Origin: Candidatus Omnitrophota bacterium
GTDB taxonomy: Bacteria > Omnitrophota > Gorgyraeia > 2-01-FULL-45-10
Direction: 5' to 3'
NCBI GenBank assembly: GCA_017993955.1
Contig: JAGOLR010000003.1
Coordinates: forward strand, 6,878-70,877
DNA length: 64,000 nucleotides
Shown here: positions 1 to 64,000 of the stretch, one piece after another
How the letters are laid out: every line of letters begins with the position of its first letter
How positions within the stretch are numbered: the first letter of the stretch is position 1
Translations under genes and position numbers: made by a program
Notes under the pieces: generated by a model
Told to the model about the DNA's origin: nothing
The model's input: only the letters and a program-made list of their open reading frames with translations
The model's database searches: none

Positions 1-241
1 AATATATATGTATGATAACCAGGTCTTCGATATCATAAGGACCCTTAAGCCTTCGGGGCGAGGGGAACTGGAGATAACGGATGTGAATAACGCCTATATT
101 AAAAGGGGCGAGCTTACGTATGGGGTTCTTGATGGCTGGTGGACCGACTCTGGCACATTCGATTCCCTTCTACGAGCTAATAACCTTGTCGCTAAAGATT
201 TCAGGCTGCATAATAAGTGCGGCACGGATGGTAATGATTAG
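1..241 (+). CDS. rfbA: glucose-1-phosphate thymidylyltransferase (RmlA), C-terminal fragment; the 5' end lies outside the window
   Basis: The translation 'ELEITDVNNAYIKRGELTYGVLDGWWTDSGTFDSLL' matches the conserved RmlA C-terminus. It is followed by rfbB/rfbD. Confidence 0.8.
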   Translation, partial: IYMYDNQVFDIIRTLKPSGRGELEITDVNNAYIKRGELTYGVLDGWWTDSGTFDSLLRANNLVAKDFRLHNKCGTDGND

Positions 242-259
242 GAGTATGGTTCAAGCTAT

Positions 260-1288
260 ATGAAAAAGATATTTGTCACCGGGTGCGCAGGGTTTATAGG
301 CTCTAATTTTGTCAGGCACATGCTTAACAAATACCCGGATTACCATATCACGAATCTTGATAAATTGACATATTGCGGTAATCTCGATAACCTTAAAGAT
401 CTTGAAGGTAATAAAAATTATAAATTTGTCAGGGGTGACATCGCGGATGAGAAGACCGTAGACGGCCTTGTAAAAGGTAGCGACGCTGTTATAAATTTTG
501 CCGCTGAGACACACGTCGACCGTTCGATAAGCGATCCTGCGTGTTTTGTCAGGACGAACGTTTTTGGTACGCATGCTCTTTTGGAAGCTGCAAAGAAGCA
601 CCGCGTGGCGCGTTATATTCAGATATCTACCGACGAGGTCTATGGGAGCATCCTCAAGGGAGAATTTAAAGAAGAAGACCCGCTTTTGCCGAACAGTCCT
701 TACTCTGCATCAAAGGCCGGCGCGGATCTTCTTGTCAGATCATACTTTGTTACCTATAAGCTCCCGGTGATAATAACCAGAAGCTCCAATAATTACGGTC
801 CTTATCAGTACCCGGAGAAAGTCATACCGCTCTTTATAACCAATCTAATAGAGGGTAAGAAGGTGCCTTTATATGCGGACGGAATGAATGTGCGGGACTG
901 GTTATATGTGATAGATAATTGCGAAGCCATAGATACAGTTCTGCATAAGGGGGAACCCGGAGAGATATATAATATAGGCGGCGGTAACGAGGTCACCAAT
1001 CTGGAACTGACGCGCACGATCCTTAAAGAACTTGGTAAAGATGAAAGTTCCATAGAATATGTCGCCGATAGGCCCGGGCATGACAAGCGCTATGCCTTAA
1101 GTATATCCAAGATAGCAAAACTTGGATGGAAACCGCGGCATGATTTTCATTCAGCGCTCCGCCTTACCGTTGAGTGGTACAAAAAAAATGCCGCGTGGTG
1201 GAATAAGCTGAAGGCGTGTAAAGTAGTTGTTCCTTCGTCATTGCGAGGGCCTGCCACAGAAGGCGGCGGCCCGAAGCAATCCAATTAA
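260..1288 (+). CDS. rfbB: dTDP-glucose 4,6-dehydratase
   Basis: N-terminal 'KIFVTGCAGFIGSNFVRHML' Rossmann motif, a YxxxK SDR core ('YSASKAGADLLVRSY') and length about 340 aa are typical of RmlB. The last about 20 codons run into a hairpin repeat element. Confidence 0.9.
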   Translation: MKKIFVTGCAGFIGSNFVRHMLNKYPDYHITNLDKLTYCGNLDNLKDLEGNKNYKFVRGDIADEKTVDGLVKGSDAVINFAAETHVDRSISDPACFVRTNVFGTHALLEAAKKHRVARYIQISTDEVYGSILKGEFKEEDPLLPNSPYSASKAGADLLVRSYFVTYKLPVIITRSSNNYGPYQYPEKVIPLFITNLIEGKKVPLYADGMNVRDWLYVIDNCEAIDTVLHKGEPGEIYNIGGGNEVTNLELTRTILKELGKDESSIEYVADRPGHDKRYALSISKIAKLGWKPRHDFHSALRLTVEWYKKNAAWWNKLKACKVVVPSSLRGPATEGGGPKQSN

Positions 1289-1290
1289 TT
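1236..1290. repeat. short hairpin-forming repeat element, copy 1 (tcgtcattgcgagggc...cccgaagcaatccaa)
   Basis: It shares the 'tcgtcattgcgagggc' and 'cccgaa(g/a)caatc(c/t)aa' blocks with the copy at 3518-3560. The core GGGCC/GGCCC arms can pair and are flanked by ATTGC/GCAAT. Confidence 0.55.
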
Positions 1291-2196
1291 ATGAAGCGTG
1301 TACTCATAATCGGCTCGAGCGGGATGCTGGGGTGCGATCTTTCTCGCGAGCTGCGGAAGTCGTATGTAGTTTGGGGTGCCGACGTAGTCCGCAGTCCACG
1401 GTCCATGGTCCACGGTTTTATAAAGTGCGACATATCGGATCGTGGGTGTGTGAGAACAATGATTAAGAAGGTCCGGCCCGATATCGTTATACATGCGGCG
1501 GCATGGACGGATGTGGACAGTTGCGAGAAGGACCCCCGCAAGGCCTATCGCATAAACCGGGATGGCACAGAAAACGTAGCCGTTGCATGCAAAAAATATA
1601 ATGCGACTCTTTTATACATAAGCACGGATTTTGTATTTAACGGCAAAAAGAATACGCCTTATAAGGAATCTGACAAGCCGGGGCCTTTGGGGGTTTATGC
1701 GGACTCAAAATTACAGGGCGAACGCGCCGTCAGGGCAAACATAAAAGACCATATAATTGTCCGCACAAGCTGGTTATACGGGAAGTGCGGAAATAATTTT
1801 GTAGATACCATAATCGCCAAGGCAGCCACTGAACCCGTGCTCAAGGTAGTCGATGACCAGGTCGGATCTCCGACATATACCAAAGACCTGGCCAAAGCGC
1901 TGCATGCACTTATTGATAAAATTTTTTCGATCAACAATAAACGAAAAACGATAAACGCACAAAGCATTTATCATATATCCAATTCCGGAGCAGTCTCCTG
2001 GTTTGATTACGCGAAGACGATCCTGCGTACGTCGCACCTGAAGACAAAAGTCGAGCCCATCTCTTCGTTGGAACTTGGCAGGCCAGCGAAGAGACCCGCA
2101 ATGTCGGCGCTGGATTGTTCAAAGTTTACTAAGTTAACAGGATTTAAGATGCGTAACTGGAAGATGGCATTGAAGGAATATCTAAGAAAGCGCTAA
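1291..2196 (+). CDS. rfbD: dTDP-4-dehydrorhamnose reductase
   Basis: 'VLIIGSSGMLGCDL...IVIHAAAWTDVDSCEKDP...YADSKLQGE' shows the RmlD pattern. It is adjacent to rfbB. It contains a short in-frame tandem repeat (gtccacggtccatggtccacgg). Confidence 0.85.
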   Translation: MKRVLIIGSSGMLGCDLSRELRKSYVVWGADVVRSPRSMVHGFIKCDISDRGCVRTMIKKVRPDIVIHAAAWTDVDSCEKDPRKAYRINRDGTENVAVACKKYNATLLYISTDFVFNGKKNTPYKESDKPGPLGVYADSKLQGERAVRANIKDHIIVRTSWLYGKCGNNFVDTIIAKAATEPVLKVVDDQVGSPTYTKDLAKALHALIDKIFSINNKRKTINAQSIYHISNSGAVSWFDYAKTILRTSHLKTKVEPISSLELGRPAKRPAMSALDCSKFTKLTGFKMRNWKMALKEYLRKR

Positions 2197-2205
2197 AGGG
2201 GAATT

Positions 2206-3510
2206 ATGGTAAAAGAACTGAAAAAAAAGATACTCGATAAAAAAGCGGTTGTCGGGATCATAGGATTGGGATATGTCGGCTTGCCTCTTGCGGTGACTTT
2301 CGCTAAGGGTGGATTCAAGGTATATGGCATAGATATAGATAAGCATCGCGTTGAACGTCTGAAAGAAGGCGAGACGCATATACTGGATGTATCCATAGAC
2401 GATGTTATCGAGACTATGCGCGCCAAAAGATTTATTCCAACGACCGATGCGTCGGTTATAAAGAGTGCCGACGCGGTCATAATATGTGTTCCAACCCCTT
2501 TAAATAAGACCAAGGAGCCGGATGTATCGTTCATAGTATCTGCCGTAGAGAGTATCAAAAAGCATATGAAGCGCGGCCAGATAATAGTGCTTGAGTCGAC
2601 CACATACCCGGGTACTACAGATGAGGTGATGTTACCTGTCCTTGAGGCCGATGGGATGAAAGAGGGGAAAGATTTTTTCCTTGCCTTCTCGCCTGAAAGG
2701 GTCGACCCCGGCAATCCTCACTACAAGACGGAAAATACCCCAAAGGTCATAGGGGGGTTATCTCCTGCTTCAACGGAACTTGCCCAGGCCCTGTATTCGC
2801 AAGTGATCGATAAGATAGTTCCCGTATCATCCGCGAAAGTCGCGGAGATGGTAAAGCTCCTCGAAAATACCTTCCGGATAGTTAACATAGGGCTGGTCAA
2901 CGAGATAATGCTGATGTGCGATAAGCTCGGCATCGACGTATGGGAGGTTATAGACGCGGCTAAGACCAAACCTTATGGCTTTATGCCTTTTTATCCTGGA
3001 CCCGGAGTCGGGGGGCATTGCATACCCGTCGATCCCATATATCTATCTTGGAAGGCCAGGGGGCACGGTTTTGAAGCGCGTTTTATAGATCTTGCTTCGC
3101 ATGTTAACTCGCAGATGCCTCATTATGTAGTCGAGAAGGTAACGTCTGGTTTGAACGAGCATAGGAAATCCTTGAACGGTTCCAAGGTATTGGTTCTCGG
3201 TGTAGCATATAAAAAGGATGTCAAAGATCTCAGGGAATCGCCCTCTATTGAAATAATAGCGCTTCTGCAGAAGAAGGGGGCAAAAGTTTCTTATTACGAC
3301 CCTCTTTTGCCGTATCTTAAAATGGACGGCATAGATCTCGATTCGGTAAAATTTACGAAAGATGTTTTTAGATCGGCGGATTGCGTCGTGATCGTGACTG
3401 ACCATTCGAATGTCGATTATGATTTTATCCTCGATAGTTCGAAACTCGTTATCGATACGCGCAATGTCTTGAAGCATGTCGAAAAGAGAGATAGGATAAT
3501 TAAATTGTAA
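2206..3510 (+). CDS. UDP-N-acetyl-D-glucosamine (or ManNAc) 6-dehydrogenase, WbpA/TviB/WecC family nucleotide-sugar dehydrogenase
   Basis: The 'VGIIGLGYVGLPLAVTFA' NAD-binding N-terminus resembles the TviB/WbpA type rather than the Ugd GxGYVGL type. It has the catalytic Cys region 'GPGVGGHCIPVDP'. Length is 434 aa. Confidence 0.8.
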   Translation: MVKELKKKILDKKAVVGIIGLGYVGLPLAVTFAKGGFKVYGIDIDKHRVERLKEGETHILDVSIDDVIETMRAKRFIPTTDASVIKSADAVIICVPTPLNKTKEPDVSFIVSAVESIKKHMKRGQIIVLESTTYPGTTDEVMLPVLEADGMKEGKDFFLAFSPERVDPGNPHYKTENTPKVIGGLSPASTELAQALYSQVIDKIVPVSSAKVAEMVKLLENTFRIVNIGLVNEIMLMCDKLGIDVWEVIDAAKTKPYGFMPFYPGPGVGGHCIPVDPIYLSWKARGHGFEARFIDLASHVNSQMPHYVVEKVTSGLNEHRKSLNGSKVLVLGVAYKKDVKDLRESPSIEIIALLQKKGAKVSYYDPLLPYLKMDGIDLDSVKFTKDVFRSADCVVIVTDHSNVDYDFILDSSKLVIDTRNVLKHVEKRDRIIKL

Positions 3511-3517
3511 TGCTTAC

Positions 3518-3560
3518 TGGTTATCATCGTCATTGCGAGGGCGAAGCCCGAAACAATCTA
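3518..3560. repeat. short hairpin-forming repeat element, copy 2 (tcgtcattgcgagggcgaagcccgaaacaatctaa)
   Basis: It contains the GGGC-GAA-GCCC mini-hairpin (GCGAAGC-type). It is homologous to the copy at 1236-1290 and is intergenic. Confidence 0.55.
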
Positions 3561-3585
3561 ACAAATATCAACATGAGGATTTCTT

Positions 3586-4518
3586 ATGGGACACTATTTA
3601 GTTACCGGCGGCGCCGGGTTTATAGGTTCGAATATCGTTGAAGAGCTGGTAAGACGCGGCAAGAAAGTCCGTGTCCTGGATAATTTTATAACCGGCAAGA
3701 TGGAAAATATAAAGCCATTTCTTAATAAGATAGAGTTGGTAAAGGGGGATATAAGGGACCGAAGCACCCTCAGAAGGGCCTTTAAGGGTATCGACTATGT
3801 CATTCACCAGGCGGCCTTAAGGTCTGTGCCAAAGTCAGTCGACGATCCATTTACTACAAATGATATAAATGTCGCCGGCACTTTGAATGTACTCTACGAA
3901 GCCAAGATGGCCAAAGTGAAGAGGGTGGTGTATGCATCATCAAGCTCTGCCTACGGCGACGCAAAACATTTTCCGCAGCGGGAGACCGACACCCCGGAAC
4001 CGATATCCCCGTATGGAGTTTCGAAGCTTGCAGCCGAACACTATTGCGTTACCTTCGCAAAAACCTTCGGTCTTGAAACGGTCTCTCTGCGTTATTTCAA
4101 TGTATTCGGACCGCGCCAGAATCCGGAGTCGAAATATTCCGCAGTTATACCCATCTTTATATTTAATATGATAAGGGGGGAGTCACCGGTAGTCGATTGG
4201 GACGGTAAACAGTCCAGGGATTTCACATATGTCGCCAATGTCGTGGAGGCGAATATCAGGTCTTGCACCGCTAAAGGCGTTTCCGGAGAGGTCTTTAATG
4301 TGGCCTGCGGCACGACGACTTCGGTGAATGATATAGTAAGACAACTGAACAGGCTTCTCGGGAAAAAGATTAAGCCCGTCTTTGCGCTAAAACGTCACGG
4401 CGATGTGAGGAAGACATACGCGAGCGTTTCAAAGATGAGGAAACTTCTTGGAATAAAAAAACTGGTAGGTTTTAATGAGGGCCTTGAGCGTACGCTCGAA
4501 TGGTTTCTGGAGAAATGA
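3586..4518 (+). CDS. NAD-dependent sugar epimerase, WbpP/TviC-like (UDP-GlcNAc(A) 4-epimerase family)
   Basis: '[18 protein letters not shown]...[13 protein letters not shown]' and the YxxxK motif ('[11 protein letters not shown]') are present. It is paired with a TviB/WbpA-like dehydrogenase immediately upstream. Confidence 0.75.
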
Positions 4519-5450
4519 AAAAACGAGTGCTGATTACCGGCGGCGCCGGATTTATCGGATCGCATTTATGCGACCTGTTCTTAGGCAAGGGATACAGCGT
4601 AATCTGCGTCGATAACCTGATCACGGGTAAGATGGCGAATATAAGCCATCTGATTCAAGATAAAAATTTCGATTTTGTTAAACACAATGTATCCGAACAT
4701 ATCACAGTGAAGGGGAGAATAGATTACGTTCTCCATTTCGCATCCCCCGCAAGCCCCATAGATTACCTTAAATACCCGATACCTACGCTTAAAGTCGGTT
4801 CGCTGGGGACGCATAATGCCCTGGGCCTGGCAAAGGCGAAAAAGGCCGTCTTCCTTTTGGCATCTACAAGTGAAGTTTACGGCGATCCTCTTGTTAACCC
4901 CCAGCCTGAGTCATATTGGGGAAACGTGAATCCCGTCGGGCCTCGCGGCGTATATGACGAGGCGAAGAGGTTTGCCGAAGCCATGACTATGGCCTATCAC
5001 CGCTATCACGGGCTTGATTGCAAAATAGTCAGGATATTTAATACATATGGGCCGCGAATGCGCGAAAACGATGGCCGCGCCATCCCGAATTTTATCAGCC
5101 AGGCGCTTAGCGGAAAGCCTATCACTGTTTACGGCGATGGCTCACAGACGAGAAGCTTTTGTTATGTTTCGGATCTTGTCGACGGGCTTTATAGGCTTCT
5201 TATGTCACGTGAAAATGATCCGGTAAATATCGGGAATCCTAACGAGATGACGCTCCTCGAGCTTGCGAATTTGATAATTAAACTAACTGGTTCGAGAAGT
5301 AAGATAGTTTATAAAAAATTACCTGTGGACGATCCAAAGGTAAGACGTCCGAATATATATAAGGCAAAAAAAGAGCTGGGTTGGAGACCGGGGGTAGGTC
5401 TCAAACAAGGGCTGATAAGAACGATATCCTATTTTAAGGAGCTGAAATAA
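4515..5450 (+). CDS. UDP-glucuronate decarboxylase (UDP-xylose synthase, UXS/ArnA-decarboxylase family)
   Basis: There is near-collinear similarity to UXS1: '[17 protein letters not shown]', '[10 protein letters not shown]', '[11 protein letters not shown]', '[10 protein letters not shown]', '[10 protein letters not shown]'. The start is taken at the ATG overlapping the upstream stop (ATGA). Confidence 0.9.
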
Positions 5451-6566
5451 GTGCATATACCATTATTAGACCTCAAGGCGCAGTACGCAACTATAAAAAA
5501 TGAAGTCGAAGTTGCGATTAAGAATGTCGTGGAGAACCAGGATTTTATTCTGGGAGAAGAGGTAAAGAATTTGGAGAGGGAGGTTGCGGTATATTGCGGC
5601 ACAAAATATGGCGTTGGAGTAGCTTCGGGTACCGATGCGCTCATACTTGCTCTTAGAGCACTGGATGTGGGTCCCGGAGATGAAGTGGTAACGACCCCTT
5701 TTACATTCTTTGCTACCGCTGAATCTATATCGATTGTCGGCGCTAAGCCGGTATTTGTGGATATAGATCCCAAGACTTATAACATAAACGCAGATTTAAT
5801 AGAAAAAAGTATAACAAAAAAGACGAAAGCCATAATCCCGGTCCATTTATACGGTCAATGTGCCGAGATGGATCCCATAATTAATATAGCCAAGAAATAC
5901 AACCTTAAAATCATCGAAGATGCGGCTCAAGCCATAGGGGCGGCTTATAAAGGCAGAAAGGCCGGTTCGATAGGCGATATCGGAGCGCTCAGTTTTTTCC
6001 CGAGCAAGAACCTTGGCGGTTTTGGTGACGGGGGGATGGTAGTTACCGATGATGGGAAAATTGCCGATCGCGTAAGGACATTGCGTGTTCATGGCAGCTC
6101 GGTACGGTATATTCATTCCGAAATAGGAATGAATTCCCGGCTAGATAATCTCCAGGCTGCGATTTTGAGGATTAAGTTAAAGCACCTTGATAAATGGTTG
6201 GGTGGAAGGAGACAATTGGCATCGTTTTATAAGGAAAAATTTACGAAACTTCCTATCGAGTGTCCAGGTGTTCCGGATTATAGTATTCATACATATCACC
6301 AATACACTCTTAGGGTTTGCGATGGGGTTCCTGGAACAAAAGAAAAGCTGACAAGATTTTTACAAGACGGCGGAATAGAGGCAAGAACGTATTATCCCAT
6401 ACCTCTTCACCTTCAGGACTGTTATAAGCCTTTGGGGTACAAAACGGGGGACATGAATGAATCGGAAAGCGCTTCAAAGGAAGTCTTTTCTATTCCGATT
6501 TTTCCAGAGATATCTATAGCTCAAAGAGACTATATAGTTGACAGGATGGGAAGATTCTTTAAATGA
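5451..6566 (+). CDS. DegT/DnrJ/EryC1/StrS family PLP-dependent sugar aminotransferase (WbpE-like); GTG start
   Basis: 'LLDLKAQYATIKNEVEVAI...GVASGTDALILALRAL' is present. The PLP-Lys region is 'SFFPSKNLGGFGDGG'. Confidence 0.85.
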   Translation: MHIPLLDLKAQYATIKNEVEVAIKNVVENQDFILGEEVKNLEREVAVYCGTKYGVGVASGTDALILALRALDVGPGDEVVTTPFTFFATAESISIVGAKPVFVDIDPKTYNINADLIEKSITKKTKAIIPVHLYGQCAEMDPIINIAKKYNLKIIEDAAQAIGAAYKGRKAGSIGDIGALSFFPSKNLGGFGDGGMVVTDDGKIADRVRTLRVHGSSVRYIHSEIGMNSRLDNLQAAILRIKLKHLDKWLGGRRQLASFYKEKFTKLPIECPGVPDYSIHTYHQYTLRVCDGVPGTKEKLTRFLQDGGIEARTYYPIPLHLQDCYKPLGYKTGDMNESESASKEVFSIPIFPEISIAQRDYIVDRMGRFFK

Positions 6567-6579
6567 AAAAACGGGAGCT

Positions 6580-7614
6580 ATGAGTATGGTAACTCTTGGA
6601 CAAATCGGAGTTGGAGTATGGGGTAAAAACCATTTGCGTAATTACTCTATGATGAACGAATGCAGGGTCAAGATTTGTTGCGACAAGAATAAAAAAGTTT
6701 TAGATATGGTCAAGTCGGATTATAAAGGTGAGATACGAACTACCTGCGATCCGGAAGATATATTTAATGATCCTCAAATCGATGGCGTTGTGATTGCGAC
6801 TCTTCCAGACACTCACGCAGCGTTGGCCATAAAGGCTATGAACAGCGGAAAACATGTATTTATAGAAAAACCTCTTGCTATGAGCACCGCTGAGGGGGTC
6901 CGGATAAAGAAAGCCGCTGAAAAAAGCAAAAAAATATGCATGGTTGGTCATATTCTCCTTTATCACCCCGCGGTTTTAGCGTTAAAAAAATATATAAATA
7001 ACGGATACTTGGGAGATATCCTTTATATATACTCATCTAGGGTCAATCTCGGGCAGGTGCGCAAAGAAGAGAACGCTTTATGGAGCCTCACCTCACACGA
7101 TATTTCTGTAGTTCTTTATCTTTTAGGTAAGTTCCCTGAAAGTGTTTCAGCCGTGGGCGCTTCCTATTTAAGAAAAAACATTGATGATGTGGTTTTTGTA
7201 AATCTTTTTTTTGCTAACAATAAAATTGCTCATATACATGCCAGTTGGTTGGATCCGCATAAAATACGTCAGTTTACAGTTGTGGGGTCTAAGAAGATGG
7301 CAGTTTTTAACGATATGGAAGCGTCCGAAAAACTGAAGATATATGATAAGGGCTTTGATAAGATCATGGATAAAAATTCTTATGAGTCATTTCTTGCTAT
7401 ACGTAGCGGCGACGTCTTATCTCCTAAGATAGATATTGAAGAGCCACTTAAACGGGAATGCATGTATTTCCTGAAATGTATTAATGATAATCGTCAGCCT
7501 CTTACTAATGTTAACAACGGAATAGAAGTGCTGAAAATATTGGAAGCTGCTCAAAAATCGCTCGATAGTGGCGGAAGAAATATTGCACTGAGACAAAGCC
7601 CCAGGTGCAGATGA
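6580..7614 (+). CDS. Gfo/Idh/MocA family NAD-dependent oxidoreductase (WbpB-like UDP-sugar 3-dehydrogenase). The start is uncertain: ATG at 6580 or 6586, or TTG at 6538
   Basis: 'IGVGVWGKNHL' Rossmann motif and 'HVFIEKPLAMSTAEG' are present. A GGGAG Shine-Dalgarno sits at 6573-6577. Confidence 0.8.
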   Translation: MSMVTLGQIGVGVWGKNHLRNYSMMNECRVKICCDKNKKVLDMVKSDYKGEIRTTCDPEDIFNDPQIDGVVIATLPDTHAALAIKAMNSGKHVFIEKPLAMSTAEGVRIKKAAEKSKKICMVGHILLYHPAVLALKKYINNGYLGDILYIYSSRVNLGQVRKEENALWSLTSHDISVVLYLLGKFPESVSAVGASYLRKNIDDVVFVNLFFANNKIAHIHASWLDPHKIRQFTVVGSKKMAVFNDMEASEKLKIYDKGFDKIMDKNSYESFLAIRSGDVLSPKIDIEEPLKRECMYFLKCINDNRQPLTNVNNGIEVLKILEAAQKSLDSGGRNIALRQSPRCR

Positions 7615-8189
7615 AAAAGAGCTATTTTGTTCATAAAACAGCAATATTGGATAACGGTGCCGATGTAGGTGCAGGCACCCAGATATGGCATTTCAGTCAC
7701 ATTGCTTCCGGTGCCAGGATAGGCAAGAATTGCAAGATAGGTCAGAATGTTTACATAGCGTCTGGTGTTCATATAGGGGACAATGTAAAGATACAGAATA
7801 ATGTTTCTATATATGAAGGCGTAATATTGGAGGATAACGTTTTTTGCGGGCCATCCTGCGTTTTCACTAATATCATAAATCCACGCTGTCTTTATCCAAG
7901 AAACAGTAAGGCTTTTTACAGGCCGACCATAGTAAAGAATGGATCCTCAATAGGAGCAAACGCCACAATAGTGTGCGGGGTCACCCTGGAAAGCAATTCA
8001 TTTGTTGGGGCCGGGTCTGTCGTGACCAGTAATATACCGGCTTTTGGATTAGTTTATGGTAATCCTGCCAGGCTAAAGGGGTGGATATGCAGCTGCGGCG
8101 AAAAACTTGAATTCAGAGGTAAATCCGTGAAATGCAAAATATGTTCGCGTAAATTCATAAAAGAAAAGAACGAAGTAAAAGTTGTTTAG
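7605..8189 (+). CDS. left-handed beta-helix (hexapeptide) N-acetyltransferase, WbpD/WlbB-like
   Basis: Hexapeptide repeats 'AILDNGADVGAGTQIWHFSHIASGARIGKNCKIGQNVYIASGVHIGDNVKI' are present. It is adjacent to the WbpB/WbpE-like genes. Confidence 0.8.
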   Translation: MQMKKSYFVHKTAILDNGADVGAGTQIWHFSHIASGARIGKNCKIGQNVYIASGVHIGDNVKIQNNVSIYEGVILEDNVFCGPSCVFTNIINPRCLYPRNSKAFYRPTIVKNGSSIGANATIVCGVTLESNSFVGAGSVVTSNIPAFGLVYGNPARLKGWICSCGEKLEFRGKSVKCKICSRKFIKEKNEVKVV

Positions 8190-8252
8190 GTGCCATCTCT
8201 TCAAAAATCACTCATCTTTCCAAAAATATCCTTAAGCGCAGGTACAATTATA

Positions 8253-8281
8253 TTGACTCATCGGTCTTTCTTTGCTACCAT
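8253..8281 (+). promoter_or_regulatory. candidate sigma70 promoter: TTGACT-N17-TACCAT
   Basis: TTGACT (8253-8258), a 17-nt spacer, and TACCAT (8276-8281). It lies in a 112-nt non-coding gap about 20 nt upstream of the MarR-EPS regulator ATG. Confidence 0.45.
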
Positions 8282-8301
8282 ATGTTCAATTAGTGAACAC
8301 A

Positions 8302-8681
8302 TGAATAAAAAATACGATATATTAAATTCTGAAAAAGTCCTGCTTATCCTGAAAGAGATAGAATCCAATCCTCAGGTTACACAGCGTTACTTATCCAAGA
8401 GGTGTTCTATAAGCCTGGGGAAAGTGAATTACCTCATCAACGCGCTTCTCTGTAAAGGCATACTTAAAGTACAGAACTTTAAGAATTCCAAAAGCAAAAT
8501 TGCTTATATGTATCTTTTTACTCCATACGGAGTAAAAACTAAATTTGATCTTACCCGTAGGTTTTTAGAGTTTAAGATACAGGAATATGCTAAGCTTAAA
8601 GAAGAGATTGAGAATTTTAAAAAAGAGGTTGGTTCTCCAATGGCGGTCAATGTTTGCGATGGAGGCGTTGATGTCGAATAA
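8302..8681 (+). CDS. MarR-family winged-helix transcriptional regulator, EPS-locus-associated type
   Basis: 'LNSEKVLLILKEIESNPQVTQRYLSKRCSISLGKVNYLINALLCKGIL' contains an HTH and is about 126 aa. The ATG at 8302 is preferred over the longer ORF-track start at 8190. Confidence 0.7.
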
Positions 8682-9403
8682 TCATTGTACGCAGCAATAT
8701 TTTAGCAATGTTTCGTCCAGGGTTGCCAACAAACCGCTCTACACTTCTCGTGAAGATAAGCCGGCATGGGTTAATTCGGTATTTAGCGATATTCTTAAAG
8801 AATCCCACACAGTGCTTGACGTGGGGTGCGATATGAAACAACTGGGAAGGCTGCTCTCCGATAGGATCGCATACAAAGGCATAGATATATGCGGTAAACC
8901 GGATATTAAATTGGACCTTGATCAAACGCTTAAAATTCCTTTTGCAGATAAAGAATTCGATCTCGTATTTTTGCGCCGAAGTTCTCGAGCACCTGGAAAA
9001 CTTCCACGCTATATTTGATGAGTTATGCCGGGTCTCTTCAAAGTATCTACTTATCAGCCTACCCAATGCACTTGCAGGAGTGCAGCTATATTATGCGAAT
9101 AAGATATATACGCGCGATCCCGAATCACGTAAAACGTTTGGAAAGCATATGAAGTTCTACGGTCTACCGCCAGAGAGGCCTTTTGACAGGCATCGTTGGT
9201 TTTTCAACGCCGAAGAGGCAGTAGAATTTATGTTATACCGCTCGGGAAAGAACGGCTTTGAATTAAAGGAAGTTCTTCATACCTTAGACTGCGAAAATAA
9301 ATATATAAATATATTTAGGCTTATCGCATCGGGTTTTGATAGAAAAAGAATGATAAATAATTATAGCAATACTATATGGTTCTTGTTGAGAAGACGATCA
9401 TGA
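8671..9403 (+). pseudogene. class I SAM-dependent methyltransferase interrupted by a +1 frameshift in a T5 run (8968-8972)
   Basis: Frame 1 gives '...VLDVGCDMKQLGRLL...DKEFDLVF'. Frame 2 continues 'CAEVLEHLENFHAIFDELCRVS...', so the DLVF-CAEVLEHL methyltransferase motif is split. Removing one T restores one 244-aa ORF. Confidence 0.65.
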
Positions 9404-10575
9404 CTCGCGGGCTTAAAGACATAAAGCTGGCTTTGTTTTTTTCTGCTGGCGTTGGACTGGATGTTTGGGCTGCTAACGGCATGCTTGATCGAGAGCTTGC
9501 TCTTTACAAAGCGCTTTCCGCGTGCCTGGCAGAAGTTGATTTCATCACTTATGGAGGCGTCGGAGATCTAAAATATGCGGACCACGTTAAAGAAATAAAT
9601 TTGTTCGCTAACCCGTGGATCAGGAGACCGCATAAACTTGAAAAATATCTTTTAACATTAAATTCGGCTATAGTACAAGCGCGTCAGCATAAATTATTCA
9701 AGAACGTGGATGTGTTAAAGACTAACCAGATAAGCGGCTCGGAAGTGGCAGTTTCAGTAAAAAAGAAGTTTGGCAAAAAACTTATAGTGAGATGTGGTTA
9801 CGTGCCTTCCAGACTTATGAATATAGCATCCGGTCATTCTATTAGCATGGCTAATTTAGGTAATCCCCGAAGCATTTATGTAGCTGAAAAGAGCGCATTT
9901 GCCAATGCAGATGTCGTAATAGTGCCTACGGAAAATGATAAAAAATGGGTGATGGAGGTATATAAGACAGAAAATTGTAAGATTAGGGTATTGCCTAATT
10001 ATGTTGAGACGGAACGGTTCAAGGAACAACCATATGTCGAAAAAAAATACGACATTGTAATTGTTGCGCGAAACTCCCATGAGAAAAACATACCCAGCAT
10101 AATAGACGCCCTGAAATATCTGAAAAGCGAAGGTATTGATCTGTCAGTCATCTTTGTGGGGTCGTCAGGTATGTCTGATGTGGTGCAAAAGAATAAGGAG
10201 CTGTTTAATATAACAACGGCTGGTAATGTAGAAAGCAAAGACATGCCGTTCATTTATTCATCGTCAAAAATATTTCTAATAGCGTCATTTTATGAAGGCA
10301 ATTCCAAGGTGCTTCTTGAAGCAATGAGCTGTGGGTTGCCTTGTATAGGCACCGATGTTGATTCTATAAATACCATTATAACCCACCGCAAGACCGGATA
10401 TCTTTGTCGAACGGATGGCGTCGCCATTGCGAATGCGATAAAGGATGTTATCAGGGATGAGCACCTTCAGAAGGCTATGGGGCAAAACGCCAGGCGTCTT
10501 GCAATAGACCGTTTTTCAATAGAAGGCATTATAAAAGCAGAATTGGATATAATCGGAGAAGTGGCGCAAAAATAA
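9400..10575 (+). CDS. glycosyltransferase family 4 (GT-B, GT1/GT4 superfamily)
   Basis: The C-terminal 'EGNSKVLLEAMSCGLPCIGTDVDSINTIITHRKTGYL' has the E-x7-E-type GT4 motif. ATGA overlap with the upstream ORF. Confidence 0.75.
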   Translation: MTRGLKDIKLALFFSAGVGLDVWAANGMLDRELALYKALSACLAEVDFITYGGVGDLKYADHVKEINLFANPWIRRPHKLEKYLLTLNSAIVQARQHKLFKNVDVLKTNQISGSEVAVSVKKKFGKKLIVRCGYVPSRLMNIASGHSISMANLGNPRSIYVAEKSAFANADVVIVPTENDKKWVMEVYKTENCKIRVLPNYVETERFKEQPYVEKKYDIVIVARNSHEKNIPSIIDALKYLKSEGIDLSVIFVGSSGMSDVVQKNKELFNITTAGNVESKDMPFIYSSSKIFLIASFYEGNSKVLLEAMSCGLPCIGTDVDSINTIITHRKTGYLCRTDGVAIANAIKDVIRDEHLQKAMGQNARRLAIDRFSIEGIIKAELDIIGEVAQK

Positions 10576-10578
10576 ATT

Positions 10579-11625
10579 ATGGTAATACCCGAAACGTCTG
10601 TTATTATGAGTGTTTTTAACACTGAGGCCTATCTCGCTCAAGCTATTGATAGCGTGCTCAATCAGACGTACCGCGATTTCGAGTTTATAATCGTAAATGA
10701 CGGCTCTACCGATCACACTCTAAACATGCTAGAGGAATATAAGAAAAAGGATGACCGTATAGTACTGATGGATAACCGCAAAAACATAGGAGTGGCTAAG
10801 TCTCTCAATATAGCATTGAATGCATGCAGGGGCAAATATGTTGCCCGTATGGATCCAGACGATATCTCTTTGCCAGGCAGACTATTGGCGCAGATTACAT
10901 ATATGAATGCTAATCCTGATGTAGGGCTTCTTGGAAGTTGTGTTAAAAGCATTGACGAGAAAGGCCGCGTTACGGGAGCATGGGCATACCCTTGCGATGA
11001 TTTATCGATAAAATGGCGGCTATTGTTTTCCAATGCTTTTGCTCATCCCTCAGTTGTTTATAAACGAGGTATAGTTCTAGGGTTTGGAGGTTATAATGAA
11101 TATATCGGAAGCGGCATTGATTTCGATTTGTGGGTAAGGATGAGTGCCTCAACACGAATGCATGGTTTGAAAGAGTTTTTAGTTTTGTGGCGCACACACC
11201 CAGAATCCATGACCGCAAAGTATGGAGAGCGTAGAAAAAAGGTATATTTATCGGTCATCAGGGAGCATATAAGTAATTATCTAGGTATCGTAATATCAAG
11301 CAAGCAGGCTGAGGAGCTTTATAGAATCGAATCCGGATATAGCGCTTCGACATCTCAAGATGTCGCAGAAATATCAGATCTCATGGAAGATATGTATTTA
11401 AAATTTATGAAAAAGCACGCAGTTCGCAGTGCTTTTTCCAAGAATTATCTTTTATCTTCTATGCTTGTCAAAAATGCAGCGATCAATGTGCGAAGATGGC
11501 CGGCAGCTTCTATGCGGCTAATGAGTCTTGCGGCTACAAAATATTTTTCACCCCGAGCATTCACAGAGCTTTCGTTATATAAGTCTCTAGCCTTATCTAT
11601 AGCCGGTAAGGTGCCAGTATGCTGA
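10579..11625 (+). CDS. glycosyltransferase family 2
   Basis: 'SVIMSVFNTEAYLAQAIDSVLNQTYRDFEFIIVNDGSTD' and a DxD-like motif 'ARMDPDD'. Confidence 0.8.
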   Translation: MVIPETSVIMSVFNTEAYLAQAIDSVLNQTYRDFEFIIVNDGSTDHTLNMLEEYKKKDDRIVLMDNRKNIGVAKSLNIALNACRGKYVARMDPDDISLPGRLLAQITYMNANPDVGLLGSCVKSIDEKGRVTGAWAYPCDDLSIKWRLLFSNAFAHPSVVYKRGIVLGFGGYNEYIGSGIDFDLWVRMSASTRMHGLKEFLVLWRTHPESMTAKYGERRKKVYLSVIREHISNYLGIVISSKQAEELYRIESGYSASTSQDVAEISDLMEDMYLKFMKKHAVRSAFSKNYLLSSMLVKNAAINVRRWPAASMRLMSLAATKYFSPRAFTELSLYKSLALSIAGKVPVC

Positions 11626-12476
11626 TCAAGCCAGAGCTTGTAAAAAAAATAAACATGTATTTTCATGACGAAGAATCCAGGAATTTTGAGAAAAGGCATA
11701 CGACTCGCATCAAGGAAGAGCTTGATTTTTATGCCGATTTTTTTAAAAAAAATTTGGTAAATAAAAACCCGCATCCAAGAGTGCTGGATATAGGATCAGG
11801 AACTGGGCTTGTAGGCCAGGCGATGGGATCGTACAATGTAAGGCTGGTCTCTACCGATATATCTTACAATATGTTAAGCGTTGCCAGGAAAAATGTTGGC
11901 AGCGGGATTAAAAAAAATATTGATTTTGCCATTTGCGACGCCGAGAAATTGCCTTTTTGCGACGGCGCGTTTGATATAGTGACATGTAATGCCGCGATGC
12001 ACCATTTCCCTTCACCGGCAAAATTCATTGCAGAAGCCATGCGGGTCCTGTCCCGCTGCGGTTGTATGGTTGTAGGCTTTGAAGCGAATAGGAGATTCTG
12101 GTCGAATGCCACTCTGTCTATTATGTATAGGATATTTAGCAAACTGACCAAAGCGTCAAAGGACCATGGACATACAAGCTACGCTGATATCTGTTTGTCT
12201 GTAAATGAAAGGCTTGTGGCCGAGGGTGTTATATCCAGCCATATAAATAGCGTGGATATGCTCAGGCTCGTTGATATACACTCCCCAAACTCGGGACAAA
12301 AGATCGATAGGGATGAAGGCTTTGATGCGGTGTGGTTAAGGGATAATTATTTTAAACCTTATGAATGCACCATATATTATCATTATAGCGGATTGCCAAA
12401 ACTTATTGAATTTATTAATAGGTCAGTATTTGCTGCGAGCGCGCCAAAATTTAGCCTTATCATAAAAAAGAAATAA
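11619..12476 (+). CDS. class I SAM-dependent methyltransferase
   Basis: 'VLDIGSGTGLVGQAM' (motif I) and 'FDIVTCNAAMHHF'. Confidence 0.75.
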   Translation: MLIKPELVKKINMYFHDEESRNFEKRHTTRIKEELDFYADFFKKNLVNKNPHPRVLDIGSGTGLVGQAMGSYNVRLVSTDISYNMLSVARKNVGSGIKKNIDFAICDAEKLPFCDGAFDIVTCNAAMHHFPSPAKFIAEAMRVLSRCGCMVVGFEANRRFWSNATLSIMYRIFSKLTKASKDHGHTSYADICLSVNERLVAEGVISSHINSVDMLRLVDIHSPNSGQKIDRDEGFDAVWLRDNYFKPYECTIYYHYSGLPKLIEFINRSVFAASAPKFSLIIKKK

Positions 12477-12481
12477 ATGAC

Positions 12482-13603
12482 ATGAAAAAGATTTTATTCG
12501 TTGTAGTGCATCTAAATTACGGAGGGGCTGAGGTCGGTCTTCTGACGATATTAAAGAGCATTAATAAAGATTTATTTGATTGCAGGGTTGTTTGCATTGA
12601 AAAGAAAGGTCCTGTCGGCGAGGCTATCGAGGCGCATGGCTTACAAGTGACGTATCTGAACGATAATGCTCGTTTATATAATATAGGCCTTTTTTTTAAG
12701 ATCCTGCGTATTCTTAAAAAAGAGAGGCCCGACGTACTTCATACTTCCTTATTTTATGCGAACTTTTTTGGCAGGGTAGCGGCGTTGTTTTGCAGACCTC
12801 CTGTCATACTGTCGGAAGAGAGAAGCATGTATACCGAAAAACGTTTTTATCACGTTATTATCGATCGTATTCTATCAAAGATAACGGATAGGATAATAGT
12901 ATGTTCGCAATCGGTGCTTGAGTTTACAGCTAACCAGGAAAAGATAGATAAAACCAAGTTCTGCCTTATATATAACTCTGTCGATGCGGGTAGATTTCCG
13001 GCTTCTGAAAATACCAGTGCCCTGAGGGAGAAATATGGTTTGCCAATAGAAGGATATATTGTTGGTTCTGTCGGATCTTTGATATCCAAAAAAGGTCACG
13101 AGGTACTCATAGAGGCTGCTGCTATCCTCAGTAAAGATATTACCGATCTTAAGGTCATTATCGTCGGAGAGGGCGGGAGAAAAGATGATCTGGTCGCTCT
13201 CGCGTCAAAACTTGGCCTTGGGAAGCGCGTGGTGTTCATGGGGCCGCGTGATGATGTGCCGCAGATGATGAAGATGATGGATATTTTTGTGCTTCCGTCA
13301 TTTCAGGAAGGTTTTCCGAGAACTGTCATTGAAGCCATGTATACAGAGATTCCTGTTGTAGCGACAAATATAAGCGGCATACCCGAGATAATATCCGATG
13401 GCGATAACGGAATACTTATACCAGCAGGAGATGCCAACGCTATAGCCCAAAAATGTCTTATGCTGTACCGAAACCCCGGCCTTCGTAAAAGCATAGGTAT
13501 CAATGCGAAGAAGAAAGTGGAGTCGGGGTATATGCCGCAAGATTACTCATGCCGGCTGGAAGGATTGTACTCCGAATGCTTAAAGGAGAAGGCGCGTGCG
13601 TAA
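12482..13603 (+). CDS. glycosyltransferase family 4
   Basis: 'KILFVVVHLNYGGAE' and the C-terminal 'PSFQEGFPRTVIEAMYTEIPVVATNISGIPEII'. Confidence 0.8.
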   Translation: MKKILFVVVHLNYGGAEVGLLTILKSINKDLFDCRVVCIEKKGPVGEAIEAHGLQVTYLNDNARLYNIGLFFKILRILKKERPDVLHTSLFYANFFGRVAALFCRPPVILSEERSMYTEKRFYHVIIDRILSKITDRIIVCSQSVLEFTANQEKIDKTKFCLIYNSVDAGRFPASENTSALREKYGLPIEGYIVGSVGSLISKKGHEVLIEAAAILSKDITDLKVIIVGEGGRKDDLVALASKLGLGKRVVFMGPRDDVPQMMKMMDIFVLPSFQEGFPRTVIEAMYTEIPVVATNISGIPEIISDGDNGILIPAGDANAIAQKCLMLYRNPGLRKSIGINAKKKVESGYMPQDYSCRLEGLYSECLKEKARA

Positions 13604-14660
13604 AATAGTTACCATAGTAGGTGCAAGACCGCAATTTATCAAGATGCCGCTTGTTTCAAAAGCTTTAAAATCTTTGGGTATCAAAGAGATAGTAATTCAT
13701 ACCGGACAACATTATGATAAAAATATGTCGTGTTTATTTTTTGAAGAACTCGGCCTTCGAAAACCTGACTACAACCTGAGAGTGAAGAATGGACCGAGTT
13801 ATTTGCAGCTGGCAGATATGTTGTTCGGATTAGGAAGGGTTCTTGCAAAGGAGCGCCCAAGCCTTGTGCTTCTATATGGGGACACTAATTCGACACTGGC
13901 CGGGGCCATAGCCGCAGTCAAGGCAGGCATAAGGATAGCGCACATAGAAGCAGGTCTAAGAAGTTTTAACGCAGATATGCCTGAAGAAATTAATAGAGTT
14001 CTCACTGATAGTGTCTCCAGTATATTCTTTTGCCCTACGCGTACCGCTTTGAATAATCTAAAAAAAGAAGGCAAAATAAAGAATGCCTACCTTGTTGGTG
14101 ATGTAATGTTCGATTCTATAAAATACTTTAGCAGTAAGTTAAAAAAACCTGCGACAAGGGGCAGATATATACTTTGCACTGTCCACAGAGCTGAAAATAC
14201 CGATGATCCTTGTAGATTGACAGAAATATTTTATGCATTGGGCAAGGCAGGTGAGAAGGTTGTGATGCCGCTTCATCCGCGAACTGCAAAATATATCAAA
14301 AAATACCGTATAGGCATAGAATCCAATATAGAGATTACTTTGCCCGCGAGTTACTTTGAGATGCTGAGCTTAGAAAGAAATGCGGATATTATAGTAACGG
14401 ATTCCGGCGGAGTGCAGAAAGAGGCGTATATATTTGGCATACCCTGCGTTACTTTGCGTAATGAAACAGAATGGGTTGAAACAGTGTCGAGAGGTAATAA
14501 TTTTTTGGCCGGAGCAGATAGTGGCAAGATATTGGCTATGTTGCGAAAAGCGGCTGGTATTAAAAGAAATCGCGCTGCGTCGAAATTTTACGGAGATGGC
14601 TTTGCGCACAATCGTATAGCCAGGATAATAAACAAGAGTTTGATGAATGATGAAAACTAA
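13596..14660 (+). CDS. UDP-N-acetylglucosamine 2-epimerase (non-hydrolysing), WecB/WbpI-like; GTG start
   Basis: 'IVTIVGARPQFIKMPLVSKAL...IHTGQHYD' and 'DSGGVQKEA'. Confidence 0.85.
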   Translation: MRKIVTIVGARPQFIKMPLVSKALKSLGIKEIVIHTGQHYDKNMSCLFFEELGLRKPDYNLRVKNGPSYLQLADMLFGLGRVLAKERPSLVLLYGDTNSTLAGAIAAVKAGIRIAHIEAGLRSFNADMPEEINRVLTDSVSSIFFCPTRTALNNLKKEGKIKNAYLVGDVMFDSIKYFSSKLKKPATRGRYILCTVHRAENTDDPCRLTEIFYALGKAGEKVVMPLHPRTAKYIKKYRIGIESNIEITLPASYFEMLSLERNADIIVTDSGGVQKEAYIFGIPCVTLRNETEWVETVSRGNNFLAGADSGKILAMLRKAAGIKRNRAASKFYGDGFAHNRIARIINKSLMNDEN

Positions 14661-15621
14661 AAAGATATTGATAACAGGCGTTGCCGGTATGATCGGTTCA
14701 CACCTATCCGACCTTCTTCTTGAGAAAGGATTTAAGGTAGTGGGTATGGATGATCTTTCTGTGGGAAGGCTGGAAAATATACAGCATAATTTGCGCGATA
14801 TAAACTTTCGGTTTGTTAAGGGCAGCATCCTAGATACCAAAGCTCTTGAGTCAGCTGCGAGAAACGTGGATACCATAGTTCATCTGGCAGCTTCAAAGAA
14901 GATAGGCGAAGCTGGCGACGCTTTTAAAACGCTTATCATCAATGCGGATGGTACAAGGAATGTTCTTGAGGCTGCCAAAGAAAAACGGTTGAAGGTCATA
15001 TATGCCTCAACTTCCGATGTGTACGGAGTTTCTAAGGATATACCGTTCAGGGAGGATGGGGACCTGGTTATAGGATGCCCTACCGCGAAAAGATGGTCAT
15101 ATGCCATATCGAAAGCATACGGCGAACAGATGGCATTTGCTTATTATAAAGAATTTGGTGTCCCAATAGTTGTTATAAGATATTTTGGAGGCTTTAGCCC
15201 CAGAGCGAGCTTTAGTGCAAGCGGCGGGCATATACCGCTATTTATTGACGCGATACTTAATGACAAGACTATTGTTATACATGGAGATGGCGGGCAGACG
15301 AGATCGATGGGGTATGTGAGCGACCTCGTTGATGGTACAATACGGGCATTGGCGAACCCCGATGCAATTGGCGAAATATTTAATATAGGTAATGATGAGG
15401 AAGTAAGCGTTATAGATTCTGCCTATATGATCCATAAGATCGCAAGTACCGGTAAAAAAATTAAAATAAGGTTTGTACCGCAAAAAAAAATCTTTGGTAC
15501 CTATGAAGATATCAAACGCCGAGTGCCATCGCTGAGCAAAGCCAGGAAACTTCTTGGTTACAGACCCATGGTGAACTTAGCTGAGGGCATAAGGATAACT
15601 ATTGAGGCGCGCAGGAGATGA
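14647..15621 (+). CDS. NAD-dependent epimerase/dehydratase (extended SDR), specificity unknown
   Basis: 'ILITGVAGMIGSHLSDLLLEKGFKVVGMDDLSVG' and 'YAISKAYGEQM' (YxxxK). Confidence 0.75.
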   Translation: MMKTKKILITGVAGMIGSHLSDLLLEKGFKVVGMDDLSVGRLENIQHNLRDINFRFVKGSILDTKALESAARNVDTIVHLAASKKIGEAGDAFKTLIINADGTRNVLEAAKEKRLKVIYASTSDVYGVSKDIPFREDGDLVIGCPTAKRWSYAISKAYGEQMAFAYYKEFGVPIVVIRYFGGFSPRASFSASGGHIPLFIDAILNDKTIVIHGDGGQTRSMGYVSDLVDGTIRALANPDAIGEIFNIGNDEEVSVIDSAYMIHKIASTGKKIKIRFVPQKKIFGTYEDIKRRVPSLSKARKLLGYRPMVNLAEGIRITIEARRR

Positions 15622-16997
15622 CGAAACAGAAAACCGTTTTGCTTATGCATCCACGACCCATATATCCACCTATGGCAGCATTGTATCTAGCCGGAGCGCT
15701 CGAGAGAGCCGGAGTGCGGTGTGAGATTTTGCCATCAAATTGCTCAAAAGACGAGTTGGCCAATGTGGTAGAATCCATAAAACCTGATGTCGTGGCGATG
15801 TCCGTTATAACTTCTCAGGACATACCATTTTTTGTCGGTCATGCAAAGTTTGTGAAGAATAGTTATTCTTCCATTCCAGTCGTGTGGGGAGGCATACACC
15901 CATCTTTGAATGCCGAACAGTGCGCGAGCGAGGATTTTATAGATTATGTGATAACCGGGCATGGCGAAGCCGCGCTTCCTGAATTTATGCAAAACCTCGG
16001 AGCATTGCGGTGCTCGGGTAAGATAATAAGAGGTTCGAGCGTTAAGGATATGGATGGCTATTCGCCGATGTGGGAAAAGATAGATATATCGAAGTTCGTA
16101 TTTCCGGAAGAATATTCCGTGCATAGCCCGGATAAAATAGCTTACGATGCAAACGGTCATAAAAAGAAAAATAATATATTTTATTATTTGATTACAAGCA
16201 GGGGGTGCGTTTATAATTGCACATTTTGCTCGGAACCGCTGGGCGTGATAAACAGGACCAGTGATGGCAGAAGGAATTGGAGTGCTCATTCTTTTGAATG
16301 GGTTAAGCGGGAGGTTACCTATATAAAAAATGAGCTTGGTAAAAAAAATATAAAACTCGACGGCATAGGCATATGGGATGATATGTTCTGGGTTGATATG
16401 GAAAGGTCCTATAGGATACTTGATTTACTTAAGTCGGAGAACCTTGGTTATTTTATAGAAGCCAGGGCAGACCAGCTTTTAAGAGATGACGCAGCGCTGC
16501 TTCGCAAACTGGGAGATACCGGGTGTATACAGGTATTCGTTGGGGCAGAGTCTGCCGACCAGACGACATTAAATTATCTGCGCAAAGGAACCAAATTTAC
16601 GGATTATGTTAAACTGATCGAGTTGGGCGAGAAATGCCATGTTGCCGTAAGGTTGTCCTTAATAATAGGGTTTCCGGGCGAGACAGACGATAGCGTTAAT
16701 AAGACTCTGGATTTTTCGGATTGGGTTTCGGCTAAAAAAGGCTATGCTTCGATAAGCGGCCCAAAAATATTTACTCCATACCCAGGCACTGTTGAGTTTG
16801 ACCGGGCAGTGGCTAGAGGACTTGTTATACCCAAGGATACCGTAGGATGGGGTGAGATACATAGGAAATCCGAAAGATATATCGCTCTATACCCCTGGCT
16901 TACGCAAAATCTTTTGCCCGATACCATAAAAAGGCTTGAGAAGCTTTTAGCTCGGTGCGGAGATTCAGTAAAAACAAACGAACCTGTTTTTAAATAA
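15618..16997 (+). CDS. B12-binding domain radical SAM protein (class B radical SAM)
   Basis: The N-terminal cobalamin-binding-type domain is followed by 'ITSRGCVYNCTFCSEP' (CxxxCxxC). Length is 459 aa. Confidence 0.75.
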   Translation: MTKQKTVLLMHPRPIYPPMAALYLAGALERAGVRCEILPSNCSKDELANVVESIKPDVVAMSVITSQDIPFFVGHAKFVKNSYSSIPVVWGGIHPSLNAEQCASEDFIDYVITGHGEAALPEFMQNLGALRCSGKIIRGSSVKDMDGYSPMWEKIDISKFVFPEEYSVHSPDKIAYDANGHKKKNNIFYYLITSRGCVYNCTFCSEPLGVINRTSDGRRNWSAHSFEWVKREVTYIKNELGKKNIKLDGIGIWDDMFWVDMERSYRILDLLKSENLGYFIEARADQLLRDDAALLRKLGDTGCIQVFVGAESADQTTLNYLRKGTKFTDYVKLIELGEKCHVAVRLSLIIGFPGETDDSVNKTLDFSDWVSAKKGYASISGPKIFTPYPGTVEFDRAVARGLVIPKDTVGWGEIHRKSERYIALYPWLTQNLLPDTIKRLEKLLARCGDSVKTNEPVFK

Positions 16998-17000
16998 TTT

Positions 17001-17618
17001 ATGAATAAATTGCTGGCAAATCTAGCATTAAAATTGCAGAAAGAGCAGGGTTTTGCTTTAAAGACAATCCTTGCTGCGAATGAGATGTATATACGCTTCT
17101 ACGCGTTATTTCTTCGGCGAAATATAAAAGTTGAAAGGATCGAGATAAAATTTTCGGCAAACCACTTAGAATTGGTAATGAGACGCCTTGATGCGAGCGA
17201 TATCCCCCGACTTGAATATTTTTTCAAGCATTCCATAAATACTAAAAGTGCAGCTTTTATTATGCCGCACAGGACCGATCGGGTGTCTTTACAATACCTG
17301 TTTGGTAAAACATCCCACATTCCTATGGGGATATTCTGCGGTGATGCTCTTGTGGGCTATGCGTTGATAAGGCTCTTATTCCCGGATAGAGCCTCTTATT
17401 CTATATTCGTAGCTGACAATTGGCAGGGTAAGGGGATAGGCACTGCGGCCCTGGAAATGCAGCTTGGCTTGATAAAAGATCTGAAATTTAAGCCGTATTC
17501 TGCAGTATGCAAGAATAATGCGAGATCGATAGGGATGCTAAAGAAGTTGAATATAGAATTTACCCAAGATTTAGGGGATTGTTTTGAGGTCAAAGATATG
17601 GGTTGTAGAAGGAGATGA
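17001..17618 (+). CDS. GNAT-family N-acetyltransferase
   Basis: 'FVADNWQGKGIGTAALEMQLGLIKDL' shows an acetyl-CoA-binding motif. Confidence 0.6.
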   Translation: MNKLLANLALKLQKEQGFALKTILAANEMYIRFYALFLRRNIKVERIEIKFSANHLELVMRRLDASDIPRLEYFFKHSINTKSAAFIMPHRTDRVSLQYLFGKTSHIPMGIFCGDALVGYALIRLLFPDRASYSIFVADNWQGKGIGTAALEMQLGLIKDLKFKPYSAVCKNNARSIGMLKKLNIEFTQDLGDCFEVKDMGCRRR

Positions 17619-18598
17619 CGACACCATCCGCTAAGCTTAGTTGTTCCGTATCGGTCGATGTTGACTCTTTCGATTCTCTTTGGCGGTTCTATTGCGGTAA
17701 AAGAGCCAACCTTTGCGGACCAGACCCGGTATACAGATATGCGGTGCCCAGGTTTCTGAAACTTTTCGACGAGTGTAATCTTAAAGCGACTTTTTTCGTT
17801 GTTGCGAATGACTTTGTTGGCTCAAATCAAAACAGGGAGATTTTAAGGGATATTATTTCGAGAGGGCATGAAGTCGCTAACCATAGTTTGAACCATGAAT
17901 TTGCATTCTCATCGCTTTCTCGGCATGATAAAGAAGCAGATATTATAAATTCTACGGATATTATAAAGGATGCCTGCGGTGTTTTGCCTCGCGGTTTTAG
18001 AATACCAGGTTATGACATAGATGAGGTAACAATAGATATTTTGGACAAAAATGGGTATCTTTACGATTCATCGCTCTACAAATTCCCTTTGTACCCTTTT
18101 TTGCGTAGACTGGCTTATATGAAGATCAAGGGTGTTTTAAAAAATCCGATATTTAATAATCTAACCGAAGAAACTTACCGGATTTTGCAGTCACCCATTA
18201 TGCCGTATCACCCCGTTTACGGTAAGTTCTGGAGGGTAGGCAAAACAGAGAGAAAAATATTGGAAATGCCTGTTAGCGTAATCCCATTATTGTGTTTACC
18301 ATTTAATAGTACTTTTTTATTTTTGTCTGGAAGGCCTTTGTTTGAATTGGGCTTATGGATGACCGAGAAGATGGGTATAGATTTGAATTATAATTTTCAT
18401 TCAACAGATATGCTTTCATCGATCAACGATGATGTGCATGTGAAGCATCCCGGTATCGGATTGGACTATAAGAAAAAGTTCTTTATATTCAAGAACATGA
18501 TAAGCAGGATCAGACGAGCGTACAATTTTATTACTTTAGAAGAGTTAGCGAAAAAATCCTATCATGAATGTGGAAAAGCGCATGGAAGTAACAAATAA
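17615..18598 (+). CDS. polysaccharide deacetylase (NodB-homology, CE4 family)
   Basis: 'KATFFVVANDF...GHEVANHSLNHEF' matches NodB motifs. Confidence 0.75.
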   Translation: MTTPSAKLSCSVSVDVDSFDSLWRFYCGKRANLCGPDPVYRYAVPRFLKLFDECNLKATFFVVANDFVGSNQNREILRDIISRGHEVANHSLNHEFAFSSLSRHDKEADIINSTDIIKDACGVLPRGFRIPGYDIDEVTIDILDKNGYLYDSSLYKFPLYPFLRRLAYMKIKGVLKNPIFNNLTEETYRILQSPIMPYHPVYGKFWRVGKTERKILEMPVSVIPLLCLPFNSTFLFLSGRPLFELGLWMTEKMGIDLNYNFHSTDMLSSINDDVHVKHPGIGLDYKKKFFIFKNMISRIRRAYNFITLEELAKKSYHECGKAHGSNK

Positions 18599-19286
18599 AG
18601 AGATAAGGCTGCGAAGGTTTTATGGGGATGTAGCCCGTGTGCAGAACAGGGCTATTCTCGGTTTTATGACGGGTGTGCGCGTTCTGGATGTCGGTTGCGG
18701 CTATGGATGTCTTGTAGATCAGATAAAAAGAGAAAAAACAGGTATCGAGGTAATTGGTATTGATGTCGATCCGGAATCAATAAAAATTGCCAAAAGTATG
18801 TATGGTATCGATGTGAGGCCGGTATCTGTTTGTAATATGAATTTCCCGGACGGTTATTTCGATACGGTTATATTGAGAGAGGCTGTCCATCATCTCTATC
18901 ATGAAGCAGATTTTGCAAGGGCAATGTCTGAAATAGGGAGAGTTTGCAAAAAAGAGCTTATAATATTCGATCCCAACCCAAATTGGGTCGTAAAGTTATG
19001 CAGAAAGATAATAAGACACAGCGATCCGGAAGCGGACCCGACCTCTATTATGAACGCTATCGAAAAAAACGGATTCAAGGTCACCTCTTGTATATGGAGG
19101 GACGTAGTTGCGTTCCCTGCGAGCGGAGGTTTTGTGGGGAGAGAAATCGTGCCAAATAACAGTTTTATCAAAAAGTACATTTTGTTGATAGATGAATGGC
19201 TTAATCTTATATGTAGGAAGCTGCGTATACAGCGATATATCTGTTGGCGTTATATCATATATGCTACTAAAAAACATCACATATAG
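18564..19286 (+). CDS. class I SAM-dependent methyltransferase (the start may be the ATG at 18582)
   Basis: 'VLDVGCGYGCLVDQI' and 'FDTVILREAVHHL'. Confidence 0.7.
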   Translation: MNVEKRMEVTNKEIRLRRFYGDVARVQNRAILGFMTGVRVLDVGCGYGCLVDQIKREKTGIEVIGIDVDPESIKIAKSMYGIDVRPVSVCNMNFPDGYFDTVILREAVHHLYHEADFARAMSEIGRVCKKELIIFDPNPNWVVKLCRKIIRHSDPEADPTSIMNAIEKNGFKVTSCIWRDVVAFPASGGFVGREIVPNNSFIKKYILLIDEWLNLICRKLRIQRYICWRYIIYATKKHHI

Positions 19287-19292
19287 CCCGAG

Positions 19293-20072
19293 GTGCCCTT
19301 GGTATTTTTTGTAATACCTGCCTATAACGAGGAAGAAAACATATCACATCTTCTAGGATCCGTAGAAAAAAAGATGTGCGAGATAGGTCTGCCCTACAAG
19401 ATAGTTATAATAGATGACGGGAGCAAAGACGGCACCAGTTCTCTTCTCCAGGGATATAGTGCAGATTTCCCGGTCGTGCTATTAAAGCATGAAGTTAACA
19501 GGAATGTAGGACAAGTATTCCGGACCGGTTTCCGTTATGTCATAGATCATGCTAAGACCGGGGACGTGGTCATAACAAAAGAATCGGACAATACAGGCGA
19601 TCTTAACCTGTTGCCAGAAATGCTCGATAGGCTCAATAACGGGTCAGATATTGTTCTGGCATCGTGCTATGCCAAAGGCGGGAAGGTGCTTGGCGCCACT
19701 ATTGATAGAGTCATCATGAGCAGGGTGGTTAATTCGATGATGAGGCTCCTATTTCCTGTCAAGGGCGCCAGTACTTACAGTTCATTTTATCGGGCTCATA
19801 AAGTAGATGTATTGAAGAAAGCAATGTCAGTGTATGGTGAAAAACTTATCGAGGAATCCGGATTTACATGCATGGCGGAAATGCTGATAAAGTTTAGCAG
19901 GCTCTCTATGAATATTTCCGAGATACCGATGATTCTCCGATGTGATACAAGGAAAGGCAAGAGCAAGATGAATAAAACCAGAACAATCCTTGCCTATTTC
20001 CGTCTCATATTTAAGGAGTTAAAGATGCTGAATCTGCAGCAGATGAGCGAAGAAAATATGTCAGGATATTAA
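19293..20072 (+). CDS. GT2 polyprenol-phosphate glycosyltransferase (DPM1/ArnC/GtrB-like); GTG start
   Basis: 'FFVIPAYNEEENISHLLGSV...KIVIIDDGSKDGTS'. It has a short single-domain GT2 architecture and is followed by GT-C-like membrane proteins. Confidence 0.7.
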   Translation: MPLVFFVIPAYNEEENISHLLGSVEKKMCEIGLPYKIVIIDDGSKDGTSSLLQGYSADFPVVLLKHEVNRNVGQVFRTGFRYVIDHAKTGDVVITKESDNTGDLNLLPEMLDRLNNGSDIVLASCYAKGGKVLGATIDRVIMSRVVNSMMRLLFPVKGASTYSSFYRAHKVDVLKKAMSVYGEKLIEESGFTCMAEMLIKFSRLSMNISEIPMILRCDTRKGKSKMNKTRTILAYFRLIFKELKMLNLQQMSEENMSGY

Positions 20073-20091
20073 TAAGAGGCGGCGGATTTCT

Positions 20092-21609
20092 TTGATTAAA
20101 AATATTTCCTATATAAATGCAGTGATATTTACACTTCTTTTAGGGCTGGCTTTGTCGGTGCGGATTATCAATATGAATAAGGATTTCACCGGAGATGAAA
20201 CTCTCCTGATCGGCATATCAAAGCTTGATGTAGGCAGTGTGATCCCCGCCCTTAAACATATCGATGCCTATCCGCCTTTAACTTATCTGGCGATCCATTA
20301 TATGATGCAGGTTAGCCATTCCGAAGCCTTCGTGCGGCTTTATTTTGTTTTCTTCGGTATCGGGAATTGTGTATTGATATATTTGATGGCAAGGGAATTA
20401 TTGGATGAAGGATTCGCGAATATAGTGCTCATGCTCTCAGCCTTATCGCCCCTGCTAATTTTTGCATCTCAATATGTGAGAAGTTATATCGATTCGTCTT
20501 TTTGGATGCTTGCCTCAGTTTTATTTATGTTAAAAATATTGAAAGGATCAAACTCCCGATTTTGCTGGATTGGGTATATGATTTCGGCCTCTTTAGCAGT
20601 ATATACTTTTTATTTTTCCGCACTTCTTATATTTACGCAATTTTTATTTGTTACCGTGTTTTTTCATAATAATATGAAGTATCTTGTGAAATGGTATGCC
20701 GCTTTTTTAACAGTCGGCATTCTTTTTTTGCCATGGGCACCTTCAGCCTTGCAGCAGTTTCGCAATGCATCAAGCATAATATTCGATTGGTCGTCAAAAG
20801 GTTTTGTCATAGGTCCGTTTAAGGTGGGGGTATATTTGCGGAATATTTCCGCGATACTGGGTTTTGATCCTTTCTTTATGGTCTTCGAAAAAGGCATAAA
20901 TGCCCATTTCTCCAGGTTTTCTTTGTTGGTAGTTGCTATTATAGCAGCAGCGATATTTTTACTGGCCTTGGTTCGATCAGTCAGAATACTTTTATTCAGG
21001 TTTCAAAGCAGGCGTTATATCGCATGGTTCTTTCCTTTTATGGTTTTTGTCCCGGTTTTATCGGCGTGGGTTGCGGCAGCTCTTATTAATACATATCCCA
21101 CCTCAAAATATTTTGTCGCATTTCATTCGATGTATCTGATACTTTTATCTATTATTATCATTTCCGTGCTGAAAAAAAACAAAGTTTTTGGTTTTATCTT
21201 TGTTTTTACAGTTGTCTTGGCCTATGCTTTAAGAATCCCACAGGCTGTGTCAGTAGAATTCGATAACAAAGGAGCTATGTCTTATCTGCAGGATAAAGTC
21301 GAATCAGGAGCGCCTGTTTTGTGTATACGATCACTGCTAAATGAGAGTATGAAGGACGCGATAAGGCTAGATCCTTTCATAAAATTAAACGAAAAGGGCA
21401 CAGAATATATCGTGTCATCCATGAGTGAATGGAGTAGTGTAAAAAACAGAATTAGCGTTTTTCCAAAAGTGTTAGGATATAAAATATACGGTAACGATGA
21501 AATTTTTGGGGCCAACAAGCTTTTGGACAATCTGGCCGAGGATGCCGGATTTTCCATTTCTAGCGTGAAGAAATTTAAGAATATTGACGTCATAGAATAT
21601 GAAAAATAG
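20092..21609 (+). CDS. polytopic membrane protein, putative GT-C-fold glycosyltransferase (ArnT/PMT-like); TTG start
   Basis: About 11 predicted hydrophobic helices. An early loop carries 'NKDFTGDETLL' with a DE motif. It is located directly after the polyprenol-P GT2. Confidence 0.5.
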   Translation: MIKNISYINAVIFTLLLGLALSVRIINMNKDFTGDETLLIGISKLDVGSVIPALKHIDAYPPLTYLAIHYMMQVSHSEAFVRLYFVFFGIGNCVLIYLMARELLDEGFANIVLMLSALSPLLIFASQYVRSYIDSSFWMLASVLFMLKILKGSNSRFCWIGYMISASLAVYTFYFSALLIFTQFLFVTVFFHNNMKYLVKWYAAFLTVGILFLPWAPSALQQFRNASSIIFDWSSKGFVIGPFKVGVYLRNISAILGFDPFFMVFEKGINAHFSRFSLLVVAIIAAAIFLLALVRSVRILLFRFQSRRYIAWFFPFMVFVPVLSAWVAAALINTYPTSKYFVAFHSMYLILLSIIIISVLKKNKVFGFIFVFTVVLAYALRIPQAVSVEFDNKGAMSYLQDKVESGAPVLCIRSLLNESMKDAIRLDPFIKLNEKGTEYIVSSMSEWSSVKNRISVFPKVLGYKIYGNDEIFGANKLLDNLAEDAGFSISSVKKFKNIDVIEYEK

Positions 21610-22999
21610 TGTAGTTGCTATAATAATTTCAATATTGCTGGCAGCCTTTGTAACAATATTTTTATCGGCTGCCGTATGGATCATGGGTGTGTGGGCTCTT
21701 TGTATATTCCTAATATTTCAGGTTGTGAAGTCATTTGAGGATAGAAAGATAGTATTTTTTACCATCATATGGGCCCTAATCGTAAGGTTCATATTGGTGT
21801 GCCTTTACGGAATCGTTTGCCATAAGATGCATACTCCGGACGTGTTGGGTGATGCGTGCGCTTATAGCTCATATGGCATATATCTGGCAGAGATATTTAC
21901 AGGAAAACCATATCCCAGATTTCCGGTCGTGTCTATACTATGGAATTCGCTGATGGGTGATAGTCCAAAAATGGGGGAGTATCAGGTGAATTGCATAGCT
22001 TATTTGCAGGGCATCGCTTTTTCCGTATTCGGATATTCAACTCTGACTATAAAACTTTTTAATTCGTTATTAGGGGTTATGACTGGTTTTGTAGCGTACA
22101 TTTTTTTACGTAAAAAAATAGGCACTCGCGTAGCAGCCATTTCACTTTTCTTGATCCTCTTCTATCCCAGCATTTTAGTATGGTCTATAACAGGCCTTAA
22201 AGATACGCTGCTTATGTTTTTATCGCTATTGTCGATGACGGCGATGCCGGGCTTGTTTACACTTGGGAAAAAGCTAAAAGAAAAGATAACGCCATGCGTT
22301 ATTATACTACTTTGCGCAATTGTATCGGGTCTTACCAGAAAAGGGATGATGTATTTCTATCTTTTGGTTTTGACAATGACTTATATTTTTATTATGCTTG
22401 CCGAAAGAAAAATTTTAAAGAAAACTTTTGTAGCGCTTTTTTTATTCGCATCGGTTTTATTCCTTACCAATTTAGGTAATGTGAGAAGCGGATTTGCGAG
22501 TATTGCAAATAAGGTTATAGTTTACCAAAAAGGACAGAGCACATCTAAAGGAAAGACCTTTTACAAGGTCTACCCCGATAGGTTCTACAAATTAGTTGGC
22601 CCCAACAAAAGCTTTATGCCGGAGGGACTGTCCTTAGGAGAGGTCGCCGTATCTTTCTTTAAAGGAACGACATATTTTTTCTTTTCCCCATTTCTTACTC
22701 ACTTAAAAATAAGCCGACATTTAATATTCGTTTATGTTCAGGCGCTTTTCTCCTTATTTATCTTTCCGCTCATGATTATCGGAGTGAATTGGTCGCTTCG
22801 CCATCAAATGCGTTCTTTTCTTCCGATGTTCATATTCATGACGTTATCCTGGGCTATCGGAGGATTGATTTCGGGAAATATAGGCACAGCTTTTAGGCAT
22901 AGAGATATGATAATGCCGGCCTATCTTATATTTGCTGTTATAGGATTTTGTAAATTATTTAGGCTGAAAGACGATTTGGAAGACAAGGGCTGGAAATAG
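21599..22999 (+). CDS. polytopic membrane protein, putative GT-C-like glycosyltransferase/polymerase
   Basis: Multiple TM helices are predicted. It is second in a row of three large membrane proteins. Confidence 0.4.
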   Translation: MKNSVVAIIISILLAAFVTIFLSAAVWIMGVWALCIFLIFQVVKSFEDRKIVFFTIIWALIVRFILVCLYGIVCHKMHTPDVLGDACAYSSYGIYLAEIFTGKPYPRFPVVSILWNSLMGDSPKMGEYQVNCIAYLQGIAFSVFGYSTLTIKLFNSLLGVMTGFVAYIFLRKKIGTRVAAISLFLILFYPSILVWSITGLKDTLLMFLSLLSMTAMPGLFTLGKKLKEKITPCVIILLCAIVSGLTRKGMMYFYLLVLTMTYIFIMLAERKILKKTFVALFLFASVLFLTNLGNVRSGFASIANKVIVYQKGQSTSKGKTFYKVYPDRFYKLVGPNKSFMPEGLSLGEVAVSFFKGTTYFFFSPFLTHLKISRHLIFVYVQALFSLFIFPLMIIGVNWSLRHQMRSFLPMFIFMTLSWAIGGLISGNIGTAFRHRDMIMPAYLIFAVIGFCKLFRLKDDLEDKGWK

Positions 23000-24672
23000 T
23001 GCCGAACCAAAAAAATGCTACAACTATAGTCTTGTTTATATTGCTGTTAAATGCAATTCTCACTGTTTATGGTATTAATTGGGGTTTGCCTGATAGGTGG
23101 AATGTCGATGAACAGGTTGCGAAATCTCTAAGACTTATAGCGTCGCGCTCTATATTTACAGTCGTAGACACTGCCCATCCTCAATTATATAACATTGTCT
23201 TGGCGTTATTTATGTTGCCGTATCTTGCAATCCTTAAGATTGCAGGTTATCCGTTGGTGATCATACAATCTGCCGCTTCGGTTTCCTGGATAAATCTTGC
23301 TGCAGCCAGGCCAGATTTTGCGGTGAATATATATCTAATAGGCAGGTCTGCTTCTGTTCTTTTTAACCTGGCAAGCATAATATTGCTTTATCAAATCGCT
23401 AAAATCGCATACGGGAAAAAAGAAATAGCGTTATTTTCTATATTGATAATGTCTTCGAGCATGGGGTTTGTAGAGATGGGGCACTTTGCCAAGGGGACTT
23501 CGTTGTTATTTTTGCTATTATTAAGTGTTGTGTTTTTTATTTTTAAGTCTCTCAAAACAGATTTTAAAAGGAACTATTATATAGCCGCCTTTCTGGCTGG
23601 AAGTTGCGTCGCGACCCAGGCGGATGGTGCATTGTCAGTGTTTTATCTGGCTGCCGGTTTATTAATGCATATTCATGATAAGAAAACCGGTGTAAAAGAA
23701 GTGTCCGGCTACCTTTTGATAAGTTTTTTATTGTTTATAACCGGGATAATCTTATTATGGCCTGCTCTATGGGTCAATTTAAATAAATATTTCATCGGCT
23801 CATTGGCTGCTTATTCTACAAGTCATCCAATCAGCCTGGCTATATTGAAAGAAAAAATAATATCGAACCTAGCGCAGCTTGTTTATATATTTACTCCGTC
23901 TATTGCTTTATTTGTATTTGCAGGTAGTGTCAGCAGTATTTTTACATGGAGGTCCTGCTATCCGTACACGCCTATTTTTTTATTTGTACTTATACCGTAC
24001 TTTTTGATGGCGATATTTTATTTCACCGCTTTCCCCGGATCATCGACAAAATTTTTAATACACGCTGTACCCGCGCTTTCAATATGGGGCGGCGCAGCTA
24101 TCTATAAATTTATTGATTTTACCGGTAGTCTTAGAATATTCAGGATCGCCGTTGTCGCAGTGATGTTTGCTTTTGCTGTGCTGTACACTGCAAAAGGGGA
24201 TGCCGTATTTGCGAAATATGATACAAGATACTCCAGTGGAAATTGGATAAAGGAGAATATTCCTGTTTCGGCATCCTTGGAGCATTTTCAAGAAATCGAT
24301 CTTTTGTTCCCATCTTCCATACTGAAGACCCATCGAGTGATATTTCATGGTAAGGATTCAAGAGATTACGATGGAAAGCGATTTTATGACTCGGAGGACA
24401 TGAGTATTATGAATAGTTATATTAACGATTTAGATCCTGACAGCGTTAAGTCAGATTATATCGTACTGGCTTCCGGAAAGGATTTTTTGATGCCGCTTTC
24501 TATGCAGTCTTCGAACGCAGACCATAATATTATCTATAGACTTCTTGAAGGTTCGCAAGGTAATTACCAACTGGTAAGAAGATTCGAATATGATGAGTCT
24601 GTATTATTTAATCCCAGACCGGCGTATACCGCGCCCGTAATTTCTATTTTTAAACGCATAGAAGAAAGGTGA
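22999..24672 (+). CDS. polytopic membrane protein, putative GT-C-fold glycosyltransferase (ArnT/PMT-like)
   Basis: N-terminal TM helices with 'GINWGLPDRWNVDEQ' in the first loop. It has a large C-terminal soluble domain (about 170 aa). Confidence 0.45.
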   Translation: MPNQKNATTIVLFILLLNAILTVYGINWGLPDRWNVDEQVAKSLRLIASRSIFTVVDTAHPQLYNIVLALFMLPYLAILKIAGYPLVIIQSAASVSWINLAAARPDFAVNIYLIGRSASVLFNLASIILLYQIAKIAYGKKEIALFSILIMSSSMGFVEMGHFAKGTSLLFLLLLSVVFFIFKSLKTDFKRNYYIAAFLAGSCVATQADGALSVFYLAAGLLMHIHDKKTGVKEVSGYLLISFLLFITGIILLWPALWVNLNKYFIGSLAAYSTSHPISLAILKEKIISNLAQLVYIFTPSIALFVFAGSVSSIFTWRSCYPYTPIFLFVLIPYFLMAIFYFTAFPGSSTKFLIHAVPALSIWGGAAIYKFIDFTGSLRIFRIAVVAVMFAFAVLYTAKGDAVFAKYDTRYSSGNWIKENIPVSASLEHFQEIDLLFPSSILKTHRVIFHGKDSRDYDGKRFYDSEDMSIMNSYINDLDPDSVKSDYIVLASGKDFLMPLSMQSSNADHNIIYRLLEGSQGNYQLVRRFEYDESVLFNPRPAYTAPVISIFKRIEER

Positions 24673-24676
24673 AAAA

Positions 24677-25780
24677 ATGATATCTGTATTCGGTTCCAGA
24701 GTCGGGAAGGAAGAAATAGAGGAGATCAGGACAAGTATAGACAGCCAATGGCTCGGTATAGGGCCAAAAACAAAAAAGTTTGAAGAAAAATTTGCTGAAC
24801 GGCTAGGCCTTCCGTCGTTTGTAATGCTCAATAGCGGTTCAAATAGTCTCTACATGGCTATCAAGGTATTGAATCTCCCCAAAGGCTCCGAAGTCATATT
24901 ACCATCATTTACCTGGATAGCATGCGCGCATGCCATAGCGCTTGCGGGATGCAGGCCTGTGTTCTGCGATGTAGATTTCGAGACTCAGAATGTTACAGCC
25001 GAAACTGTAAAGTCGTGCATAACGGATAAGACCCGCGCTGTAATGGTGGTGCATTATGCCGGCAAACCTGTCAAGATGAAGGAGATAATGGGGTTGGGGT
25101 TCCCAGTAATTGAGGATGCTGCGCATGCCGTCGACTCGATGGTGGGAGATCGGTATTGCGGTTCCATGGGGGACGTCGGAATATACAGTTTTGACGCTGT
25201 AAAAAATTTAAGCATAGGAGAAGCGGGTGGGATCACGACAAAAGATGCGCGTCTTGTCGATATGATCAAGAAGTTGAGGTATTGCGGAATAGGTAAATCC
25301 GGGTTCGAGGCTTCGACTTCAAAACAGCGCTGGTGGGAATATGACATAGTGGATTTTTTTCCCAAGATGATTCCGGACGATATTGCTTCGTCGATAGGCA
25401 TAGCGCAGCTGGCTAAGCTGGATGAGAATCAGGCTATACGGAAGAAGTATTGGAATGTTTATAAGAAAGAGCTCGGAGGTCTGTCGTGGCTTGAGCTTCC
25501 TGAAGATGCAGACGATGGCGAGCGGCATTCGTATTTTACTTACTGTATACGGGTCAAAAATAATCGTCGCGACGCTCTCGCGCAGTATCTTTTTAAAAAT
25601 AATATATATACGACATTGAGGTTTCATCCTCTTCATATGAATCCGATATACGGTTCTGTTGCTAAACTGCCAAATAGCGAAAGATTGAATGAAGTAGCTC
25701 TCAATATACCGCTCCATCCGGGGCTGTCCGAATCAGACCTTAACTGCGTGATAGAAAAGATAAGGGATTTTAATGGCTGA
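24677..25780 (+). CDS. DegT/DnrJ/EryC1/StrS PLP-dependent sugar aminotransferase (ArnB-like)
   Basis: '[31 protein letters not shown]' and '[16 protein letters not shown]' (PLP-Lys). Confidence 0.8.
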
Positions 25781-27152
25781 TCGTTTAAATCGAAATAAAA
25801 GGAAAATAGCAGTCGTTGGCGGAGGATGCGCCGGGCTCGCTGCGGCATTGCGTCTTTTGAAAAACGGTCATGAGGTCTCGGTTTTTGAGGAAAGGGAGCG
25901 AGTGGGCGGGCTTGCCGGAGGCGTTGTTATAAACGGAAACCTGTATGATTACGGGCCGCATCTATTCCATACAACGGATCCTGAGATACTCCATGATATC
26001 CAAACAATAGCGCGGGATGATATTTTTGTTGTGCAGAGATCAATACTCATAAAATTTTTAGGCTCATATTTTAAATACCCTCTATCGATTCCTGACGCTA
26101 TGTCAAAGTTGCCCCCTTCAACTTTATTTAAGGCCATGCTAAGCTTTATCTATCATAATGCCAGATCGCTTTTAATAAAACCTAAGATCAGGACGTCAGA
26201 AACCGTTCTTTTGAGTCAGTACGGAAAAGTTTTATATGAATTATTTTTTAAATCATACATAGAGCACGTATGGGGAATATCGCCCTCGCAGTTTTCTCCT
26301 AAATTTGCGTCTCAACGGATACCAAGGCTTTCGGCGGTGGACTTCTTATACAAGATCGTTTCAAGTATCCACAAAACATTCTCGAGGCATATCCCGGTAG
26401 GCGATTATGTCGAGAATGTGGAAGGGTCTCTTTATTCAACAGAAAAAAGTTTTTTTGGAGTTGCGGAGAAGATGGCGTATGAAATAGAGCGAAAGGGCGG
26501 GGGTGTTCATCTGGACTCCCGCGTAACAAAGATAAAGCGGCTGCCGGAAGGCGCTTTTACAGTAGAGGTTAATTCAGAAGAAAGAGGCGAAGTCTATGAC
26601 GGAGTGATCAGCACGGCGCCTCTCGGGGCACTGGTAGATATACTGGAGCCTTCTATCGACGAGGATGCTAAGAGGGCCGCAAAAGAACTCAAGCATCGTC
26701 CGATAGTTTTTGTCGGGCTACTGATAAAAAAAGAAAAGGTCCTTCCTGCGGCAATTATGTATTTTCGCGAGTTATCATTCAATAGAATAACGGATCTTTC
26801 TTATTTCGGGATAAAGGTAGAACCCGAGAAGCATACTTTAATAATAGCTGAGATAGCATGCGACACGAATAGCAGGTTCTGGAAAGACGAATCTCATGCG
26901 GCTGAAAGCGTTATCCGGGAACTTTTAGCGGATAATATTGTAGAGAAGGCTGACATTAAGGAAGCGCACGTGTTCAGGTCTAGATATGCGTATCCGGTAT
27001 TTGCTCTAGGTTTTGAGGATAACCTGGATAAGGTATTGCGGGCTTTATATTCTTATGGAAACATCAGGACTGCGGGCAGACAGGGCCAGTTCAAATATGT
27101 GAATATACATGTAGCTATAAAGATGGGCTACGACGCCGCAGATTCATTTTGA
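25773..27152 (+). CDS. FAD/NAD(P)-binding oxidoreductase (amine-oxidase/protoporphyrinogen-oxidase-like fold)
   Basis: '[40 protein letters not shown]' shows a dinucleotide-binding motif. Confidence 0.6.
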
Positions 27153-27859
27153 GCGGAATATATTGGAAAGAAAGGTTTTTAGCAATGAGTGATAGAGACT
27201 ATTTTAAAAGAGCTCTAACGTTTTCCGTATTTGATAAAATAGCTTTTTCAGTCAGGCGGAGAATATTCGATCTGTTCTTACAATATATTAAACCGGGTAG
27301 GGAGGAAAGCATTGTAGATATAGGCGTATTTGCCGGTTCGGAAGATCCTGATCAAAACTTTCTTGAGCAGTTTTACGATTATCCGCATCGTATAACAGGT
27401 GTCGGCATAGAAGACGCATCCTTTTTAGAAAGACAATACCCAGGGTTAAGGTTTGTCAAAGTATCACCAGGAGAAAAGTTGCCATTTAAAGACGGCCAGT
27501 TCGACGTCGGATTTTCTAGTGCTACGATAGAACATGTGGGTAGTAGAGAAGATCAAAGATTATTCCTTGAGGAAGGTCTCAGGGTATGCCGCCGGTTTTT
27601 TTTAACCACCCCTAACCGGTTTTATCCGATTGAGTTTCATACTCGACTACCCCTATTGCATTGCCTGCCGCAACCATTATTTAGAAGGATATTGAAAATG
27701 ATCGGGCTCGATTTCTATTCTGAAGAGAAGAACCTGAATCTTCTTGGCAAAAAGGACCTGATGAACCTAGTTCCTACATCGTATCGAAGTAAAGCAAGCA
27801 TGATACCTTGTCGCCTATTAGGCGTTACTTCTAATCTTATCCTCGTAGTTAAAAAATAG
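27149..27859 (+). CDS. class I SAM-dependent methyltransferase-like protein
   Basis: '[12 protein letters not shown]' and '[13 protein letters not shown]'. Confidence 0.5.
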
Positions 27860-27866
27860 TGAAACT

Positions 27867-28379
27867 ATGGATAAACAAATAACTATACGACAATCTGGGG
27901 CCGATGAATTAGTTTTGCGCAGCATCAGCGGACAGGATTGCGAGAGGTTGCGCAAGTGGAAGAACGCAAATAAGAGCGCTTTTTTTTATGATAAGCACAT
28001 AACGAGTGAAGATCAAAATAAGTGGTATCTTGGATATTTGCGGGATCCTCAGAATTACATGTTCATATTGGAGCATTCTTCCGCGCCTATAGGGTGCATA
28101 GGTTTTAAGCTGGTTTGTGAAGGTGCTGACATATACAATGTCATTATGGGAGATTTGAACTATAGGCGAAAAGGTATTTTGTCTATAGGGTTAAATATGT
28201 TATGCAGCTACATAAAAAAATCTCATACTGAAAAAATATTTTTAAAGGTGCTTGATAAAAATACAACGGCTCATCGATTTTATTTAAAAAACGGATTTAT
28301 AATAACCGGCAAAAAAGAGGACCACCTTGTCATGGAAATGAGACGTAGCGTTATCTTGCCCATTGAGATATCAGAGTAA
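27867..28379 (+). CDS. GNAT-family N-acetyltransferase (PseH-like sugar N-acetyltransferase)
   Basis: 'LRSISGQDCERLRKWKNANKSAFFY' resembles the PseH N-terminus. It is a small (170 aa) GNAT fold. Confidence 0.5.
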   Translation: MDKQITIRQSGADELVLRSISGQDCERLRKWKNANKSAFFYDKHITSEDQNKWYLGYLRDPQNYMFILEHSSAPIGCIGFKLVCEGADIYNVIMGDLNYRRKGILSIGLNMLCSYIKKSHTEKIFLKVLDKNTTAHRFYLKNGFIITGKKEDHLVMEMRRSVILPIEISE

Positions 28380-28380
28380 A

Positions 28381-29565
28381 ATGAAGGTCCTTTATATAAC
28401 TTATGATGGATTGACAGATCCGCTTGGGGCCTCTCAGGTACTCCCGTATTTGAGTGGCATGGCAGACGCTGGCATTAAGTTTACTGTCATATCGTTTGAA
28501 AAAAAAGAAAAAATTAAAAATGTAATGTTGTGTAAGGCCGCTTGTTTAAAAATGGATCTCGCTACCCTGCAGTATCATAAAAAACCGCCTTTATTTTCTA
28601 CTTGTTATGATATTGCATGTGGAATAATTAAAGCATGTACAATAGTCAGGAAGGAGGGTCAAAAGATCGTACATGCCAGAGGATATGTGGCAGCTTTGGT
28701 AGCCCTCTTTATCAAGCGGATCTTTAAAACAAAATTTGTTTTTGATATGAGGGGTTTTTGGGCGGATGAGAGGTCCGAGGCAGGATTATGGAAAAAAGAC
28801 AGCCGGATCTATCGGGTAGCAAAATATTTCGAAAAACAATTTTTTTTAAAAGCGGATTATATAATATCGCTTACAAATAGCGGCAAGGAGGAGATCGCGA
28901 AACTGGGTTACCTAAAAAGTCGCCCACTTTATATAGAGGTTATCCCGACGTGCGTTGATCTTGAAAAATTCAAGCTAATTCCGGCAAATAAAACACCGGG
29001 ACAACTCAGTAAAAAGAATACGCTAGTTTATGTGGGGTCTGTCAGCACATGGTATATGCTGAAAGAGATGATAGATTTTGCTATTATGGCAAACAAGGCG
29101 GGGTTGGCTGATAAATTTATTATAGTAACCCATGAAACTGATTACGCCAAGAAGGCGCTGAAGATTGGATGTGATGACTTTATATCTGTAGTTAGCGCAA
29201 ATAGAGATGAGGTCCAAAACTATATCTCTTCAGCCAGTATCGGCCTCGCTTTTTACAAGCCCGGATACTCTAGAAAAGGTTGCTGCCCTACCAAATTAGG
29301 GGAATATCTTGCCTGCGGTGTGCCGGTTATAATAAATAGCGGTGTTGGCGATAGCGACGCTTTAGTGATGGGTGAAAGGGTCGGTGTTGTGTTAGATGAA
29401 TTTTCTGAATCCGAATATTCACGCGCAATCGATATAATTCGCGGACTTCTCGCTGAAGGCGAATCATTAAGGCTGAGATGCCGCGCTGCAGCCGCAAAAT
29501 GCCTTTCTCTTGAAACCGGTGTAAAAAGATATATAGATGTATATAGGAGCTTGTCTCGTAGGTGA
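28381..29565 (+). CDS. glycosyltransferase family 4 (exosortase/PEP-CTERM-locus-type GT)
   Basis: 'MKVLYITYDGLTDPLGASQVLPYL' at the N-terminus and a GT-B C-terminal domain. An alternative upstream start is at 28363. Confidence 0.7.
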   Translation: MKVLYITYDGLTDPLGASQVLPYLSGMADAGIKFTVISFEKKEKIKNVMLCKAACLKMDLATLQYHKKPPLFSTCYDIACGIIKACTIVRKEGQKIVHARGYVAALVALFIKRIFKTKFVFDMRGFWADERSEAGLWKKDSRIYRVAKYFEKQFFLKADYIISLTNSGKEEIAKLGYLKSRPLYIEVIPTCVDLEKFKLIPANKTPGQLSKKNTLVYVGSVSTWYMLKEMIDFAIMANKAGLADKFIIVTHETDYAKKALKIGCDDFISVVSANRDEVQNYISSASIGLAFYKPGYSRKGCCPTKLGEYLACGVPVIINSGVGDSDALVMGERVGVVLDEFSESEYSRAIDIIRGLLAEGESLRLRCRAAAAKCLSLETGVKRYIDVYRSLSRR

Positions 29566-30656
29566 ATATACTATTTTGGGTCCCCTATCCCAAAGAGGGG
29601 GCTAGTAACAGATACAGAATAGGGCAGTATCTGCCGTATCTAGATAAGGCTGGAATAAAATATTCCATACGCAGCTTTTGGACATCCGGATCATATGCTG
29701 TGCTCTATAAAGAGGGGCATTATGTAAAGAAAACGTTTTATTTTTTATCCGGGGTGTTATCGCGTATAATGGATATTTTTTTATTACATAGGTACGATCT
29801 GGTTTTTGTTCACAGGGAGGCGGTGCCTATAGGGACCAGTATCTTCGAATCCCTGCTAACCATATTGAGAAAACCTTTCATATTTGATTTTGATGATGCT
29901 ATTTTCCTGCCCAGTTCCAGCCGGTATAATAATTTCATAGAAAAATTGAAAAGACCTGATAAGGTAAAAAAAATCATAAAGATGAGCAGTTGCGTCATCG
30001 CCGGGAATAATTATCTTGCGGAATTTGCCCGTGTCTATAATGATCATGTCAAGGTGATAAATACTCCTATAGATACAGAAAAATACGCTCCTACGGTTAA
30101 CGGGTCTGCGCGGGATGCCGTTATTATTGGATGGATGGGCAGCGCAACAACTTTGGAATTCATCGATATGCTCAAAGGCGTTTTTAAACGGCTGGAAGCA
30201 AGATTTGCCGACAAAGTAACAGTAAAGATAGTCGGAGGGGATGTTCCTAAGGAGGACTTTCCATCTAATGTTGTCAGCAAGCCCTGGGCATTGGATGAAG
30301 AACCCGTTGACCTGACCTCATTCGATATAGGCATAATGCCGATGCCGGACAATGAGTGGACGCGCGGGAAATGTGGTTTTAAGGCGATATTATATATGAG
30401 TTGCGGTATACCATGCGTTTCATCTCCTGTTGGTATAAACAAGGATGTAATTGAGGACGGCGTTAACGGATTTTTAGCTTACAGTGACGATGAATGGTTT
30501 GAAAAACTGTCTTTCCTTATAGAAAATCCTGCAGAACGAAACAGGCTGGGGAAGGCTGCCAGAAAGACTATTGAAGCAAAGTATTCTCTCAAGGTTAACG
30601 CCCCAAAATTTCTAAACGTATTTAAAGATATATCAGTAAGAAAGGCTGCCAAATAA
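29562..30656 (+). CDS. glycosyltransferase family 4
   Basis: GT-B fold with C-terminal 'GFKAILYMSCGIPCVSSPVGINKDVIEDGVNGFL'. Confidence 0.7.
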   Translation: MNILFWVPYPKEGASNRYRIGQYLPYLDKAGIKYSIRSFWTSGSYAVLYKEGHYVKKTFYFLSGVLSRIMDIFLLHRYDLVFVHREAVPIGTSIFESLLTILRKPFIFDFDDAIFLPSSSRYNNFIEKLKRPDKVKKIIKMSSCVIAGNNYLAEFARVYNDHVKVINTPIDTEKYAPTVNGSARDAVIIGWMGSATTLEFIDMLKGVFKRLEARFADKVTVKIVGGDVPKEDFPSNVVSKPWALDEEPVDLTSFDIGIMPMPDNEWTRGKCGFKAILYMSCGIPCVSSPVGINKDVIEDGVNGFLAYSDDEWFEKLSFLIENPAERNRLGKAARKTIEAKYSLKVNAPKFLNVFKDISVRKAAK

Positions 30657-32548
30657 TGTGCGGTATATGCGGCATAATTGACGCAAAAGGCGCTTTTGTA
30701 AGCCAGGAAAAGATACGTTTGATGGCAGATGCAATGGCTCACAGGGGGCCAGATGATAGCGGCTTTTACTTGAGCCCGTCCAGTTCTCCTCGCGCAGGAC
30801 TTGGGCATAGAAGACTTAGTATCATAGATCTGAGTTCTCATGGGCATCAGCCGATGGAAAACGAGGATGGCAGTCTGCGTATAGTTTTAAACGGAGAGAT
30901 CTATAATTACTGCGAATTGCGGTCCGAACTGGAAAGTAAAGGTCATCTTTTCAGGTCACATACAGACACAGAGACTGTTATCCATCTTTATGAGGAATAT
31001 GGGGAAGACTGCGTTAAGTTTATGCGTGGCATGTTCGCATTCGCTATATGGGATGAGAATAAAAAGATATTATTTGCGGCCCGTGACAGAGTGGGGAAAA
31101 AGCCATTTTTGTATTTTAACGGCTCTAACGTTTTTATTTTTGCTTCCGAATTCAAATCCTTGTGCGCGAGCGGAGCTGTAAGCGCGGGGATAAACCCTAT
31201 TTCCCTAAACTACTATATGGCATTAGGGTATGTGCCTTCCCCGATGACCATTTATAAAGATATCCTTAAGTTGCCGCCGGCTCACAGCCTTATATTGAAG
31301 GCTGGGAAGGTGTCGATAAAAAGATATTGGGAGTTGGACTATTCTAAAAAGATAGAAATATCCGAAGAAGATGCCGCATCGGAGGTTATCAGATTGCTTA
31401 GAGAAGCTGTTAATATAAGACTCCGCAGTGATGTGCCGCTCGGCGCCTTTTTAAGTGGAGGTATAGATTCCAGCGCTATAGTGGCGATGATGAGCCGGGA
31501 ATCCGGCTCCAGGATCAAGACATTCTCTATAGGATTCGAAGATAAGGCTTTTAACGAACTATGTTATGCCAGGGCCATAGCAAGCAGATTTTCTACGGAA
31601 CATAACGAATTTATCGTAAAACCTGACGCGCTTAAAATATTGCCTCTTCTTGTGGAGAGATACGGTGAACCTTATGCGGATTCGTCATGTATACCTACAT
31701 ATTACGTATGTAATGAGACAAGAAAGCATGTTACTGTCGCGCTTAACGGTGACGGTGGAGATGAGCTATTTGCAGGATATGATAGGTACCAGGCTATTTG
31801 TGCGTCGGACTTTTACAATAAGTTGCCCCATCCCGCTAAGTTACTGGCCAAGAGTTTCGCCGTAGTGTTGCCGGATTCTACAGACTTCAAGAATCGTTTT
31901 CGAAGGTTAAAAAGGTTTTTTGACGGTATAGAGCTTCCTATAGAGCAACGGTATATGCGGTGGATCAGCATATTTAACAGCGAGATGCGGTCCGTGATAT
32001 ATTCCGAGAGCTTTAAGGATATAGTGGGATCTTCAGACCCATCAGAAGTCATCAGGCCATATCTGGCCACCATAGGAAATCTGGATATCCTTGACGGTGT
32101 TTTATCCGCAGATACACATACTTATTTACTCCACGATCTTCTTGTCAAGGTAGATATAGCGAGCATGTCAAACTCGCTTGAAGCGCGCTCGCCTTTTTTA
32201 GACCACAAGCTTATGGAATTTGCCGCTAAACTTCCGCCTGGCTATAAGATGAAAAACCTGGTTAAAAAATATATATTAAAAAAAGCTCTTAAGGGTATTC
32301 TGCCGGAAAGGAACATATGCCGTAATAAGATGGGGTTCGGCGTTCCTGTGGGCGCATGGTTCAGGGATGAGCTCAAAAATTTTTTAAAAGATATACTCTT
32401 TTCACAAAGTTCTTTATCCAGAGGCTATTTTAAGCCCGATGAGATCAAGAATCTGGTGCTTGAGCATGCTTCGGGTAAAAAAGATCATGCTTTCAGACTC
32501 TGGTCCTTGTTAATGCTTGAATTATGGCATAAGAGGTTCATTGATTAA
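30656..32548 (+). CDS. asparagine synthase (glutamine-hydrolysing)-family amidotransferase (AsnB/WbpS/WbpG-like)
   Basis: N-terminal nucleophile 'MCGICGI' and the 'SGGIDSS' PP-loop. Length is 630 aa. Confidence 0.85.
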   Translation: MCGICGIIDAKGAFVSQEKIRLMADAMAHRGPDDSGFYLSPSSSPRAGLGHRRLSIIDLSSHGHQPMENEDGSLRIVLNGEIYNYCELRSELESKGHLFRSHTDTETVIHLYEEYGEDCVKFMRGMFAFAIWDENKKILFAARDRVGKKPFLYFNGSNVFIFASEFKSLCASGAVSAGINPISLNYYMALGYVPSPMTIYKDILKLPPAHSLILKAGKVSIKRYWELDYSKKIEISEEDAASEVIRLLREAVNIRLRSDVPLGAFLSGGIDSSAIVAMMSRESGSRIKTFSIGFEDKAFNELCYARAIASRFSTEHNEFIVKPDALKILPLLVERYGEPYADSSCIPTYYVCNETRKHVTVALNGDGGDELFAGYDRYQAICASDFYNKLPHPAKLLAKSFAVVLPDSTDFKNRFRRLKRFFDGIELPIEQRYMRWISIFNSEMRSVIYSESFKDIVGSSDPSEVIRPYLATIGNLDILDGVLSADTHTYLLHDLLVKVDIASMSNSLEARSPFLDHKLMEFAAKLPPGYKMKNLVKKYILKKALKGILPERNICRNKMGFGVPVGAWFRDELKNFLKDILFSQSSLSRGYFKPDEIKNLVLEHASGKKDHAFRLWSLLMLELWHKRFID

Positions 32549-32549
32549 T

Positions 32550-33251
32550 ATGAGAAACGCAGCGCGAAAAATTATCATTGTAGGAGTGATAGCGCTCAGC
32601 TTTATTGTAATTTTAAACATCGATGTAACTACCAAGCAGAGCGTGAACTATGTAATTTCTATTAAGCATCTGCCTTTATATCTGAAAATACTGGATTTTT
32701 ACGACAGGCATTATCACTACTTACTATTGGTAAGAGAAATAGTTGCCGGCGAGAAGGATGACGAAAAAAAAGTAATGAAAATAATGGAATGGACTTTAAA
32801 AAATTTAGCCAAGCAACCCAGTGAGCTTCCTGTAATCGATGACCATGTGTGGCATATAATAGTAAGGGGGTACGGTGTCGATGAGCAGTTCCAGGATGTT
32901 TTTTGTACGTTATGTAATTATGCCGGCGTAAATGCGTTCTTTGACAAGGTTCGCGGTGACGGGAGGGTTCGCGTGCTGTCGTTTGTGAGGCTTGGCAATG
33001 AATGGCGGATTTTTGATGCCGCTGAAGGGATATATTTTTTGAATAAAAGCGGTAAAATGGCTACCATAGAAAATATTGAAAAGATGGACTGGCACCCAGT
33101 TAGTATTGGCGGAGCACTTTCCAATGGTTTATATCAAGACCTGTTTAATAATTTGAAATATATTGATTTTCAAAAATGGAATAATAAAAGGTCTAGCATA
33201 CAGGCTCCTTGGGCACGTTTCAGTTATTTCTTGACAAAACCCCATTTATGA
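32550..33251 (+). CDS. membrane-anchored hypothetical protein with a transglutaminase-like core lacking the catalytic Cys/His (inference)
   Basis: N-terminal TM 'KIIIVGVIALSFIVILNI'. 'VFCTLCNYAGVNAFF' and 'LGNEWRIFDAAEG' resemble the TGase-core motifs (L-C-R-A-L-G-I-P-A-R and G-W-x-x-F-D-P-T), but with Gly/Arg at the catalytic positions. Confidence 0.35.
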   Translation: MRNAARKIIIVGVIALSFIVILNIDVTTKQSVNYVISIKHLPLYLKILDFYDRHYHYLLLVREIVAGEKDDEKKVMKIMEWTLKNLAKQPSELPVIDDHVWHIIVRGYGVDEQFQDVFCTLCNYAGVNAFFDKVRGDGRVRVLSFVRLGNEWRIFDAAEGIYFLNKSGKMATIENIEKMDWHPVSIGGALSNGLYQDLFNNLKYIDFQKWNNKRSSIQAPWARFSYFLTKPHL

Positions 33252-33278
33252 GTATAATCGTTTAGAACATTTTAAACG
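33231..33278 (+). promoter_or_regulatory. consensus sigma70 promoter TTGACA-N16-TATAAT followed by the inverted repeat CGTTTA-N8-TAAACG (candidate operator)
   Basis: TTGACA at 33231-33236, TATAAT at 33253-33258, and the IR 'cgtttagaacattttaaacg' at 33259-33278. It sits about 30 nt upstream of the regulator gene at 33310. Confidence 0.55.
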
Positions 33279-33309
33279 ATAAAAACTAACCACTTCAATA
33301 AGGCTCTCT

Positions 33310-33804
33310 ATGAATACCAAGCTATTCCAAGCTCAAGACAGATTTATCAGCTATATATGCTCAATATGTGATGATTTCGGGTTTAATAGATTTGTTGCCC
33401 AATTGTACGGAGTACTGTACATGAGTGATAAGCCGCTATCGTTGGATGATATAACTGAAAGACTCGGAGCTTCCAAGGGGAATGTCAGCATAAATATCCG
33501 AGAATTGGAAAAATGGGGCGCCGCAAGAAAAGTCTGGATTAAAGGGTCCCGCAAGGACTATTATGAGGCAGAGCTGGATATAAAGAAGATAATATCCAGT
33601 AAACTAAAAACTTCCATGCAAAGGCGTCTTGCGGGGATGTCATCCATGGTCGATGATGTTATGGATATAGTCAAGGACGATCCCGGAAATTTGAGTGAAG
33701 AAGAAAGGGCTGCCGCAAAATTTGTTGCCGAGAGAATGGATCGGATCCAAGAGCTGAAGAAGTTAGCTTCCACAGCGCTTTCATTGGCAGAAAAGTTTTT
33801 ATAG
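33310..33804 (+). CDS. GbsR/MarR-type winged-helix transcriptional regulator
   Basis: 'LSLDDITERLGASKGNVSINIRELEKWGAARKVW' shows an HTH. It is a small 164-aa protein heading the downstream block. Confidence 0.6.
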   Translation: MNTKLFQAQDRFISYICSICDDFGFNRFVAQLYGVLYMSDKPLSLDDITERLGASKGNVSINIRELEKWGAARKVWIKGSRKDYYEAELDIKKIISSKLKTSMQRRLAGMSSMVDDVMDIVKDDPGNLSEEERAAAKFVAERMDRIQELKKLASTALSLAEKFL

Positions 33805-33812
33805 AAAAGACT

Positions 33813-35081
33813 ATGAATATAGATGCGATAATCCCGGCTCGAAAAGGAAGCAAGCGAATATATCATAAAAATACTCTTTTGATAGGTGGCAAACCTCTTA
33901 TCGAGTATACGCTCGAGGCGGCTCTTTCTTCTAAGTCTATACGTTCGACCTATCTTTTTACCGATGATAAAGAACTGATAAGAAAATACAAAACTAATCG
34001 TTCTGTTAATATAATATCCAGACCGGAGAGACTTTCGCAGGACGACACCTCTCTGAAAGATTCCGTTTTGTATGCAATCAAAGCGTTACTAAAAAAATCG
34101 CCCGCGGATATATATGCCATCCTTCCTCCAGTAGCTCCATTTAGGTCTGCGGCTCACGTGGATTCAGTAATTGAATTTGCTGCGTCATTACCGAAGTATG
34201 ACAGTATCGCTAGCGCTGTATCAGACCGGACCTCCGGTGGGTATAGGCTGAATAAAGCAATATGGCTAATTCCTACCAATAAGACAAATCGACTTAACGA
34301 CATGCTCATCTCATCCAGATCACGCATGTACATGATGGACGAATTTGATGGCTTAGCCATTGAGACTCCCTATGATGTTATGATTGCCGAGGCTGTTCTT
34401 GATTTCCAGAAGGAGCGGTTTAGCTGGGATGCGCGAGGCGGATATAATGTGCAGCGCTTTTACGCGCATGACGATGGCCTTATGAATATCAGACGAAACA
34501 TATTCGATGCAGCTGCTTACGAACGCCATTTTGGCCGTTATAAATATTTCCTCCCCCATATAAAGCGTGCCGACGAAGTGTTGGACATCGCGTGCGGCAG
34601 CGGATACGGCAGCGAAATCCTGGCGGGTAAGGCAAGATCGGTTCATGGTGTCGATACCGATGGCACTACGATAGAATATGCCAGGCGTAATTATGCAAAG
34701 CCCAATGTGCGTTTTACAACATCAACTATAGAGGCATTCTCACCTAAGAAACGTTATGATAAGATAATAAGCGTTGAGACGATAGAGCATCTTAAGGATC
34801 CCGCTTCGTATCTGGCCAGAGCTAATGGGTGGCTGAAGCCTGGCGGGACGATGTGGCTTACGTGCCCGTTGTCGGAGCAGGGAATGCAGGAAACAAACAA
34901 TCCTTTTCACATAGTTAATATCACATACGAATCTCTCAAGTCCATGATGGAAAAACATTTCGAAAAAGTAGATTTCTTTGACCTTACCGGTTCGGCTGTA
35001 TTTTTCGTGGATACGCTGAACAATAAAACGCGGTATATCGTTGCGAGAGGGATCGCAGGTAAACGCACTAAGAAGATATAA
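33813..35081 (+). CDS. bifunctional protein: N-terminal acylneuraminate (CMP-nonulosonate) cytidylyltransferase domain fused to a C-terminal class I SAM methyltransferase domain
   Basis: N-terminal 'AIIPARKGSKRIYHKNTLLIGGKPLIEYTLEAA' is NeuA/PseF-like. C-terminal 'VLDIACGSGYGSEILAGKARSVHGVDTD' is methyltransferase motif I. Confidence 0.7.
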   Translation: MNIDAIIPARKGSKRIYHKNTLLIGGKPLIEYTLEAALSSKSIRSTYLFTDDKELIRKYKTNRSVNIISRPERLSQDDTSLKDSVLYAIKALLKKSPADIYAILPPVAPFRSAAHVDSVIEFAASLPKYDSIASAVSDRTSGGYRLNKAIWLIPTNKTNRLNDMLISSRSRMYMMDEFDGLAIETPYDVMIAEAVLDFQKERFSWDARGGYNVQRFYAHDDGLMNIRRNIFDAAAYERHFGRYKYFLPHIKRADEVLDIACGSGYGSEILAGKARSVHGVDTDGTTIEYARRNYAKPNVRFTTSTIEAFSPKKRYDKIISVETIEHLKDPASYLARANGWLKPGGTMWLTCPLSEQGMQETNNPFHIVNITYESLKSMMEKHFEKVDFFDLTGSAVFFVDTLNNKTRYIVARGIAGKRTKKI

Positions 35082-36433
35082 TGAAAAAAATCACAAATAC
35101 TCCAATAGTTACGCCGCATAACGACATGACAATGTCGCTCCCGACAACTGTTCATATCGAGCTTACATCATCGTGCTGTTTTACGTGCCGTCATTGTTAC
35201 AACTTCTGGCGCAAAGGAAAGGCAAAGCCGGTATTTATTTCGCAGGAACAATTGGACAGGATACTGGATGAATTGATCGATACTGGCATAATGCATGTGA
35301 TATTTACCGGAGGCGAGCCGTTATTGAACAACGCCGTTCTCCTGCACGGTATAAAAAAGATGAAGGATGCCGGAGCCAGCGTCACATGTAACTCAACGCT
35401 GGCTGTGGCGAATACGCTTGAGCAAATGAAAAAATTGCATGCTGCAGGCTTGGAGCATATATTGACTTCATTGAATTCGCATAAGCCGGATATTAATGAC
35501 CATCTGGTATCTGTCAAGGGGGCTCACCAGCGCATAGTTGCCGGTATAAAGAATGCTGTTTCTGCCGGTATCAGGATAAGCGTTAATATGATAATATCGA
35601 AGACTAACATAAGCGATATTTATGAAACGGCGAGACTGGCTCATTCGCTGGGCGCCAAAAAATTTTTTGGAACACGCGTGGTTCCCCACATCTCCAAGAA
35701 CGCTAGTGAGCAGAGTGAGTTCATAATATCGGAGAAAGATGCCAGGTTTATACTTGACGAGCTTCTTAGGGTGGAGAAAGACTTTGGTATGCAAGTTGGT
35801 ACATTGATTCCATTCCCCTTCTGTATGATGGTGGAGAAGGAAGAGGATCTCGTAAAATTCGAAAAATTTTATTCTCATGGATGCCCGTCCGGGAACAAAA
35901 TGATATCTCTTAATGCAAATGGCGACGCTCATGCTTGTGTTCATGAAAGCATGAGCTATGGAAATATCCTAGATATCGGCATAAAAGGCGTGTGGGCGAA
36001 TATGAACCCATGGCGATCCGGTGAATATTTTCCGGATGAATGCAAGGCTTGTGTGATGTTCGAACGTTGTAACGGAGGATGCAGGTTATGTGCCTTTGCC
36101 TATAATGGCACCATGAAATCAGCCGATAATCTTCGTAAAGGGTGGAAGTTTGCGATGCCTGTTTCCGAAGATGAATTGGGTGACATGTCGTTGACTGACA
36201 CAAAATGTCTCGTGCCGCAGAATATGCGTTTTAGGAAAGAGGATGGTTTTTATATCGCTGATCGTTTTGGTTCCGAGATATTATGTGTAAAGAACGAAAT
36301 AGCATTGGTGCTGCGGGATTATCAGAAGAAAGGGAAAGCGTTTTTTCCCAAAGAAGCCGGATTAAAAGATCCGGAAACAGTGAGGTCTCTTTTGAAGGAA
36401 AAACTGTTGTTGAAAGAGGACGTTTCGAAATAG
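35081..36433 (+). CDS. radical SAM protein with a C-terminal SPASM/twitch-type Cys-rich domain
   Basis: 'ELTSSCCFTCRHCYN' (CxxxCxxC), later 'TGGEPLL', and C-terminal 'CKACVMFERCNGGCRLC'. Confidence 0.75.
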   Translation: MKKITNTPIVTPHNDMTMSLPTTVHIELTSSCCFTCRHCYNFWRKGKAKPVFISQEQLDRILDELIDTGIMHVIFTGGEPLLNNAVLLHGIKKMKDAGASVTCNSTLAVANTLEQMKKLHAAGLEHILTSLNSHKPDINDHLVSVKGAHQRIVAGIKNAVSAGIRISVNMIISKTNISDIYETARLAHSLGAKKFFGTRVVPHISKNASEQSEFIISEKDARFILDELLRVEKDFGMQVGTLIPFPFCMMVEKEEDLVKFEKFYSHGCPSGNKMISLNANGDAHACVHESMSYGNILDIGIKGVWANMNPWRSGEYFPDECKACVMFERCNGGCRLCAFAYNGTMKSADNLRKGWKFAMPVSEDELGDMSLTDTKCLVPQNMRFRKEDGFYIADRFGSEILCVKNEIALVLRDYQKKGKAFFPKEAGLKDPETVRSLLKEKLLLKEDVSK

Positions 36434-36434
36434 A

Positions 36435-37106
36435 ATGACGAAACATTACGCGTTGATACCTGCAAAGGAAGAATCAAGCCGCTGCATAAACAAGAACTGG
36501 CGCAAATTTATCGGGGATCGCTCGCTTGTAGATTTTGCAATAAGTACTGTGCCTTCCGGAATTTTTGAAAAGATCAGCATCTCTACAGATAAGCTAGATT
36601 TTGTGGCGCCAAAAGGTGTTGTGAAGCATCTCAGGCGCAAGTCTATGGCGACCAAGAACTCCTGTGTAAAAGACGTAATCCGCCTGCTTATCGAAGAATA
36701 CGATGTTGCAGATAACGATTATTTGTGGCTTTTGAATCCCACATCCCCATTCAGGGCCAGGGGAGACTACGCGAGCATAACCGGTATTATTAAAACGCAT
36801 AGGCCGGACTCGGTCGTGTCGGCATTAAAGCTGCATCCGTTCATTTGGAAAGACGGCAAACCGTTGTTTGAGACTAAGGGCAAGAGAAAAAATACGGAAG
36901 ATTTCAAGGAAGAATATCTGGTCGAGAACGGCATGTTCTATGTGTTTCGCGCCGGGGCCTTTTGCCGCACGCATTCGTGGTATAGCGGTAAGGTATGTTT
37001 GTATAGGCAGAAAGGCATGTGGCCGTCTGTCGATATAGATACCGAAGAAGATTTTATTGAGGCGCAGGAATTGGCAAAGATGTGGACTGGCAAAAAGAGA
37101 AGGTGA
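36435..37106 (+). CDS. acylneuraminate cytidylyltransferase-family protein (CMP-sugar synthetase)
   Basis: 'ALIPAKEESSRCINKNWRKFIGDRSLVDF'. Length is 223 aa. Confidence 0.65.
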   Translation: MTKHYALIPAKEESSRCINKNWRKFIGDRSLVDFAISTVPSGIFEKISISTDKLDFVAPKGVVKHLRRKSMATKNSCVKDVIRLLIEEYDVADNDYLWLLNPTSPFRARGDYASITGIIKTHRPDSVVSALKLHPFIWKDGKPLFETKGKRKNTEDFKEEYLVENGMFYVFRAGAFCRTHSWYSGKVCLYRQKGMWPSVDIDTEEDFIEAQELAKMWTGKKRR

Positions 37107-37110
37107 AGCC

Positions 37111-37959
37111 ATGTTACGCTTTAAGGACATAGAGGGTATTTACCTGATAGCGGAAATAGGTATTAACCATAACGGTGATCTGGATATCGCCAAGCGGCTT
37201 ATTGATGCAGTATTTGCCTGTTCCTGGAATTGTGCTAAATTCCAGAAACGCGATCCCGATCTTTGCGTTCCGGAAAGGCAGAAGCATGTTGCTAAGGATA
37301 CGCCCTGGGGAAAGATGTCGTATCTTGCGTATAAGAAGAGGATAGAGTTTGGCAAAAAAGAATACGATTATATCGATGAATACAGCAAGTCGAAGCCGCT
37401 CGACTGGACGTCTTCAGTCTGGGATATGAACAGCCTGAAATTCATGCTACAGTATAAGGTGCCTTTCCTGAAAATACCATCTGCAAAGATATCCGACAAA
37501 AAATTGGTAGAAGCGGTTGCTAAGACCGGTATACCGGTTATCGCGTCAACGGGGATGAGTGTCATGAAAGAGGTCGATGATCTCGTGGACATATTGAAGC
37601 GCTACTCGTGCGAATTTGCCCTCATGCATACCAACTCTACTTACCCTACTCCAATAGAAGATATTAACATTCGCTGCATACATACTCTCAAGAAACGTTA
37701 TAACTGCGTTGTCGGATACAGCGGTCATGAGTATAATGTCGAACCCACCGTTTATGCAGCGGTACTGGGTGCAAAGATAATCGAGCGGCACATAACCCTG
37801 AACCACAAGATGTGGGGGACCGACCAGGCTGCTAGCCTCGAAGTGGCTGCTATGGATCTTTTGCGGAAAAGGATTCGCGATATCGATCTGGTGATGGGGG
37901 ATGGCAGGAAGAGAGTCACCCGCGGAGAAGAAGAGATTAGGTTAAAACTGAAGAAATGA
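37111..37959 (+). CDS. N-acetylneuraminate-synthase-family (NeuB/PseI/LegI-like) nonulosonic acid synthase, short form
   Basis: 'IYLIAEIGINHNGDLDIAKRLIDA...CAKFQKR' and 'GYSGHE'. The SAF domain appears truncated. Confidence 0.75.
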   Translation: MLRFKDIEGIYLIAEIGINHNGDLDIAKRLIDAVFACSWNCAKFQKRDPDLCVPERQKHVAKDTPWGKMSYLAYKKRIEFGKKEYDYIDEYSKSKPLDWTSSVWDMNSLKFMLQYKVPFLKIPSAKISDKKLVEAVAKTGIPVIASTGMSVMKEVDDLVDILKRYSCEFALMHTNSTYPTPIEDINIRCIHTLKKRYNCVVGYSGHEYNVEPTVYAAVLGAKIIERHITLNHKMWGTDQAASLEVAAMDLLRKRIRDIDLVMGDGRKRVTRGEEEIRLKLKK

Positions 37960-38639
37960 GTGCAGGGAGGATGAGCAATATGCCCGGACCGGATTTTGAT
38001 AAGCAATTCGAATACGAGAACAATTTCTATCTGACAGCGCCTGTTAATCGAATCAGTAAGTTTGCTACGCATCTTGAGTTATTCAGAAAGGTTTCCGGCG
38101 TTGCGGGCGAGATAGTTGAATGCGGTGTTTTTAAGGGGGTTTCGTTATCCCGGCTGATAAAATTCAGGGCGCTTTTCGAGAATGCATTTAGCAAGAAGAT
38201 CATAGGATTTGATACGTTTGGGGAGTTTCCGGAAGCGCGATACGCTGACGATATAGGGAAAAGGGCCCAGTTTGTCAGGGAGGCCGGCAGTCGCAGCATT
38301 GGCTTGGAGGAATTCATCTCCTTGCTGAAAAAACTCGACCTCTATCAGAACATCGAGCTGATTGAAGGCGATATACTTAAGACGGTCCCGGAGTATACGG
38401 CGAAAAACCCGCATCTTAAGATATCGCTTTTACATATTGATGTTGATCTGCATGAGGCGACTGATGTTTGTCTGAAAGAACTGTATCCGCGCGTCTCAAA
38501 AGGCGGGATAGTGATACTCGATGATTACGGCGCTTTTGCCGGAGCGAACAAGGCCATCGATGACTTCTTCGCAGGCAAAAAAATGAAGATAAATAAGCTG
38601 CCGTATTCGAATGCGATTTCTTTCGTTGATGTGATTTAG
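37956..38639 (+). CDS. TylF/MycF-family sugar O-methyltransferase (class I SAM MTase)
   Basis: 'GEIVECGVFKGVSLSRL', 'LLHIDVDLHEAT' and 'GGIVILDDYG' match macrocin-O-MT family motifs. Confidence 0.7.
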   Translation: MSAGRMSNMPGPDFDKQFEYENNFYLTAPVNRISKFATHLELFRKVSGVAGEIVECGVFKGVSLSRLIKFRALFENAFSKKIIGFDTFGEFPEARYADDIGKRAQFVREAGSRSIGLEEFISLLKKLDLYQNIELIEGDILKTVPEYTAKNPHLKISLLHIDVDLHEATDVCLKELYPRVSKGGIVILDDYGAFAGANKAIDDFFAGKKMKINKLPYSNAISFVDVI

Positions 38640-38660
38640 CGCAAGTGGAAAATCCTGTTT

Positions 38661-40259
38661 ATGGCAACTATTCTGATGGTTTACTGTAACAGGCTGGTCT
38701 CCGGGGTTCAGTATTCGGGCATAGCCAGTATGTCAGCCTTTGCAAAGAGAGGCGGTCATAAGTACCTGCTTTTTGACGCAGCGGCATATACGAATGAAAA
38801 AAAGGCAGGATCTTACCGGTCATATAAAGATAACAAGTTCCTTATCGACTTGGAATTCAGGCCGATAACGAATGCGGAAGTTATGCCATTCAAAAAGCCG
38901 ATGGCGGAATTATTGGCCGACCTTGAAAGCGAGCTCTTAAAGAGCAAGGTTGACGTGGTCGGTTTCTCTTCTTTTTCGGACGACTGGCCATTCACCCTTT
39001 TTCTTATACGGAAGGTTCGAGCTATGCTTCCGTCGACCCCCATAATTGTCGGAGGAGTGCACGCAACGGTCGCGCCTGATGAGGTTATTAAGCATGAAGA
39101 AGTCACGATGCTTTGCGTCGGAGAGGGTGAAGAAGCGCTTGTCGAGTTGCTAGACTCGATTGATAAAGGCCAGATCGACACGGCCATACAGAATTTGTGG
39201 ATTAAGACTGGTGATGCTGTCATCAAAAATAGTTTGCGGCCCCTCGTAAGGCTGGATGGTAGTTTTCCGAAAGCGGATTGGACGCTTTACAATGACATGC
39301 ACTTCTATTATCCATTTGAGGGCAAGCTGTTTCGCAGGGGCAGTGTCTTTGCAAGCAGGGGTTGTCCTTATTCATGCAGTTATTGCATAAACGATCTTTT
39401 TATGCGGCTCTATGCAGGGGATAAACCGTGCCGTTTTAAAGGAGTATCATATCTTATAGATGAGATATCGCGTTTAAAGGATACGTATGCTTTGGAGTTT
39501 TTGCGCTTCTGGGACGAAACATTCCTGGCAATGCCCCGTACATATCTGTCCGATTTTGAAAAAGAGTATAAAAGAGAGATTGGGCTTCCTTTTACAATAG
39601 AGACCACGGCCACGACGGTAACTGACGAGCGGTCCAGAATACTTGCAGAGATGGGATGTCAGTCAGTTAGTGTTGGCGTCGAGACGTCAAACGAACATTT
39701 GCGGACAGGTCTTCTCGGCAAGAAAGTTAGCAATGCTGCATACGATGAATGCTTTAGGCTGCTCACCAAGTACGGTTTGCGCAAAGTGGCTAATTTCATG
39801 TTCTTTCTCCCTCATCAGACGCTTGATGACATGTGGAATGATGTGCATGCCTGCAAGAAGTGGAAAATAGACCATCCTTCCGCAAGGATATTCTATCCGT
39901 ATCCTGGCACGACACTGAGGGAGTATTGCATGCGAAACGGAATGATAGACACCGCTGCGCTTGGCTGGATTGAAGATGAAGAAGCGATTAAATCGCTCAA
40001 CAACCTGAGTGAAAATTATATAACGTTCCAGGATACGGTCATGAAATGCGACACGCGCCTAAAGAGAGAAGGCAAAAAGATACTCGATAATTTTATACTT
40101 TTTCAGGAGACCGAAGTGCAGTCTCATGCTCGCCTTGTAGAATTATTAGACAGAGATGACTACGATGCAAAAAGCGTTATACGAACTATGGAATGCGATG
40201 TCTACAGAAAGCGTTTTGGCGAGGAGCCAGTATTAAAAAAGAGCCTGGATGCGATATGA
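38661..40259 (+). CDS. B12-binding domain radical SAM protein
   Basis: 'ASRGCPYSCSYCIND' (CxxxCxxC) and an N-terminal B12-binding-like domain. Length is 532 aa. Confidence 0.75.
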   Translation: MATILMVYCNRLVSGVQYSGIASMSAFAKRGGHKYLLFDAAAYTNEKKAGSYRSYKDNKFLIDLEFRPITNAEVMPFKKPMAELLADLESELLKSKVDVVGFSSFSDDWPFTLFLIRKVRAMLPSTPIIVGGVHATVAPDEVIKHEEVTMLCVGEGEEALVELLDSIDKGQIDTAIQNLWIKTGDAVIKNSLRPLVRLDGSFPKADWTLYNDMHFYYPFEGKLFRRGSVFASRGCPYSCSYCINDLFMRLYAGDKPCRFKGVSYLIDEISRLKDTYALEFLRFWDETFLAMPRTYLSDFEKEYKREIGLPFTIETTATTVTDERSRILAEMGCQSVSVGVETSNEHLRTGLLGKKVSNAAYDECFRLLTKYGLRKVANFMFFLPHQTLDDMWNDVHACKKWKIDHPSARIFYPYPGTTLREYCMRNGMIDTAALGWIEDEEAIKSLNNLSENYITFQDTVMKCDTRLKREGKKILDNFILFQETEVQSHARLVELLDRDDYDAKSVIRTMECDVYRKRFGEEPVLKKSLDAI

Positions 40260-41650
40260 AGATACTCCTGATAGTGTATGATAACGATTCCTTCCTTCAT
40301 TGGTTTCCCCTCGGACTTGGCTATATAGCGGCCGTTCTAAAAAGAGAGGGCCATGACGTGGAGATTTATCAGCAGGATGCGCACCATTTCCCTGAATCTC
40401 ATCTCACTGCACATCTTGAAAAGTCCCACTATGATGTAGTCGGAATCGGGGTTATAGCGGGTTATTATCAATACAGAAAAATCCTGAAGATTTCCGAGGC
40501 CATACGGAGGTCGAAAGATAAGCCGTTTTTTATTATAGGCGGCCATGGCCCAACACCCGAGCCGGAATTTTTCCTGAAGAAGACCGGGGCCGATGCGGTC
40601 ATTCTGGGCGAAGGAGAGGAAACGGTAGTGGAATTATGTGATGCGCTGAGTCGTGGGAGATCATGGAAGGATGTCAAGGGTATCGCGTATATCGATAACG
40701 ATACCGGAAAGCGTGTGATGACCGGATCTAGGCCGCTCATTAAGGATCTAGATACTATACCCTATCAGGCATGGGACCTTTTCGATATCGGCTATTACTC
40801 ATTATTCCGATTTCCGAATATAAGTCATAATCAGCGCGGCCTGCCCATAATTACCGGCCGCGGTTGCCCGTATACCTGCAATTTTTGCTATCGAATGGAG
40901 AAAGGCATGCGTCCCCGGACCGCCCAGAGCATAGTTGCTGAGGTTCGGGAATTGATGAAGAGATATGGCGTGACTTATATATCTTTTTGTGATGACCTTT
41001 TTATGGTGTCTGAGGCCAGGACAAAGGATTTGTGCGATGCATTCCTGACTGCCGGGCTTGGCATTAACTGGTATTGTAACGGCAGACTTAATTTTGCGTC
41101 AAAGGAAATACTACAACTGATGAAAAGGGCCGGTTGCGTTTTTGTGAATTATGGCATCGAGGCAATGGATGACCGGATACTGAAAAATATGAACAAAGCG
41201 CTGACTATTGAGCAGATAGTGAGGGGCGTAGAAAATACGCTCGCTGTCGGCATTAGCCCCGGATTAAATATTATATTCGGTAACATAGGTGAAGACAGGG
41301 AAACTCTTAATAAAGGAGTTGCGTTCCTGCTTAAGTACGATGATGCATCCCAGCTCAGGACGATAAGGCCCGTGACGCCGTATCCCGGATCTCCGCTGTA
41401 TTACGATGCGATCGATAAGGGATTGTTGAAGGATTGCGAAGATTTTTATGAAAGAAAGCATATAAATTCCGATCTGCTGACGGTTAATTTTACTGGAATG
41501 AGCGATATTGATTTTCATCAGTCTCTTCTAGAGGCAAACAAGGCATTGCTGGCAAATCATTTTAAGAAGAAGCTGCAAAGGGCTGTAGAGCAGTCAGAAA
41601 GTCTGTATATCAAAAAGAATGCCGCATTTCGCGGTTTTAGGCAGACATGA
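40256..41650 (+). CDS. B12-binding domain radical SAM protein
   Basis: 'TGRGCPYTCNFCYRME' and N-terminal 'KILLIVYDNDSF...GLGYIAAVL'. ATGA overlap with the upstream gene. Confidence 0.75.
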   Translation: MKILLIVYDNDSFLHWFPLGLGYIAAVLKREGHDVEIYQQDAHHFPESHLTAHLEKSHYDVVGIGVIAGYYQYRKILKISEAIRRSKDKPFFIIGGHGPTPEPEFFLKKTGADAVILGEGEETVVELCDALSRGRSWKDVKGIAYIDNDTGKRVMTGSRPLIKDLDTIPYQAWDLFDIGYYSLFRFPNISHNQRGLPIITGRGCPYTCNFCYRMEKGMRPRTAQSIVAEVRELMKRYGVTYISFCDDLFMVSEARTKDLCDAFLTAGLGINWYCNGRLNFASKEILQLMKRAGCVFVNYGIEAMDDRILKNMNKALTIEQIVRGVENTLAVGISPGLNIIFGNIGEDRETLNKGVAFLLKYDDASQLRTIRPVTPYPGSPLYYDAIDKGLLKDCEDFYERKHINSDLLTVNFTGMSDIDFHQSLLEANKALLANHFKKKLQRAVEQSESLYIKKNAAFRGFRQT

Positions 41651-41661
41651 GGCTTAAATAA

Positions 41662-43578
41662 ATGGGCCGATCAGGCGGTTCGGAAACAACAAATGTCTGG
41701 GTTCAGAAGATCGGGATAGTGCATATAATCATATTTGCTATGAAGGGTATCTTTTGCAGATATGCCGTATATTATGATGTCCGCGGCATTGACGTAATGA
41801 CAGGTTGGTTTATTGGGTTGCTTAGAAAGTCAGGATTGTGTGGTAATTTTTATCCTGAAAAGTTTCTCCTGGCGGAAAAGGAAGGGGAGGGCTTTGCATC
41901 GGTTCAAAGCATGTTTAAAGACCTGGATAAATCAATCGACAATTTTGTAGCGAAGCACTATGCTGCGGAATCGGACAGGTTAAAAAGGACCATAAAGTCG
42001 TATGTTGCGTATGCGTTGCGAAATAATAGCGCTTTCATGATCGCAGCCGGACGCAAGGCCGATGATACGAAAGGGGGTCGAAACCTGTTTTGTATAAGAA
42101 GGCACCCTCTCAATCACATACTGATTGACTACTATGTGAAAGAGCTAGGTTTGTTGGTAGGGGAGTGCGGCTTGCGGGACGTGATAATGTTTTATCTTAC
42201 CTCGTGTCTGTCTATCTGTTCGTCGGTCCTTTTCGCATGTATACCTGAAAGGACGATCCGCGATGCGGTGAATGTGAAACCGTCGATCTGGGTGGAATAT
42301 GCACCGCTTGATATATTGGATTTCTCTTTTTGGAGCGACTTCGTTGACAGGAGCGATTTTGATATAGTGGCGTATTTTGACCGGCCTGACTATGGTGATA
42401 TGGATAAAATTAAGTCGAAAGTCATATCGCGCGGGTTCAAGTGGGTGCAGTTTAACCATCCCCGATCGGCAAGACTTGGCAAGGTTTGTCTGCGCAGGCT
42501 TTTCAGAGGCTTGCCTTTCAGAGGTTATCGCGGTCTGCCCCTCTGGGCCCACATATTCCGCGTTGAATACCAGCTGACTTTTCTTTTGTATGAGGCTATT
42601 TTTAAGCGCTTTAAGGTTAAAATACTCATTCAGCATCAGGAGGCTGCCTGGAAGCAGAATGTTCAAGCTGCCGCCGTTGAATCGGCCGGGGGTATTATGA
42701 TCGGGTACAACTGGTCTATCTATTATTTCCGGTATCTACCGACGCATACATTTCCGCAGCATGTCTATTTTGTGTGGGGGAATGAGGTAGGCCGTTGTAT
42801 TGAGAAGATTGATAAACCGAAGTGCCTTCTGCCATCCGGGCTATGGATAACGTATGATGCCAAGGATGCACCGGCGGCACTGGAGAGCCTTGATAAAGGG
42901 ATTGCATTCAAGATCGCTATTTTCGACAATTCGACTGGTCAAACAACGGCATATTCGCCGGAAATGCTGCTAAGGTTCTATGTGATGCTTTTACGGTTAC
43001 TTGCGGATCATCGCGATTGGGGTGGCATCATAAAGAGTAAAAGCTACGATACGGCTGTTTTGGGATCATTTGCGGGCGGTGAGGAGGTGGTGGCGCAGAT
43101 GGAAGCGCTTATCGCTTCCAGGCGACTTGTGGTCCTCGATCGTAATTATAGTCCATTAGCCGCGTCATCAAACGCTGATATTTCAGTTTGTTTTGGTTTA
43201 AATACCGCAGGCATTATTTCTGGAATACACGGTCTCAGGTCTATTCATTGGGACTGCGGGGGCATAGTGACGCGTGTGGAGAATGCGGAATATTACAAGG
43301 ATATCGCGTATGTTGCGCTTGAAGATCTTAGCGCGGCGATCCTGAAGGCGGCTGCAGGAGACCGAAGTGTAGGGGATTTTTCAAAATGGCGTCAGCAGTT
43401 TAACTATTTTGACGATTTTCGCGCGGCCGAACGCGTCGGAGATTTTATACAAACGTATATGACCGAGCTCCTTCAGACAGGAGATGTGCACCAATCGTTG
43501 GCTCGATCCGTGCAAAGGTATAATCTGAAGAATAATTATACGAGGTCCAGTGCGGAGGTGGTTTTTGCGAAAGCATGA
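41662..43578 (+). CDS. hypothetical 638-aa protein of unknown function; the C-terminal region is paralogous to the C-terminal domain of the 47458-49629 gene product (candidate CMP-sugar transferase-like domain)
   Basis: There are no recognisable catalytic motifs of the common families. It shares 'A[DH][HR]..' and 'A(A/H)SS(N/T).(D/S)IS' segments with the 47458 gene product. A large antisense ORF within it is considered a shadow ORF. Confidence 0.4.
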   Translation: MGRSGGSETTNVWVQKIGIVHIIIFAMKGIFCRYAVYYDVRGIDVMTGWFIGLLRKSGLCGNFYPEKFLLAEKEGEGFASVQSMFKDLDKSIDNFVAKHYAAESDRLKRTIKSYVAYALRNNSAFMIAAGRKADDTKGGRNLFCIRRHPLNHILIDYYVKELGLLVGECGLRDVIMFYLTSCLSICSSVLFACIPERTIRDAVNVKPSIWVEYAPLDILDFSFWSDFVDRSDFDIVAYFDRPDYGDMDKIKSKVISRGFKWVQFNHPRSARLGKVCLRRLFRGLPFRGYRGLPLWAHIFRVEYQLTFLLYEAIFKRFKVKILIQHQEAAWKQNVQAAAVESAGGIMIGYNWSIYYFRYLPTHTFPQHVYFVWGNEVGRCIEKIDKPKCLLPSGLWITYDAKDAPAALESLDKGIAFKIAIFDNSTGQTTAYSPEMLLRFYVMLLRLLADHRDWGGIIKSKSYDTAVLGSFAGGEEVVAQMEALIASRRLVVLDRNYSPLAASSNADISVCFGLNTAGIISGIHGLRSIHWDCGGIVTRVENAEYYKDIAYVALEDLSAAILKAAAGDRSVGDFSKWRQQFNYFDDFRAAERVGDFIQTYMTELLQTGDVHQSLARSVQRYNLKNNYTRSSAEVVFAKA

Positions 43579-44053
43579 TCGCAAGATCGTTCTGCGGAAT
43601 ATATCTTTGATCGTATACGACTTTGACGGTGTCCTTACGGATAATAAGGTCATTCTCCGCGAAGACGGTATGGAGAGCGTGGTCCTTAACAGGTCAGACG
43701 GTATGGCTATGAGAATGATCATGGATAGAGGGATTGAGCAGATCATAATAACGTCGGAAGTGAACAACATAGCGCTCGCGCGATCAAAAAAGTTGGGGAT
43801 AGCGGCAATGAGCAGGGTGAATGATAAGAAGAGGGCCCTTGTGGAGTATTGCGGTAAGCGCGACGTACCATTGAGCCGGGTTTTGTATATCGGAAATGAT
43901 ATAAATGATCTTGAAGTCATGAAAGCGGTCGGGGTTGCTGCGTGTCCTTCGGATGCGTGCGATGAGATCAGGACGATCGCCGATCTGATCCTGCGTTCGC
44001 GCGGAGGGTGCGGCGTTGTGCGGGAACTATTGAACTCATTACAGGCTTTATAG
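43550..44053 (+). CDS. HAD-IIIA family sugar-phosphate phosphatase (KdsC / nonulosonate-9-phosphate phosphatase-like)
   Basis: 'LIVYDFDGVLTDN' (DxDGV motif) and 'YIGNDINDLEVMKAVGVAACPSDA'. Confidence 0.8.
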   Translation: MRRWFLRKHDRKIVLRNISLIVYDFDGVLTDNKVILREDGMESVVLNRSDGMAMRMIMDRGIEQIIITSEVNNIALARSKKLGIAAMSRVNDKKRALVEYCGKRDVPLSRVLYIGNDINDLEVMKAVGVAACPSDACDEIRTIADLILRSRGGCGVVRELLNSLQAL

Positions 44054-44073
44054 TGAAAGATCGATAAAAGGAG

Positions 44074-44976
44074 ATGCGGTATATGGGAAAGAGGACTGTG
44101 AAGATCGGCACTAAAGTTATCGGCGATGCAATGCCCTGTTATGTGATCGCTGAGATAGGCATTAACCATAACGGATCCTTGGACATAGCAAAAAGGCTCA
44201 TCGATGCCGCCTACGATTCGGGGTGCGATGCGGTCAAGTTTCAAAAACGGACTATCGACATAGTTTATAGTCAGGAGGAGTTGTCCAAACCCCGAGAGAG
44301 CCCGTTCGGCAAAACGAATGGTGACTTGAAGAGGGGGTTGGAATTCGGCGCGAAAGAATATGCTGAGATTGACTCGTATTGTAAGGCCAAAGGCATTGTC
44401 TGGTTTGCCTCGTGCTGGGACGAGAATTCAGTGGACTTCATCAGTCGATTCGAAGTACCGTGTTATAAGGTAGCCTCGGCATCGCTTACCGATGATGCTT
44501 TATTGAAGCATCATCGCGCAAAGGGCAGGCCAATCATCCTTTCGACGGGGATGAGTGACATGAGGATGATCGAGCATGCCCATGATGTCCTGGGAGAGGA
44601 TGATTTGATCATTATGCACTGCACGAGCACCTATCCTTCAAAACCGGAAGAGCTCAATCTTGGCGGCATACGGACGTTGCTGCAAAGATTTAATCTGCCG
44701 ATAGGGTATTCCGGTCATGAGGTTGGCCTATACACGACATTCGCTGCCGTTGTACTTGGCGCATCCGTCGTTGAACGTCACATCACCCTGGACAGGTCAA
44801 TGTGGGGCAGTGACCAGGCCGCTTCCGTTGAACCTCAGGGATTCAAGCGCCTGGTTTCGGATATTCGAACCTGGGAGCAGGCAAAGGGGGATGGCGATAT
44901 TCGGATATATGAAAGCGAAATACCCATTATAAAGAAGTTAAGGCGGGTGGGCGGAGATGTCGGTGTCAAAGCATAG
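44074..44976 (+). CDS. N-acetylneuraminate-synthase-family (NeuB-like) nonulosonic/ulosonic acid synthase, second paralog
   Basis: 'CYVIAEIGINHNGSLDIAKRLIDAAYDSGCDAVKFQKR' and 'GYSGHE'. Confidence 0.75.
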   Translation: MRYMGKRTVKIGTKVIGDAMPCYVIAEIGINHNGSLDIAKRLIDAAYDSGCDAVKFQKRTIDIVYSQEELSKPRESPFGKTNGDLKRGLEFGAKEYAEIDSYCKAKGIVWFASCWDENSVDFISRFEVPCYKVASASLTDDALLKHHRAKGRPIILSTGMSDMRMIEHAHDVLGEDDLIIMHCTSTYPSKPEELNLGGIRTLLQRFNLPIGYSGHEVGLYTTFAAVVLGASVVERHITLDRSMWGSDQAASVEPQGFKRLVSDIRTWEQAKGDGDIRIYESEIPIIKKLRRVGGDVGVKA

Positions 44977-45682
44977 AATAGTCGCGGTGATACCCGCCAG
45001 AGGCGGTTCGAAAGGCATTCCCGGGAAAAATATCATAGATTTTTGCGGAAAGCCTTTAATAGCGTGGTCGATCGAGCAGGCCTTGGGTAGTGCTTTGATT
45101 GAAAGAGTGTATGTCTCTTCAGATGATGCCGAGATATGCAAAATTTCAGAATATTACGGAGCGACAGCCATCAAGCGTCCCGCGAGCCTGGCGACTGCCA
45201 GCGCTTCAACGGAAGGTGCGCTCAGCCATGCGGTGCGATCCGTAGAAGATTCCAGCGGTAAAAGCATAGATGCGGTCGTATTTCTTCAAGCTACATCTCC
45301 CCTGAGGGTTACTATAGATATCAATTCCGCCATCGATCTGTTTGTCTCTAAAAAAGCGGACTCTCTTTTTTCCGGTTCCTTGCTCGATGATTTTTGCGTC
45401 TGGGAGCGTAAAGGCCGCAGGCTGAATAGCCTGACCTATGATTATAAGAACAGAGGTCGTAGGCAGGAGAGGGAGCCGCTTTTTCTTGAGAATGGCTCGA
45501 TCTATATATTTAAACCGTCAGTGATCAGGCGGTATAACAACAGGCTTGGTGGCAGGATTGTTTTTTATCCGATGCCTTTTTGGAAATCTTATGAAATAGA
45601 CAAGTCCGAAGATGTAGAGATTTGTGAGTATTACATGCGCAAGAATATACTCAGGAAGGGAGGGTCATGGTGCAAAGACTAG
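44957..45682 (+). CDS. acylneuraminate cytidylyltransferase (CMP-nonulosonate synthetase, NeuA/LegF/PseF-like)
   Basis: 'IVAVIPARGGSKGIPGKNIIDFCGKPLIAWSIEQA' and 'LQATSPLR'. Confidence 0.8.
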   Translation: MSVSKHRIVAVIPARGGSKGIPGKNIIDFCGKPLIAWSIEQALGSALIERVYVSSDDAEICKISEYYGATAIKRPASLATASASTEGALSHAVRSVEDSSGKSIDAVVFLQATSPLRVTIDINSAIDLFVSKKADSLFSGSLLDDFCVWERKGRRLNSLTYDYKNRGRRQEREPLFLENGSIYIFKPSVIRRYNNRLGGRIVFYPMPFWKSYEIDKSEDVEICEYYMRKNILRKGGSWCKD

Positions 45683-46644
45683 TCTATATGAACGGGAAGT
45701 TCGTCCCGGAATCGGAGGCAAAAATTTCAATATTCGATTCGGCATTAATGTTTGGGGACATGGTATTTGAGATGACAAGGTCTTTCAATAAAAAACAGTT
45801 CAAACTTGTTGAGCATCTCGAGCGCTTATATTATGGTATAAAAATATTCAGAATACCTATGAAGATCGATATTGAAGAAATGGAGCATCTTTGCGAAGAG
45901 GTCGTCAGTAAAAATGAACAGGCTTTTGGTAAACACGACGAGCATAGACTTATGATAAACGTGAGCAGAGGCCCCCTAGCTATATACAGCCATGTTTTCG
46001 CAGACAAGTTAGAGCCAACGCTGGTAATAGCAGACTTTCCATTAAAATGGACAGTTACCGGGATGGGAAAACTTTTTGATAAAGGTATAAATGCCGTTAT
46101 AACATCTCAGCGCGCCATACCAGCCTATCTACTGGATCCTAAGATAAAGAATCGAAGCAGGATACATTATCAGATGGCGAATATAGAGGCTTCTTATCAC
46201 AAGGGTGATAATAACTGGGCGCTCTTACTCGACCCAGATGGCTTTATTGCTGAAGGTACAGGAGATAATTTTTTTATAGTTAAGGACGGCATTGTGATAA
46301 CCCCCGAAGGTCGCAATATACTTAGGGGTATAAGCAGGGCTTATGTTTTTGAACTCTGCGAACAATTGAAACTAAAATATATAGAGAAGAATATAGAGCC
46401 TTACGATGTCTATACTGCTGATGAAGCTTTTATGACCGGCACGCCCTTTTGTGCGTTGCCTGTAACCAGTCTGAACGGGATATTGATCGGAAGCGGCGGC
46501 AGGATGGGTAAGATAACAAAACGGATTTTAGACAGGTGGGGAGAAAATGTCGGTGTCGATATAGTCGCCCAGATAAAAAAGTTTAATGAAGAAACCGAGA
46601 ACCTGAATAAGGTTGCCGGTCCCACGCCCTACAAATTCGATTAA
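45667..46644 (+). CDS. PLP fold-type IV aminotransferase (branched-chain/D-amino-acid aminotransferase family). The start is possibly the ATG at 45688
   Basis: 'MNGKFVPESEAKISIFDSALMFGDMVFE' is the typical BCAT/DAAT N-terminus. Confidence 0.7.
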   Translation: MVQRLVYMNGKFVPESEAKISIFDSALMFGDMVFEMTRSFNKKQFKLVEHLERLYYGIKIFRIPMKIDIEEMEHLCEEVVSKNEQAFGKHDEHRLMINVSRGPLAIYSHVFADKLEPTLVIADFPLKWTVTGMGKLFDKGINAVITSQRAIPAYLLDPKIKNRSRIHYQMANIEASYHKGDNNWALLLDPDGFIAEGTGDNFFIVKDGIVITPEGRNILRGISRAYVFELCEQLKLKYIEKNIEPYDVYTADEAFMTGTPFCALPVTSLNGILIGSGGRMGKITKRILDRWGENVGVDIVAQIKKFNEETENLNKVAGPTPYKFD

Positions 46645-46660
46645 AAACAGGAAACAAAAA

Positions 46661-47461
46661 ATGGCCAAATGCTTTAATGGTTTGACGACCGTTAATGTGG
46701 AACTTACGAGTATCTGCAATAAGGACTGTTGGATGTGCGGAAGGCGTAAGATAGATCGGGAATATCCGGCAATTAAACTTGGTTATGGAAACATGGATAT
46801 AAGACTCGTGCGGTCCATAGCTCATCAATTGCCTGATGACATAGTAGTGCAGTTGCACAATAACGGTGAACCATTGATGTATCCGGAATTTGGCACAGCA
46901 GCGAAACTTTTTTCTAGGCAGTTAAGGTGCGCCGATACTAATGGCAAGCTCCTCGTTGAGAAGGCCGATGAGATAATTGGTAACATGGATACGCTTACCG
47001 TATCTACTTTCGAGAATGATGAGGAAGCCGATGAACAGTATAGACTCGTGAAAAAGTTTCTTAAGCTTAAACGTGACAGGAAGCCCAACGTGATAATAAG
47101 GTGCTTAGGAGACGTGAAGCTTGAAAGATACAGGAAGCTGGGTTGTATAATAGCAACGCGCATACTCCACTCTCCGCTCGGTAGTTTTAACTACAGAAAG
47201 AAAGCCACCGTACCGGAGATAGGGATATGCCTGGATCTTTTGAATCATATGGTAATAAGGCGGGATGGGAAAGTGTCGACATGCGTGAGATTTGATCCCC
47301 TCGGCTTAGGAGTCATAGGGGATTGTACCATGGGAAAATTATCGGATATATGGGCCGGGCTAAAACGTAAAAAGTTGATCAATTATCATCTGAAGGGCAG
47401 GCGGGATAAAGCACCGTTGTGCAGTTATTGTGAATTCTGGGGCGTTCCAACAGGGTATTGA
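46661..47461 (+). CDS. radical SAM protein (small, about 266 aa)
   Basis: 'ELTSICNKDCWMCGRR' (CxxxCxxC) and 'HNNGEPLM'. Confidence 0.7.
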   Translation: MAKCFNGLTTVNVELTSICNKDCWMCGRRKIDREYPAIKLGYGNMDIRLVRSIAHQLPDDIVVQLHNNGEPLMYPEFGTAAKLFSRQLRCADTNGKLLVEKADEIIGNMDTLTVSTFENDEEADEQYRLVKKFLKLKRDRKPNVIIRCLGDVKLERYRKLGCIIATRILHSPLGSFNYRKKATVPEIGICLDLLNHMVIRRDGKVSTCVRFDPLGLGVIGDCTMGKLSDIWAGLKRKKLINYHLKGRRDKAPLCSYCEFWGVPTGY

Positions 47462-49629
47462 TGATTACAATAAGAAAAAATATTAACAATATAGACGAAT
47501 TTCATAGCCCTGCAGGCAAGGTTGCGATGCATGGGGATGGTCAATCCAAATCTGTGAAGACCTTCAATAAGTTGATTGCTGAAGGGAAGGTGCGTCTGGA
47601 GGAAGTACCGTGTCTATGCGGTGGGGAGACATTTGATCTTATAGCGTCTATTGACAGGCATAACATTTCGCAAAAAACGGTCGTTTGTACGCGTTGCGGC
47701 TTGGTCCAATCCAATCCCAGAATGATGAAGGATGATTGCAGGGATTTTTATTGCTCGGATTTATACCGCAGATGTTATGAAGGAGATGACTATATAGCTA
47801 CTGCTGAAAGGCGGTATGAGGCAAATTATGGTGTTCATATTTATGAGGTAGTAAAAAAGGTTAGAAATATACAAAAAGGTATGTCTGTATTTGAAGTCGG
47901 CGCTGGAGGCGGATGGAACCTTATTCACTTTATGAAAGCAGGCGCTACGGTCGAGGGCTTAGAATATAGTCCGTCGCTTGTTGAATTTGGTAAGCGGCAT
48001 GGAGTGAAGATGACTCAATGCCCGGTTTCTCCGAAGGAAAGAGCTCATGATTTGATAATAGCTAGCCATGTGTTGGAACACGCGGCTGATCCGTTATCAT
48101 TTTTATTATCATTGACAAAACAACTTAAAGATGACGGCCTGATTTATGTGGAAGTGCCTAATATATTGGATTTTAGTATAAAACAATTGCAGAGCGCGCA
48201 TATTTATTATTTTACGCCAGCTACTTTAAGAAGGCTGTGCGCAGCAGCAAGACTGGGTATTGTTTTTAGGGGATCAACTCAGGGTGGCCATCTGTTTGTT
48301 ATATTAAAAAAGGCATCTAAGTATAAAGCCCATGGTTTGGTGAAAAATGATTATTGGACGATTCGGTGCAAGATGCTTGAGGTCAAGTTAAAATACATGG
48401 TGCGAAATTTGTTGAAAAATGTAAGAACTAAAAATTCCAAAATCTTGGATTCTCATACAAAAATTAAAAAGGTTATTTATATAGTAGAATCTCCATTTTG
48501 CCAACGGGATCGCGAAAGGTTTGGCATAGAACTAGTAAGACAGGCCGGATTCGAGGTAGAGATATGGGACTTTACGCCTTTCCTTTATCGTGAAGTGCAT
48601 GATAAGGTGAAAGTTAAGGATCCTACGACCATATCCGATGTAAAGACTGTTTTGACCCATAGCGAGGCTTTGGGAATGATATCCAATCTTGAAAAAAGTG
48701 TATTTGTGATGAGCATGTTATTTTATGGGCCTAAAACATTTCAGATATTTAAGGCTATAACTAAAGCAAAATTAAAATATGCGATATTTGCGGCGAATGC
48801 GATACCGAATATAAATGTAAGAAAAACAAAGGAGGATATTTTCCGCAAACTGCGAAAGATGAAGCCCAAAAATTTGTTGGATAGGATTTGCATGGAGCTG
48901 CCTTTTTATTTAATGGGCATCAAGCCTGCCACTTTTCTTTTGGCAGGCGGTGCTAATTCAACAATAGCCTTTACGCGTTTCCCGGTAAATGCTAATACAA
49001 AAACTATCTGGATGCATTCGCTAGATTACGATATTTATTTACAAGAAAGGCGGACAAATTGCTTAATAGATAATAAAATGGGGGTATTTCTGGATGAAGA
49101 TGTGTGTTTTCATCCGGAATACGTGCGCATGGGGGAACCACCATTTTCTACTGCCGGCAAATATTTTTCTATACTAACCCGATTTTTCGATGACATCAAA
49201 GACCGCTATGGAGTCGAAATAACTATAGCGGCTCACCCGCGTTCAAAATATGAAGATTTTGGTGATTTTTTTTCAGGAAGGCAAGTGACGCGCTGGAGGA
49301 CGGCAGAACTTGTTAAGAAGTCAGCGTTTGTGATAGCACATTCAAGTACTTCTATAAGTTTTGCAGTTTTGTTCAGAAAGCCCATCATCTTTATAACTAC
49401 CGATGACCTTGAGAACAGTCCGCAGGGTGGATTGATCAAGACAATGGCCATGCAATTTAACAAAAAACCTATAAATATAAATAAAGTTCGCTATGTAGAT
49501 TTAGAAAAAGAAATGTTTGTGGATGATTTTTTATATACGAGATATAAAGAGCATTATATAAAAAGGAGCATATCTAAAGATGTTCCTTTTTGGGAAATAT
49601 TTGCTCATAATCTCAAAGAGGTTTCCTAG
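47458..49629 (+). CDS. two-domain protein: N-terminal Zn-ribbon + class I SAM methyltransferase; C-terminal about 420-aa domain with His-Pro / Ser-Ser motifs (putative CMP-sugar-dependent glycosyltransferase, inference)
   Basis: N-terminal 'CLCGG...CTRCG' and 'VFEVGAGGGWNL', 'LIIASHVLEHAADP'. C-terminal 'ITIAAHPRSKYEDF' followed about 35 aa later by 'FVIAHSSTSISFA'. Confidence 0.55.
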   Translation: MMITIRKNINNIDEFHSPAGKVAMHGDGQSKSVKTFNKLIAEGKVRLEEVPCLCGGETFDLIASIDRHNISQKTVVCTRCGLVQSNPRMMKDDCRDFYCSDLYRRCYEGDDYIATAERRYEANYGVHIYEVVKKVRNIQKGMSVFEVGAGGGWNLIHFMKAGATVEGLEYSPSLVEFGKRHGVKMTQCPVSPKERAHDLIIASHVLEHAADPLSFLLSLTKQLKDDGLIYVEVPNILDFSIKQLQSAHIYYFTPATLRRLCAAARLGIVFRGSTQGGHLFVILKKASKYKAHGLVKNDYWTIRCKMLEVKLKYMVRNLLKNVRTKNSKILDSHTKIKKVIYIVESPFCQRDRERFGIELVRQAGFEVEIWDFTPFLYREVHDKVKVKDPTTISDVKTVLTHSEALGMISNLEKSVFVMSMLFYGPKTFQIFKAITKAKLKYAIFAANAIPNINVRKTKEDIFRKLRKMKPKNLLDRICMELPFYLMGIKPATFLLAGGANSTIAFTRFPVNANTKTIWMHSLDYDIYLQERRTNCLIDNKMGVFLDEDVCFHPEYVRMGEPPFSTAGKYFSILTRFFDDIKDRYGVEITIAAHPRSKYEDFGDFFSGRQVTRWRTAELVKKSAFVIAHSSTSISFAVLFRKPIIFITTDDLENSPQGGLIKTMAMQFNKKPININKVRYVDLEKEMFVDDFLYTRYKEHYIKRSISKDVPFWEIFAHNLKEVS

Positions 49630-49631
49630 AT

Positions 49632-51434
49632 ATGAAAAAAAATAAAATATCGTTAGTTTTAGGATATCTGGGTAAGTACAGGAGTCTTTCAGTATCTATA
49701 TTCCTGTTTGTTGCTTTTGGGTCTTTTTTGGAGGTTTTTAGCGTAGGGCTTTTATTGCCTATTCTGCAGGGCATGATGGGGAGCCAGAATATATTTAACG
49801 GAATTCCAGTTCTTAGGTGTTTAAATAGTTTTTTTAACGGATGGGACAGGAAAGATCTATTAACATTTTTGCTTCTGGCTTTCTTTATTATATTTACCTT
49901 AAAAAACATGGTATTTTATATGGGCAATGTCATAATATCAAAACAGCGTTTTCTTTTGACTCGGGACCTTCAGAAAGAATTTTTTGATAAGCTTATGCAC
50001 GCGGGGGTGTCCTTTTATGACTCCATCAAATCAGGTCATGTTGTAAATAGTATATATAATGAAACGGTACGAATCGGGAATTTTATAAACTGCACTTTAA
50101 GAGTATTTGCGATGTTCGTTAGGATGTTCGTGAATGCCGTTATTTTATTTATTATATCTTGGCAATTCACTATATTGGCGCTTTTAGCTTTTTTCGCTAT
50201 ACGTTTTCCGCTCCATATTATAATGAATAGGATAAGGGAGACAGGGATAATGGTTAACAAAAAAATAGCGGATTTGACATTTACTATGCTTGAAGCCATA
50301 AATGGCATACGCATAATAAAGATATTCTCTGGCGAAGATAAAGAACGCGCAAAATTCGCAGAAGCCGTGCAAACCACCTATAACCTTCATTACGCGAATA
50401 TAAAAAACGCTGAATCAATATTGCCGCTTACGCAAATTGCTTTTTTCGGTATATTTATAATATTTTTTCTGGTTCTTTTGCGGACAATTACTATGGATCT
50501 GGCGAAGATCATTCCTTATGTAGCAGCCTATCTCTATGTATCAAAGAATGTTCTTACCGATTTTGGCGCCTTGCAGGACCGCAGGGCGGAAGCGTTAAGT
50601 TATTTGGGGGCTCTGGATTCTTATAATGAGATGACGCAGAAGATAGATGCTGCTGTTATGCCGGATGGCGCTAGGGAGTTTGTCAGGATAAATAAAGAGA
50701 TCCGTTTTGATAATGTGTCATTCGGTTATAATGCGGATAAGAAAGTCCTTGATGGTCTGTCTTTTTCTATACCAAAGAACAAGACTACGGCTTTGGTCGG
50801 TTCTTCGGGTAGCGGTAAAACCACGCTTGCCTATCTCTTGTTGAGATTCTATGATGCCGTTAATGGCAGGGTGCTAGTGGATGACTGTGATATTCGGGAG
50901 CTTTCCATGAAATCGTGGAGGTCTAAGATAGGTTTTGTCTCTCAGGATGTATTTATTTTTAACGCGTCTGCTAAGGAAAATATAACTTATGGAAAGCCTG
51001 ATGCTACCGATGCTCAAGTCCGGTCTGCGGCCATGACAGCAGAAATTGATACTTACATATCTGGATTGCCCAATGGATACGATACCATTCTTGGAGAAAG
51101 AGGTATCAAGCTGTCTGGAGGACAACGCCAGAGGATATCCATAGCCAGGGCATTAATACAGAACCCGGAAATCCTTATACTTGATGAAGCTACCAGCCAT
51201 CTCGATACAAAAACTGAGCGGCAGATACAGAGAGCTATAGAAAAATTATCAAAAGACCGCACTGTAATTGTTATAGCCCATAGACTTTCCACTATATTGG
51301 AAGCAGATAATATACTTGTTTTAGGTTCTGGGAAGATATTGGAAAGCGGAAAGCATGCCGACCTCATAAGATCAGGTGGACAGTATAAAAATCTTTACGA
51401 GACACAATTTGAGACAGCAGCACGGAACAGTTAA
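49632..51434 (+). CDS. ABC transporter, fused permease/ATPase (type I exporter, MsbA/PglK-like)
   Basis: N-terminal 6-TM region, Walker A 'GSSGSGKTT', signature 'LSGGQRQRISIARAL' and Walker B 'ILILDEATSHLD'. Confidence 0.9.
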   Translation: MKKNKISLVLGYLGKYRSLSVSIFLFVAFGSFLEVFSVGLLLPILQGMMGSQNIFNGIPVLRCLNSFFNGWDRKDLLTFLLLAFFIIFTLKNMVFYMGNVIISKQRFLLTRDLQKEFFDKLMHAGVSFYDSIKSGHVVNSIYNETVRIGNFINCTLRVFAMFVRMFVNAVILFIISWQFTILALLAFFAIRFPLHIIMNRIRETGIMVNKKIADLTFTMLEAINGIRIIKIFSGEDKERAKFAEAVQTTYNLHYANIKNAESILPLTQIAFFGIFIIFFLVLLRTITMDLAKIIPYVAAYLYVSKNVLTDFGALQDRRAEALSYLGALDSYNEMTQKIDAAVMPDGAREFVRINKEIRFDNVSFGYNADKKVLDGLSFSIPKNKTTALVGSSGSGKTTLAYLLLRFYDAVNGRVLVDDCDIRELSMKSWRSKIGFVSQDVFIFNASAKENITYGKPDATDAQVRSAAMTAEIDTYISGLPNGYDTILGERGIKLSGGQRQRISIARALIQNPEILILDEATSHLDTKTERQIQRAIEKLSKDRTVIVIAHRLSTILEADNILVLGSGKILESGKHADLIRSGGQYKNLYETQFETAARNS

Positions 51435-51470
51435 TCGGGCAACCAGTTTATATAAGATCATGGTGAAAAT

Positions 51471-53009
51471 TTGAAGATTACATTGATTTCTCCATATTCA
51501 GATGTGCAATCATTCGGATTGCGTTCCATGTCTTCATGCATTAAAAAAAATGGACATGAAACTCAAATATTGTTTTTGGTGAATCATTTTTCGCGCCCAT
51601 ATAGTAATGAAGTACTTGAAGAAGCGGTCAAGGCATCAAGCGGTTCGGATCTTATTGGTATATCGCTGATGACTAATTTTTTTGATAACGCTGTCCAGAT
51701 AACCCGCAAGTTTAAAAAGGATCTTAATGTGCCGGTAATTTGGGGAGGCGTTCACCCTACATTAAGACCTAAAGAATGTCTTGATTATGCGGACATCGTC
51801 TGTATCGGTGAAGGCGAAACTACCATTGTTGAAGTTTTGTCTGCATTCGAAGAAAAGAGACCGCTTCGCGGGATTAAGGGCATATGGTTCAAGGATAATG
51901 AAGATATTATCAGGAACGAAATGAGGCCGCTTATAAACGAACTTGATGCCATCCCATTCCCCGATTACGACTACGAGGGTCATTGTATATTGAGCGATGG
52001 GCATATAAGTCCAATGAACTCAAAAGTTCTGAACAAATATACACATGGTGCCTATGTTACTATGTCCACAAGAGGTTGCCCTTTTATATGTACGTATTGT
52101 TGTAATAATTTCTTTCATAAATTATATCAGGGCGAGAAGATAATTAGAAAAAGGACTATCGATAATATAATCAAAGAGCTGGTAACGGCAAAAAATATGT
52201 TCCCATTTATCACAAACATGAGGTTTGAGGATGATTGTTTTTTTGTTTACACTGATGAGGAGATAGAAAAATTTAGCCACAATTATAAAAAAGAAGTAGG
52301 CCTACCTTTATTAATTCCCGGGATATCGCCTTCGACGTTCAGTAGAAATAAGTTATCTATGCTTGCGGATGCCGGACTTCGCTGGATAAGAATGGGTATA
52401 CAAACAGGCAGTGAGCGGACTAAACAAATGTACAAGCGTGTCTATTCTAATGAAAAGGTCGCCGATGTTATTAAAACTATCAATGAATTCAAGGACAGGA
52501 TAATGTTGCCTAGTTACGATGTTATTCTGGATAATCCATGGGAAACGGACGAAGACCTTACTGACACTCTGCTCTTCTTGTCGGCCCTTCCCGTTCCATA
52601 TAAGCTAAACCTCTTTTCGCTTGTATTTTACCCTGAAACAGAATTGTATGAGAAGGCGAAGAGGGACGGCATTATTCGAGATGATCTTAATGATGTGTAC
52701 CGGAAATATGTGGCGGGCTGTAAAAAAACCTATGTAAACAATTTGTTCTTTCTCTTGAACGATTATGCTTCGGTAGGGAAACGTTTGCCTCCTGGCGCAA
52801 TTAAGTTGCTTACGGACCAGAAACTTAGGTGTTTGAAGCTGAGTTGGATTATATATGTTTTCTTTAAGATTCGCATCCTTCTTTCCTTCCGGAGGTTATG
52901 GAGAGTCAGCTATTATCTAAGTGAAGCTATGAAAGACATGAAGAAAGGTGAATATGCAAGAATTAAAAGGTTCTTTGGTATAGTGCGCCTGAAAAAGGAG
53001 GGGCAATGA
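51471..53009 (+). CDS. B12-binding domain radical SAM protein (TTG start; the exact start is uncertain)
   Basis: 'STRGCPFICTYCCNNF' and N-terminal 'KITLISPYSDVQSFGLRSM'. Confidence 0.7.
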   Translation: MKITLISPYSDVQSFGLRSMSSCIKKNGHETQILFLVNHFSRPYSNEVLEEAVKASSGSDLIGISLMTNFFDNAVQITRKFKKDLNVPVIWGGVHPTLRPKECLDYADIVCIGEGETTIVEVLSAFEEKRPLRGIKGIWFKDNEDIIRNEMRPLINELDAIPFPDYDYEGHCILSDGHISPMNSKVLNKYTHGAYVTMSTRGCPFICTYCCNNFFHKLYQGEKIIRKRTIDNIIKELVTAKNMFPFITNMRFEDDCFFVYTDEEIEKFSHNYKKEVGLPLLIPGISPSTFSRNKLSMLADAGLRWIRMGIQTGSERTKQMYKRVYSNEKVADVIKTINEFKDRIMLPSYDVILDNPWETDEDLTDTLLFLSALPVPYKLNLFSLVFYPETELYEKAKRDGIIRDDLNDVYRKYVAGCKKTYVNNLFFLLNDYASVGKRLPPGAIKLLTDQKLRCLKLSWIIYVFFKIRILLSFRRLWRVSYYLSEAMKDMKKGEYARIKRFFGIVRLKKEGQ

Positions 53010-53773
53010 CGTTAAAGGCAAGATTGCGGTCCGGTAAGCTTACCATAGGTTCATGGATAACGATAGGAAATTTGTCTGTGGCCGAGATCATGGCTCGCGC
53101 GGGATTCGACTGGCTGGCTATCGACATGGAGCATTCGGCTATAACGCTTGATAAAGCTCAAGAGCTCATCCAGGTCATCGGGCTATGCGGCACTCCGGCG
53201 CTTGTCAGAGTCGGAGAAAATGACCCGGTTGTCATAAAACGGGTCATGGATGCCGGAGCGCAAGGGGTTATTGTCCCAATGATAAATTCTGCCCGGGACG
53301 CTCTGGCGGCGGTGCGCGCGGTCAAGTACCCGCCTATGGGGACGCGTGGCGTAGGCCTTGCGCGGGCGCAGGGATACGGACTGGGTTTTTCGGCCTATGC
53401 CGGATGGGTGAACAGAGGAAGTATCGTGATAGCGCAGATCGAGCATATTACGGCTGTCGATAATCTGGACGAGATCCTGGCTGTTGACGGCATAGACGCG
53501 TTCATCGTTGGGCCGTATGACCTGTCCGCATCGATGGGCATACCGGGAAAATTCGAAGATTTGCGGGTCAAGAACGCCCTTTCCAGGATCATGCGGACGG
53601 CAAAGGTCCATAAAGCGGTCGCTGGATTTCATGTCATACCGCCTAATGCGAAGGAAGTGTTGAAGAAAGTGCGGGAAGGTTACAGATTTGTTGGGTTCAG
53701 TCTTGATACACTCTTTCTGGGAGCGAAGTGCAGAGATGAATTCTCATTATTAAAGGACGGGTTAAAAAGATGA
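53006..53773 (+). CDS. HpcH/HpaI-family class II (pyruvate-dependent) aldolase
   Basis: 'GSWITIGNLSVAEIMARAGFDWLAIDMEHS' and 'VIVPMINSARDA' match the 2-keto-3-deoxy-acid aldolase family. Confidence 0.8.
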   Translation: MTLKARLRSGKLTIGSWITIGNLSVAEIMARAGFDWLAIDMEHSAITLDKAQELIQVIGLCGTPALVRVGENDPVVIKRVMDAGAQGVIVPMINSARDALAAVRAVKYPPMGTRGVGLARAQGYGLGFSAYAGWVNRGSIVIAQIEHITAVDNLDEILAVDGIDAFIVGPYDLSASMGIPGKFEDLRVKNALSRIMRTAKVHKAVAGFHVIPPNAKEVLKKVREGYRFVGFSLDTLFLGAKCRDEFSLLKDGLKR

Positions 53774-54537
53774 ATATAATCGGAATCATACCCGCGCGTA
53801 TGTCCTCAAGTCGCTTTCCCGGCAAACCTTTGGCAGAGATCGCCGGCATCCCGATGATAGGGCATGTCTATTACCGCAGTACGATGAGCAAGATGTTGGA
53901 CCGGGTCTATATTGCAACATGTGACGATGAGATTAGAAGATATGCCGTTTCGATAGGCGCCGGGGTCATTATGACGGGCGCTCACCATCAGCGGGCTTCG
54001 GACAGGGCTGCGGAGGCGATGTTGAAGATCGAGCGACAAAATGGCAAGAAGGTAAGCGTTGTCGTCATGATACAGGGTGATGAACCGATGCTTACCCCGC
54101 AAATGATAGATCTTGCGGTGAAGCCTATGGTGAAAAACAGACGGATACAGGTGGTTAATCTTATGTCGCCAATGAAGGATGTCTGCGAGCATGAAGACCC
54201 CAACGAAGTCAAGGTGGTCGTGGATAAGGAAGGTTATGCGCTCTATTTTTCCAGAGAGCCGATACCTTCAAGAAAGAAAGGTGCGACGCGAATCCCTATG
54301 CTGAAGCAGGTCTGTATAATACCCTTTAGGAGGGATTTTCTGATCAGATTTAATAAGCTTACCCCGACACCGCTAGAGATAATCGAATCTGTGGATATGC
54401 TGAGAGTGCTTGAGCATGGATATAAGGTAAAGATGGTGATGAGCCTGAATGATACGTACAGCGTCGATACGCTGGACGACCTGCGATGCGTGGCGAAACA
54501 TCTCATAAGAGATCCTCTAGTGAAGAGATACGCATAA
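53770..54537 (+). CDS. kdsB: 3-deoxy-manno-octulosonate cytidylyltransferase-like (CMP-Kdo synthetase family, KdsB-like)
   Basis: 'IIGIIPARMSSSRFPGKPL', 'IQGDEPM' and 'VKVVVDKEGYALYFSREPIP' are collinear with E. coli KdsB. Confidence 0.8.
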   Translation: MNIIGIIPARMSSSRFPGKPLAEIAGIPMIGHVYYRSTMSKMLDRVYIATCDDEIRRYAVSIGAGVIMTGAHHQRASDRAAEAMLKIERQNGKKVSVVVMIQGDEPMLTPQMIDLAVKPMVKNRRIQVVNLMSPMKDVCEHEDPNEVKVVVDKEGYALYFSREPIPSRKKGATRIPMLKQVCIIPFRRDFLIRFNKLTPTPLEIIESVDMLRVLEHGYKVKMVMSLNDTYSVDTLDDLRCVAKHLIRDPLVKRYA

Positions 54538-54551
54538 GAGAGGCGCGTGCT

Positions 54552-55490
54552 ATGGATGCCGGAAAAAGTTCAACAGTCCCTGCGAAATGCGAACTCTGTG
54601 ATGCTTCGATACGCAAGCCCTCGATTATCGGTAATGATGTATACGGCGGCAGCGCGGATCAAAAATTCTACCGGTGCCCGCACTGCGACGTAGCTTTTTT
54701 ATATCCCCGCATGAGCGAGAAGGATGAAAAACGTTTTTATGCTCAGGAATTCGAAAGATTTATGGAGAAACGCGCCGGAAAAGATTTTGATTGGAGAGGC
54801 CCGGAGGCCCATATCCAGTCGAATCAGAAGCAATACGCGAGGCGCCTTCCGTTCTTTGAGGAGCTTCTGTCGCCGTCCTTGAGCGTTCTCGAAGTAGGTT
54901 GCTCATCCGGTTTTATGCTCTTGCCGTTGAAAGAACGGGGATTGGATGTAGTAGGGATAGAGCCATCCGGAGGTTTTTCCGGATTTTTGAAACAGAAAGG
55001 CATAGATGTCTATAGTTCTATGCAGGACTTAAAAGACAGTGCCGTAGACGTGAAAGAGTTTGACCTGGTGATGCATTTTTTTGTTCTGGAGCATATGCGA
55101 GATCCGGTAAAATTCATGCGAGATACGCTTGGATTTTTAAAACCAGGTGGTGTCATGATATGCGAGGTCCCAAGCAGAAGCGATCCGCTGCTTACCATAT
55201 ATAATATCCCGGCATTTCATAAGTTCTACTGGTCTGTGGCACATAATTATTATTTTAATCGTCCATCACTGGAATATGTTTTATATCAAGTGTGCGATGA
55301 TTTCGAAATTCTGCCGGAACAGCGTTACGACATATCCAATCATATGACATGGGCATTGGAAGGAAAACCCGGGGGGCAGGGGAAATATACGTCGTTTTTT
55401 ACGCCCGAACTGGAAAGCTCTTATCTGGAGAGTATGAAGAGGACCGGACACTGTGATACGATGGTAGTCCGCATTTGTAAAAAAGGATAA
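54552..55490 (+). CDS. SAM-dependent methyltransferase with an N-terminal CxxC...CxxC zinc-ribbon (C-methyltransferase-like architecture); alternative start at 54486
   Basis: 'CELCDAS...YRCPHCDVAF' and 'VLEVGCSSGFML', 'FDLVMHFFVLEHMRDP'. Confidence 0.7.
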   Translation: MDAGKSSTVPAKCELCDASIRKPSIIGNDVYGGSADQKFYRCPHCDVAFLYPRMSEKDEKRFYAQEFERFMEKRAGKDFDWRGPEAHIQSNQKQYARRLPFFEELLSPSLSVLEVGCSSGFMLLPLKERGLDVVGIEPSGGFSGFLKQKGIDVYSSMQDLKDSAVDVKEFDLVMHFFVLEHMRDPVKFMRDTLGFLKPGGVMICEVPSRSDPLLTIYNIPAFHKFYWSVAHNYYFNRPSLEYVLYQVCDDFEILPEQRYDISNHMTWALEGKPGGQGKYTSFFTPELESSYLESMKRTGHCDTMVVRICKKG

Positions 55491-55495
55491 ATGAT

Positions 55496-56461
55496 ATGAG
55501 AGCGGCATTGGTTACCGGAGGAGCTGGTTTTATAGGGTCACATTTGTCGGAAAGGCTTCTGAGAGAAGGGTGGAAGGTCTATGTGGTTGATAACCTCTCG
55601 ACCGGTTTTAAAGAGAACATCCCTGCGGGGGCCGAATTTGTCTTTCTTGATCTTTCGAAAGATGATTTTGCGCAATCGCTTCCCCGAATCCGATTTGATG
55701 CTGTTTTTCACCTGGCCGCGCAATCTTCGGGAGAGATCTCGTTTGATGACCCTGTCTACGACTTGAAGACCAATTGTCTGAGCACTCTTATATTGCTCGA
55801 TTGGTGTGTGAAACATGGTATTAAGCGGTTTCTCTATACCAGTTCTATGTCGATATACGGGGACCAGGAGCAGCAGCCCGTGAGAGAAGATGCGCCTTTT
55901 GCGGCAAAATCTTTTTATGGTGCAGGCAAGCTGGCTTCTGAAAGCTATGTGAATATCTACTCGAAGATGGGCATTGACACCACATCGCTGCGCCTTTTCA
56001 ATGTGTATGGACCGGGTCAGAATATGCAGAATCTCAGGCAAGGCATGGTCAGTATATTCATGGCGTATATACTCAAGAAGGAAGAGATACTTGTCAAGGG
56101 CTCGCCCGATCGTTACAGAGATTTTGTCTATATTGACGATGTTGTTGAGGCGTATATGAAGTGCCTTACGAACACACGGACGTTCGGGAAGACGTATAAT
56201 GTAGCTTCGGGCGAACGGAATTATGTGCGTGATCTTATCGAACTCGAACTCAAAGCATTCGGGTATGACTCGGCCGCCTATCCGGTCAGATATAGCGGAA
56301 CGACGCCAGGCGATACTTTCGGCATATTCGCCGATACCGCGGCCATTCAAATGGATACGGGATGGAGCCCGAGGTTTTCTCTGGCGGAAGGGCTGAAGAG
56401 GATGTCTGAATGGGCTATCTCGGCCAAGCAAATATCTACAGCGCCCCGGAGGCATAAATGA
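55496..56461 (+). CDS. NAD-dependent sugar epimerase/dehydratase (GalE-like SDR)
   Basis: '[19 protein letters not shown]' and '[11 protein letters not shown]'. Confidence 0.75.
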
Positions 56462-57519
56462 AAAAGGCATTGATTACCGGAATAACTGGGCAGGATGGTT
56501 CTTATCTTGCGGAATTTCTTTTGTCGAAGGGTTACGAAGTGCATGGGATTATTCGCCGTTCAAGTAGTTTCAATACTAAGCGGATAGAGCATCTGTACCA
56601 GGATTCGCATCTGCCGGGGACCCGTCTACTGCTGCATTACGGGGATCTATCCGATGAGGGGCAGATAACGGATCTCATATACAATATCCGCCCTGAAGAA
56701 ATATACAATTTGGGGGCCCAGAGTCATGTTAAGGTCAGTTTTGACATGCCTAAATATACGGGCGATGTTGATGCGCTGGGAACGACAAGATTGCTGGAAG
56801 CGATAAGGCGTAGTGGTATAAAGACTAGATTTTATCAGGCGTCATCAAGCGAAATGTTCGGTTCCGCGCCCGCGCCACAGGATGAAACGACTCCTTTTCA
56901 TCCGCGCAGCCCGTATGCCTGCGCAAAAGTGTACAGTTATCATATGACGATCAACTACCGGGAAGCATACGGCTTATTTGCGTGTAACGGCATCCTTTTT
57001 AATCATGAATCTCCACGTCGAGGCAGTACATTTGCAACCAGGAAGATTACTCGCGGTCTGGCCAGGATCCGCGCCGGATTGGATAAGAAGATATATCTCG
57101 GCAATCTGGAATCGAAGAGAGATTGGGGATTCGCTCCCGAATATGTAGAGGCAATGTGGATGATGATGCAGCATGACCGTCCGGATGATTACGTGCTAGG
57201 AACAGGCGAAACTCACTCATTGAAAGAGTTGCTCGAGAACGCATTCGGGTATGTCAATGAGGACTGGAAAAAATATGTAGAGATCGACGCGCGCTATTTT
57301 CGGCCTACGGAAGTCGAGAACCTGCGGGCTAATTCCGCTAAAGCTAAAAAGACGTTCGGATGGAGCCCGAAGATCAAGTTTCCGGAGTTGATTCAGATCA
57401 TGGTAGATTACGATTTTCTGTTCTTGGGAATGGAGCCGCCTGGCAAAGGGTTTGAACTATTAAAACAACAAAATCTGGCCTGGACCGATCATACTCTGCT
57501 CAATGAGGATCACCGATGA
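56458..57519 (+). CDS. gmd: GDP-mannose 4,6-dehydratase
   Basis: '[37 protein letters not shown]' is nearly identical in pattern to E. coli Gmd. Confidence 0.92.
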
Positions 57520-58448
57520 TGGAAAGGGAAAGCAGGATATACATTGCCGGTCATAAAGGTCTGGTTGGCAGCGCCCTGATGAGGATGCTGTCGGGACGGG
57601 GCTACCGGAATGTTATTGTGAAGCGGCGCGACGAGCTTGATCTTAGGTGTCAACTATCAGTGAGATCGTTTTTTGAAAAAGAAAGACCTGACTATGTCTT
57701 TCTCGCGGCAGCAAAAGTTGGCGGTATCTGGGCTAATGATTCTTATCCTGCGGATTTTATTTATGACAATGTAATGATACAGAGCAACGTGATTCACGAG
57801 GCATACCGCGCCAACGTAAAGAAACTATTGTTCCTTGGAAGCTCATGCATCTACCCCAGGGATTGCCCTCAGCCTATTAAAGAAAGATATCTTCTTTCCG
57901 GACCTCTTGAAAAAACGAATGAAGCGTATGCTGTGGCGAAAATATGCGGCATAAGGATGTGCCAATCGTATCGAAAACAGTACGGGTGCAATTATATTTC
58001 GGGCATGCCGACAAACTTATATGGACCGAACGACAATTTTGATCTGAAATCGGCTCATGTCATACCTGCACTAATCAGGAAATTTTACGAAGGCAAGGTG
58101 CAAAATAAGCCGAGCGTAGAAATCTGGGGCAGCGGGAACCCGCGTAGGGAGTTTCTTTATGTCGACGATCTTGCTGAGGCCTCTTTGTTCTTGATGGAGC
58201 AGTACAACGAGTCCGAAATAATCAACATAGGCACCAATAAGGATGCCTCGATCATAGAGATTGCCGGTATTATAAAGGAGTGTATCGGTTATAAAGGAGC
58301 GATTGTATGTAACCCCGCCATGCCGGATGGCACCCCTCAAAAGCTCTTAGATGTGACCAGGATCAACGCTCTTGGCTGGGCCGCAAAGACGCTTCTGCAA
58401 GACGGGATACGGAATACGGTAAAGTGGTACACAGAGGAACAGAAGTAA
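57516..58448 (+). CDS. fcl: GDP-L-fucose synthase (GDP-4-keto-6-deoxymannose 3,5-epimerase/4-reductase)
   Basis: '[15 protein letters not shown]', '[11 protein letters not shown]', 'PADFIYDN' and '[10 protein letters not shown]' are collinear with Fcl/WcaG. Confidence 0.9.
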
Positions 58449-59890
58449 TGCAAGATCTCTTAGACAGCTGCTACTCAGATTATAGGGACAGAAGGGCAGG
58501 GCACTGGGATGCGGTCGCTAGCCACATGGATCATATGTTCCAAGGAGGACGCTATTATCATAAACGATTGGAAGAGATATACCGCTTTTTGGTGCCGCGT
58601 GGACAAAAAGTGCTTGAGATCGGTTGTGGAAATGGCGAGCTCCTTGCATCGCTTGAGCCTTCGAAAGGTGTCGGGATAGATTTTTCTTCGCAAATGATAG
58701 AAAGGGCCAAGAGAAGATATCCTCGCCTTACGTTTTTTCTTATGGATGCGCATGAACTGGCGATAGATGATACATTCGATGTCATAATCCTATCGGATAT
58801 AGTCGATGATCTCTACGATGTGTTGACTGTCTTGCGGCAGCTTAAGAAAGTTTCAAATCCTCGTACAAGAATAATAATTAATTCGTACAGCCGTTTGTGG
58901 GAGCTGCCGCTGAAGCTGGCAAGACTATTAAAATTGAGCAGACCCACTTTGACCCAGAATTGGCTTACGGTCGAAGATATCCGAAATCTTCTCTTTCTTG
59001 CAGATATCGAGGTCGTGCATAAAACCGAAGAGATTCTGGTGCCGGTGCACATTCCTTTTGCCGCCGCTTTTTTCAACCGGTTCCTGGTAAAGATATGGCC
59101 GTTTAATAATCTGGCGCTGACCAATTTTATAATCGCGCGCCCGGTTTCCCGCGTTAGTATCCAGACGGATCAGCCTATGGTGTCGGTTATCGTCCCCGCC
59201 CGCAACGAAGCTGGGAACATACCGAACATAATTGCGCGGGTGCCGGAGATGGGTTCCGGGACCGAGCTTGTATTTGTTGAGGGGTTCTCAAGCGATGATA
59301 CATATGAGGAGATAGAAAAGGCGATTTCTGCGCATCCTGAAAGACGATGTAAACTTTTGAAGCAACCAGGTAAAGGGAAAGGGGACGCTGTTAGGGCGGG
59401 GTTTGCAGCGTCCAGCGGCGATGTCCTTATGATATTAGATGCCGATCTGACCGTTGCGCCAGAAGATCTGAAACGTTTCTACGAAGTATTGATTTTAAAC
59501 AAGGCGGAATTTGTCAATGGAGTGCGACTGGTCTACCCAATGGAAGAGAGATCGATGTATTTCTTTAATTTGTTGGGCAATAAGTTCTTCAGTATTGTTT
59601 TTTCGTGGATCATAGGACAGCCCACAAAAGATACTCTTTGCGGAACAAAAGTTCTATGGCGGTCCGAGTACGAGAGTATCGTCGCGAACAGGGCGTATTT
59701 TGGTGATTTCGATCCTTTTGGTGATTTCGACCTGCTTCTTGGAGCGGCGAAGTTAAACTTGAAGATAGTAGAATTGCCGGTTAGGTACCGCAAAAGAGTT
59801 TATGGAATGACCAACATACAGCGATGGAAACACGGCCTTCTACTGCTAAGGATGTCCATTTTTGCCGCCAAACGTATAAAATTTATATGA
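58448..59890 (+). CDS. bifunctional protein: N-terminal class I SAM methyltransferase fused to a C-terminal GT2 (polyprenol-phosphate/DPM1-like) glycosyltransferase
   Basis: N-terminal 'VLEIGCGNGELLASL' and 'FDVIILSDIVDDL'. C-terminal 'VSVIVPARNEAGNIPNI' and 'LMILDADLTVAPEDL'. TAATG overlap with fcl. Confidence 0.7.
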   Translation: MQDLLDSCYSDYRDRRAGHWDAVASHMDHMFQGGRYYHKRLEEIYRFLVPRGQKVLEIGCGNGELLASLEPSKGVGIDFSSQMIERAKRRYPRLTFFLMDAHELAIDDTFDVIILSDIVDDLYDVLTVLRQLKKVSNPRTRIIINSYSRLWELPLKLARLLKLSRPTLTQNWLTVEDIRNLLFLADIEVVHKTEEILVPVHIPFAAAFFNRFLVKIWPFNNLALTNFIIARPVSRVSIQTDQPMVSVIVPARNEAGNIPNIIARVPEMGSGTELVFVEGFSSDDTYEEIEKAISAHPERRCKLLKQPGKGKGDAVRAGFAASSGDVLMILDADLTVAPEDLKRFYEVLILNKAEFVNGVRLVYPMEERSMYFFNLLGNKFFSIVFSWIIGQPTKDTLCGTKVLWRSEYESIVANRAYFGDFDPFGDFDLLLGAAKLNLKIVELPVRYRKRVYGMTNIQRWKHGLLLLRMSIFAAKRIKFI

Positions 59891-59894
59891 CATC

Positions 59895-60686
59895 ATGCCC
59901 ATGATCACTATCCTGAAGAATATTTTCGCTCACCCCTTAACGAAGGGACTCGATCTCAACGATCCAAAGACTACGGAATTGAGACGCAGGATCGTAAGAG
60001 AAAAAAAATTTTTAAGAAAGGTATACGAAGAATGGTATTTGCAGTTATCTGATTCCATGCGTGACACTGACGGAGTGGTTTTGGAAATAGGCGCGGGAGC
60101 GGGGTTCCTTGAAGAATATATGCCAGGCATTGTAAAGTCAGATATTTCTAAAACTACGGGTATCGATGTGGTTATGGATGCCTGTCGGCAATTTCCTTTT
60201 TCCGATGGTTCCCTAAGTGCCATAGTAGGGATTAATGTCCTTCATCATTTATCGGATCCGAAAAAGTTTTTTTCCGAAGCTTCTAGGTGTGTGCGAAAGA
60301 ACGGGTGCATCTATATGATAGAGCCTTGGGTAACGTCGTGGTCGTCTTTTGTATACAAAAGATTGCATGACGAACCTTATTTTCCTGATGCTGCTGATTG
60401 GGGGTTTGTCAGCAATGGACCTCTAACTAGTGCCAACAGTGCTTTGCCGTGGATCATGTTTGAAAGGGATCGCCGGGTATTCGAGCGGGAATTCCCCGCC
60501 TGGAAGATCAGCGGGATTAGTTTGCAAATGCCGTTTCTGTATTTGTTATCCGGAGGGGTTTCGTTGAGAAGCCTGAGCCCTGGCTTTACTTTTTCGACCT
60601 GGAAATGCATTGAAAAGCTATTTGGGCCTTTCATGCAGCGGTGGGCCATGTTCGCGAATATAAAACTTGTTAATGCGAATAAGTAG
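59895..60686 (+). CDS. class I SAM-dependent methyltransferase
   Basis: 'VLEIGAGAGFLEEYM' and 'IVGINVLHHLSDP'. Confidence 0.7.
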   Translation: MPMITILKNIFAHPLTKGLDLNDPKTTELRRRIVREKKFLRKVYEEWYLQLSDSMRDTDGVVLEIGAGAGFLEEYMPGIVKSDISKTTGIDVVMDACRQFPFSDGSLSAIVGINVLHHLSDPKKFFSEASRCVRKNGCIYMIEPWVTSWSSFVYKRLHDEPYFPDAADWGFVSNGPLTSANSALPWIMFERDRRVFEREFPAWKISGISLQMPFLYLLSGGVSLRSLSPGFTFSTWKCIEKLFGPFMQRWAMFANIKLVNANK

Positions 60687-60718
60687 CGCTGATCCATGGC
60701 GAAAAATAAGGAGAAAAG

Positions 60719-61789
60719 ATGCTAAAAAGTGCATGGTCAAATATGGTACGAAAATACAGTTTTTTTCGTTATTATGTTCGACCTTTTCGTTTTTCGATGT
60801 TTCGGTATCAGATGGGGCAACGTTTAAAATCACGGCTAAGCATTTCTGGTGGGTTTAGGATCATAGATCTTGCGATAACATACTCTTGCAATCTTCATTG
60901 CAAACACTGCTCTGCTTCTGTGCTGGAAAGCGAACGAGCTCCGCTCGGCCTCGAAGAGTACAAAAAAATCACATGCCAAGCAAAATCTTTTGATAATTTA
61001 TCGTACAATATAACCGGTGGCGAGCCGCTTATGGTCGAATGGCTTGACGATCTTATACCTGTGCTTGATCCTGCGCGTCATTTTATCAGTATTCAGACGA
61101 ATTGCATGCTTTTAAGTGCAAAAAGGGCAAAACAATTAGCTCGTCTAGGCGTGAATTGCATAACAACGAGTCTGGATAGCGCAGATGAAAAGGAACACAA
61201 TCATTTTAGAGGGTCGTCAGACTCATACAGGAAAGTGCTCGAAGGTTTGGATAATGCGATTAAGGCGGGGATGAGTGTGCTCGTCGGCGGCACCGTGACT
61301 CACCAGAACTTGCGGTCTGCGGAGCTACAACGGTTAATAGAGAAGGTGAATAGTCTTGGCGCGATCTTTCTTTTTAATATTGGCGTGCCATGCGGTGAGT
61401 GGAAAGATAACCGGGATATGTTGTTCAGGGATGACGACAGGGACTATCTTTTGAAGCTCATGGAAACATATCCGATGACATCTACGGATCACGAAATAAA
61501 TCGTCATACCGTAGGATGCCCCGCAGGAAAAGAGAAGGTATATATCACTTCATATGGCGATGTATTGCCATGCCCATTTATACATGTTTCGTTTGGTAAT
61601 GTGCGTACAATGCCTCTAGCAGAAATTATCGCGCGAATGAATAAAATAAGTTTGTTTGGAAAATACGCAAACATATGCGTTGCTGCTGAAGACAGGGATT
61701 TTCAGAAGAATGTGCTTTCGAGGGTTGGTTCTGTGTCTGAGCCGAATAGAGCTCCAATTTCCTATAAAGACGTATACGGGGAGCTGTGA
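60719..61789 (+). CDS. radical SAM protein with a C-terminal Cys-rich (SPASM/twitch-like) region
   Basis: 'ITYSCNLHCKHCSA' (CxxxCxxC) and 'GGEPLM', later 'GCPAGKEKVYITSYGDVLPCPF'. An AAGGAG Shine-Dalgarno lies upstream. Confidence 0.7.
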   Translation: MLKSAWSNMVRKYSFFRYYVRPFRFSMFRYQMGQRLKSRLSISGGFRIIDLAITYSCNLHCKHCSASVLESERAPLGLEEYKKITCQAKSFDNLSYNITGGEPLMVEWLDDLIPVLDPARHFISIQTNCMLLSAKRAKQLARLGVNCITTSLDSADEKEHNHFRGSSDSYRKVLEGLDNAIKAGMSVLVGGTVTHQNLRSAELQRLIEKVNSLGAIFLFNIGVPCGEWKDNRDMLFRDDDRDYLLKLMETYPMTSTDHEINRHTVGCPAGKEKVYITSYGDVLPCPFIHVSFGNVRTMPLAEIIARMNKISLFGKYANICVAAEDRDFQKNVLSRVGSVSEPNRAPISYKDVYGEL

Positions 61790-62772
61790 TGACTAACCGA
61801 AAAGATTCTAAAGTACGCTGCGAATGCGTTACTTGTGCCGTGTGTGGAAGCGACCGAAGCGGCGTCGTTGCGAGCGGGTTTGACTATGAGTATTGGACCG
61901 TAGATCAAAAGTTCACCTTTGTCAATTGTCTTGATTGTGGCCACCTCTATTTAAACCCCAGGCCAATTCGCAGTGAGGCGGATTCGATCTATCCGAAAAA
62001 TTATTATACACTTTCAGGAAGACATACTTCGCGTTCATCAAAAACTATTTCTTTTTTTAAGAATATAATAATCAAAAAGCGCCTCTCGTTCTTTAACCAG
62101 ATCCTTGATTCAAATGCGAGTGTTTTAGAGGTAGGCTCGGGTGATTGCTCATTATTGATCAGCCTTAAAAAAACTTATCCGAGGTTGAATCTCTCTGGCA
62201 TAGATCTTGCGTACAGTGACATCGTGAAATCGCAATGTAGCGAGATAGGGATTGCACTTATCGAAGGTGCCATTGAAGATCTGCGGTTGCCAGAGAGCGC
62301 GTACGATCTAGTTATTATGAATCAGCTGATAGAGCATCTGTGGGATCCTCAGGGAGTAGTTTCTAAAATAGGATTATCGCTTAAGCCAGCCGGATTTATC
62401 AGCATCGAAACACCGGAAGCATGCGGATATGACAGACAATTCTTTTTCAATTCTTTCTGGGGGGGATATTACTTCCCGCGGCATATGAACCTGTTTTCTT
62501 TTGATAGTATTAAAAGGTTGTTGGAGAAGAATGGTTTTTCTGTTACAGGTCATTATTCGTTGGTCGCGCCGATAGTATGGGCATTCAGTTTTAAGGCATT
62601 TTTTTGCCGTACTCGGAACTCGAAGCATAGGGGCGGCGTGCTAGACAGGTTCTTTAGTGACGCGAATTCTTTTTGTCTTGCATTCTTTTCGTTTTTGGAC
62701 ATATGTGCGATATTTTTTGGATTGACGACGTCAAATCAAAAAATCATAGCGAGGAAAAATGAGAAGACCTAA
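61786..62772 (+). CDS. SAM-dependent methyltransferase with an N-terminal zinc-ribbon (C-methyltransferase-like architecture)
   Basis: 'CVTCAVCGS...CLDCGHLY' and 'VLEVGSGDCSLL', 'DLVIMNQLIEHLWDP'. Confidence 0.7.
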   Translation: MMTNRKDSKVRCECVTCAVCGSDRSGVVASGFDYEYWTVDQKFTFVNCLDCGHLYLNPRPIRSEADSIYPKNYYTLSGRHTSRSSKTISFFKNIIIKKRLSFFNQILDSNASVLEVGSGDCSLLISLKKTYPRLNLSGIDLAYSDIVKSQCSEIGIALIEGAIEDLRLPESAYDLVIMNQLIEHLWDPQGVVSKIGLSLKPAGFISIETPEACGYDRQFFFNSFWGGYYFPRHMNLFSFDSIKRLLEKNGFSVTGHYSLVAPIVWAFSFKAFFCRTRNSKHRGGVLDRFFSDANSFCLAFFSFLDICAIFFGLTTSNQKIIARKNEKT

Positions 62773-62787
62773 TGTCGCGGAGAATGT

Positions 62788-63591
62788 TTGCTTGTGTATA
62801 TATTGCTGGAACCGGGCAGGCTTAATACCATGAGTGAGCATAGTAGGGCACGGGCCGATAACGAGATAGTTCATGGTAGAGCGCTTGCTGTGTCGGACAC
62901 TGAGTTCATTTGGGGATGGGGAACGCCGGCGGGTCGTTTACGAGCCACGAGAAGGGCCGATCTTATCGCTAAGGGTGCGGGATTAAGGCCAGGAGCAGTC
63001 GCTCTAGAGATAGGATGTGGCACCGGAATGTTTACCCAGATCTTTGCCCGGTCCGGAGCCAGGATCTTGGCTGTCGATATCTCTCCTGATTTATTGCAGA
63101 AAGCCAGAGCGCGCGATCTGTCTTCAAGCGATGTCACTTTTCTGGAAAAAAGGTTCGAAGATTGCGATTCGCTTGGGCCGTTCGATGCGATCATCGGTTC
63201 ATCCATACTGCACCATTTGGAAGTAAGGGAAGCATTATCGAAAATATATAACCTGCTCAAGCCAGGCGGTGTTATCAGTTTTGCCGAGCCTAACATGATG
63301 AACCCGCAGATATTTCTCGAGCGGAAATTTCGTAAGTTCTTTCCTCATATTTCACCGGACGAGACGGCGTTTATACGGTGGGAGTTGCGGAAAACATTAA
63401 TTGGTGCAGGCTTTAGCAGTATTGATGTCAGGCCGTTCGATTTTTTGCATCCGGCTATACCGCCTCCGTTTATTGGTATCGCTACCGCGATAGGACGCGT
63501 CATTGAGCGAACTGCCGCGCTCAAGGAGTTCGCGGGGTCTCTTTATATATATGGCAAAAAGCCTGAACGGACCGGCGTGACGCAGGGATGA
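62788..63591 (+). CDS. class I SAM-dependent methyltransferase (the start is possibly the ATG near 62830)
   Basis: 'ALEIGCGTGMFTQIFARSGARILAVDIS' and 'FDAIIGSSILHHL'. Confidence 0.7.
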   Translation: MLVYILLEPGRLNTMSEHSRARADNEIVHGRALAVSDTEFIWGWGTPAGRLRATRRADLIAKGAGLRPGAVALEIGCGTGMFTQIFARSGARILAVDISPDLLQKARARDLSSSDVTFLEKRFEDCDSLGPFDAIIGSSILHHLEVREALSKIYNLLKPGGVISFAEPNMMNPQIFLERKFRKFFPHISPDETAFIRWELRKTLIGAGFSSIDVRPFDFLHPAIPPPFIGIATAIGRVIERTAALKEFAGSLYIYGKKPERTGVTQG

Positions 63592-64000
63592 ATGATATGG
63601 CTATGAAGCTATCAAAAAAAGAGTTGTGGATTTCAGCTTTTATCCTGTTCTTATTGGTATGTATTGATTTCAGTCCTATTGTTTCGAGTTCGGGTTATCC
63701 GCTCGCCGACATTGATAATAACTGGAGCTATGCATTCAAGTATCATGCTGCCCGGAGTATCAGCGATGGGGAGTTTCCGCTGTGGAATACCTATTTTTTA
63801 CGGGAACGCCTTTATATGATAATGACATCTCCAATAACCCCTTGAATTGGATAGCGCTCGCTTTTGCTCTGGTGCTGAATTATTTTCGTAACCCGTATCT
63901 AGCGTATTCTCTGCTCATTGCCGTACAGATATTTTTAATGGGCTGGTTTACCTATATAGCAGCTCGTAAGGTCTTTGGCTTAATACCCGCGATTGCCTAT
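63588..64000 (+). CDS. membrane protein (partial at the window end) with an apparent -1 frameshift at a T6 run (about 63794-63799)
   Basis: Frame A 'MNDMAMKLSKKELWISAFILFLLVCI...EFPLWNTYF' stops at 63845. An overlapping frame continues 'TGTPLYDNDISNNPLNWIALAFALVLNYF...GLIPAIAY' to the window end. One extra T would join them. Confidence 0.4.

Follow-up and report, generated by a model that had tools for sequence, protein, structure and literature searches.

The window analysed here, a 64-kb stretch of Candidatus Omnitrophota DNA, contains 61 called genes between positions 260 and 63591, together with a partial RmlA at its 5′ edge and a partial YfhO at its 3′ edge. Exact protein matches place it with the Candidatus Omnitrophota MAG GCA_020047475.1, contig JAHZTK010000866.1, and NCBI lists the proteins under Candidatus Omnitrophica. 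A reading made from the sequence alone had proposed a glycan super-cluster, and the family content bears this out. The cluster is very large as suggested, but it is not confined to the window, with glycan genes on both flanks. Loci compared with it below carry L numbers.

Gene content of the glycan locus

The window opens within rmlA (1–241, + strand), encoding glucose-1-phosphate thymidylyltransferase. Its C-terminus is read in the frame translation and its start lies upstream, the call being a 252-aa NTP_transferase gene that ends at record position 7118 (window 241). UGDH, RmlC and RmlA lie upstream of the window on the + strand. Between 260 and 8189 (+), Pfam and NCBIfam matches identify nucleotide-sugar genes in the order RmlB, RmlD, a WbpA/UDP-ManNAc-dehydrogenase-like NDP-sugar dehydrogenase (NCBIfam TIGR03026, 473.8 bits), two SDR epimerase/dehydratases, a DegT aminotransferase, a GFO/IDH/MocA oxidoreductase, and a hexapeptide acetyltransferase. 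This set resembles a pathway for dTDP-L-rhamnose combined with a WbpA/B/E/D-like route that leads to UDP-2,3-diacetamido-uronic acid. The order is kept in L012, L014, L093, and partly in L098 (47–88% amino acid identity).

A small regulator gene (8301–8681) follows, and after it a class I SAM methyltransferase (8671–9403, +) interrupted by a +1 frameshift at a T5 run (8968–8972). The repaired ORF encodes 243 aa, with Methyltransf_23 at residues 38–181 spanning the break. The transferase and modification block behind it (9376–33251, +; Pfam, NCBIfam) encodes four GT4/GT1 and two GT2 glycosyltransferases, one of the latter (19299) weakly resembling polyprenyl-phosphate sugar synthases, and three PMT_2-like GT-C membrane proteins (20092–24672) whose PMT_2 matches are weak. 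Also present are a WecB 2-epimerase, an SDR, one B12-radical-SAM enzyme, two GNATs, a polysaccharide deacetylase, three methyltransferases, a DegT protein, an FAD amine-oxidase-like protein, an AsnB-type amidotransferase, and a transglutaminase-core protein. The 25.8–33.2 kb portion is collinear with L097.

Behind a second regulator (33310–33804) lie two nonulosonate modules. The first (33813–43578, +; Pfam/NCBIfam) is collinear with L097 at 57–91% identity and partly with L096. It comprises a cytidylyltransferase-methyltransferase fusion, a radical-SAM enzyme, a PseF-like cytidylyltransferase, NeuB, a TylF O-methyltransferase, two B12-radical-SAM enzymes, and a PF27878-family GT-B glycosyltransferase of 638 aa (41662–43578, +). 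The last adjoins the NeuB, cytidylyltransferase and B12-radical-SAM genes on their 3′ side. It finds no match at sequence level among solved structures, nor to the LIC12162-family protein in the same position in L093. Its AlphaFold model is a confident GT-B fold (pLDDT 87.3) whose best match among solved structures is the polysialyltransferase 5wcn (E 1e-6). That likeness comes with 9% identity, TM-scores of 0.33 and 0.50, and a protein ~250 residues longer than 5wcn. We regard it as a putative nonulosonate transferase on the basis of the model.

The second module (43550–47461, +; Pfam, NCBIfam) encodes a KDN-9-P/KdsC-like HAD phosphatase, a second NeuB, a PseF-like cytidylyltransferase, a class IV aminotransferase, and a radical-SAM/SPASM enzyme. 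Both NeuB homologs are without the C-terminal SAF domain. A low-GC segment (47461–51434, +; 0.37–0.40) then carries a 722-aa methyltransferase-domain protein and, at 49632–51434, a fused TMD-NBD ABC exporter of the HepA/MsbA/PglK type (HepA 476 bits against a cutoff of 725, MsbA 390 bits, PglK 247 bits). Because the NeuB, PseF and HepA matches fall under their equivalog cutoffs, the exact sugars cannot be named. Next come a B12-radical-SAM enzyme, an HpcH/HpaI-type aldolase, a KdsB-type CMP-3-deoxy-octulosonate synthetase, and a methyltransferase (51483–55490, +; Pfam, NCBIfam). KdsB exceeds its NCBIfam cutoffs (298.2 vs 255; 169.5 vs 155.2). In the long form of the B12-radical-SAM enzyme (ORF from TTG 51471) the alignment to the B12-binding domain begins at residue 2; the likely start is TTG 51483, since it reads into the family-typical MKITLISP.

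The GDP-sugar and tailoring module (55496–63591, +; Pfam) consists of an SDR, GDP-mannose 4,6-dehydratase, a GDP-fucose-synthase-like SDR, a methyltransferase-GT2 fusion, a methyltransferase, a radical-SAM/SPASM enzyme, and two methyltransferases. The window closes in the 5′ part of a YfhO-family GT-C gene (63597–64000, +, continuing past the window). Its N-terminal 83 codons lie in a different frame owing to a T6 run (~63792–63797). The repaired ORF is continuous over 899 aa, and the YfhO Pfam domain was assigned on an 837-aa call in L009. With two genes frameshifted, the pathway may not be fully active in the sampled population. Downstream genes, all on the + strand, are YfhO, a 2-hydroxyacid dehydrogenase, an SDR, a cyclase, a HAD protein, and a LIC13510-like protein.

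Junctions, regulators and candidate transcription units

Gene junctions are as tight, and as often overlapping, as the sequence-only reading had described. Fifty-two of 60 overlap or span ≤20 nt (28 overlaps, nine of them 4 nt and six 1 nt; 24 junctions of 0–20 nt), four measure 21–50 nt, and four exceed 50 nt. The claim that sizeable gaps occur only before the two regulators did not hold. The gaps preceding these genes (8190–8300, 111 nt, with the first start set at ATG 8301; 33252–33309, 58 nt) are accompanied by one of 75 nt (3511–3585), one of ~36–48 nt 3′ of the ABC gene (from 51435), and three of ~30 nt each. The largest apparent gap (9019–9148, 130 nt) was rejected as intergenic sequence, being the interior of the frameshifted methyltransferase. 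The RmlB ORF ends in a REP-like hairpin, TCGTCATTGCGAGGGCC...GGCCCGAAGCAATC (1235–1283, +), and a second copy (3527–3559, +) sits within the 75-nt gap, the equivalent of which is 24 nt in L012, 2 nt in L014, and replaced by overlapping genes in L093. The earlier claim that RNA genes and mobile elements are absent agrees with searches of the window: neither tRNA nor tmRNA turned up, nothing in Rfam reached its gathering score, long or IS-like repeats were not found, and the Pfam tables listed neither a transposase nor an integrase domain.

The first regulator gene (8301–8681, +) encodes a 126-aa MarR-family EPS-associated transcriptional regulator scoring 122.6 bits against the TIGR04176 cutoff of 88; NCBI gives it the same name and length. 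Like other TIGR04176 regulators it passes the cutoff and lies inside a polysaccharide locus. It differs in standing mid-array, after precursor genes, a position conserved in Omnitrophota relatives, with orthologs at the equivalent place in L093 and L095. Elsewhere, a distant homolog of MarR_EPS precedes a cluster of Wzz and nucleotide-sugar genes. Upstream lie a candidate promoter, TTGACT-17-TACCAT, matching nine of 12 consensus positions, and a predicted palindromic operator, TGTTCAattagTGAACA (together 8253–8299, +), that ends 1 nt before the start codon. The palindrome has the form TGTTCA-N5-TGAACA, occurs exactly once in the window, and is predicted by the present analysis to be the MarR_EPS site. 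Promoter and palindrome follow in the same order in front of the orthologs in L093 and L095, so the conservation of this layout is known from three loci.

The second regulator (33310–33804, +), unrelated to the first, is a 164-aa GbsR/CudC-like winged-helix protein of the MarR superfamily. Its MarR_2 match is weak, and the CudC profile aligns over near full length at 69.7 bits, below the cutoff of 218. Nearly all of its 353 homologs are 164 aa long, several carry the name GbsR (JGI), and those named by organism are Candidatus Omnitrophica/Omnitrophota; the regulator is typical of the phylum. It shares size, winged-helix domain and the weak CudC match with the GbsR/CudC (COG1510) regulators of choline and glycine betaine. 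In contrast to these, the 33310-type regulators lie in glycan rather than osmoprotectant loci in four of four contexts examined (L096, L097 and L098 besides the window), and make up a closely knit Omnitrophota family, which has a 20-nt palindromic site of its own. That predicted operator, CGTTTAGAACATTTTAAACG (33259–33278, +), is unique in the window and directly follows the −10 box of a sigma-70-type promoter, TTGACA-16-TATAAT (33231–33258, +; whole feature 33231–33279), the only 12/12 consensus match in the scanned DNA. Promoter, palindrome and orthologous regulator recur in this layout in L097 and seven independent metagenome contigs, while in L098 the palindrome alone is conserved.

These promoter-plus-palindrome modules occupy two of the three largest true gaps. 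The division into two regulator-headed units proposed earlier is largely supported in that both winged-helix genes mark predicted internal starts, but the number of units is at least three, because the rhamnose and UDP-sugar genes (260–8189) lie upstream of the first regulator and not within its block, where they had been placed. From promoter and operator predictions we infer the following arrangement. A first unit, running from before the window to 8189, would supply dTDP-rhamnose and UDP-diacetamido-uronic-acid-type precursors. A second (8301–33251), from the promoter under MarR_EPS, would express glycosyltransferases, GT-C membrane transferases and sugar-tailoring enzymes. A third, from 33310 to past the window end, would start at the consensus promoter under the GbsR-like regulator and provide two nonulosonate pathways, a KdsB/aldolase branch, a GDP-6-deoxyhexose branch, four more radical-SAM and three B12-radical-SAM enzymes, many methyltransferases, the putative nonulosonate GT-B transferase, and an MsbA/PglK-like ABC exporter. 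The probable binding site of each regulator is the palindrome next to its own −10 box; binding there would result in autoregulation and gating of the downstream genes. Terminator-like sites number 20, 25 and 10 against chance expectations of 16.4, 17.6 and 17.1; such chance-level sites neither prove nor exclude read-through. With none found 5′ of either regulator, transcripts begun upstream may continue into the next unit, and neighbouring units may overlap.

Strand layout and mosaic structure

All family-supported long ORFs in the window lie on the + strand. Greedy calling of non-overlapping ORFs returned 59 + and 0 −, in line with the earlier count of ~60 supported genes, and the eight longest minus-strand ORFs (149–310 aa) have no Pfam match, which upholds the claim that opposite-strand genes are absent. 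Such a one-strand pathway had also been called rare. This is true of bacteria generally but not of Omnitrophota, in which 85 of 86 genes across eight related loci share one strand, compared with 608 of 908 (67%) in 72 loci from other taxa. Called genes in L093, L095, L096, L097 and L098 are likewise all +. Co-orientation extends over at least 81 kb, beyond the window on both sides, and takes in the non-glycan genes of the upstream flank (GGDEF, transaldolase, LptD-like). GC skew is positive in all 2-kb bins of the window, which makes the coding strand the apparent leading strand.

In complete Omnitrophota genomes nearly every gene of each replichore lies on one strand (West-Roberts et al. 2023, bioRxiv 10.1101/2023.11.21.568195). 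The span and skew seen here resemble that pattern, although the published statement concerns three curated complete genomes, the present MAG not among them, and strand bias in the source MAG was read on one contig plus its extensions. Together, the co-orientation in relatives and the published replichore statement identify the layout as a lineage trait, an already reported genome-wide property of the phylum and not of the cluster. Since one-strand coding also covers non-glycan genes, it says nothing about operon structure; co-orientation with replication would explain it, rather than a one-operon signature.

The locus is a mosaic, with the same modules found in other combinations in related Omnitrophota. 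In L093, orthologs of the second NeuB (77% identity) and the radical-SAM/SPASM enzyme (60%) stand directly after MarR_EPS. In L098, orthologs of four GDP-sugar-module genes (56458, 57516, 58448 and 62788) are joined directly to orthologs of the nucleotide-sugar genes at 2206–6566. L097 is collinear with 25.8–44 kb of the window. Hypervariable polysaccharide cassettes have been reported in Omnitrophota chromosomes (2026 preprint, bioRxiv 10.64898/2026.06.07.730766). The present region resembles them as a surface-glycan locus whose module content varies between related genomes; it differs in that the cited cassette is 25 kb and that variation is here seen between relatives’ genomes.

Nature of the locus

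The window probably represents the central part of a region of at least 75 kb for cell-envelope glycan synthesis, LPS/O-antigen-like or serving another surface glycoconjugate, with lineage-wide strand bias, at least three units and mosaic content. A link to LPS is suggested by a weakly matched LptD/CT351-like outer-membrane barrel just upstream and by KdsB inside; the glycan and its acceptor are likewise judged from predicted gene functions.

A rather doubtful alternative is that the region was acquired horizontally, as a genomic island or hypervariable surface cassette, and owes its uniform orientation to en-bloc insertion. Heterogeneous GC content along the window (0.37–0.48) and the reported cassettes are consistent with it, as are the ~35 kb missing between MarR_EPS and the second NeuB in L093 and the differing module content among close relatives. 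However, integrase, transposase, tRNA and flanking repeats were not found, orientation is uniform outside the cluster too, and the 5′ flank (GGDEF, transaldolase, LptD-like, UGDH, rmlCABD) is syntenic in several Omnitrophota, its transaldolase being 80–85% identical to those of Omnitrophota MAGs. The closest organism-named homologs of three searched proteins are mostly from Omnitrophota, the 638-aa protein also having a few in Dehalococcoidales, and module exchange within the phylum is compatible with the envelope-glycan region.

It is unlikely that the locus instead glycosylates proteins (pilin, flagellin, S-layer or giant surface proteins) with heavily modified nonulosonates. Two NeuB/cytidylyltransferase sets with many tailoring enzymes do recall flagellin and pilin glycosylation islands, and PMT_2/YfhO-type GT-C enzymes are present while Wzy, Wzz and ligase were not found. 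Yet in the window Pfam revealed neither a gene for a target protein nor a domain of a Maf/FlmG-type transferase or an oligosaccharyltransferase (PglB/PglL). The LptD-like protein, KdsB, WbpABDE-like pathway, AsnB-type amidotransferase and MsbA/HepA-type exporter point to lipid-linked envelope glycans, and the equivalent locus in relatives holds Wzx (L093) or Wzm/Wzt (L098).

A single giant super-operon, translationally coupled behind one upstream promoter with the small regulators as passengers, would suit the tight junctions, the terminator-like sites at or below chance and the lack of opposite-strand genes, but is improbable given the two conserved promoter-plus-palindrome modules inside it, the tight, one-strand packing also of unrelated flanking genes and of the phylum generally, and the recombination of modules between relatives, which argues against an indivisible unit.

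The envelope-glycan region shares much with known O-antigen, LPS and capsule loci (Wbp-type UDP-ManNAc3NAcA, rml, nab/neu/pse/leg): rmlABCD, the WbpA/B/E/D-like set, WecB, an AsnB-like amidotransferase, NeuB with CMP-transferases, GDP-mannose dehydratase and reductase, many GT2/GT4 enzymes, and KdsB. It differs from these in that an initiating phosphoglycosyltransferase, Wzx, Wzy, Wzz, O-antigen ligase and Wzm/Wzt were not found in the ~81 kb examined. It is also much larger (64 to >75 kb), and has seven radical-SAM enzymes (four with a B12 domain), about twelve methyltransferase domains, SAF-less NeuBs, and a fused MsbA/HepA/PglK-type exporter.

Strand layout and gene content

Sixty-one genes were called between positions 260 and 63591, and by Pfam and NCBIfam annotation almost all serve sugar-nucleotide synthesis, glycosyl transfer, tailoring, export or regulation; the 3' end of rmlA lies at the window's 5' edge and the start of a YfhO-family gene at its 3' edge. 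Every long ORF with family support was on the + strand in an ORF listing, and greedy calling of non-overlapping ORFs gave 59 genes on the + strand and none on the - strand; GC skew was positive in all 2-kb bins. None of the eight longest ORFs on the minus strand (149-310 aa) had a Pfam match, and the window contained no tRNA or tmRNA, no Rfam family at gathering score and no long or IS-like repeat. The 60 junctions comprise 28 overlaps (nine of 4 nt, six of 1 nt), 24 spacings of 0-20 nt, four of 21-50 nt and four above 50 nt as the genes were called. The descriptive core of the sequence-only reading, that all genes run in one direction, that most junctions are tight (52 of 60 overlapping or at 0-20 nt) and that opposite-strand genes, RNA genes and mobile elements are absent, is correct.

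The same reading treated the one-strand array as a rarity and a property of the pathway, which did not survive comparison with relatives. The co-directional run spans at least 81 kb, includes non-glycan genes and extends past both window ends entirely on the + strand. Upstream lie a MalK-like ATPase, two GGDEF proteins, a transaldolase, an LptD/CT351-like outer-membrane protein, UGDH, RmlC and RmlA; downstream, in a longer assembly of the same population, are YfhO, a 2-hydroxyacid dehydrogenase, an SDR, a cyclase, a HAD protein, an LIC13510-like surface-carbohydrate protein and another SDR. Exact protein matches locate the window at 6878-70877 of the 71.7-kb contig JAHZTK010000866.1 in MAG GCA_020047475.1, with proteins that NCBI lists under Candidatus Omnitrophica. 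An archaeal origin, which the winged-helix regulators and PMT_2-like proteins had at first suggested, was rejected in view of the GGDEF, LptD-like and KdsB genes and the NCBI taxon names. The transaldolase just upstream shares 80-85% identity with groundwater Omnitrophota MAGs. In eight Omnitrophota loci fetched around it, 85 of 86 ORF-called genes were co-oriented, versus 608 of 908 (67%) in 72 loci from other taxa retrieved with the same query, where only 2 of the 58 loci of at least 12 kb were uniform in strand. Five more related Omnitrophota loci (L093, L095-L098) are all + too. Complete Omnitrophota genomes are reported to carry almost all genes of each replichore on one strand (West-Roberts et al. 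2023, bioRxiv 10.1101/2023.11.21.568195), so the layout is an already known, genome-wide trait of the phylum. By our arithmetic, with per-gene co-orientation of ~0.99, a run of ~60 genes is expected about half the time. Because the trait is genome-wide, the layout says nothing about operon structure, and long one-strand runs in Omnitrophota should not be taken as operons or as pathway-specific.

Regulators, gaps and predicted transcription units

The small regulator at 8301-8681 scores 122.6 bits (cutoff 88) against TIGR04176, "MarR family EPS-associated transcriptional regulator", with model positions 4-104 of 105 aligned to residues 11-111 of its 126 aa. Its family stands in a surface-glycan context in the window and in the related loci L093 and L095, and a distant homolog adjoins Wzz. 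The 8301 protein is a MarR_EPS regulator, with a score above the family cutoff and a position in an EPS/surface-glycan locus. The second regulator (33310-33804) is GbsR-like. It reached 69.7 bits against CudC (cutoff 218), and its neighbours were glycan genes in all four contexts examined; neither a score above the GbsR/CudC cutoff nor an association with choline/betaine genes was found. It is a relative of GbsR/CudC within the same superfamily and not a member. We recovered 353 homologs, nearly all of 164 aa, with 52-77% identity among the best 120 of the 353; those with an organism name are from Omnitrophica/Omnitrophota, and several carry the JGI label GbsR. The two regulators are unrelated, and the idea that they are paralogous "repeated module heads" was rejected.

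Sizeable gaps had been reported only before these two genes. Both gaps are real. NCBI annotates the same 126-aa protein, and this together with the TIGR04176 alignment places the first start at ATG 8301, so that 8190-8300 is truly intergenic and, at 111 nt, the largest gap in the window; the second (33252-33309) measures 58 nt. Other gaps exist, however, including a true one of 75 nt at 3511-3585 that contains a REP-like hairpin element and no regulator, and once the calls are corrected, the gaps ahead of the two regulators are the largest and the third-largest true ones. Three further apparent gaps shrink or disappear on inspection. A class I methyltransferase at 8671-9403 shifts frame by +1 within the T5 run at 8968-8972 and is thereby split into two ORFs (115 and 84/161 aa); removing one T yields a 243-aa ORF with a Methyltransf_23 match across the break, and the 130-nt "gap" at 9019-9148, which lies inside this gene, is not intergenic. 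The 190-nt "gap" before the YfhO call (from 63782) is the true N-terminus in another frame (63597-63845). The first ~83 codons are out of frame, and one T added to the T6 run (~63792-63797) produces a continuous ORF of 899 aa (12879-15577 in L009, the longer assembly of the same population). The MAG and a Logan short-read assembly are identical at this T-run, so the reads themselves probably carry the frameshift; the two assemblies do not count as independent evidence. The gap after the ABC gene is 93 nt as called and ~36-48 nt if the following B12-radical-SAM gene starts at TTG, as the domain alignment of its protein suggests. Contigs of the same strain in ENA ERZ2648158 (L005, L008, L011) differ from the window almost only by indels, with 122 gap openings in 16.7 kb; that assembly fragments many genes and looks error-prone, so its split gene calls do not look trustworthy.

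The REP-like element occurs at 1235-1283 and 3527-3559 in the window, at record position 5720 in L004 (the record with the 5' flank) and at 2144 in the related locus L098. Its flanks are conserved (TCGTCATTGCGAGG ... CGAAGCAATC) around a variable inner stem-loop, and its 9-mer CATTGCGAG occurred once in 1.13 Mb of non-Omnitrophota loci. All copies lie on the coding strand at gene junctions, one of them forming the C-terminal tail of the RmlB ORF, and the element might act as an mRNA processing or stability hairpin.

Upstream of each regulator is a predicted promoter with an adjoining palindrome. In the 8190-8300 gap, TTGACT-17-TACCAT precedes a perfect palindrome, TGTTCAattagTGAACA, that stops one base 5' of the start codon; the palindrome paired with this regulator is TGTTCAATTAGTGAACA and the MarR_EPS promoter-palindrome is ATATGTTCAANNNNTGAACA. 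Orthologs are preceded by TTGACG-17-TATTAT-A-TGTTCAaaggaTGAACA in L093 and by TTGACT-17-TATGAT-A-TGTTCAatgaaTGAACA in L095. At the second regulator, TTGACA-16-TATAAT (33231-33258) spans the end of the preceding gene and the gap, and CGTTTAGAACATTTTAAACG follows directly. This is the sole 12/12 sigma-70 match in scans of the window and its flanks, with ~0.06 such sites expected per 64 kb on both strands as estimated from base composition. The ortholog in L097 lies downstream of TTGACA-17-TATCAT-CGTTTAGAACATTTTAAACA, and in L098 TGTTTAAAGCGTTTTAAACG is kept ~20 nt 5' of the start codon. A metagenome scan with a degenerate 18-mer of this operator returned at least 120 loci; among the matches listed, eight loci encode a homolog of the second regulator, and in seven of these the motif stands directly 5' of the homolog, after TTGACA-N15-18 and a -10-like hexamer. 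The operator consensus is a 20-nt palindrome, CGTTTAAAAC|GTTTTAAACG.

Overall counts of sigma-70 and terminator patterns did not differ from shuffled controls; the evidence lies solely in the 12/12 site and in conservation across species. Terminator-like sites occurred at chance frequency with none inside the gaps, and RNA folding of the gaps gave nothing significant except the operator palindrome (z = -2.2). The phylogenetic footprints make a strong case for two predicted internal promoters with adjacent operator-like sites. The exact MarR_EPS palindrome has a single copy in the window, as does the second motif even with three mismatches; no extra copy of either was found when 2-3 mismatches were allowed, and no further in-cluster targets can therefore be proposed. 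The most economical reading is that both regulators would control their own expression and that of the genes downstream.

A super-operon, with one promoter and no internal ones, is unlikely in view of the conserved predicted promoter-palindrome modules at 8253-8299 and 33231-33279. The proposal of two regulator-headed blocks appears largely right, given a predicted promoter and a conserved palindrome at both heads, but it is incomplete, as at least three units are predicted, which read-through from upstream may join: unit 0 (to 8189), unit 1 (8301-33251) and unit 2 (from 33310). The dTDP-Rha/UDP-sugar genes that had been assigned to the block of the first regulator belong to unit 0, upstream of it. 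One positive result is a GbsR-like regulator that is typical of the phylum, lies inside surface-glycan loci and has a sharply delimited predicted promoter-operator.

Predicted pathways, export and the nonulosonate module

Unit 0 encodes rmlB and rmlD (rmlC and rmlA lie upstream), a WbpA/UDP-ManNAc-dehydrogenase-like enzyme, two SDRs, DegT, GFO/IDH/MocA and a hexapeptide acetyltransferase. We take the non-rml genes to make up the Wbp pathway, which leads to UDP-2,3-diacetamido-uronic acid. Unit 1 holds six GT2/GT4/GT1 transferases, WecB (278 bits, cutoff 210), a B12-radical-SAM enzyme, GNATs, a deacetylase, methyltransferases, DegT, a flavin amine-oxidase-like protein, an AsnB-type amidotransferase and a transglutaminase-core protein. 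Unit 2 contains two NeuB/cytidylyltransferase sets, one of them with a KDN-9-P/KdsC-like phosphatase, as well as three B12-radical-SAM and three other radical-SAM enzymes, a class IV aminotransferase, an HpcH-type aldolase adjoining KdsB (family cutoffs passed), GDP-mannose dehydratase and reductase, many methyltransferases and a fused HepA/MsbA/PglK-type ABC exporter.

That exporter, an ABC_membrane/ABC_tran fusion, is the sole ABC protein; Wzm (ABC2_membrane) and Wzt were not found. Polysacc_synt, Wzy_C, Wzz, Bac_transf and Glycos_transf_4 had no matches in our hmmscan of the window genes or in the precomputed Pfam annotation of the flanking called genes. In the DNA examined the locus is thus neither of the Wzx/Wzy-dependent nor of the ABC-transporter-dependent type, and neither an initiating phosphoglycosyltransferase nor a ligase was found there. 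The equivalent locus in relatives has Wzx (Polysacc_synt) in L093 and Wzm/Wzt in L098. Upstream of the window, between the transaldolase and the first glycan gene (L004 2013-4316, record coordinates), is a conserved 768-aa protein that scores 22.8 bits for LptD_N, 75.6 bits for the CT351 family and 51 bits for LptD over its N-terminal part. A putative LPS-assembly outer-membrane protein (LptD-like) thus directly precedes the cluster in several Omnitrophota, and this neighbour, with the internal KdsB, leads us to favour a predicted envelope glycan that is LPS-linked or otherwise lipid-linked. Protein glycosylation as the purpose of the cluster is unlikely in our judgment. As to three-component periplasmic glycosylation (GtrB/CsbB-type GT2, GtrA flippase and GT-C), the GT2 at 19299 weakly matches the polyprenyl-phosphate sugar synthases ArnC, PpgS and AglJ and adjoins three PMT_2-like GT-C proteins with scores at or just under cutoff, with YfhO farther downstream; no GtrA-like gene was seen.

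The locus has the predicted pairing of a NeuB-family synthase with a CMP-NulO synthetase that marks a nonulosonate (NulO) cluster: NeuB has two homologs here (Pfam 218 and 260 bits), and there are three cytidylyltransferase domains of the PseF-like type. All score under the equivalog cutoffs, which limits the assignment to NulO in general. Both NeuB homologs, at 37111-37959 (282 aa) and 44083-44976 (297 aa), align to positions 1-~275 of a 329-position model and lack the SAF (antifreeze-like) domain that canonical sialic-acid synthases carry at the C-terminus. The seven radical-SAM genes of the window start at 15618, 35081, 38661, 40256, 46661, 51483 and 60719; four have a B12-binding domain and three are with or near SPASM. 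With about twelve domains of class I methyltransferases in addition, such enzymes are unusually dense here for a glycan locus. B12-radical-SAM genes recur in pairs beside NeuB and cytidylyltransferase in L093, L095 and L097 (one gene in L096); among the papers listed by full-text literature searches, none linked radical-SAM enzymes to nonulosonate pathways. Two gene fusions were identified, a methyltransferase-GT2 glycosyltransferase (58448-59890) and a cytidylyltransferase-methyltransferase (33813-35081), the latter also conserved immediately 3' of that GbsR-like regulator in both L096 and L097.

The only gene without a family match (41662-43578, 638 aa) has 38 homologs, mostly from Omnitrophota and many with the new Pfam PF27878. 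Its AlphaFold model (pLDDT 87.3, pTM 0.87) has a GT-B fold, with the bacterial polysialyltransferase 5wcn as best solved-structure match (E 1e-6, TM 0.33/0.50). Searches by sequence gave no meaningful match in the PDB, no BLASTP similarity to the LIC12162-family protein at the same position in L093 and no relatives in species-representative genome contigs. The modelled fold, the polysialyltransferase match and the gene's position make this protein a candidate nonulosonate transferase.

We regard it as possible, if doubtful, that the module of GbsR-like regulator and palindrome, fusion, SAF-less NeuB, two B12-radical-SAM enzymes and PF27878 GT-B protein would make undescribed C-alkylated or radically modified surface nonulosonic acids. 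If so, reshuffling of the module between genomes could generate surface diversity in host-dependent nanobacteria, with consequences for attachment and for phage or host evasion. This conserved nonulosonate/B12-radical-SAM/GT-B module with its GbsR-like regulator and operator is the more interesting residue of the analysis.

Module exchange among Omnitrophota

The 5' part of the region (GGDEF, transaldolase, LptD-like, UGDH, rmlCABD, UGDH and two SDRs) is syntenic in the related loci L012 and L014 at 55-85% identity, and the mobile-island hallmarks of integrase or transposase and of tRNA or repeat boundaries were not found in the window; on these two grounds we do not classify it as a mobile genomic island. 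Directly after the MarR_EPS ortholog, L093 has orthologs of the second NeuB (77%) and of the radical-SAM/SPASM gene next to it (60%), a junction which means that ~35 kb of the window is absent there. L097 is collinear with the window over 25.8-44 kb, across the second regulator. In L098, orthologs of 2206-6566 are joined directly to those of the GDP-sugar genes at 56458, 57516, 58448 and 62788, and the GbsR-like regulator heads a different gene set that includes Wzm/Wzt. Paralogs inside the window share 23-43% identity and are old. GC content by segment ranges from 0.37 to 0.48; the lowest-GC segment (47461-51434, 0.37-0.40), which encodes the ABC exporter and a methyltransferase-domain protein of 722 aa in which large regions have no annotation, may have been acquired more recently.

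These gene orders make the region a patchwork whose modules have been exchanged among members of the phylum. The comparisons are direct evidence for reshuffling of surface-glycan modules in a group of bacteria that is poorly understood and probably host-dependent. The cluster is large and of an already known glycan-cluster type, and none of these results overturns the current understanding of such clusters. Its patchwork fits the hypervariable polysaccharide cassettes described in Omnitrophota chromosomes (bioRxiv 10.64898/2026.06.07.730766).

Follow-up and report, generated by a model that had tools for sequence, protein, structure and literature searches.

Systems in which a sugar is carried on a lipid phosphate and passed on by a GT-C glycosyltransferase are well established in the literature (PMC11127046; PMC8035078). 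They include three-component periplasmic systems, such as the Citrobacter polyprenyl-phosphoribose synthase/MATE/GT136 set (PMC11127046), GtrA/GtrB/GtrC of Shigella and Salmonella and CsbB/GtcA/YfhO, in which a polyprenyl-phosphate-monosaccharide enzyme on the cytoplasmic face is combined with GT-C transfer to a pre-made glycan. The Pgf operon of S. mutans, with the GT-A PgfS, the epimerase PgfE and the GT-Cs PgfM1 and PgfM2, provides a precedent for one GT2 and an epimerase together with several GT-Cs (PMC12041528). The Arn (Pmr) system, consisting of ArnA, B, C, D, E/F and T, places Ara4N on lipid A. Finally, in the mycobacterial Emb/Aft (decaprenyl-P-arabinose) and PimE/Mpt (polyprenyl-P-mannose) and the eukaryotic ALG3/ALG9/ALG12 (Dol-P-Man from DPM1) arrays several GT-Cs draw on one lipid donor, and a single Dpm1-type synthase may serve a set of mutually divergent GT-Cs with different sites of action.

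The locus described here belongs to an uncultured Omnitrophota bacterium and lies in a window of 64,000 nucleotides, the whole stretch of DNA that was analysed, within a very large surface-sugar gene island of about 67 kb. An earlier note on this DNA had drawn an Arn/PMT-like module from 4515 to 25780. Its six open reading frames, starting at 19293, 20092, 21599, 22999, 24677 and 4500/4515, were all recovered by ORF calling where it had placed them and, like every feature located below, are on the + strand; the span itself is not one module, as some 15 genes inside it do not belong. The five genes that encode a short GT2, three membrane proteins (GT-C1, GT-C2 and GT-C3) and a DegT aminotransferase are tightly spaced in an operon-like manner, with intervals of +19, -11, -1 and +4 nt. 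The remaining window genes encode nucleotide-sugar enzymes, five GT4/GT2 Leloir transferases, KdsB, NeuB-like synthases and an ABC exporter, and a Ugd gene is found upstream on the same contig. The occurrence of KdsB with an LptD_N-like gene suggests that the organism has LPS. Whilst the three-component systems form separate, often phage-borne modification cassettes, the module here sits amid the main biosynthetic island. It is, on balance, probable that it represents an extracytoplasmic (periplasmic) glycosylation module using a lipid-phosphate-linked sugar.

The GT2 (19293..20072, 259 aa) was correctly assigned as a short enzyme of the DPM1/ArnC/GtrB type. It matches PF00535 (66 bits) and aligns over its full length (residues 4-244) with its closest solved relative, the Dol-P-Man synthase (DPMS) of P. 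furiosus (5mlz, 78.5 bits), with GtrB (sll0501) and then ArnC as the next solved relatives; it is a short Dpm1-like enzyme and not a processive synthase. The motifs PxYNE and DDGSxDxT and the interface-helix motif GFxxxxEhLIK are held in common with these relatives. Two motifs are variant, with E97-S98-D99 where DAD is expected and G-K-S224-K225 where GESK is expected, and D99, S224 and K225 are invariant among orthologues. No hydrophobic or transmembrane helix was detected in the protein, which differs in this respect from GtrB with its two transmembrane helices. Human DPM1 and PpgS also lack a transmembrane helix, and the PimE/Mpt donor comes from a helix-free GT2 of the Ppm1/PpgS type. On the basis of its sequence the GT2 is predicted to be a polyprenyl-phosphate monosaccharide synthase, probably charging a membrane lipid carrier with a sugar.

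The three membrane proteins, GT-C1 (20092..21609, 505 aa), GT-C2 (21599..22999, 466 aa) and GT-C3 (22999..24672, 557 aa), contain about 9-12 hydrophobic helices each and score 25.2, 24.6 and 32.5 bits against Pfam PMT_2, where only GT-C3 exceeds the cut-off of 26.1 bits and the other two fall just below it. GT-C1 has about 9 detected transmembrane helices followed by a soluble C-terminal domain of about 115 aa, and PF13231 is precomputed in 31 of 44 of its homologues. GT-C2 has about 12 helices and no soluble domain; it belongs to a family of 9105 representative clusters, and 38 of 44 sampled relatives match PMT_2 (best E 3e-15). GT-C3 has an ArnT-like architecture, with a membrane domain and a C-terminal alpha/beta domain of about 140 aa. 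The Asp-Glu motifs noted earlier in two of the three proteins are real and lie about 10 residues past the first transmembrane helix: D35-E36 of GT-C1 is invariant, with R24, in 22 sequences, and D37-E38 of GT-C3 is invariant, with W28, G29, P31, R33 and W34, in 10. GT-C2 instead has D81/D85 after the third helix, of which D85 is invariant in 44 relatives, as is R433.

The AF2 model of GT-C2 (pLDDT 80, pTM 0.81) gave weak Foldseek matches (E 1e-3) headed by ArnT 5ezm/5f15 (TM 0.44-0.47) and AglB. For GT-C3 (pLDDT 83, pTM 0.86) the top 43 PDB matches are almost all GT-C or related GT-C-like folds, including ALG12, ALG9, ArnT, AglB/STT3, Pmt1, Pmt4, DPY19 and Emb/Aft. Pfam, hhalign and AF2/Foldseek together place all three in the GT-C/PMT_2 superfamily. 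None matches a Wzy, O-antigen ligase or transporter family, and no Wzy or ligase match occurs among the 44 sampled GT-C2 relatives. From fold and motif, the three proteins probably act outside the cytoplasm and transfer sugars that are bound to a lipid carrier. Their PMT_2 type sets them apart, by description, from GtrC, YfhO and GT136.

The three had been described as paralogues in tandem, a view that does not hold. No pair shows any similarity by BLASTP. With hhalign, GT-C1 and the GT-C3 family are linked at 94% probability over 404 columns with their two DE motifs aligned, GT-C1 and GT-C2 are linked at 74%, and GT-C2 and GT-C3 show no link in the profile comparison. As judged by these comparisons they are three separate, distantly related ancient families and not recent tandem paralogues. 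In this they recall the Emb/Aft, PimE/Mpt and ALG arrays, whose ALG12, ALG9 and Emb/Aft members are among the GT-C3 matches, although donor sharing is only presumed here, the host is a diderm candidate-phylum bacterium and sequence identity is only 8-15%.

The families matched also bear on protein O-glycosylation in the style of the actinobacterial PMT/Ppm1 or S. mutans Pgf systems, whereby the GT2 would make the lipid-linked sugar and the GT-Cs would modify Ser/Thr-rich secreted or membrane proteins, for example pili or surface proteins. All three GT-Cs match PMT_2 and are named GT39 by NCBI, Pmt1, Pmt4 and DPY19 are found among the GT-C3 matches, and a Dol-P-Man synthase is the solved protein closest to the GT2. 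The parts list is, moreover, that of the Pgf operon, which combines a single GT-A and epimerase with a pair of GT-Cs (PMC12041528). Its GT-Cs, however, are YfhO-type enzymes whose targets are Ser/Thr-rich proteins from their own gene cluster, whereas every ORF in the window encodes an enzyme or transporter and no candidate target protein is present. Among the NCBIfam models PgfS ranks second for the GT2, but at 42 bits it falls far under the cut-off of 500 bits. PF02366 (PMT) and MIR domains were undetected in GT-C1, GT-C2 and GT-C3, a GDP-mannose pyrophosphorylase was not found in the island, and the neighbouring genes make a complex oligo- or polysaccharide. Protein O-glycosylation appears unlikely.

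The pairing of GT2 with GT-C is retained in related loci. Six were compared (L003, L005, L007, L010, L011 and L013), four of them from Omnitrophota MAGs. A short GT2 adjoins a GT-C gene in L005, L007, L010, L011 and L013, GT-C1 lies directly 3' of it in L007, L010, L011 and L013, and all three GT-C families occur together in L007, L010 and L013. In L010, L011 and L013, which are all the loci whose fetched flank reaches the epimerase/SDR position, the order 2-epimerase, SDR, (GNAT, deacetylase, methyltransferase), GT2, GT-C1 is conserved. A second short GT2 stands beside other GT-C genes in L010, L005 and L003, so the donor for GT-C2 and GT-C3 of the present module may come from another source. 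The ratio of one Dpm1-like GT2 to three GT-Cs, which is also a departure from the three-component systems, counts against the periplasmic reading.

The genes upstream of the GT2 may supply its sugar. A WecB-type non-hydrolysing UDP-GlcNAc 2-epimerase (13596..14660; TIGR00236 278 bits, cut-off 210) is the candidate for the first step to the donor. It is followed by an SDR of the UXS clade (14647..15621) that may serve donor-sugar synthesis as an oxidase/decarboxylase or as an epimerase. Its closest solved relatives are human UXS1 (156 bits) and then UDP-GlcA 4-epimerase, and it scores 135 bits with the U4kpxs and 111 bits with the ArnA NCBIfam models. It has T-S-D in place of T-S-E, as do its orthologues in L010 and L011, the latter overlapping the GT2 ORF. 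A B12-binding radical SAM enzyme, probably a methyltransferase (15618..16997; PF02310 and PF04055), is matched by a 74% identical orthologue in the corresponding place of L007. A GNAT N-acetyltransferase (17001..17618; PF00583), a NodB-type polysaccharide deacetylase (17615..18598; PF01522, 68 bits) and, directly 5' of the GT2, a class I SAM methyltransferase (18564..19286; PF08241) are all syntenic in L007 and L010. The best NCBIfam match of the deacetylase is an XrtA-system polysaccharide deacetylase (65 bits, under cut-off), with no ArnD match in NCBIfam; a role as an ArnD-like deacylase on a lipid-linked sugar is speculative.

The UDP-glucuronate decarboxylase (UXS) reported at 4515 is bona fide (4500/4515..5450, 316 aa), with the T-S-E motif and 366 bits (E 1e-108) to human UXS1. 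It is located 14 kb upstream of the module among nucleotide-sugar precursor genes, and in the six related loci the 10 kb around the GT-C genes showed no orthologue of it, although the flanks fetched there are possibly not long enough to reach one. An Arn lipid A operon was rejected on account of missing Arn parts, ArnB and ArnC scores under cut-off, the distant UXS and the three ancient GT-C families. Of the Arn/PMT-like module first proposed, the polyprenol-P GT2 feeding GT-Cs stands; the Arn, aminopentose and lipid A part falls, for want of a formyltransferase, ArnE/F and an ArnT match.

The Arn-like pathway as a whole is very unlikely. In it, decarboxylation and transamination would turn UDP-GlcA into an aminopentose, which after N-acylation would be placed by the GT2 on undecaprenyl-P, deacylated in the manner of ArnD by the NodB-type deacetylase, flipped and transferred by ArnT-like GT-Cs to lipid A or core. 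The likeness to Arn extends to the genuine UXS, the UXS/ArnA-clade SDR next to the module, Ugd, the DegT, N-acyltransferase and deacetylase genes close to an undecaprenyl-P-type GT2, ArnT among the top matches of GT-C2 and GT-C3, and the suggested LPS. Moreover, a Formyl_trans_N gene lies right beside GT-C genes in L005 and L003, with an SDR and a DegT also in L005. The window, however, contains no ArnA-type formyltransferase domain, no ArnE/F- or GtrA-like small membrane protein on either strand and no NCBIfam match to the ArnT equivalog or to ArnD, and the ArnA, ArnB and ArnC models score 3-10 times under their cut-offs, so that no Arn protein is matched at equivalog level. The two C-terminal transmembrane helices found in ArnC are missing from the GT2, whose conserved neighbour is a HexNAc 2-epimerase, the adjoining SDR has T-S-D and not T-S-E, and three distinct GT-Cs in a 67-kb glycan island do not correspond to the Arn layout. 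UXS reduces its own 4-keto intermediate to UDP-xylose and therefore does not supply an aminotransferase with substrate.

The DegT/DnrJ/EryC1 sugar aminotransferase (24677..25780, 367 aa; PF01041 283 bits) is no closer to ArnB, as had been thought, than to PseC: the models score 218.1 and 218.5 bits respectively, both far under cut-off, and the WecE-like model gives 211 bits, also under its cut-off. Its orthologue in L007 (72% identical) also follows GT-C3. Next is an FAD-dependent oxidoreductase (25773..27152; amine-oxidase/PRK07208-like, PF01593, PRK07208-type 227 bits, under cut-off), a gene that is conserved near GT-C3-type genes. L003, L005, L007, L011 and L013 have a FADox-like counterpart, which adjoins the GT-C3-type gene in both L011 and L013 and is one gene removed from it in L007. 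A block assigned by Pfam and NCBIfam (27149..33251; methyltransferase, PseH-like GNAT, two GT4, AsnB-like amidotransferase, transglutaminase-like) recurs in order in L007 at 53-72% identity, except for the methyltransferase, which has no match there.

A transmembrane ORF scan of both strands found one other polytopic membrane protein in the window, a fused ABC exporter (49632..51434; HepA-family 476, MsbA 390 and PglK 247 bits, all under cut-offs), which is a candidate flippase or exporter. In contrast to the three-component systems, the window is devoid of GtrA-, ArnE/F-, Wzx- and MATE-type flippase genes. Within the part of the 71.7-kb contig that was read there is no initiating phosphoglycosyltransferase, Wzy, WaaL or oligosaccharyltransferase such as PglB, which leaves the acceptor pathway incomplete. 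These gaps count against the periplasmic reading, as do the sub-threshold PMT_2 scores of GT-C1 and GT-C2 and the weak structural matches of GT-C2. At least one GT-C could fill the vacant Wzy/WaaL/PglB role by acting on an undecaprenyl-diphosphate-linked oligosaccharide, as an oligosaccharyltransferase, ligase or polymerase, and not on the GT2 product. The PglK/MsbA-like exporter, the high standing of AglB and STT3 among the structural matches, an STT3 N-terminal model matched by 4 of 44 GT-C2 relatives and WaaL at rank 4 for GT-C2 in Foldseek are in keeping with such a role. Nevertheless, it is distinctly improbable: an STT3-type C-terminal domain is absent, GT-C2 having no soluble domain at all, reading the GT-C3 sequence by eye revealed no WWDxG motif, the WaaL match is poor (TM 0.27) with Wzy_C in 0 of 44 GT-C2 relatives, and adjacency of GT2 and GT-C is the rule across loci.

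For the periplasmic glycosylation module, the WecB-like 2-epimerase and the UXS-clade SDR would make a modified UDP-sugar in the cytoplasm, possibly helped by the B12 radical SAM enzyme, the GNAT and the methyltransferase. By homology, the GT2 would take a single sugar from its nucleotide donor and attach it to polyprenyl (undecaprenyl) phosphate at the inner membrane face, and the product would be flipped, with the ABC exporter as the only candidate flippase. On the periplasmic side the three distinct GT-Cs, each with an invariant acidic residue where the first helix past a transmembrane segment begins, would transfer the lipid-linked sugar, probably to three different acceptor positions or linkages. 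The sequence itself reveals neither the sugar nor the target; the acceptor is most likely to be the glycan of the island's Leloir glycosyltransferases, be it LPS O-antigen, capsule or a similar surface polysaccharide. Such a scheme would resemble the addition of side chains by Gtr systems, or the stepwise action of ALG3/9/12 and Emb/Aft. The module is a further case of an already known type of system, and its most likely role is to decorate or lengthen the glycan that the island around it produces.

The short glycosyltransferase gene GT2 (19293-20072, + strand; 259 aa) is followed directly by the genes for three membrane proteins, termed GT-C1 (20092-21609), GT-C2 (21599-22999) and GT-C3 (22999-24672), and then by that for a DegT aminotransferase (24677-25780). 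All the ORFs named in an earlier note on this DNA exist where they were placed and follow one another closely, at intergenic distances of +19, -11, -1 and +4 nt. In the NCBI record GT-C1 and GT-C3 are given as 478 and 528 aa, respectively, calls that cut off the first transmembrane helix of each protein and lose the invariant residues R24 of GT-C1 and W28 and G29 of GT-C3. Read instead from TTG 20092 (GT-C1) and GTG 22999 (GT-C3), the ORFs are longer and match their families better, and two N-terminally truncated public gene calls are thereby corrected.

GT2 belongs, as had been proposed, to the Dpm1/GtrB/ArnC type, with a PF00535 match of 66 bits and the Dol-P-Man synthase of P. furiosus (PfDPMS) as its best solved relative, followed by GtrB (sll0501) and then ArnC. 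The nucleotide-binding motif I-I-D-D-G-S-K-D-G-T is present, and E97-S98-D99 aligns with the D-A-D of PfDPMS, D99 being invariant among orthologues. The alignment with the solved structure 5mlz (78.5 bits) pairs GT2 residues 4-244 with 25-248 and thus runs beyond the catalytic core and through the interface helices, where GFTCMAEMLIKF of GT2 aligns with the interface-helix motif GFKILMEILIK. Moreover, the C-terminal GKSK aligns with GESK of 5mlz, and S224 and K225 are invariant in orthologues. GtrB and ArnC carry 2 C-terminal transmembrane helices and PfDPMS carries 4; GT2 has none, as the protein ends at residue 259 and no 19-residue hydrophobic window reaches 1.6. The family also includes a helix-free subclass, represented by human DPM1 and PpgS, and the missing helices do not disqualify GT2 from the wider polyprenyl-phosphate glycosyltransferase family. 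Hence, GT2 is nearer to the DPM1/PpgS subclass than to GtrB or ArnC. Homology supports a role in which GT2 would load one sugar onto polyprenyl phosphate.

The three membrane proteins are GT-C-like, a description that is borne out by the Pfam content of their families, by profile alignment for GT-C1 and by AF2 models and Foldseek searches for GT-C2 and GT-C3. Kyte-Doolittle analysis gives 9, 12 and 9 hydrophobic segments for GT-C1, GT-C2 and GT-C3, respectively. Against a gathering score of 26.1, the PMT_2 domain (PF13231) scores 25.2, 24.6 and 32.5 bits, so that GT-C3 passes whereas GT-C1 and GT-C2 stay slightly below; it is annotated in 31 of 44 GT-C1 homologues and matches 38 of 44 sampled GT-C2 relatives, and 4 of these 44 match STT3. 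NCBIfam models gave no match whatever to the three proteins. Single-sequence and profile searches of the PDB returned nothing useful except for A3 against Pmt1 (E 0.0012), and structure prediction was therefore needed. The GT-C2 and GT-C3 models are all-helical membrane bundles. For GT-C3 (pLDDT 83, pTM 0.86) almost all of the top 43 Foldseek matches are GT-C or related GT-C-like folds, including ALG12 (E 1e-9) and ArnT (E 7e-8, TM about 0.5) together with ALG9, AglB/STT3, Pmt4, DPY19 and Emb/Aft. The GT-C2 model (pLDDT 80) gives a weaker best match than GT-C3, again to ArnT (E 1.4e-3, TM 0.44-0.47), with AglB next. For GT-C1, hhalign pairs its family with that of GT-C3 over 404 columns (probability 94%), and the DE motifs of the two families fall opposite each other.

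These motifs, noted earlier in two of the three proteins, are D35-E36 in GT-C1 and D37-E38 in GT-C3; both are invariant in homologues and lie about 10 residues past the first helix. GT-C2 has two additional N-terminal helices, and its conserved acidic residue, D85, follows the third helix and is invariant in 44 relatives. In the models the acidic motif of GT-C3 lies at the start of helix H34-49, which comes after H4-29, and D85 of GT-C2 stands at the start of helix H84-101, after H49-76. From the N-terminal Lys and the positive-inside rule, the acidic residues would face the periplasm. Fold and motifs together support the view that the three proteins probably act with lipid-linked donors at the outer face of the membrane. 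The earlier note had named Wzy, O-antigen ligase or transporter families as identities that would count against its reading of these proteins, and no Pfam match to Wzy_C, O-antigen ligase or transporter families was found in the three GT-Cs or in the 44 GT-C2 relatives. WaaL ranks fourth in Foldseek for the GT-C2 model with a TM-score of only 0.27, and the possibility that GT-C2 is a missing Wzy or WaaL was rejected on the Pfam profile of its relatives and this poor TM-score.

The tandem genes had also been described as paralogous. Pairwise BLASTP among the three GT-Cs detects no similarity, so recent paralogy is rejected, and comparison of the GT-C2 and GT-C3 profiles shows these two to be unrelated; the genes therefore represent three old, distinct GT-C families. 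A word-indexed protein search gave 10, 44 and 10 matches for the three families, the figure for GT-C2 being 10, whereas an exhaustive HMM search with GT-C2 found 9105 representative clusters. Rarity of the GT-Cs was therefore rejected as an index artefact, on the evidence of GT-C2, and apparent rarity in a word-indexed search is not reliable for such divergent membrane proteins. A profile scan of representative genomes with GT-C1 located 2 loci, both in Omnitrophota, although the use of a single peptide pattern means that this is no census. An identical GT-C3 is encoded on JAHZTK010000866.1 (71,687 bp) of a "Candidatus Omnitrophica bacterium" MAG (GCA_020047475.1).

Tracing the homologues of GT-C1 and GT-C3 led to six further contigs (loci L003, L005, L007, L010, L011 and L013), four of which come from named Omnitrophota MAGs, and these contigs were mapped by tblastn with the window's proteins over fetched flanks of 10 kb. 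L007 has nearly the gene order of window positions 15618-33251, its GT-Cs being interspersed with another GT-C2-like gene and another B12 radical SAM gene. In L010, L011 and L013 the order is WecB-like 2-epimerase, UXS-clade SDR, (GNAT, deacetylase, methyltransferase), short GT2 and GT-C1, the ORFs of this stretch overlapping in L011; each of the three has GT-C3-like and DegT genes downstream, and L010 and L013 also have a GT-C2-like gene. In L003 and L005, GT-C3 is accompanied by GT-C2-like and other PMT_2 proteins, a formyltransferase, GT4c/d and an FAD oxidoreductase, with AsnB in L005, and a second short GT2 lies close to GT-Cs of other types in L010, L005 and L003. On the basis of this map, adjacency of GT2 and GT-C is the rule in L005, L007, L010, L011 and L013, and the three GT-C families occur together. 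The FAD oxidoreductase of the window (25773-27152) is amine-oxidase/PRK07208-like with a weak N-terminal resemblance to UDP-galactopyranose mutase; it is found in every related locus but L010, adjoining a GT-C3-type gene in L011 and L013 and lying one gene away in L007.

The conserved neighbours suggest that the donor sugar derives from a UDP-HexNAc. The 2-epimerase (13596-14660) scores above the NCBIfam cut-off for WecB, and the nearest solved relatives of the SDR (14647-15621), a protein of the UXS clade, are UXS (156 bits) and UDP-GlcA 4-epimerase, although it has T-S-D where decarboxylases have T-S-E. A literature search for a precedent for a UDP-XylNAc-type decarboxylase found nothing usable. 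The UXS gene at 4500-5450 is genuine, as had been claimed: its product matches human UXS1 at 366 bits (E 1e-108) over residues 7-314 and has the catalytic motifs A-S-T-S-E-V-Y-G, which contains T-S-E, and Y-x-x-x-K. No UXS orthologue was found in the fetched flanks of the related loci, although these 10-kb flanks may stop short of the equivalent position. The DegT protein had been considered closest to ArnB, which the scores do not sustain, PseC and ArnB being tied at 218.5 and 218 bits and both far under their cut-offs. The likely donor pathway thus shifts from UXS and ArnB to the WecB-like epimerase and the UXS-clade SDR; a pentose or aminopentose donor is possible but not indicated.

The earlier reading of the genes as an Arn-like module for decorating lipid A is not supported. 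Unlike the Arn pathway, the module has no formyltransferase, Formyl_trans_N (the formyltransferase domain of ArnA) being absent by Pfam from all window ORFs, and no ArnE/ArnF, as neither strand of the window holds a small multi-helix ORF. All equivalog scores lie under their cut-offs: ArnA on the two SDRs (104-111 bits against 777), ArnB on DegT (218 against 631) and ArnC on GT2 (53.7 against 529); the ArnT equivalog has no NCBIfam match in the GT-Cs. A NodB-type Polysacc_deac_1 protein is encoded two genes upstream of GT2, with no ArnD model among its NCBIfam matches. Protein O-mannosyltransferases (GT39, PMT) form another comparison. That family is characterised by the N-terminal domain PF02366, with MIR domains in eukaryotes. 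The three GT-Cs differ from it in having no match to PF02366, their Pfam match being to PF13231 only; PF02366 occurs just in a few distant homologues. No candidate Ser/Thr protein acceptor is encoded nearby.

Pfam and NCBIfam scans show a single continuous surface-glycan island across the window, all sizeable ORFs of which lie on the + strand. Its nucleotide-sugar genes encode RmlB, RmlD, a nucleotide-sugar dehydrogenase, a TviC-like epimerase and UXS, alongside the trio of DegT, GFO oxidoreductase and hexapeptide acetyltransferase, Leloir transferases of GT4 and GT2, Gmd and a fused ABC exporter; Ugd, RmlC and RmlA are encoded upstream of the window on the contig. The genes at 2206-3510, 5451-8189 and 13596-14660 encode the nucleotide-sugar dehydrogenase, DegT, a GFO-type 3-dehydrogenase (178 bits to the UDP-GlcNAc 3-dehydrogenase model), the hexapeptide acetyltransferase and the 2-epimerase, a set that may resemble the WbpA/E/B/D/I route to UDP-ManNAc3NAcA. 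At 33813-46644 and 53006-54537 are found two NeuB-like synthases, neither of which reaches the cut-off for NeuB or PseI, and four genes of cytidylyltransferase type, including KdsB (298 bits against a cut-off of 255). With the HAD phosphatase, class IV aminotransferase and HpcH-type aldolase also encoded there, these suggest two or three distinct pathways for ulosonic or nonulosonic acids. Just 5' of the island (L008:2013-4319, positions on the contig carrying the window; window position is contig position minus 6877) lies the gene for a protein of 768 aa that weakly matches LptD_N/LptC (OstA-like), and this match and KdsB hint that the organism makes LPS. No flippase, initiating transferase, Wzy, WaaL or oligosaccharyltransferase was found in the window or the contig as read, and a search for flippases among small ORFs with several transmembrane helices gave none on either strand of the window.

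The island also contains seven radical SAM genes (15618-16997, 35081-36433, 38661-40259, 40193-41650, 46613-47461, 51471-53009 and 60719-61789), of which four encode a B12-binding domain, two a SPASM domain and one a 4Fe-4S cluster domain. Those of the B12 type are located between GT-C genes in L007, L011 and L013 as well. The finding suggests that sugars are extensively C-methylated or otherwise altered by radical chemistry. An AsnB-like amidotransferase (649 bits to the XrtA/PEP-CTERM amidotransferase model, cut-off 817) and a transglutaminase-like protein, encoded at 30656-33251, are conserved with the module in L007 and L011, the transglutaminase-like gene lying immediately 3' of GT-C1 in L011. 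A 638-aa protein encoded at 41662-43578 has no Pfam match and a weak match (23.5 bits) to the 'polysaccharide biosynthesis PFTS motif protein' model. Over 20001-24000, exactly covering the three GT-C genes, the AT skew turns negative, at about -0.15, and GC falls to about 0.38, values that fit T-rich codons for hydrophobic residues rather than foreign origin.

The annotation of a GT2-plus-GT-C module is correct and useful, and yields testable assignments for the island: GT2 as donor synthase and three GT-Cs with predicted catalytic residues. All three GT-Cs would draw on the product of the one GT2, the acceptor would be the island's own glycan, and the NodB-type deacetylase might process the lipid-linked sugar in the manner of ArnD. 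Several GT-Cs fed by one shared lipid donor are known from mycobacteria and the eukaryotic ER. The type of system is already well established: three-component periplasmic glycosylation has been described (PMC11127046; PMC8035078), and the Pgf operon of S. mutans brings together a single GT-A, an epimerase and a pair of GT-Cs (PMC12041528). For glycobiology, the module is a further example of glycosylation by a lipid-phosphate sugar and GT-Cs, with no new principle.

The bacteria of the Omnitrophota are uncultured, ultra-small and in part dependent on hosts, and the literature on their glycans offered only generic mentions of LPS or capsule glycosyltransferases in variable regions. It is conceivable, though on balance unlikely, that they carry a lineage-typical assembly line for periplasmic glycans, in which three GT-C families, ancient and divergent from one another, would form a fixed set supplied by helix-free Dpm1-like synthases. 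Tailoring of the sugars, perhaps whilst these are attached to lipid, would fall to the interleaved B12 radical SAM methylases, aminotransferases and acyltransferases and to the conserved FAD oxidoreductase, with the NodB-type deacetylase working as ArnD. The outcome would be the multi-step extracytoplasmic construction of a heavily C-methylated and aminated surface glycan. If true, this would be an assembly line rather than a single side-chain decoration, and a bacterial diderm counterpart of the ALG3/9/12 steps of the ER lumen or of mycobacterial arabinan synthesis. The island also defines a conserved gene set that is traceable across the phylum. The value of the module lies mainly in the three GT-C families that are conserved as a set in Omnitrophota, and in the unusual richness of the tailoring chemistry nearby.

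Follow-up and report, generated by a model that had tools for sequence, protein, structure and literature searches.

Two SAF-less NeuB-type synthases with radical-SAM partners in an Omnitrophota surface-glycan cluster point to modified ulosonic acids

The interval 33813-47461 of a 64-kb stretch of DNA from a Candidatus Omnitrophota MAG (the whole stretch is referred to as the window, genes by their start positions) is best explained as encoding two routes, running in parallel, that lead to CMP-activated 3-deoxy-2-ulosonic acids distinct from Neu5Ac, legionaminic acid and pseudaminic acid, an explanation that we hold, as a whole, at slightly better than even. The cluster probably makes new modified keto-sugar acids and not the ordinary sialic, legionaminic or pseudaminic acids, and on our best reading the products would be a pair of ulosonic acids, aminated, methylated and CMP-activated, that are destined for a surface glycan. 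The claim concerns ulosonic acids and does not extend to a nine-carbon ('nonulosonic') chain length.

The window is a surface-glycan gene cluster in which glycosyltransferases, GT-C/PMT_2 proteins, nucleotide-sugar genes and an ABC exporter all lie on one strand. The interval forms the core of a sub-operon, comprising module A (33813-43578) and module B (43550-49629), that probably starts at a promoter-like site occupying the only real intergenic gap ahead of the module (Table 1). Because the regional total of such sites does not exceed shuffle expectation, this call rests on position and the perfect consensus. The first gene of the sub-operon encodes the winged-helix protein, and the syntenic module of another Omnitrophota MAG (L092) likewise begins with a MarR_2 gene (164 aa). 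Each of the seven components named in an initial annotation lies on the + strand, no more than a few codons from the position it gave, and has strong domain statistics except for 36435, which is only marginal in Pfam. It had passed over five radical-SAM genes in the interval (coordinates are given for 35081, 38661, 40193/40256 and 46661-47461), the TylF-type gene 37956 and the PFTS-family gene 41662. Just outside the interval lie 51471, 53006 and 53770.

Table 1 Features of the sub-operon and its downstream flank
Feature	Position	Strand	Evidence
Promoter-like site, TTGACA-16 nt-TATAAT	33231..33258	+	12/12 consensus positions
Small winged-helix protein (MarR_2/CudC-like)	33310..33804	+	Pfam MarR_2 E 2e-4; NCBIfam CudC E 2.5e-19, below cut-off
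Cytidylyltransferase (N-term) and class I SAM methyltransferase (C-term) fusion	33813..35081	+	CTP_transf_3 aa 5-127, E 3.8e-16; methyltransferase aa 242-359
Radical-SAM/SPASM enzyme, 450 aa	35081..36433	+	Radical_SAM E 1.3e-22
Divergent PseF/NeuA-like cytidylyltransferase homolog	36435..37106	+	Pfam 23.2 bits vs cut-off 22.6 (marginal)
NeuB1, predicted SAF-less NeuB-family PEP-condensing synthase, 282 aa	37111..37959	+	PF03102 E 1.5e-64
TylF/MycF-type O-methyltransferase	37956..38639	+	PF05711 E 5e-21
B12-binding radical-SAM enzyme, class B, candidate C-methyltransferase	38661..40259	+	B12-binding E 2e-13; Radical_SAM E 5e-18
Second B12-binding radical-SAM enzyme	40256..41650	+	B12-binding, radical-SAM domains
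PFTS-motif polysaccharide-biosynthesis family protein, 638 aa	41662..43578	+	TIGR04417 E 2.3e-5, 23.5 bits, below cut-off
HAD-IIIA phosphatase, KdsC/Kdn-9-P phosphatase family	43550..44053	+	Kdn-9-P phosphatase model E 2.9e-27; KdsC E 1.3e-25
NeuB2, predicted SAF-less NeuB-family PEP-condensing synthase, 297 aa	44083..44976 (44074 alternative start)	+	PF03102 E 2.2e-77
PseF/NeuA-family cytidylyltransferase, NeuB2 partner	44957..45682	+	CTP_transf_3 E 9e-21; PseF model 118.5 bits vs 205.7
Class IV (BCAT/DAAT-fold) PLP aminotransferase	45667..46644	+	PF01063 E 2.1e-48
BtrN-like small radical-SAM, twitch/SPASM auxiliary-cluster domain, 266 aa, candidate sugar alcohol dehydrogenase	46661..47461	+	SPASM E 8e-7
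Class I methyltransferase (aa ~1-320) and 400-aa domain fusion	47458..49629	+	Methyltransf_23 E 3e-16
HepA/MsbA/PglK-like ABC exporter, permease and ATPase fused	49632..51434	+	ABC_tran, ABC_membrane; HepA family E 1e-142, below cut-off
Third B12-binding radical-SAM enzyme of region	51471..53009	+	Domain matches
HpcH/HpaI class II pyruvate aldolase	53006-53773	+	PF03328 E 3e-37
KdsB-type cytidylyltransferase	53770-54537	+	CTP_transf_3 E 2e-51; PRK13368 298.2 bits vs cut-off 255

NeuB1 (P0121) and NeuB2 (P0001), which are 43 % identical to each other, are members of two large SAF-less families apart from the canonical references. The NeuB1 family shares 60-87 % identity at a length of ~282 aa, relatives of NeuB2 are encoded in at least 596 matching genome stretches of the GTDB collection, and the homologs listed in both searches are all 280-300 aa long with PF03102 only and no SAF. 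The two NeuBs had been described as short with a reduced SAF region; short they are, while the SAF region is absent entirely, both proteins stopping ~15-25 residues past the TIM barrel and neither giving a SAF family match in the domain search. In N. meningitidis NeuB, the residue roles of which are described in PMC8208679, the SAF domain supplies sugar-binding residues (PMC11339185, PMC8208679). Mapped onto that enzyme, both short NeuBs retain the metal, PEP and catalytic residues, and the sugar-holding residues are changed or lost in both (E134 replaced by Ser or Lys, N184 by Ser and F112 by Trp, with SAF Arg314 absent). Gunawan et al. in 2005 are reportedly a second source for these residue roles.

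Neither protein reaches the cut-off of the NeuB/LegI (NeuB_NnaB) model (399.65; NeuB2 250.7, NeuB1 226.2) or of PseI (340.25; scores of 207 and 167.8). A neighbour-joining tree built with five canonical references splits the short families, at 97 % bootstrap, from PGAP-named neuB and pseI, from SpsE (1vli) and from 6ncs, to which references the short NeuBs are 26-39 % identical; short Methylomagnum and Azospirillum proteins and two longer NeuB homologs (L058/L020) fall on the short side. A specific relationship to LegI, Kdn-9-P synthase (BT1714) or animal NANS is possible, since a biochemically characterised LegI and the other two enzymes lay outside the reference set. Azospirillum thermophilum has a short NeuB module adjoining a complete Leg operon with its own canonical neuB, and a Thermodesulfovibrionales locus (L003) similarly carries a short NeuB alongside a canonical set; because of this co-occurrence with canonical Leg machinery, the short NeuBs are not simple LegI or PseI substitutes.

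Each NeuB is paired with a PseF/NeuA-family cytidylyltransferase, confirming two separate synthase and cytidylyltransferase sets as initially proposed, and both NeuB types occur together in L092. None of the three interval cytidylyltransferases reaches the PseF cut-off of 205.7 (44957, 118.5; 33813, 64.8 bits; 36435, 54). The 33813 fusion carries the canonical motif IPARKGSKRIxxKN, its methyltransferase part matches Methyltransf_25/23/11 at ~E 2e-15, and the same fusion is found in L006 and L092. Gene 36435, with a degenerate N-terminal motif, aligns to the PseF model over its full length (E 1.7e-14), is 26 % identical to 44957 (E 4e-15) and has positional orthologues in both of these loci. 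With the NeuBs and cytidylyltransferases below their respective cut-offs and SAF absent, the assignment of the branches to Leg, Pse or Neu is not sustained. The reported lack of an adjacent canonical PseB/PseC/LegB/LegC pair holds across the whole 64-kb window, where no NeuC, PseB/C or LegB/C equivalog was found. A supply of precursors from upstream UDP-sugar genes, as had been suggested, is not supported: the sole 2-epimerase in the window is a non-hydrolysing enzyme like WecB, and none of the dehydratases and aminotransferases there reaches the PseB/C or LegB/C cut-offs.

Each module is found again as a unit in other genomes and in metagenomes, and many uncultivated phyla carry NeuB cassettes with radical-SAM enzymes. 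In L092 the synteny with module A holds for every gene, and a core of NeuB1, radical-SAM, B12-radical-SAM, HAD and cytidylyltransferase genes is shared by Staskawiczbacteria, Elusimicrobia and one more genome. The SPASM enzyme 35081 (L092 orthologue of 448 aa in the same position) is NirJ2/AhbD/PqqE-like with every model below cut-off, and matches PqqE (E 4e-12) and cytosylglucuronate decarboxylase (E 3e-8) in the PDB. The TylF-type gene occupies the same place in L092 and also adjoins the short NeuB in A. thermophilum. No NCBIfam equivalog was reached by 38661 (L092 orthologue, 528 aa). The second B12-type gene (L092 orthologue, 464 aa) likely starts at 40256, in an ATGA overlap, rather than at 40193. 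B12-binding radical-SAM enzymes are not always methylases, and 40256 possibly acts otherwise, its closest solved relative being the diol-dehydratase AprD4 (PDB 6fd2, E 3e-25). The PFTS-family protein 41662 is a candidate transferase by position only; its family (472 cluster representatives) has a profile without a match in Pfam or the PDB, and its L092 positional orthologue is recorded as PF27878 PFTS_polysacc.

Module B centres on a stereotyped metagenome cassette of NeuB2, cytidylyltransferase, aminotransferase and small radical-SAM genes. Of 33 metagenome loci, each at least 8 kb long and having the small radical-SAM gene at its centre, 27 carried a NeuB2-type gene, 28 a cytidylyltransferase and 24 an aminotransferase (class IV in 13, class III in 12, both in one, L097). 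The module B order is repeated in Saccharibacteria (L052), with orthologues at 235-456 bits, the aminotransferase at 456, and is also found in L093 and L095. The aminotransferase, initially regarded as unusual for sugar pathways, is no oddity here: it has a fixed place in a conserved cassette that also contains a BtrN-like radical-SAM enzyme.

The latter, 46661 (P0241), belongs to a family of 1706 proteins of ~266 aa whose profile has BtrN as its best PDB match (E 7e-11), spanning the CX3CX2C region and the C-terminal Cys motifs, with the auxiliary-cluster cysteines aligned. Foldseek of its AF2 model (pLDDT 73) likewise returned BtrN first (4m7t, E 4.7e-8), then the SpeY twitch dehydrogenase. 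The likeness to BtrN is remote (19 % identity, TM 0.52-0.56), and the scores of peptide-modifying SPASM enzymes and of the epimerase EpeE are close behind. The aminotransferase 45667 falls below the cut-offs of BCAT models and matches archaeal BCATs (E 7e-54) and (R)-amine transaminases in the PDB. It possibly has another role, for example in providing the D- or branched-chain amino acid with which a sugar is N-acylated; the usual substrates of class IV enzymes are alpha-keto acids, to which ulosonates themselves belong. The two halves of 47458 are separate genes in L001 (14972-15928, E 8e-84; 17445-18644, E 7e-97), and its C-terminal part has no Pfam match.

The phosphatase 43550 carries the DFDGVLTD motif and scores below the curated cut-offs for Kdn-9-P phosphatase (95.8 vs 180 bits) and the KdsC subfamily (90.2 vs 106.95). 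In 68 of 80 genome loci a NeuB2-type gene has a KdsC-like HAD no more than 10 kb away, and in 28 of 62 the HAD follows it directly downstream. All four NeuB1-type loci examined also have one, and in L003 the HAD is fused to a GmhA-like isomerase. By its family membership the phosphatase points to a phosphosugar (Kdn-like) logic. Because such a HAD is rare in the radical-SAM-type cassettes (1/33 loci; a HAD/SIS-type protein in 8/33) and accompanies the NeuB1 module in L006 and L092, it may serve NeuB1 instead, with NeuB2 here using an unphosphorylated sugar.

Just downstream of the interval, KdsB 53770, the fourth cytidylyltransferase of the region, scores above its curated subfamily cut-off, and together with the aldolase 53006 (53006..54537) possibly forms a third 3-deoxy-2-ulosonate branch; the same pair adjoins a radical-SAM cassette in metagenome locus L137.

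In the proposed module A route, NeuB1 would make an ulosonate to be tailored by the SPASM enzyme, the two B12-type enzymes (C-methylation or deoxygenation) and the TylF-type O-methyltransferase, and activated by the 33813 fusion. In module B, NeuB2 would condense PEP with an aldose or aldose phosphate, the KdsC-type phosphatase possibly removing a terminal phosphate; the BtrN-like enzyme would oxidise a secondary hydroxyl to a ketone, which the class IV aminotransferase would convert to an amine before or after condensation, and after possible methylation by 47458 the 44957 enzyme would form the CMP donor. Transfer to a surface polymer could involve the PFTS-family protein, glycosyltransferases, the ABC exporter and GT-C proteins. 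Such a module B would provide an oxygen-independent amination separate from the nucleotide-sugar route of PseB/C and LegB/C, its oxidation and amination being analogous to those of BtrN/BtrS in butirosin and of KdnB/KdnA in Kdo8N biosynthesis.

Pfam and NCBIfam scans of the window revealed a single plus-strand array of about 60 closely packed genes that together make up a very large glycan-biosynthesis cluster. All of the components listed in the initial annotation were recovered, namely two NeuB synthases (here NeuB1 and NeuB2), three CTP_transf_3 cytidylyltransferases (CTases), a HAD phosphatase and a class IV aminotransferase, which bears out the observation of a duplicated, putative nonulosonic acid (NulO) machinery. 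We refer to the genes around NeuB1 as module A (33813-43578) and to those around NeuB2 as module B (43550-49629).

Genes of the two NeuB modules and of the adjoining downstream region. The initial annotation covered the interval 33813-47461.
Feature	Position	Strand	Domain match	Remark
CTase fused to class I SAM methyltransferase	33813-35081	+	CTP_transf_3	
Radical-SAM/SPASM enzyme, 450 aa	35081-36433	+		missed in initial annotation
Divergent CTase	36435-37106	+	Pfam, marginal, 23.2 bits (cut-off 22.6)	
NeuB1	37111-37959	+	PF03102, E 1.5e-64	
TylF-type O-methyltransferase	37956	+		missed in initial annotation
B12-binding radical-SAM enzyme	38661	+		missed in initial annotation
B12-binding radical-SAM enzyme	40193, true start probably 40256 (ATGA overlap)	+		missed in initial annotation
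PFTS-family protein, 638 aa	41662	+		missed in initial annotation
HAD, KdsC/Kdn-9-P-phosphatase type	43550-44053	+		
NeuB2	44083-44976	+	PF03102, E 2.2e-77	
CTase	44957-45682	+	CTP_transf_3	
Class IV aminotransferase	45667-46644	+	PF01063, E 2.1e-48	
SPASM/twitch radical-SAM enzyme, 266 aa	46661-47461	+		missed in initial annotation
Methyltransferase fusion	47458-49629	+		just downstream of interval
ABC exporter	49632	+		just downstream of interval
Third B12-radical-SAM enzyme	51471-53009	+		just downstream of interval
HpcH/HpaI class II pyruvate aldolase	53006	+		just downstream of interval
KdsB, genuine	53770 (pair with aldolase spans 53006-54537)	+		outside interval

A perfect sigma-70 consensus (TTGACA-16 nt-TATAAT) at 33231-33258 lies within the 58-bp gap preceding the small MarR-like gene at 33310. 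It was the sole 12/12 match in a 20-kb scan in which the total number of sites equalled chance expectation. Since it occupies the only real intergenic gap and is followed by the MarR-like gene, a sub-operon probably starts here. An Rfam scan of the window gave no match. Directly upstream of the module, at 30656-33251, an AsnB-type glutamine amidotransferase and a transglutaminase-core protein could act in amidation or cross-linking of a sugar acid carboxylate. The DegT-family aminotransferase followed by a flavin amine oxidase (PF01593) at 24677-27152 is an unusual pairing for a sugar cluster. Three GT-C/PMT_2 (GT39/ArnT-like) membrane proteins of 466-557 aa are encoded in tandem at 20092-24672, and short-NeuB loci of Staskawiczbacteria (L004) and Methylomagnum (L087) likewise contain PMT_2 or GT39 genes. 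At 20001-24000 and 48001-50000 the GC content falls to 0.37-0.39, compared with 0.42-0.48 elsewhere, and the AT skew is reversed at 20-24 kb, which hints at a mosaic assembly of the cluster. Seven radical-SAM genes (15618-16997, 35081-36433, two in 38661-41650, 46661-47461, 51471-53009 and 60719-61789), four with B12-binding domains and three of SPASM/twitch type, together with more than 12 class I methyltransferase domains, give this glycan cluster an unusually heavy load of SAM chemistry. A 287-aa minus-strand ORF (43381-44244) was discarded as almost certainly spurious, being antisense to HAD and NeuB2, both of which are well supported; similar antisense ORFs displaced NeuB in about 10 related loci when genes were called naively as longest ORFs.

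With their NeuB and PseF/NeuA-family domains, the two modules had been read as ordinary duplicated Neu5Ac, Leg, Pse or plain Kdn pathways drawing on precursors from upstream UDP-sugar genes. The two branches stand, in that there are two NeuBs each with a CTase, but their Neu, Leg or Pse identity does not, as every equivalog cut-off is missed by a wide margin. NeuB2 and NeuB1 score 250.7 and 226.2 bits respectively against the NeuB/LegI model (NCBIfam TIGR03569 NeuB_NnaB, cut-off 399.65) and 207 and 167.8 bits against the PseI model (TIGR03586, cut-off 340.25). The SAF region, previously described as reduced, is absent altogether: both proteins carry PF03102 only and stop after the barrel, and their alignment to N. 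meningitidis NeuB ends at residues 278-284, so that the SAF-borne Arg314 is missing. Residue mapping onto the same enzyme showed that E25, K53, Q55, K129, S132, S154, Y186, S213, H215, E234, H236 and D247 are kept, the metal, PEP and catalytic residues among them (E25, K53, Q55, K129, H215, E234, H236, D247) being identical in NeuB2 and invariant in both short families. On the sugar side, the contact E134 is replaced by Ser in NeuB2 and Lys in NeuB1, N184 by Ser in both, and F112 by Trp. Catalytic residues that are kept, sugar-side residues that are changed and the lack of a SAF domain thus predict enzymes that are able to condense PEP but have a remodelled sugar site. A segment following the KFQKR motif of NeuB2 was considered as a SAF substitute and rejected, since it is an insertion relative to 6ncs only and the corresponding segment of N. 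meningitidis NeuB is equally long.

NeuB1 and NeuB2 share 43 % identity; the 300-aa ORF of NeuB2 has no exact database entry, the database protein beginning three codons later. Each family search returned at least 8,000 candidates, all at E <= 0.001, and the best 120 relatives examined per query are proteins of 280-300 aa with a NeuB domain only and 59-87 % identity to the query. The two families span Omnitrophota, Nitrospirota, Chloroflexota, Acidobacteriota, Planctomycetota, Melainabacteria, CPR, Elusimicrobiota and archaea. In PDB searches the closest solved structure for both is 6ncs, a SAF-less protein of 290 aa (E 1e-40 and 5e-36). A neighbour-joining tree split the two short families, together with short Methylomagnum and Azospirillum thermophilum proteins and a longer NeuB pair (loci L058 and L020), from the references with 97 % bootstrap support, the reference set (PGAP-named neuB and pseI, SpsE (1vli), 6ncs and other SAF-bearing paralogs) being small and without characterised LegI, BT1714 or NANS. 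Identity to these references is 26-39 %. Only splits with 96-100 % support were used, supports inside the NeuB2 clade being meaningless owing to a rooting artefact in their calculation. A 2021 survey found that about 30 % of NulO-synthase homologs are without SAF, clustered among environmental organisms and uncharacterised, and that they keep the catalytic residues and carry Trp at the F112 position (PMC8208679). NeuB1 and NeuB2, with a NeuB domain only, Trp at F112 and the catalytic core kept, fit environmental group I of that survey. The SAF domain of N. meningitidis NeuB is reported to position ManNAc (PMC11339185).

The upstream genes include DegT aminotransferases, SDR dehydratase/epimerases, a NeuD-like acetyltransferase and a 2-epimerase, one NeuB2 cassette (L093) adjoins LegB/LegC/PtmE/PglD-like genes, and the best model of the HAD is a Kdn-9-P phosphatase, all of which would suit a canonical pathway. 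Closer scoring of the upstream genes, however, does not bear out their proposed role in precursor supply. The sole 2-epimerase in the window (13596-14660) is of the non-hydrolysing WecB type (278.2 bits, cut-off 210.15), and the SDR dehydratases and DegT aminotransferases all fall below the PseB/C and LegB/C cut-offs, the aminotransferases reaching 263.9 and 218.5 bits against 423.5 for PseC. It had been noted that no canonical PseB/PseC/LegB/LegC pair lies adjacent; indeed no PseB/C, LegB/C or NeuC equivalog occurs anywhere in the window, nor does any hydrolysing NeuC/LegG, LegB or LegC reach the cut-off as a source of free ManNAc or 2,4-diNAc-6-deoxy-mannose. The genes at 2206-8189 (NDP-sugar dehydrogenase, SDRs, DegT aminotransferase, GFO 3-dehydrogenase-like enzyme and hexapeptide acetyltransferase) and the epimerase look like a pathway to UDP-2,3-diacetamido-2,3-dideoxy-(mannos/glucos)uronic acid, not one to NulO precursors. 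Short NeuB modules are also found alongside canonical pathways that are complete and include a SAF-bearing synthase of their own. In A. thermophilum a complete LegB/LegC/NeuC operon and a module of short NeuB, HAD and TylF lie back to back; the operon has its own canonical neuB, which rules out the short protein as LegI of this organism. A Thermodesulfovibrionales locus (L003) encodes both a SAF-bearing and a short NeuB. The short NeuBs therefore do not simply replace LegI or PseI. Five radical-SAM genes within the two modules have no role in canonical routes, and we consider ordinary duplicated pathways unlikely.

The three CTases score 118.5 (44957), 64.8 (33813) and 54.0 bits (36435) against the PseF model (cut-off 205.7). 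A CTP_transf_3 fold with an N-terminal P-loop-like motif is present in 33813 and 44957. The motif is degenerate in 36435 (IPAKEESSRCINKN), which aligns to the PseF model over its full length (E 1.7e-14) and is 26 % identical to 44957. KdsB at 53770 passes curated subfamily cut-offs (298.2 against 255 for PRK13368; 268.5 against 193 for PRK05450.1-5). The aldolase gene overlaps its start, and an aldolase and KdsB pair also adjoins a NeuB2 cassette in a metagenome locus (L137); the pair points to an aldolase-based route, which would be the third, to a CMP-activated 3-deoxy-2-ulosonic acid.

Module A is matched gene for gene in another Omnitrophota MAG (L092), in the order MarR-like gene, CTase-methyltransferase fusion, 448-aa radical-SAM/SPASM enzyme, 224-aa weak CTase, NeuB1, TylF, B12-radical-SAM enzymes of 528 and 464 aa, PFTS protein and NeuB2-type synthase. 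NeuB1, SPASM radical-SAM, B12-radical-SAM, CTase and HAD genes are present in all of three more NeuB1-type loci, from Staskawiczbacteria, Elusimicrobia and another genome, the CTase being fused to the HAD in one and to a methyltransferase in another; the NeuB1-side context thus comprises five loci. The proteins encoded at 38661, 40193 (40256) and 51471 combine a B12-binding domain with a radical-SAM core and reach no equivalog. The closest solved relative of 40256 is the dehydratase AprD4 (E 3e-25), and AprD4-type dehydratase chemistry and methyl transfer are equally possible for this enzyme. The PFTS-family protein 41662 gave no pairwise BLAST match to the LIC12162-like protein of the Staskawiczbacteria locus L004 or to the C-terminal domain of 47458, a profile of its 32-member family matched nothing in Pfam or PDB, and its single-sequence AlphaFold model was unusable (pLDDT 35).

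The context of NeuB2 in Omnitrophota and CPR differs from that of other NeuB2 genome loci and is highly stereotyped. A Saccharibacteria locus (L052) encodes CTase, class IV aminotransferase, NeuB2, small radical-SAM enzyme and methyltransferase, all 235-456-bit orthologues of window genes, and two further loci (L093, L095) repeat the module B order. We ran a profile of the small radical-SAM family (46661) on metagenomes and took a census of 33 loci of at least 8 kb. NeuB2-type synthases were encoded in 27 and CTases in 28 of these, class IV aminotransferases in 13 and class III aminotransferases in 12, one locus being counted in both classes. The class III version usually includes a glyoxalase-fold protein and a methyltransferase, so that the fixed orders are NeuB2-CTase-ATIV-rSAM or NeuB2-CTase-ATIII-Glyox-MTase-rSAM. 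These fixed orders and the exchange between classes make the aminotransferase, earlier thought unusual for a sugar pathway, an integral and interchangeable member of a recurrent cassette, not a stray gene. The window aminotransferase (45667) is below cut-off for IlvE_I (185.7 against 245.55), PRK08320 (201.4 against 363) and Dat (116.8 against 277.45). Downstream of the cassette, the 723-aa ORF at 47458-49629 joins a methyltransferase to a 400-aa domain without assigned function; its two parts are encoded by distinct genes, some 1.5 kb from each other, in an Omnitrophota locus (L001).

The 46661 family comprises 1706 proteins of about 266 aa, with 68-81 % identity among the best 120. Cysteines C20, C24 and C27 (CX3CX2C) and C191, C209, C255 and C258 are invariant in 32 members. 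The best PDB match of the family profile is BtrN (E 7e-11), the aligned stretches covering the radical-SAM motif and the C-terminal cysteines. C209, C255 and C258 align with BtrN cysteines at a spacing of 18/46/3, compared with 18/45/3 in BtrN. Foldseek ranked BtrN (4m7t) first for an AlphaFold model of pLDDT 73 (E 4.7e-8, TM only 0.52-0.56), with the twitch dehydrogenase SpeY at ranks 6-8 and SPASM peptide maturases and the epimerase EpeE also among the matches. BtrN oxidises a secondary alcohol, and BtrS then transaminates the resulting ketone. By analogy, the pairing of 46661 with an aminotransferase of either fold suggests a similar two-step logic of oxidation and transamination acting on an ulosonate or its precursor. 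In the Staskawiczbacteria locus L004 an Fe-ADH and an aminotransferase take the place of the radical-SAM pair and resemble KdnB/KdnA of Kdo8N.

A real cassette could nevertheless serve without installing an amine, through DesI/DesII-like deoxygenation in which transamination is followed by radical deamination, through a radical-SAM epimerase, or through a class IV enzyme supplying a D- or branched-chain amino acid for N-acylation. The fold search places EpeE and further SPASM enzymes only a little behind BtrN, the AprD4-like 40256 suggests deoxygenation chemistry in the cluster, the class IV enzyme finds its best matches in true BCATs, and the AsnB-like amidotransferase at 30656 could ligate amino acids. 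However the best sequence and fold matches of the radical-SAM enzyme are both to BtrN, with the auxiliary-cluster cysteines aligned, and SpeY is likewise a dehydrogenase, while the DesII-type enzymes known to us are without a twitch or SPASM domain. The exchange of class IV for class III aminotransferases is also easier to reconcile with a general amination of keto sugars than with the supply of a specific amino acid. An amine-free role does not appear likely to us, and amination by oxidation and transamination remains our preferred reading of the cassette.

The region 33231-53000 could alternatively be a gene cluster for a diffusible small molecule, such as a CMP-linked or nucleoside-type product, instead of a surface glycan. 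Its dense radical-SAM, B12-radical-SAM and methyltransferase genes, its own regulator and strong promoter-like site and the ABC exporter are in keeping with this, and three of its enzymes have their closest solved relatives (BtrN, AprD4 and cytosylglucuronate decarboxylase) in the biosynthesis of aminoglycoside or nucleoside antibiotics. Its genes are nevertheless on one strand amid glycosyltransferases, GT-C proteins and GDP/UDP-sugar genes, with a PFTS polysaccharide-family protein inside the interval, and relatives adjoin Polysacc_synt flippases, PMT_2 and GT1/GT2 genes. The cassette is moreover common in CPR bacteria of very small genomes, and CTases of the PseF/NeuA family are known to make glycosyl donors. 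We judge a diffusible product to be decidedly improbable and return to a surface glycan.

The HAD misses the equivalog cut-offs of both the Kdn-9-P phosphatase (95.8 against 180 bits) and KdsC (90.2 against 106.95 bits) models. As a KdsC-family C0 HAD encoded with a synthase, it lies 20-30 bp upstream of NeuB2. Among the best 80 of at least 596 GTDB stretches encoding NeuB2 relatives, a homolog is found within 10 kb of the NeuB2-type gene in 68, and directly downstream of it in 28 of 62 scorable loci. These 80 loci seldom contain radical-SAM genes, other recurrent neighbours being a ThDP enzyme, an FkbM methyltransferase, GFO oxidoreductases and a GmhA-like isomerase. This pattern of HAD and isomerase neighbours supports a sugar-phosphate substrate for the NeuB2 family in general. 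A KdsC-like HAD is near absent from the radical-SAM cassettes (1 of 33 metagenome loci), and this rarity, taken with comparison loci L006 and L092, indicates that the window HAD may functionally serve the NeuB1 module. At 12471-13511 of the Thermodesulfovibrionales locus L003, the KdsC-like phosphatase encoded next to a short NeuB carries a fused GmhA-like sedoheptulose-7-P isomerase domain (198.9 bits, cut-off 209.45), so that ulosonates of ten carbons, derived from heptose phosphates, are conceivable in that lineage. The equivalent HAD protein of A. thermophilum (L091, 9898-10983) is 361 aa long, its N-terminal ~200 aa being without an NCBIfam match. That NeuB2, HAD and CTase form a non-orthologous Kdo pathway (arabinose-5-P and PEP) for LPS is highly improbable: the HAD scores almost equally on KdsC and Kdn-9-P models and Omnitrophota are assumed to be diderm, but members of the NeuB2 family are frequent in lineages from which no LPS is expected (Saccharibacteria and other CPR, Chloroflexota, Actinomycetota, archaea), a separate bona fide KdsB is encoded at 53770, the partner CTase is PseF-like, not KdsB-like, and the isomerases of relatives are GmhA-like, not KdsD-like.

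Comparative sequence analysis thus places two distinct SAF-less NeuBs, with catalytic cores intact by residue mapping and each with a CTase, in radical-SAM-linked modules that are conserved across phyla and lie within a glycan cluster. We propose that the two modules would produce two CMP-activated, non-canonical ulosonic acids. One would gain an amino group through the radical-SAM enzyme and the aminotransferase, by oxidation and transamination, and probably a methyl group as well. On the other, the TylF-type and B12-type enzymes would carry out O- and C-methylation or deoxygenation, and both would be bound for a surface glycan. More broadly, we tentatively suggest, as a possible rather than a probable reading, that Omnitrophota, CPR and other uncultivated anaerobes make a new class of CMP-ulosonic acids whose backbone is built by a SAF-less NeuB-type synthase, with oxygen-free amination by a BtrN-like dehydrogenase and an interchangeable aminotransferase, apart from PseB/C and LegB/C, and a second family C-methylated or deoxygenated by B12-radical-SAM enzymes. 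To our knowledge all characterised bacterial routes add nitrogen at the nucleotide-sugar stage. What appears to be new here are the fixed Omnitrophota/CPR cassettes joining SAF-less NeuB, BtrN-like/B12 radical-SAM enzymes and an interchangeable aminotransferase; the SAF-less NeuB class was already catalogued. In the literature we found no account of SAF-less NeuB linked to BtrN-like/B12-radical-SAM enzymes and KdsC-type phosphatases, nothing on sialic acid in Omnitrophota, and, among the papers listed for CPR, Patescibacteria, Omnitrophica or Saccharibacteria, none with the term 'nonulosonic'.

On cell surfaces, nonulosonic acids and their ulosonic relatives control how a cell is recognised by hosts, phages and partners. 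The cassette hosts (Omnitrophota, Saccharibacteria and other CPR) depend on cell-cell contact, so the products could bear on partner attachment. From the cassette and its B12-radical-SAM-rich sister module we would expect sugars of new structure and a tailoring logic, also new, that needs no oxygen; ulosonic acids modified by radical-SAM enzymes would come as a surprise to a glycobiologist. The cassette also provides candidate enzymes for modified sialic-acid analogues. Related HAD-type modules occur in cultured hosts (Methylomagnum ishizawai, Azospirillum thermophilum and Nonomuraea gerenzanensis), making part of the question directly testable. The cassette offers a concrete, testable function for part of the SAF-less NulO-synthase group (PMC8208679).

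Compared with known systems, the window synthases share with NeuB/LegI/PseI (N. meningitidis NeuB, 1xuu/2wqp; C. jejuni PseI, 8h2c) the PF03102 TIM barrel (E 1e-37 to PDB entries) and the pairing with a CTP_transf_3 CTase. They differ in the absence of SAF and Arg314, the changed sugar-side residues, their separate clade and the lack of NeuC, PseB/C or LegB/C partners. They are only 32-33 % identical to 6ncs, which groups with the canonical references in the neighbour-joining tree. With the SAF-less class of PMC8208679, which is catalogued, not characterised, they share the missing SAF, environmental hosts, retained catalytic residues and Trp at F112. The arrangement of a synthase by a KdsC-family C0 HAD and a CTase recalls the Kdn route of Bacteroides thetaiotaomicron (BT1714 synthase, BT1713 phosphatase) and animal NANS/NANP. 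The likeness to BT1714 is one of gene context, and the top model of the window HAD is the BT1713-based Kdn-9-P phosphatase family, yet at 95.8 bits against a cut-off of 180. Animal NANS retains the antifreeze-like domain, and we know of no radical-SAM or aminotransferase partners in either pathway.

The B12 enzymes resemble class B radical-SAM sugar enzymes (GenK/GenD1-type C-methylases and the AprD4 diol dehydratase) in their N-terminal B12-binding-like domain and radical-SAM core but reach no equivalog model; we know of no class B radical-SAM enzyme with an ulosonic acid substrate. The small radical-SAM enzyme 46661, encoded beside an aminotransferase, parallels BtrN/BtrS of butirosin, SpeY of spectinomycin and KdnB/KdnA of Kdo8N in Shewanella. 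It is however only 19 % identical to BtrN, and its presumed substrate would be an ulosonic acid or precursor, not an aminocyclitol. BtrS and KdnA are fold type I aminotransferases, whereas the window enzyme is of fold type IV.
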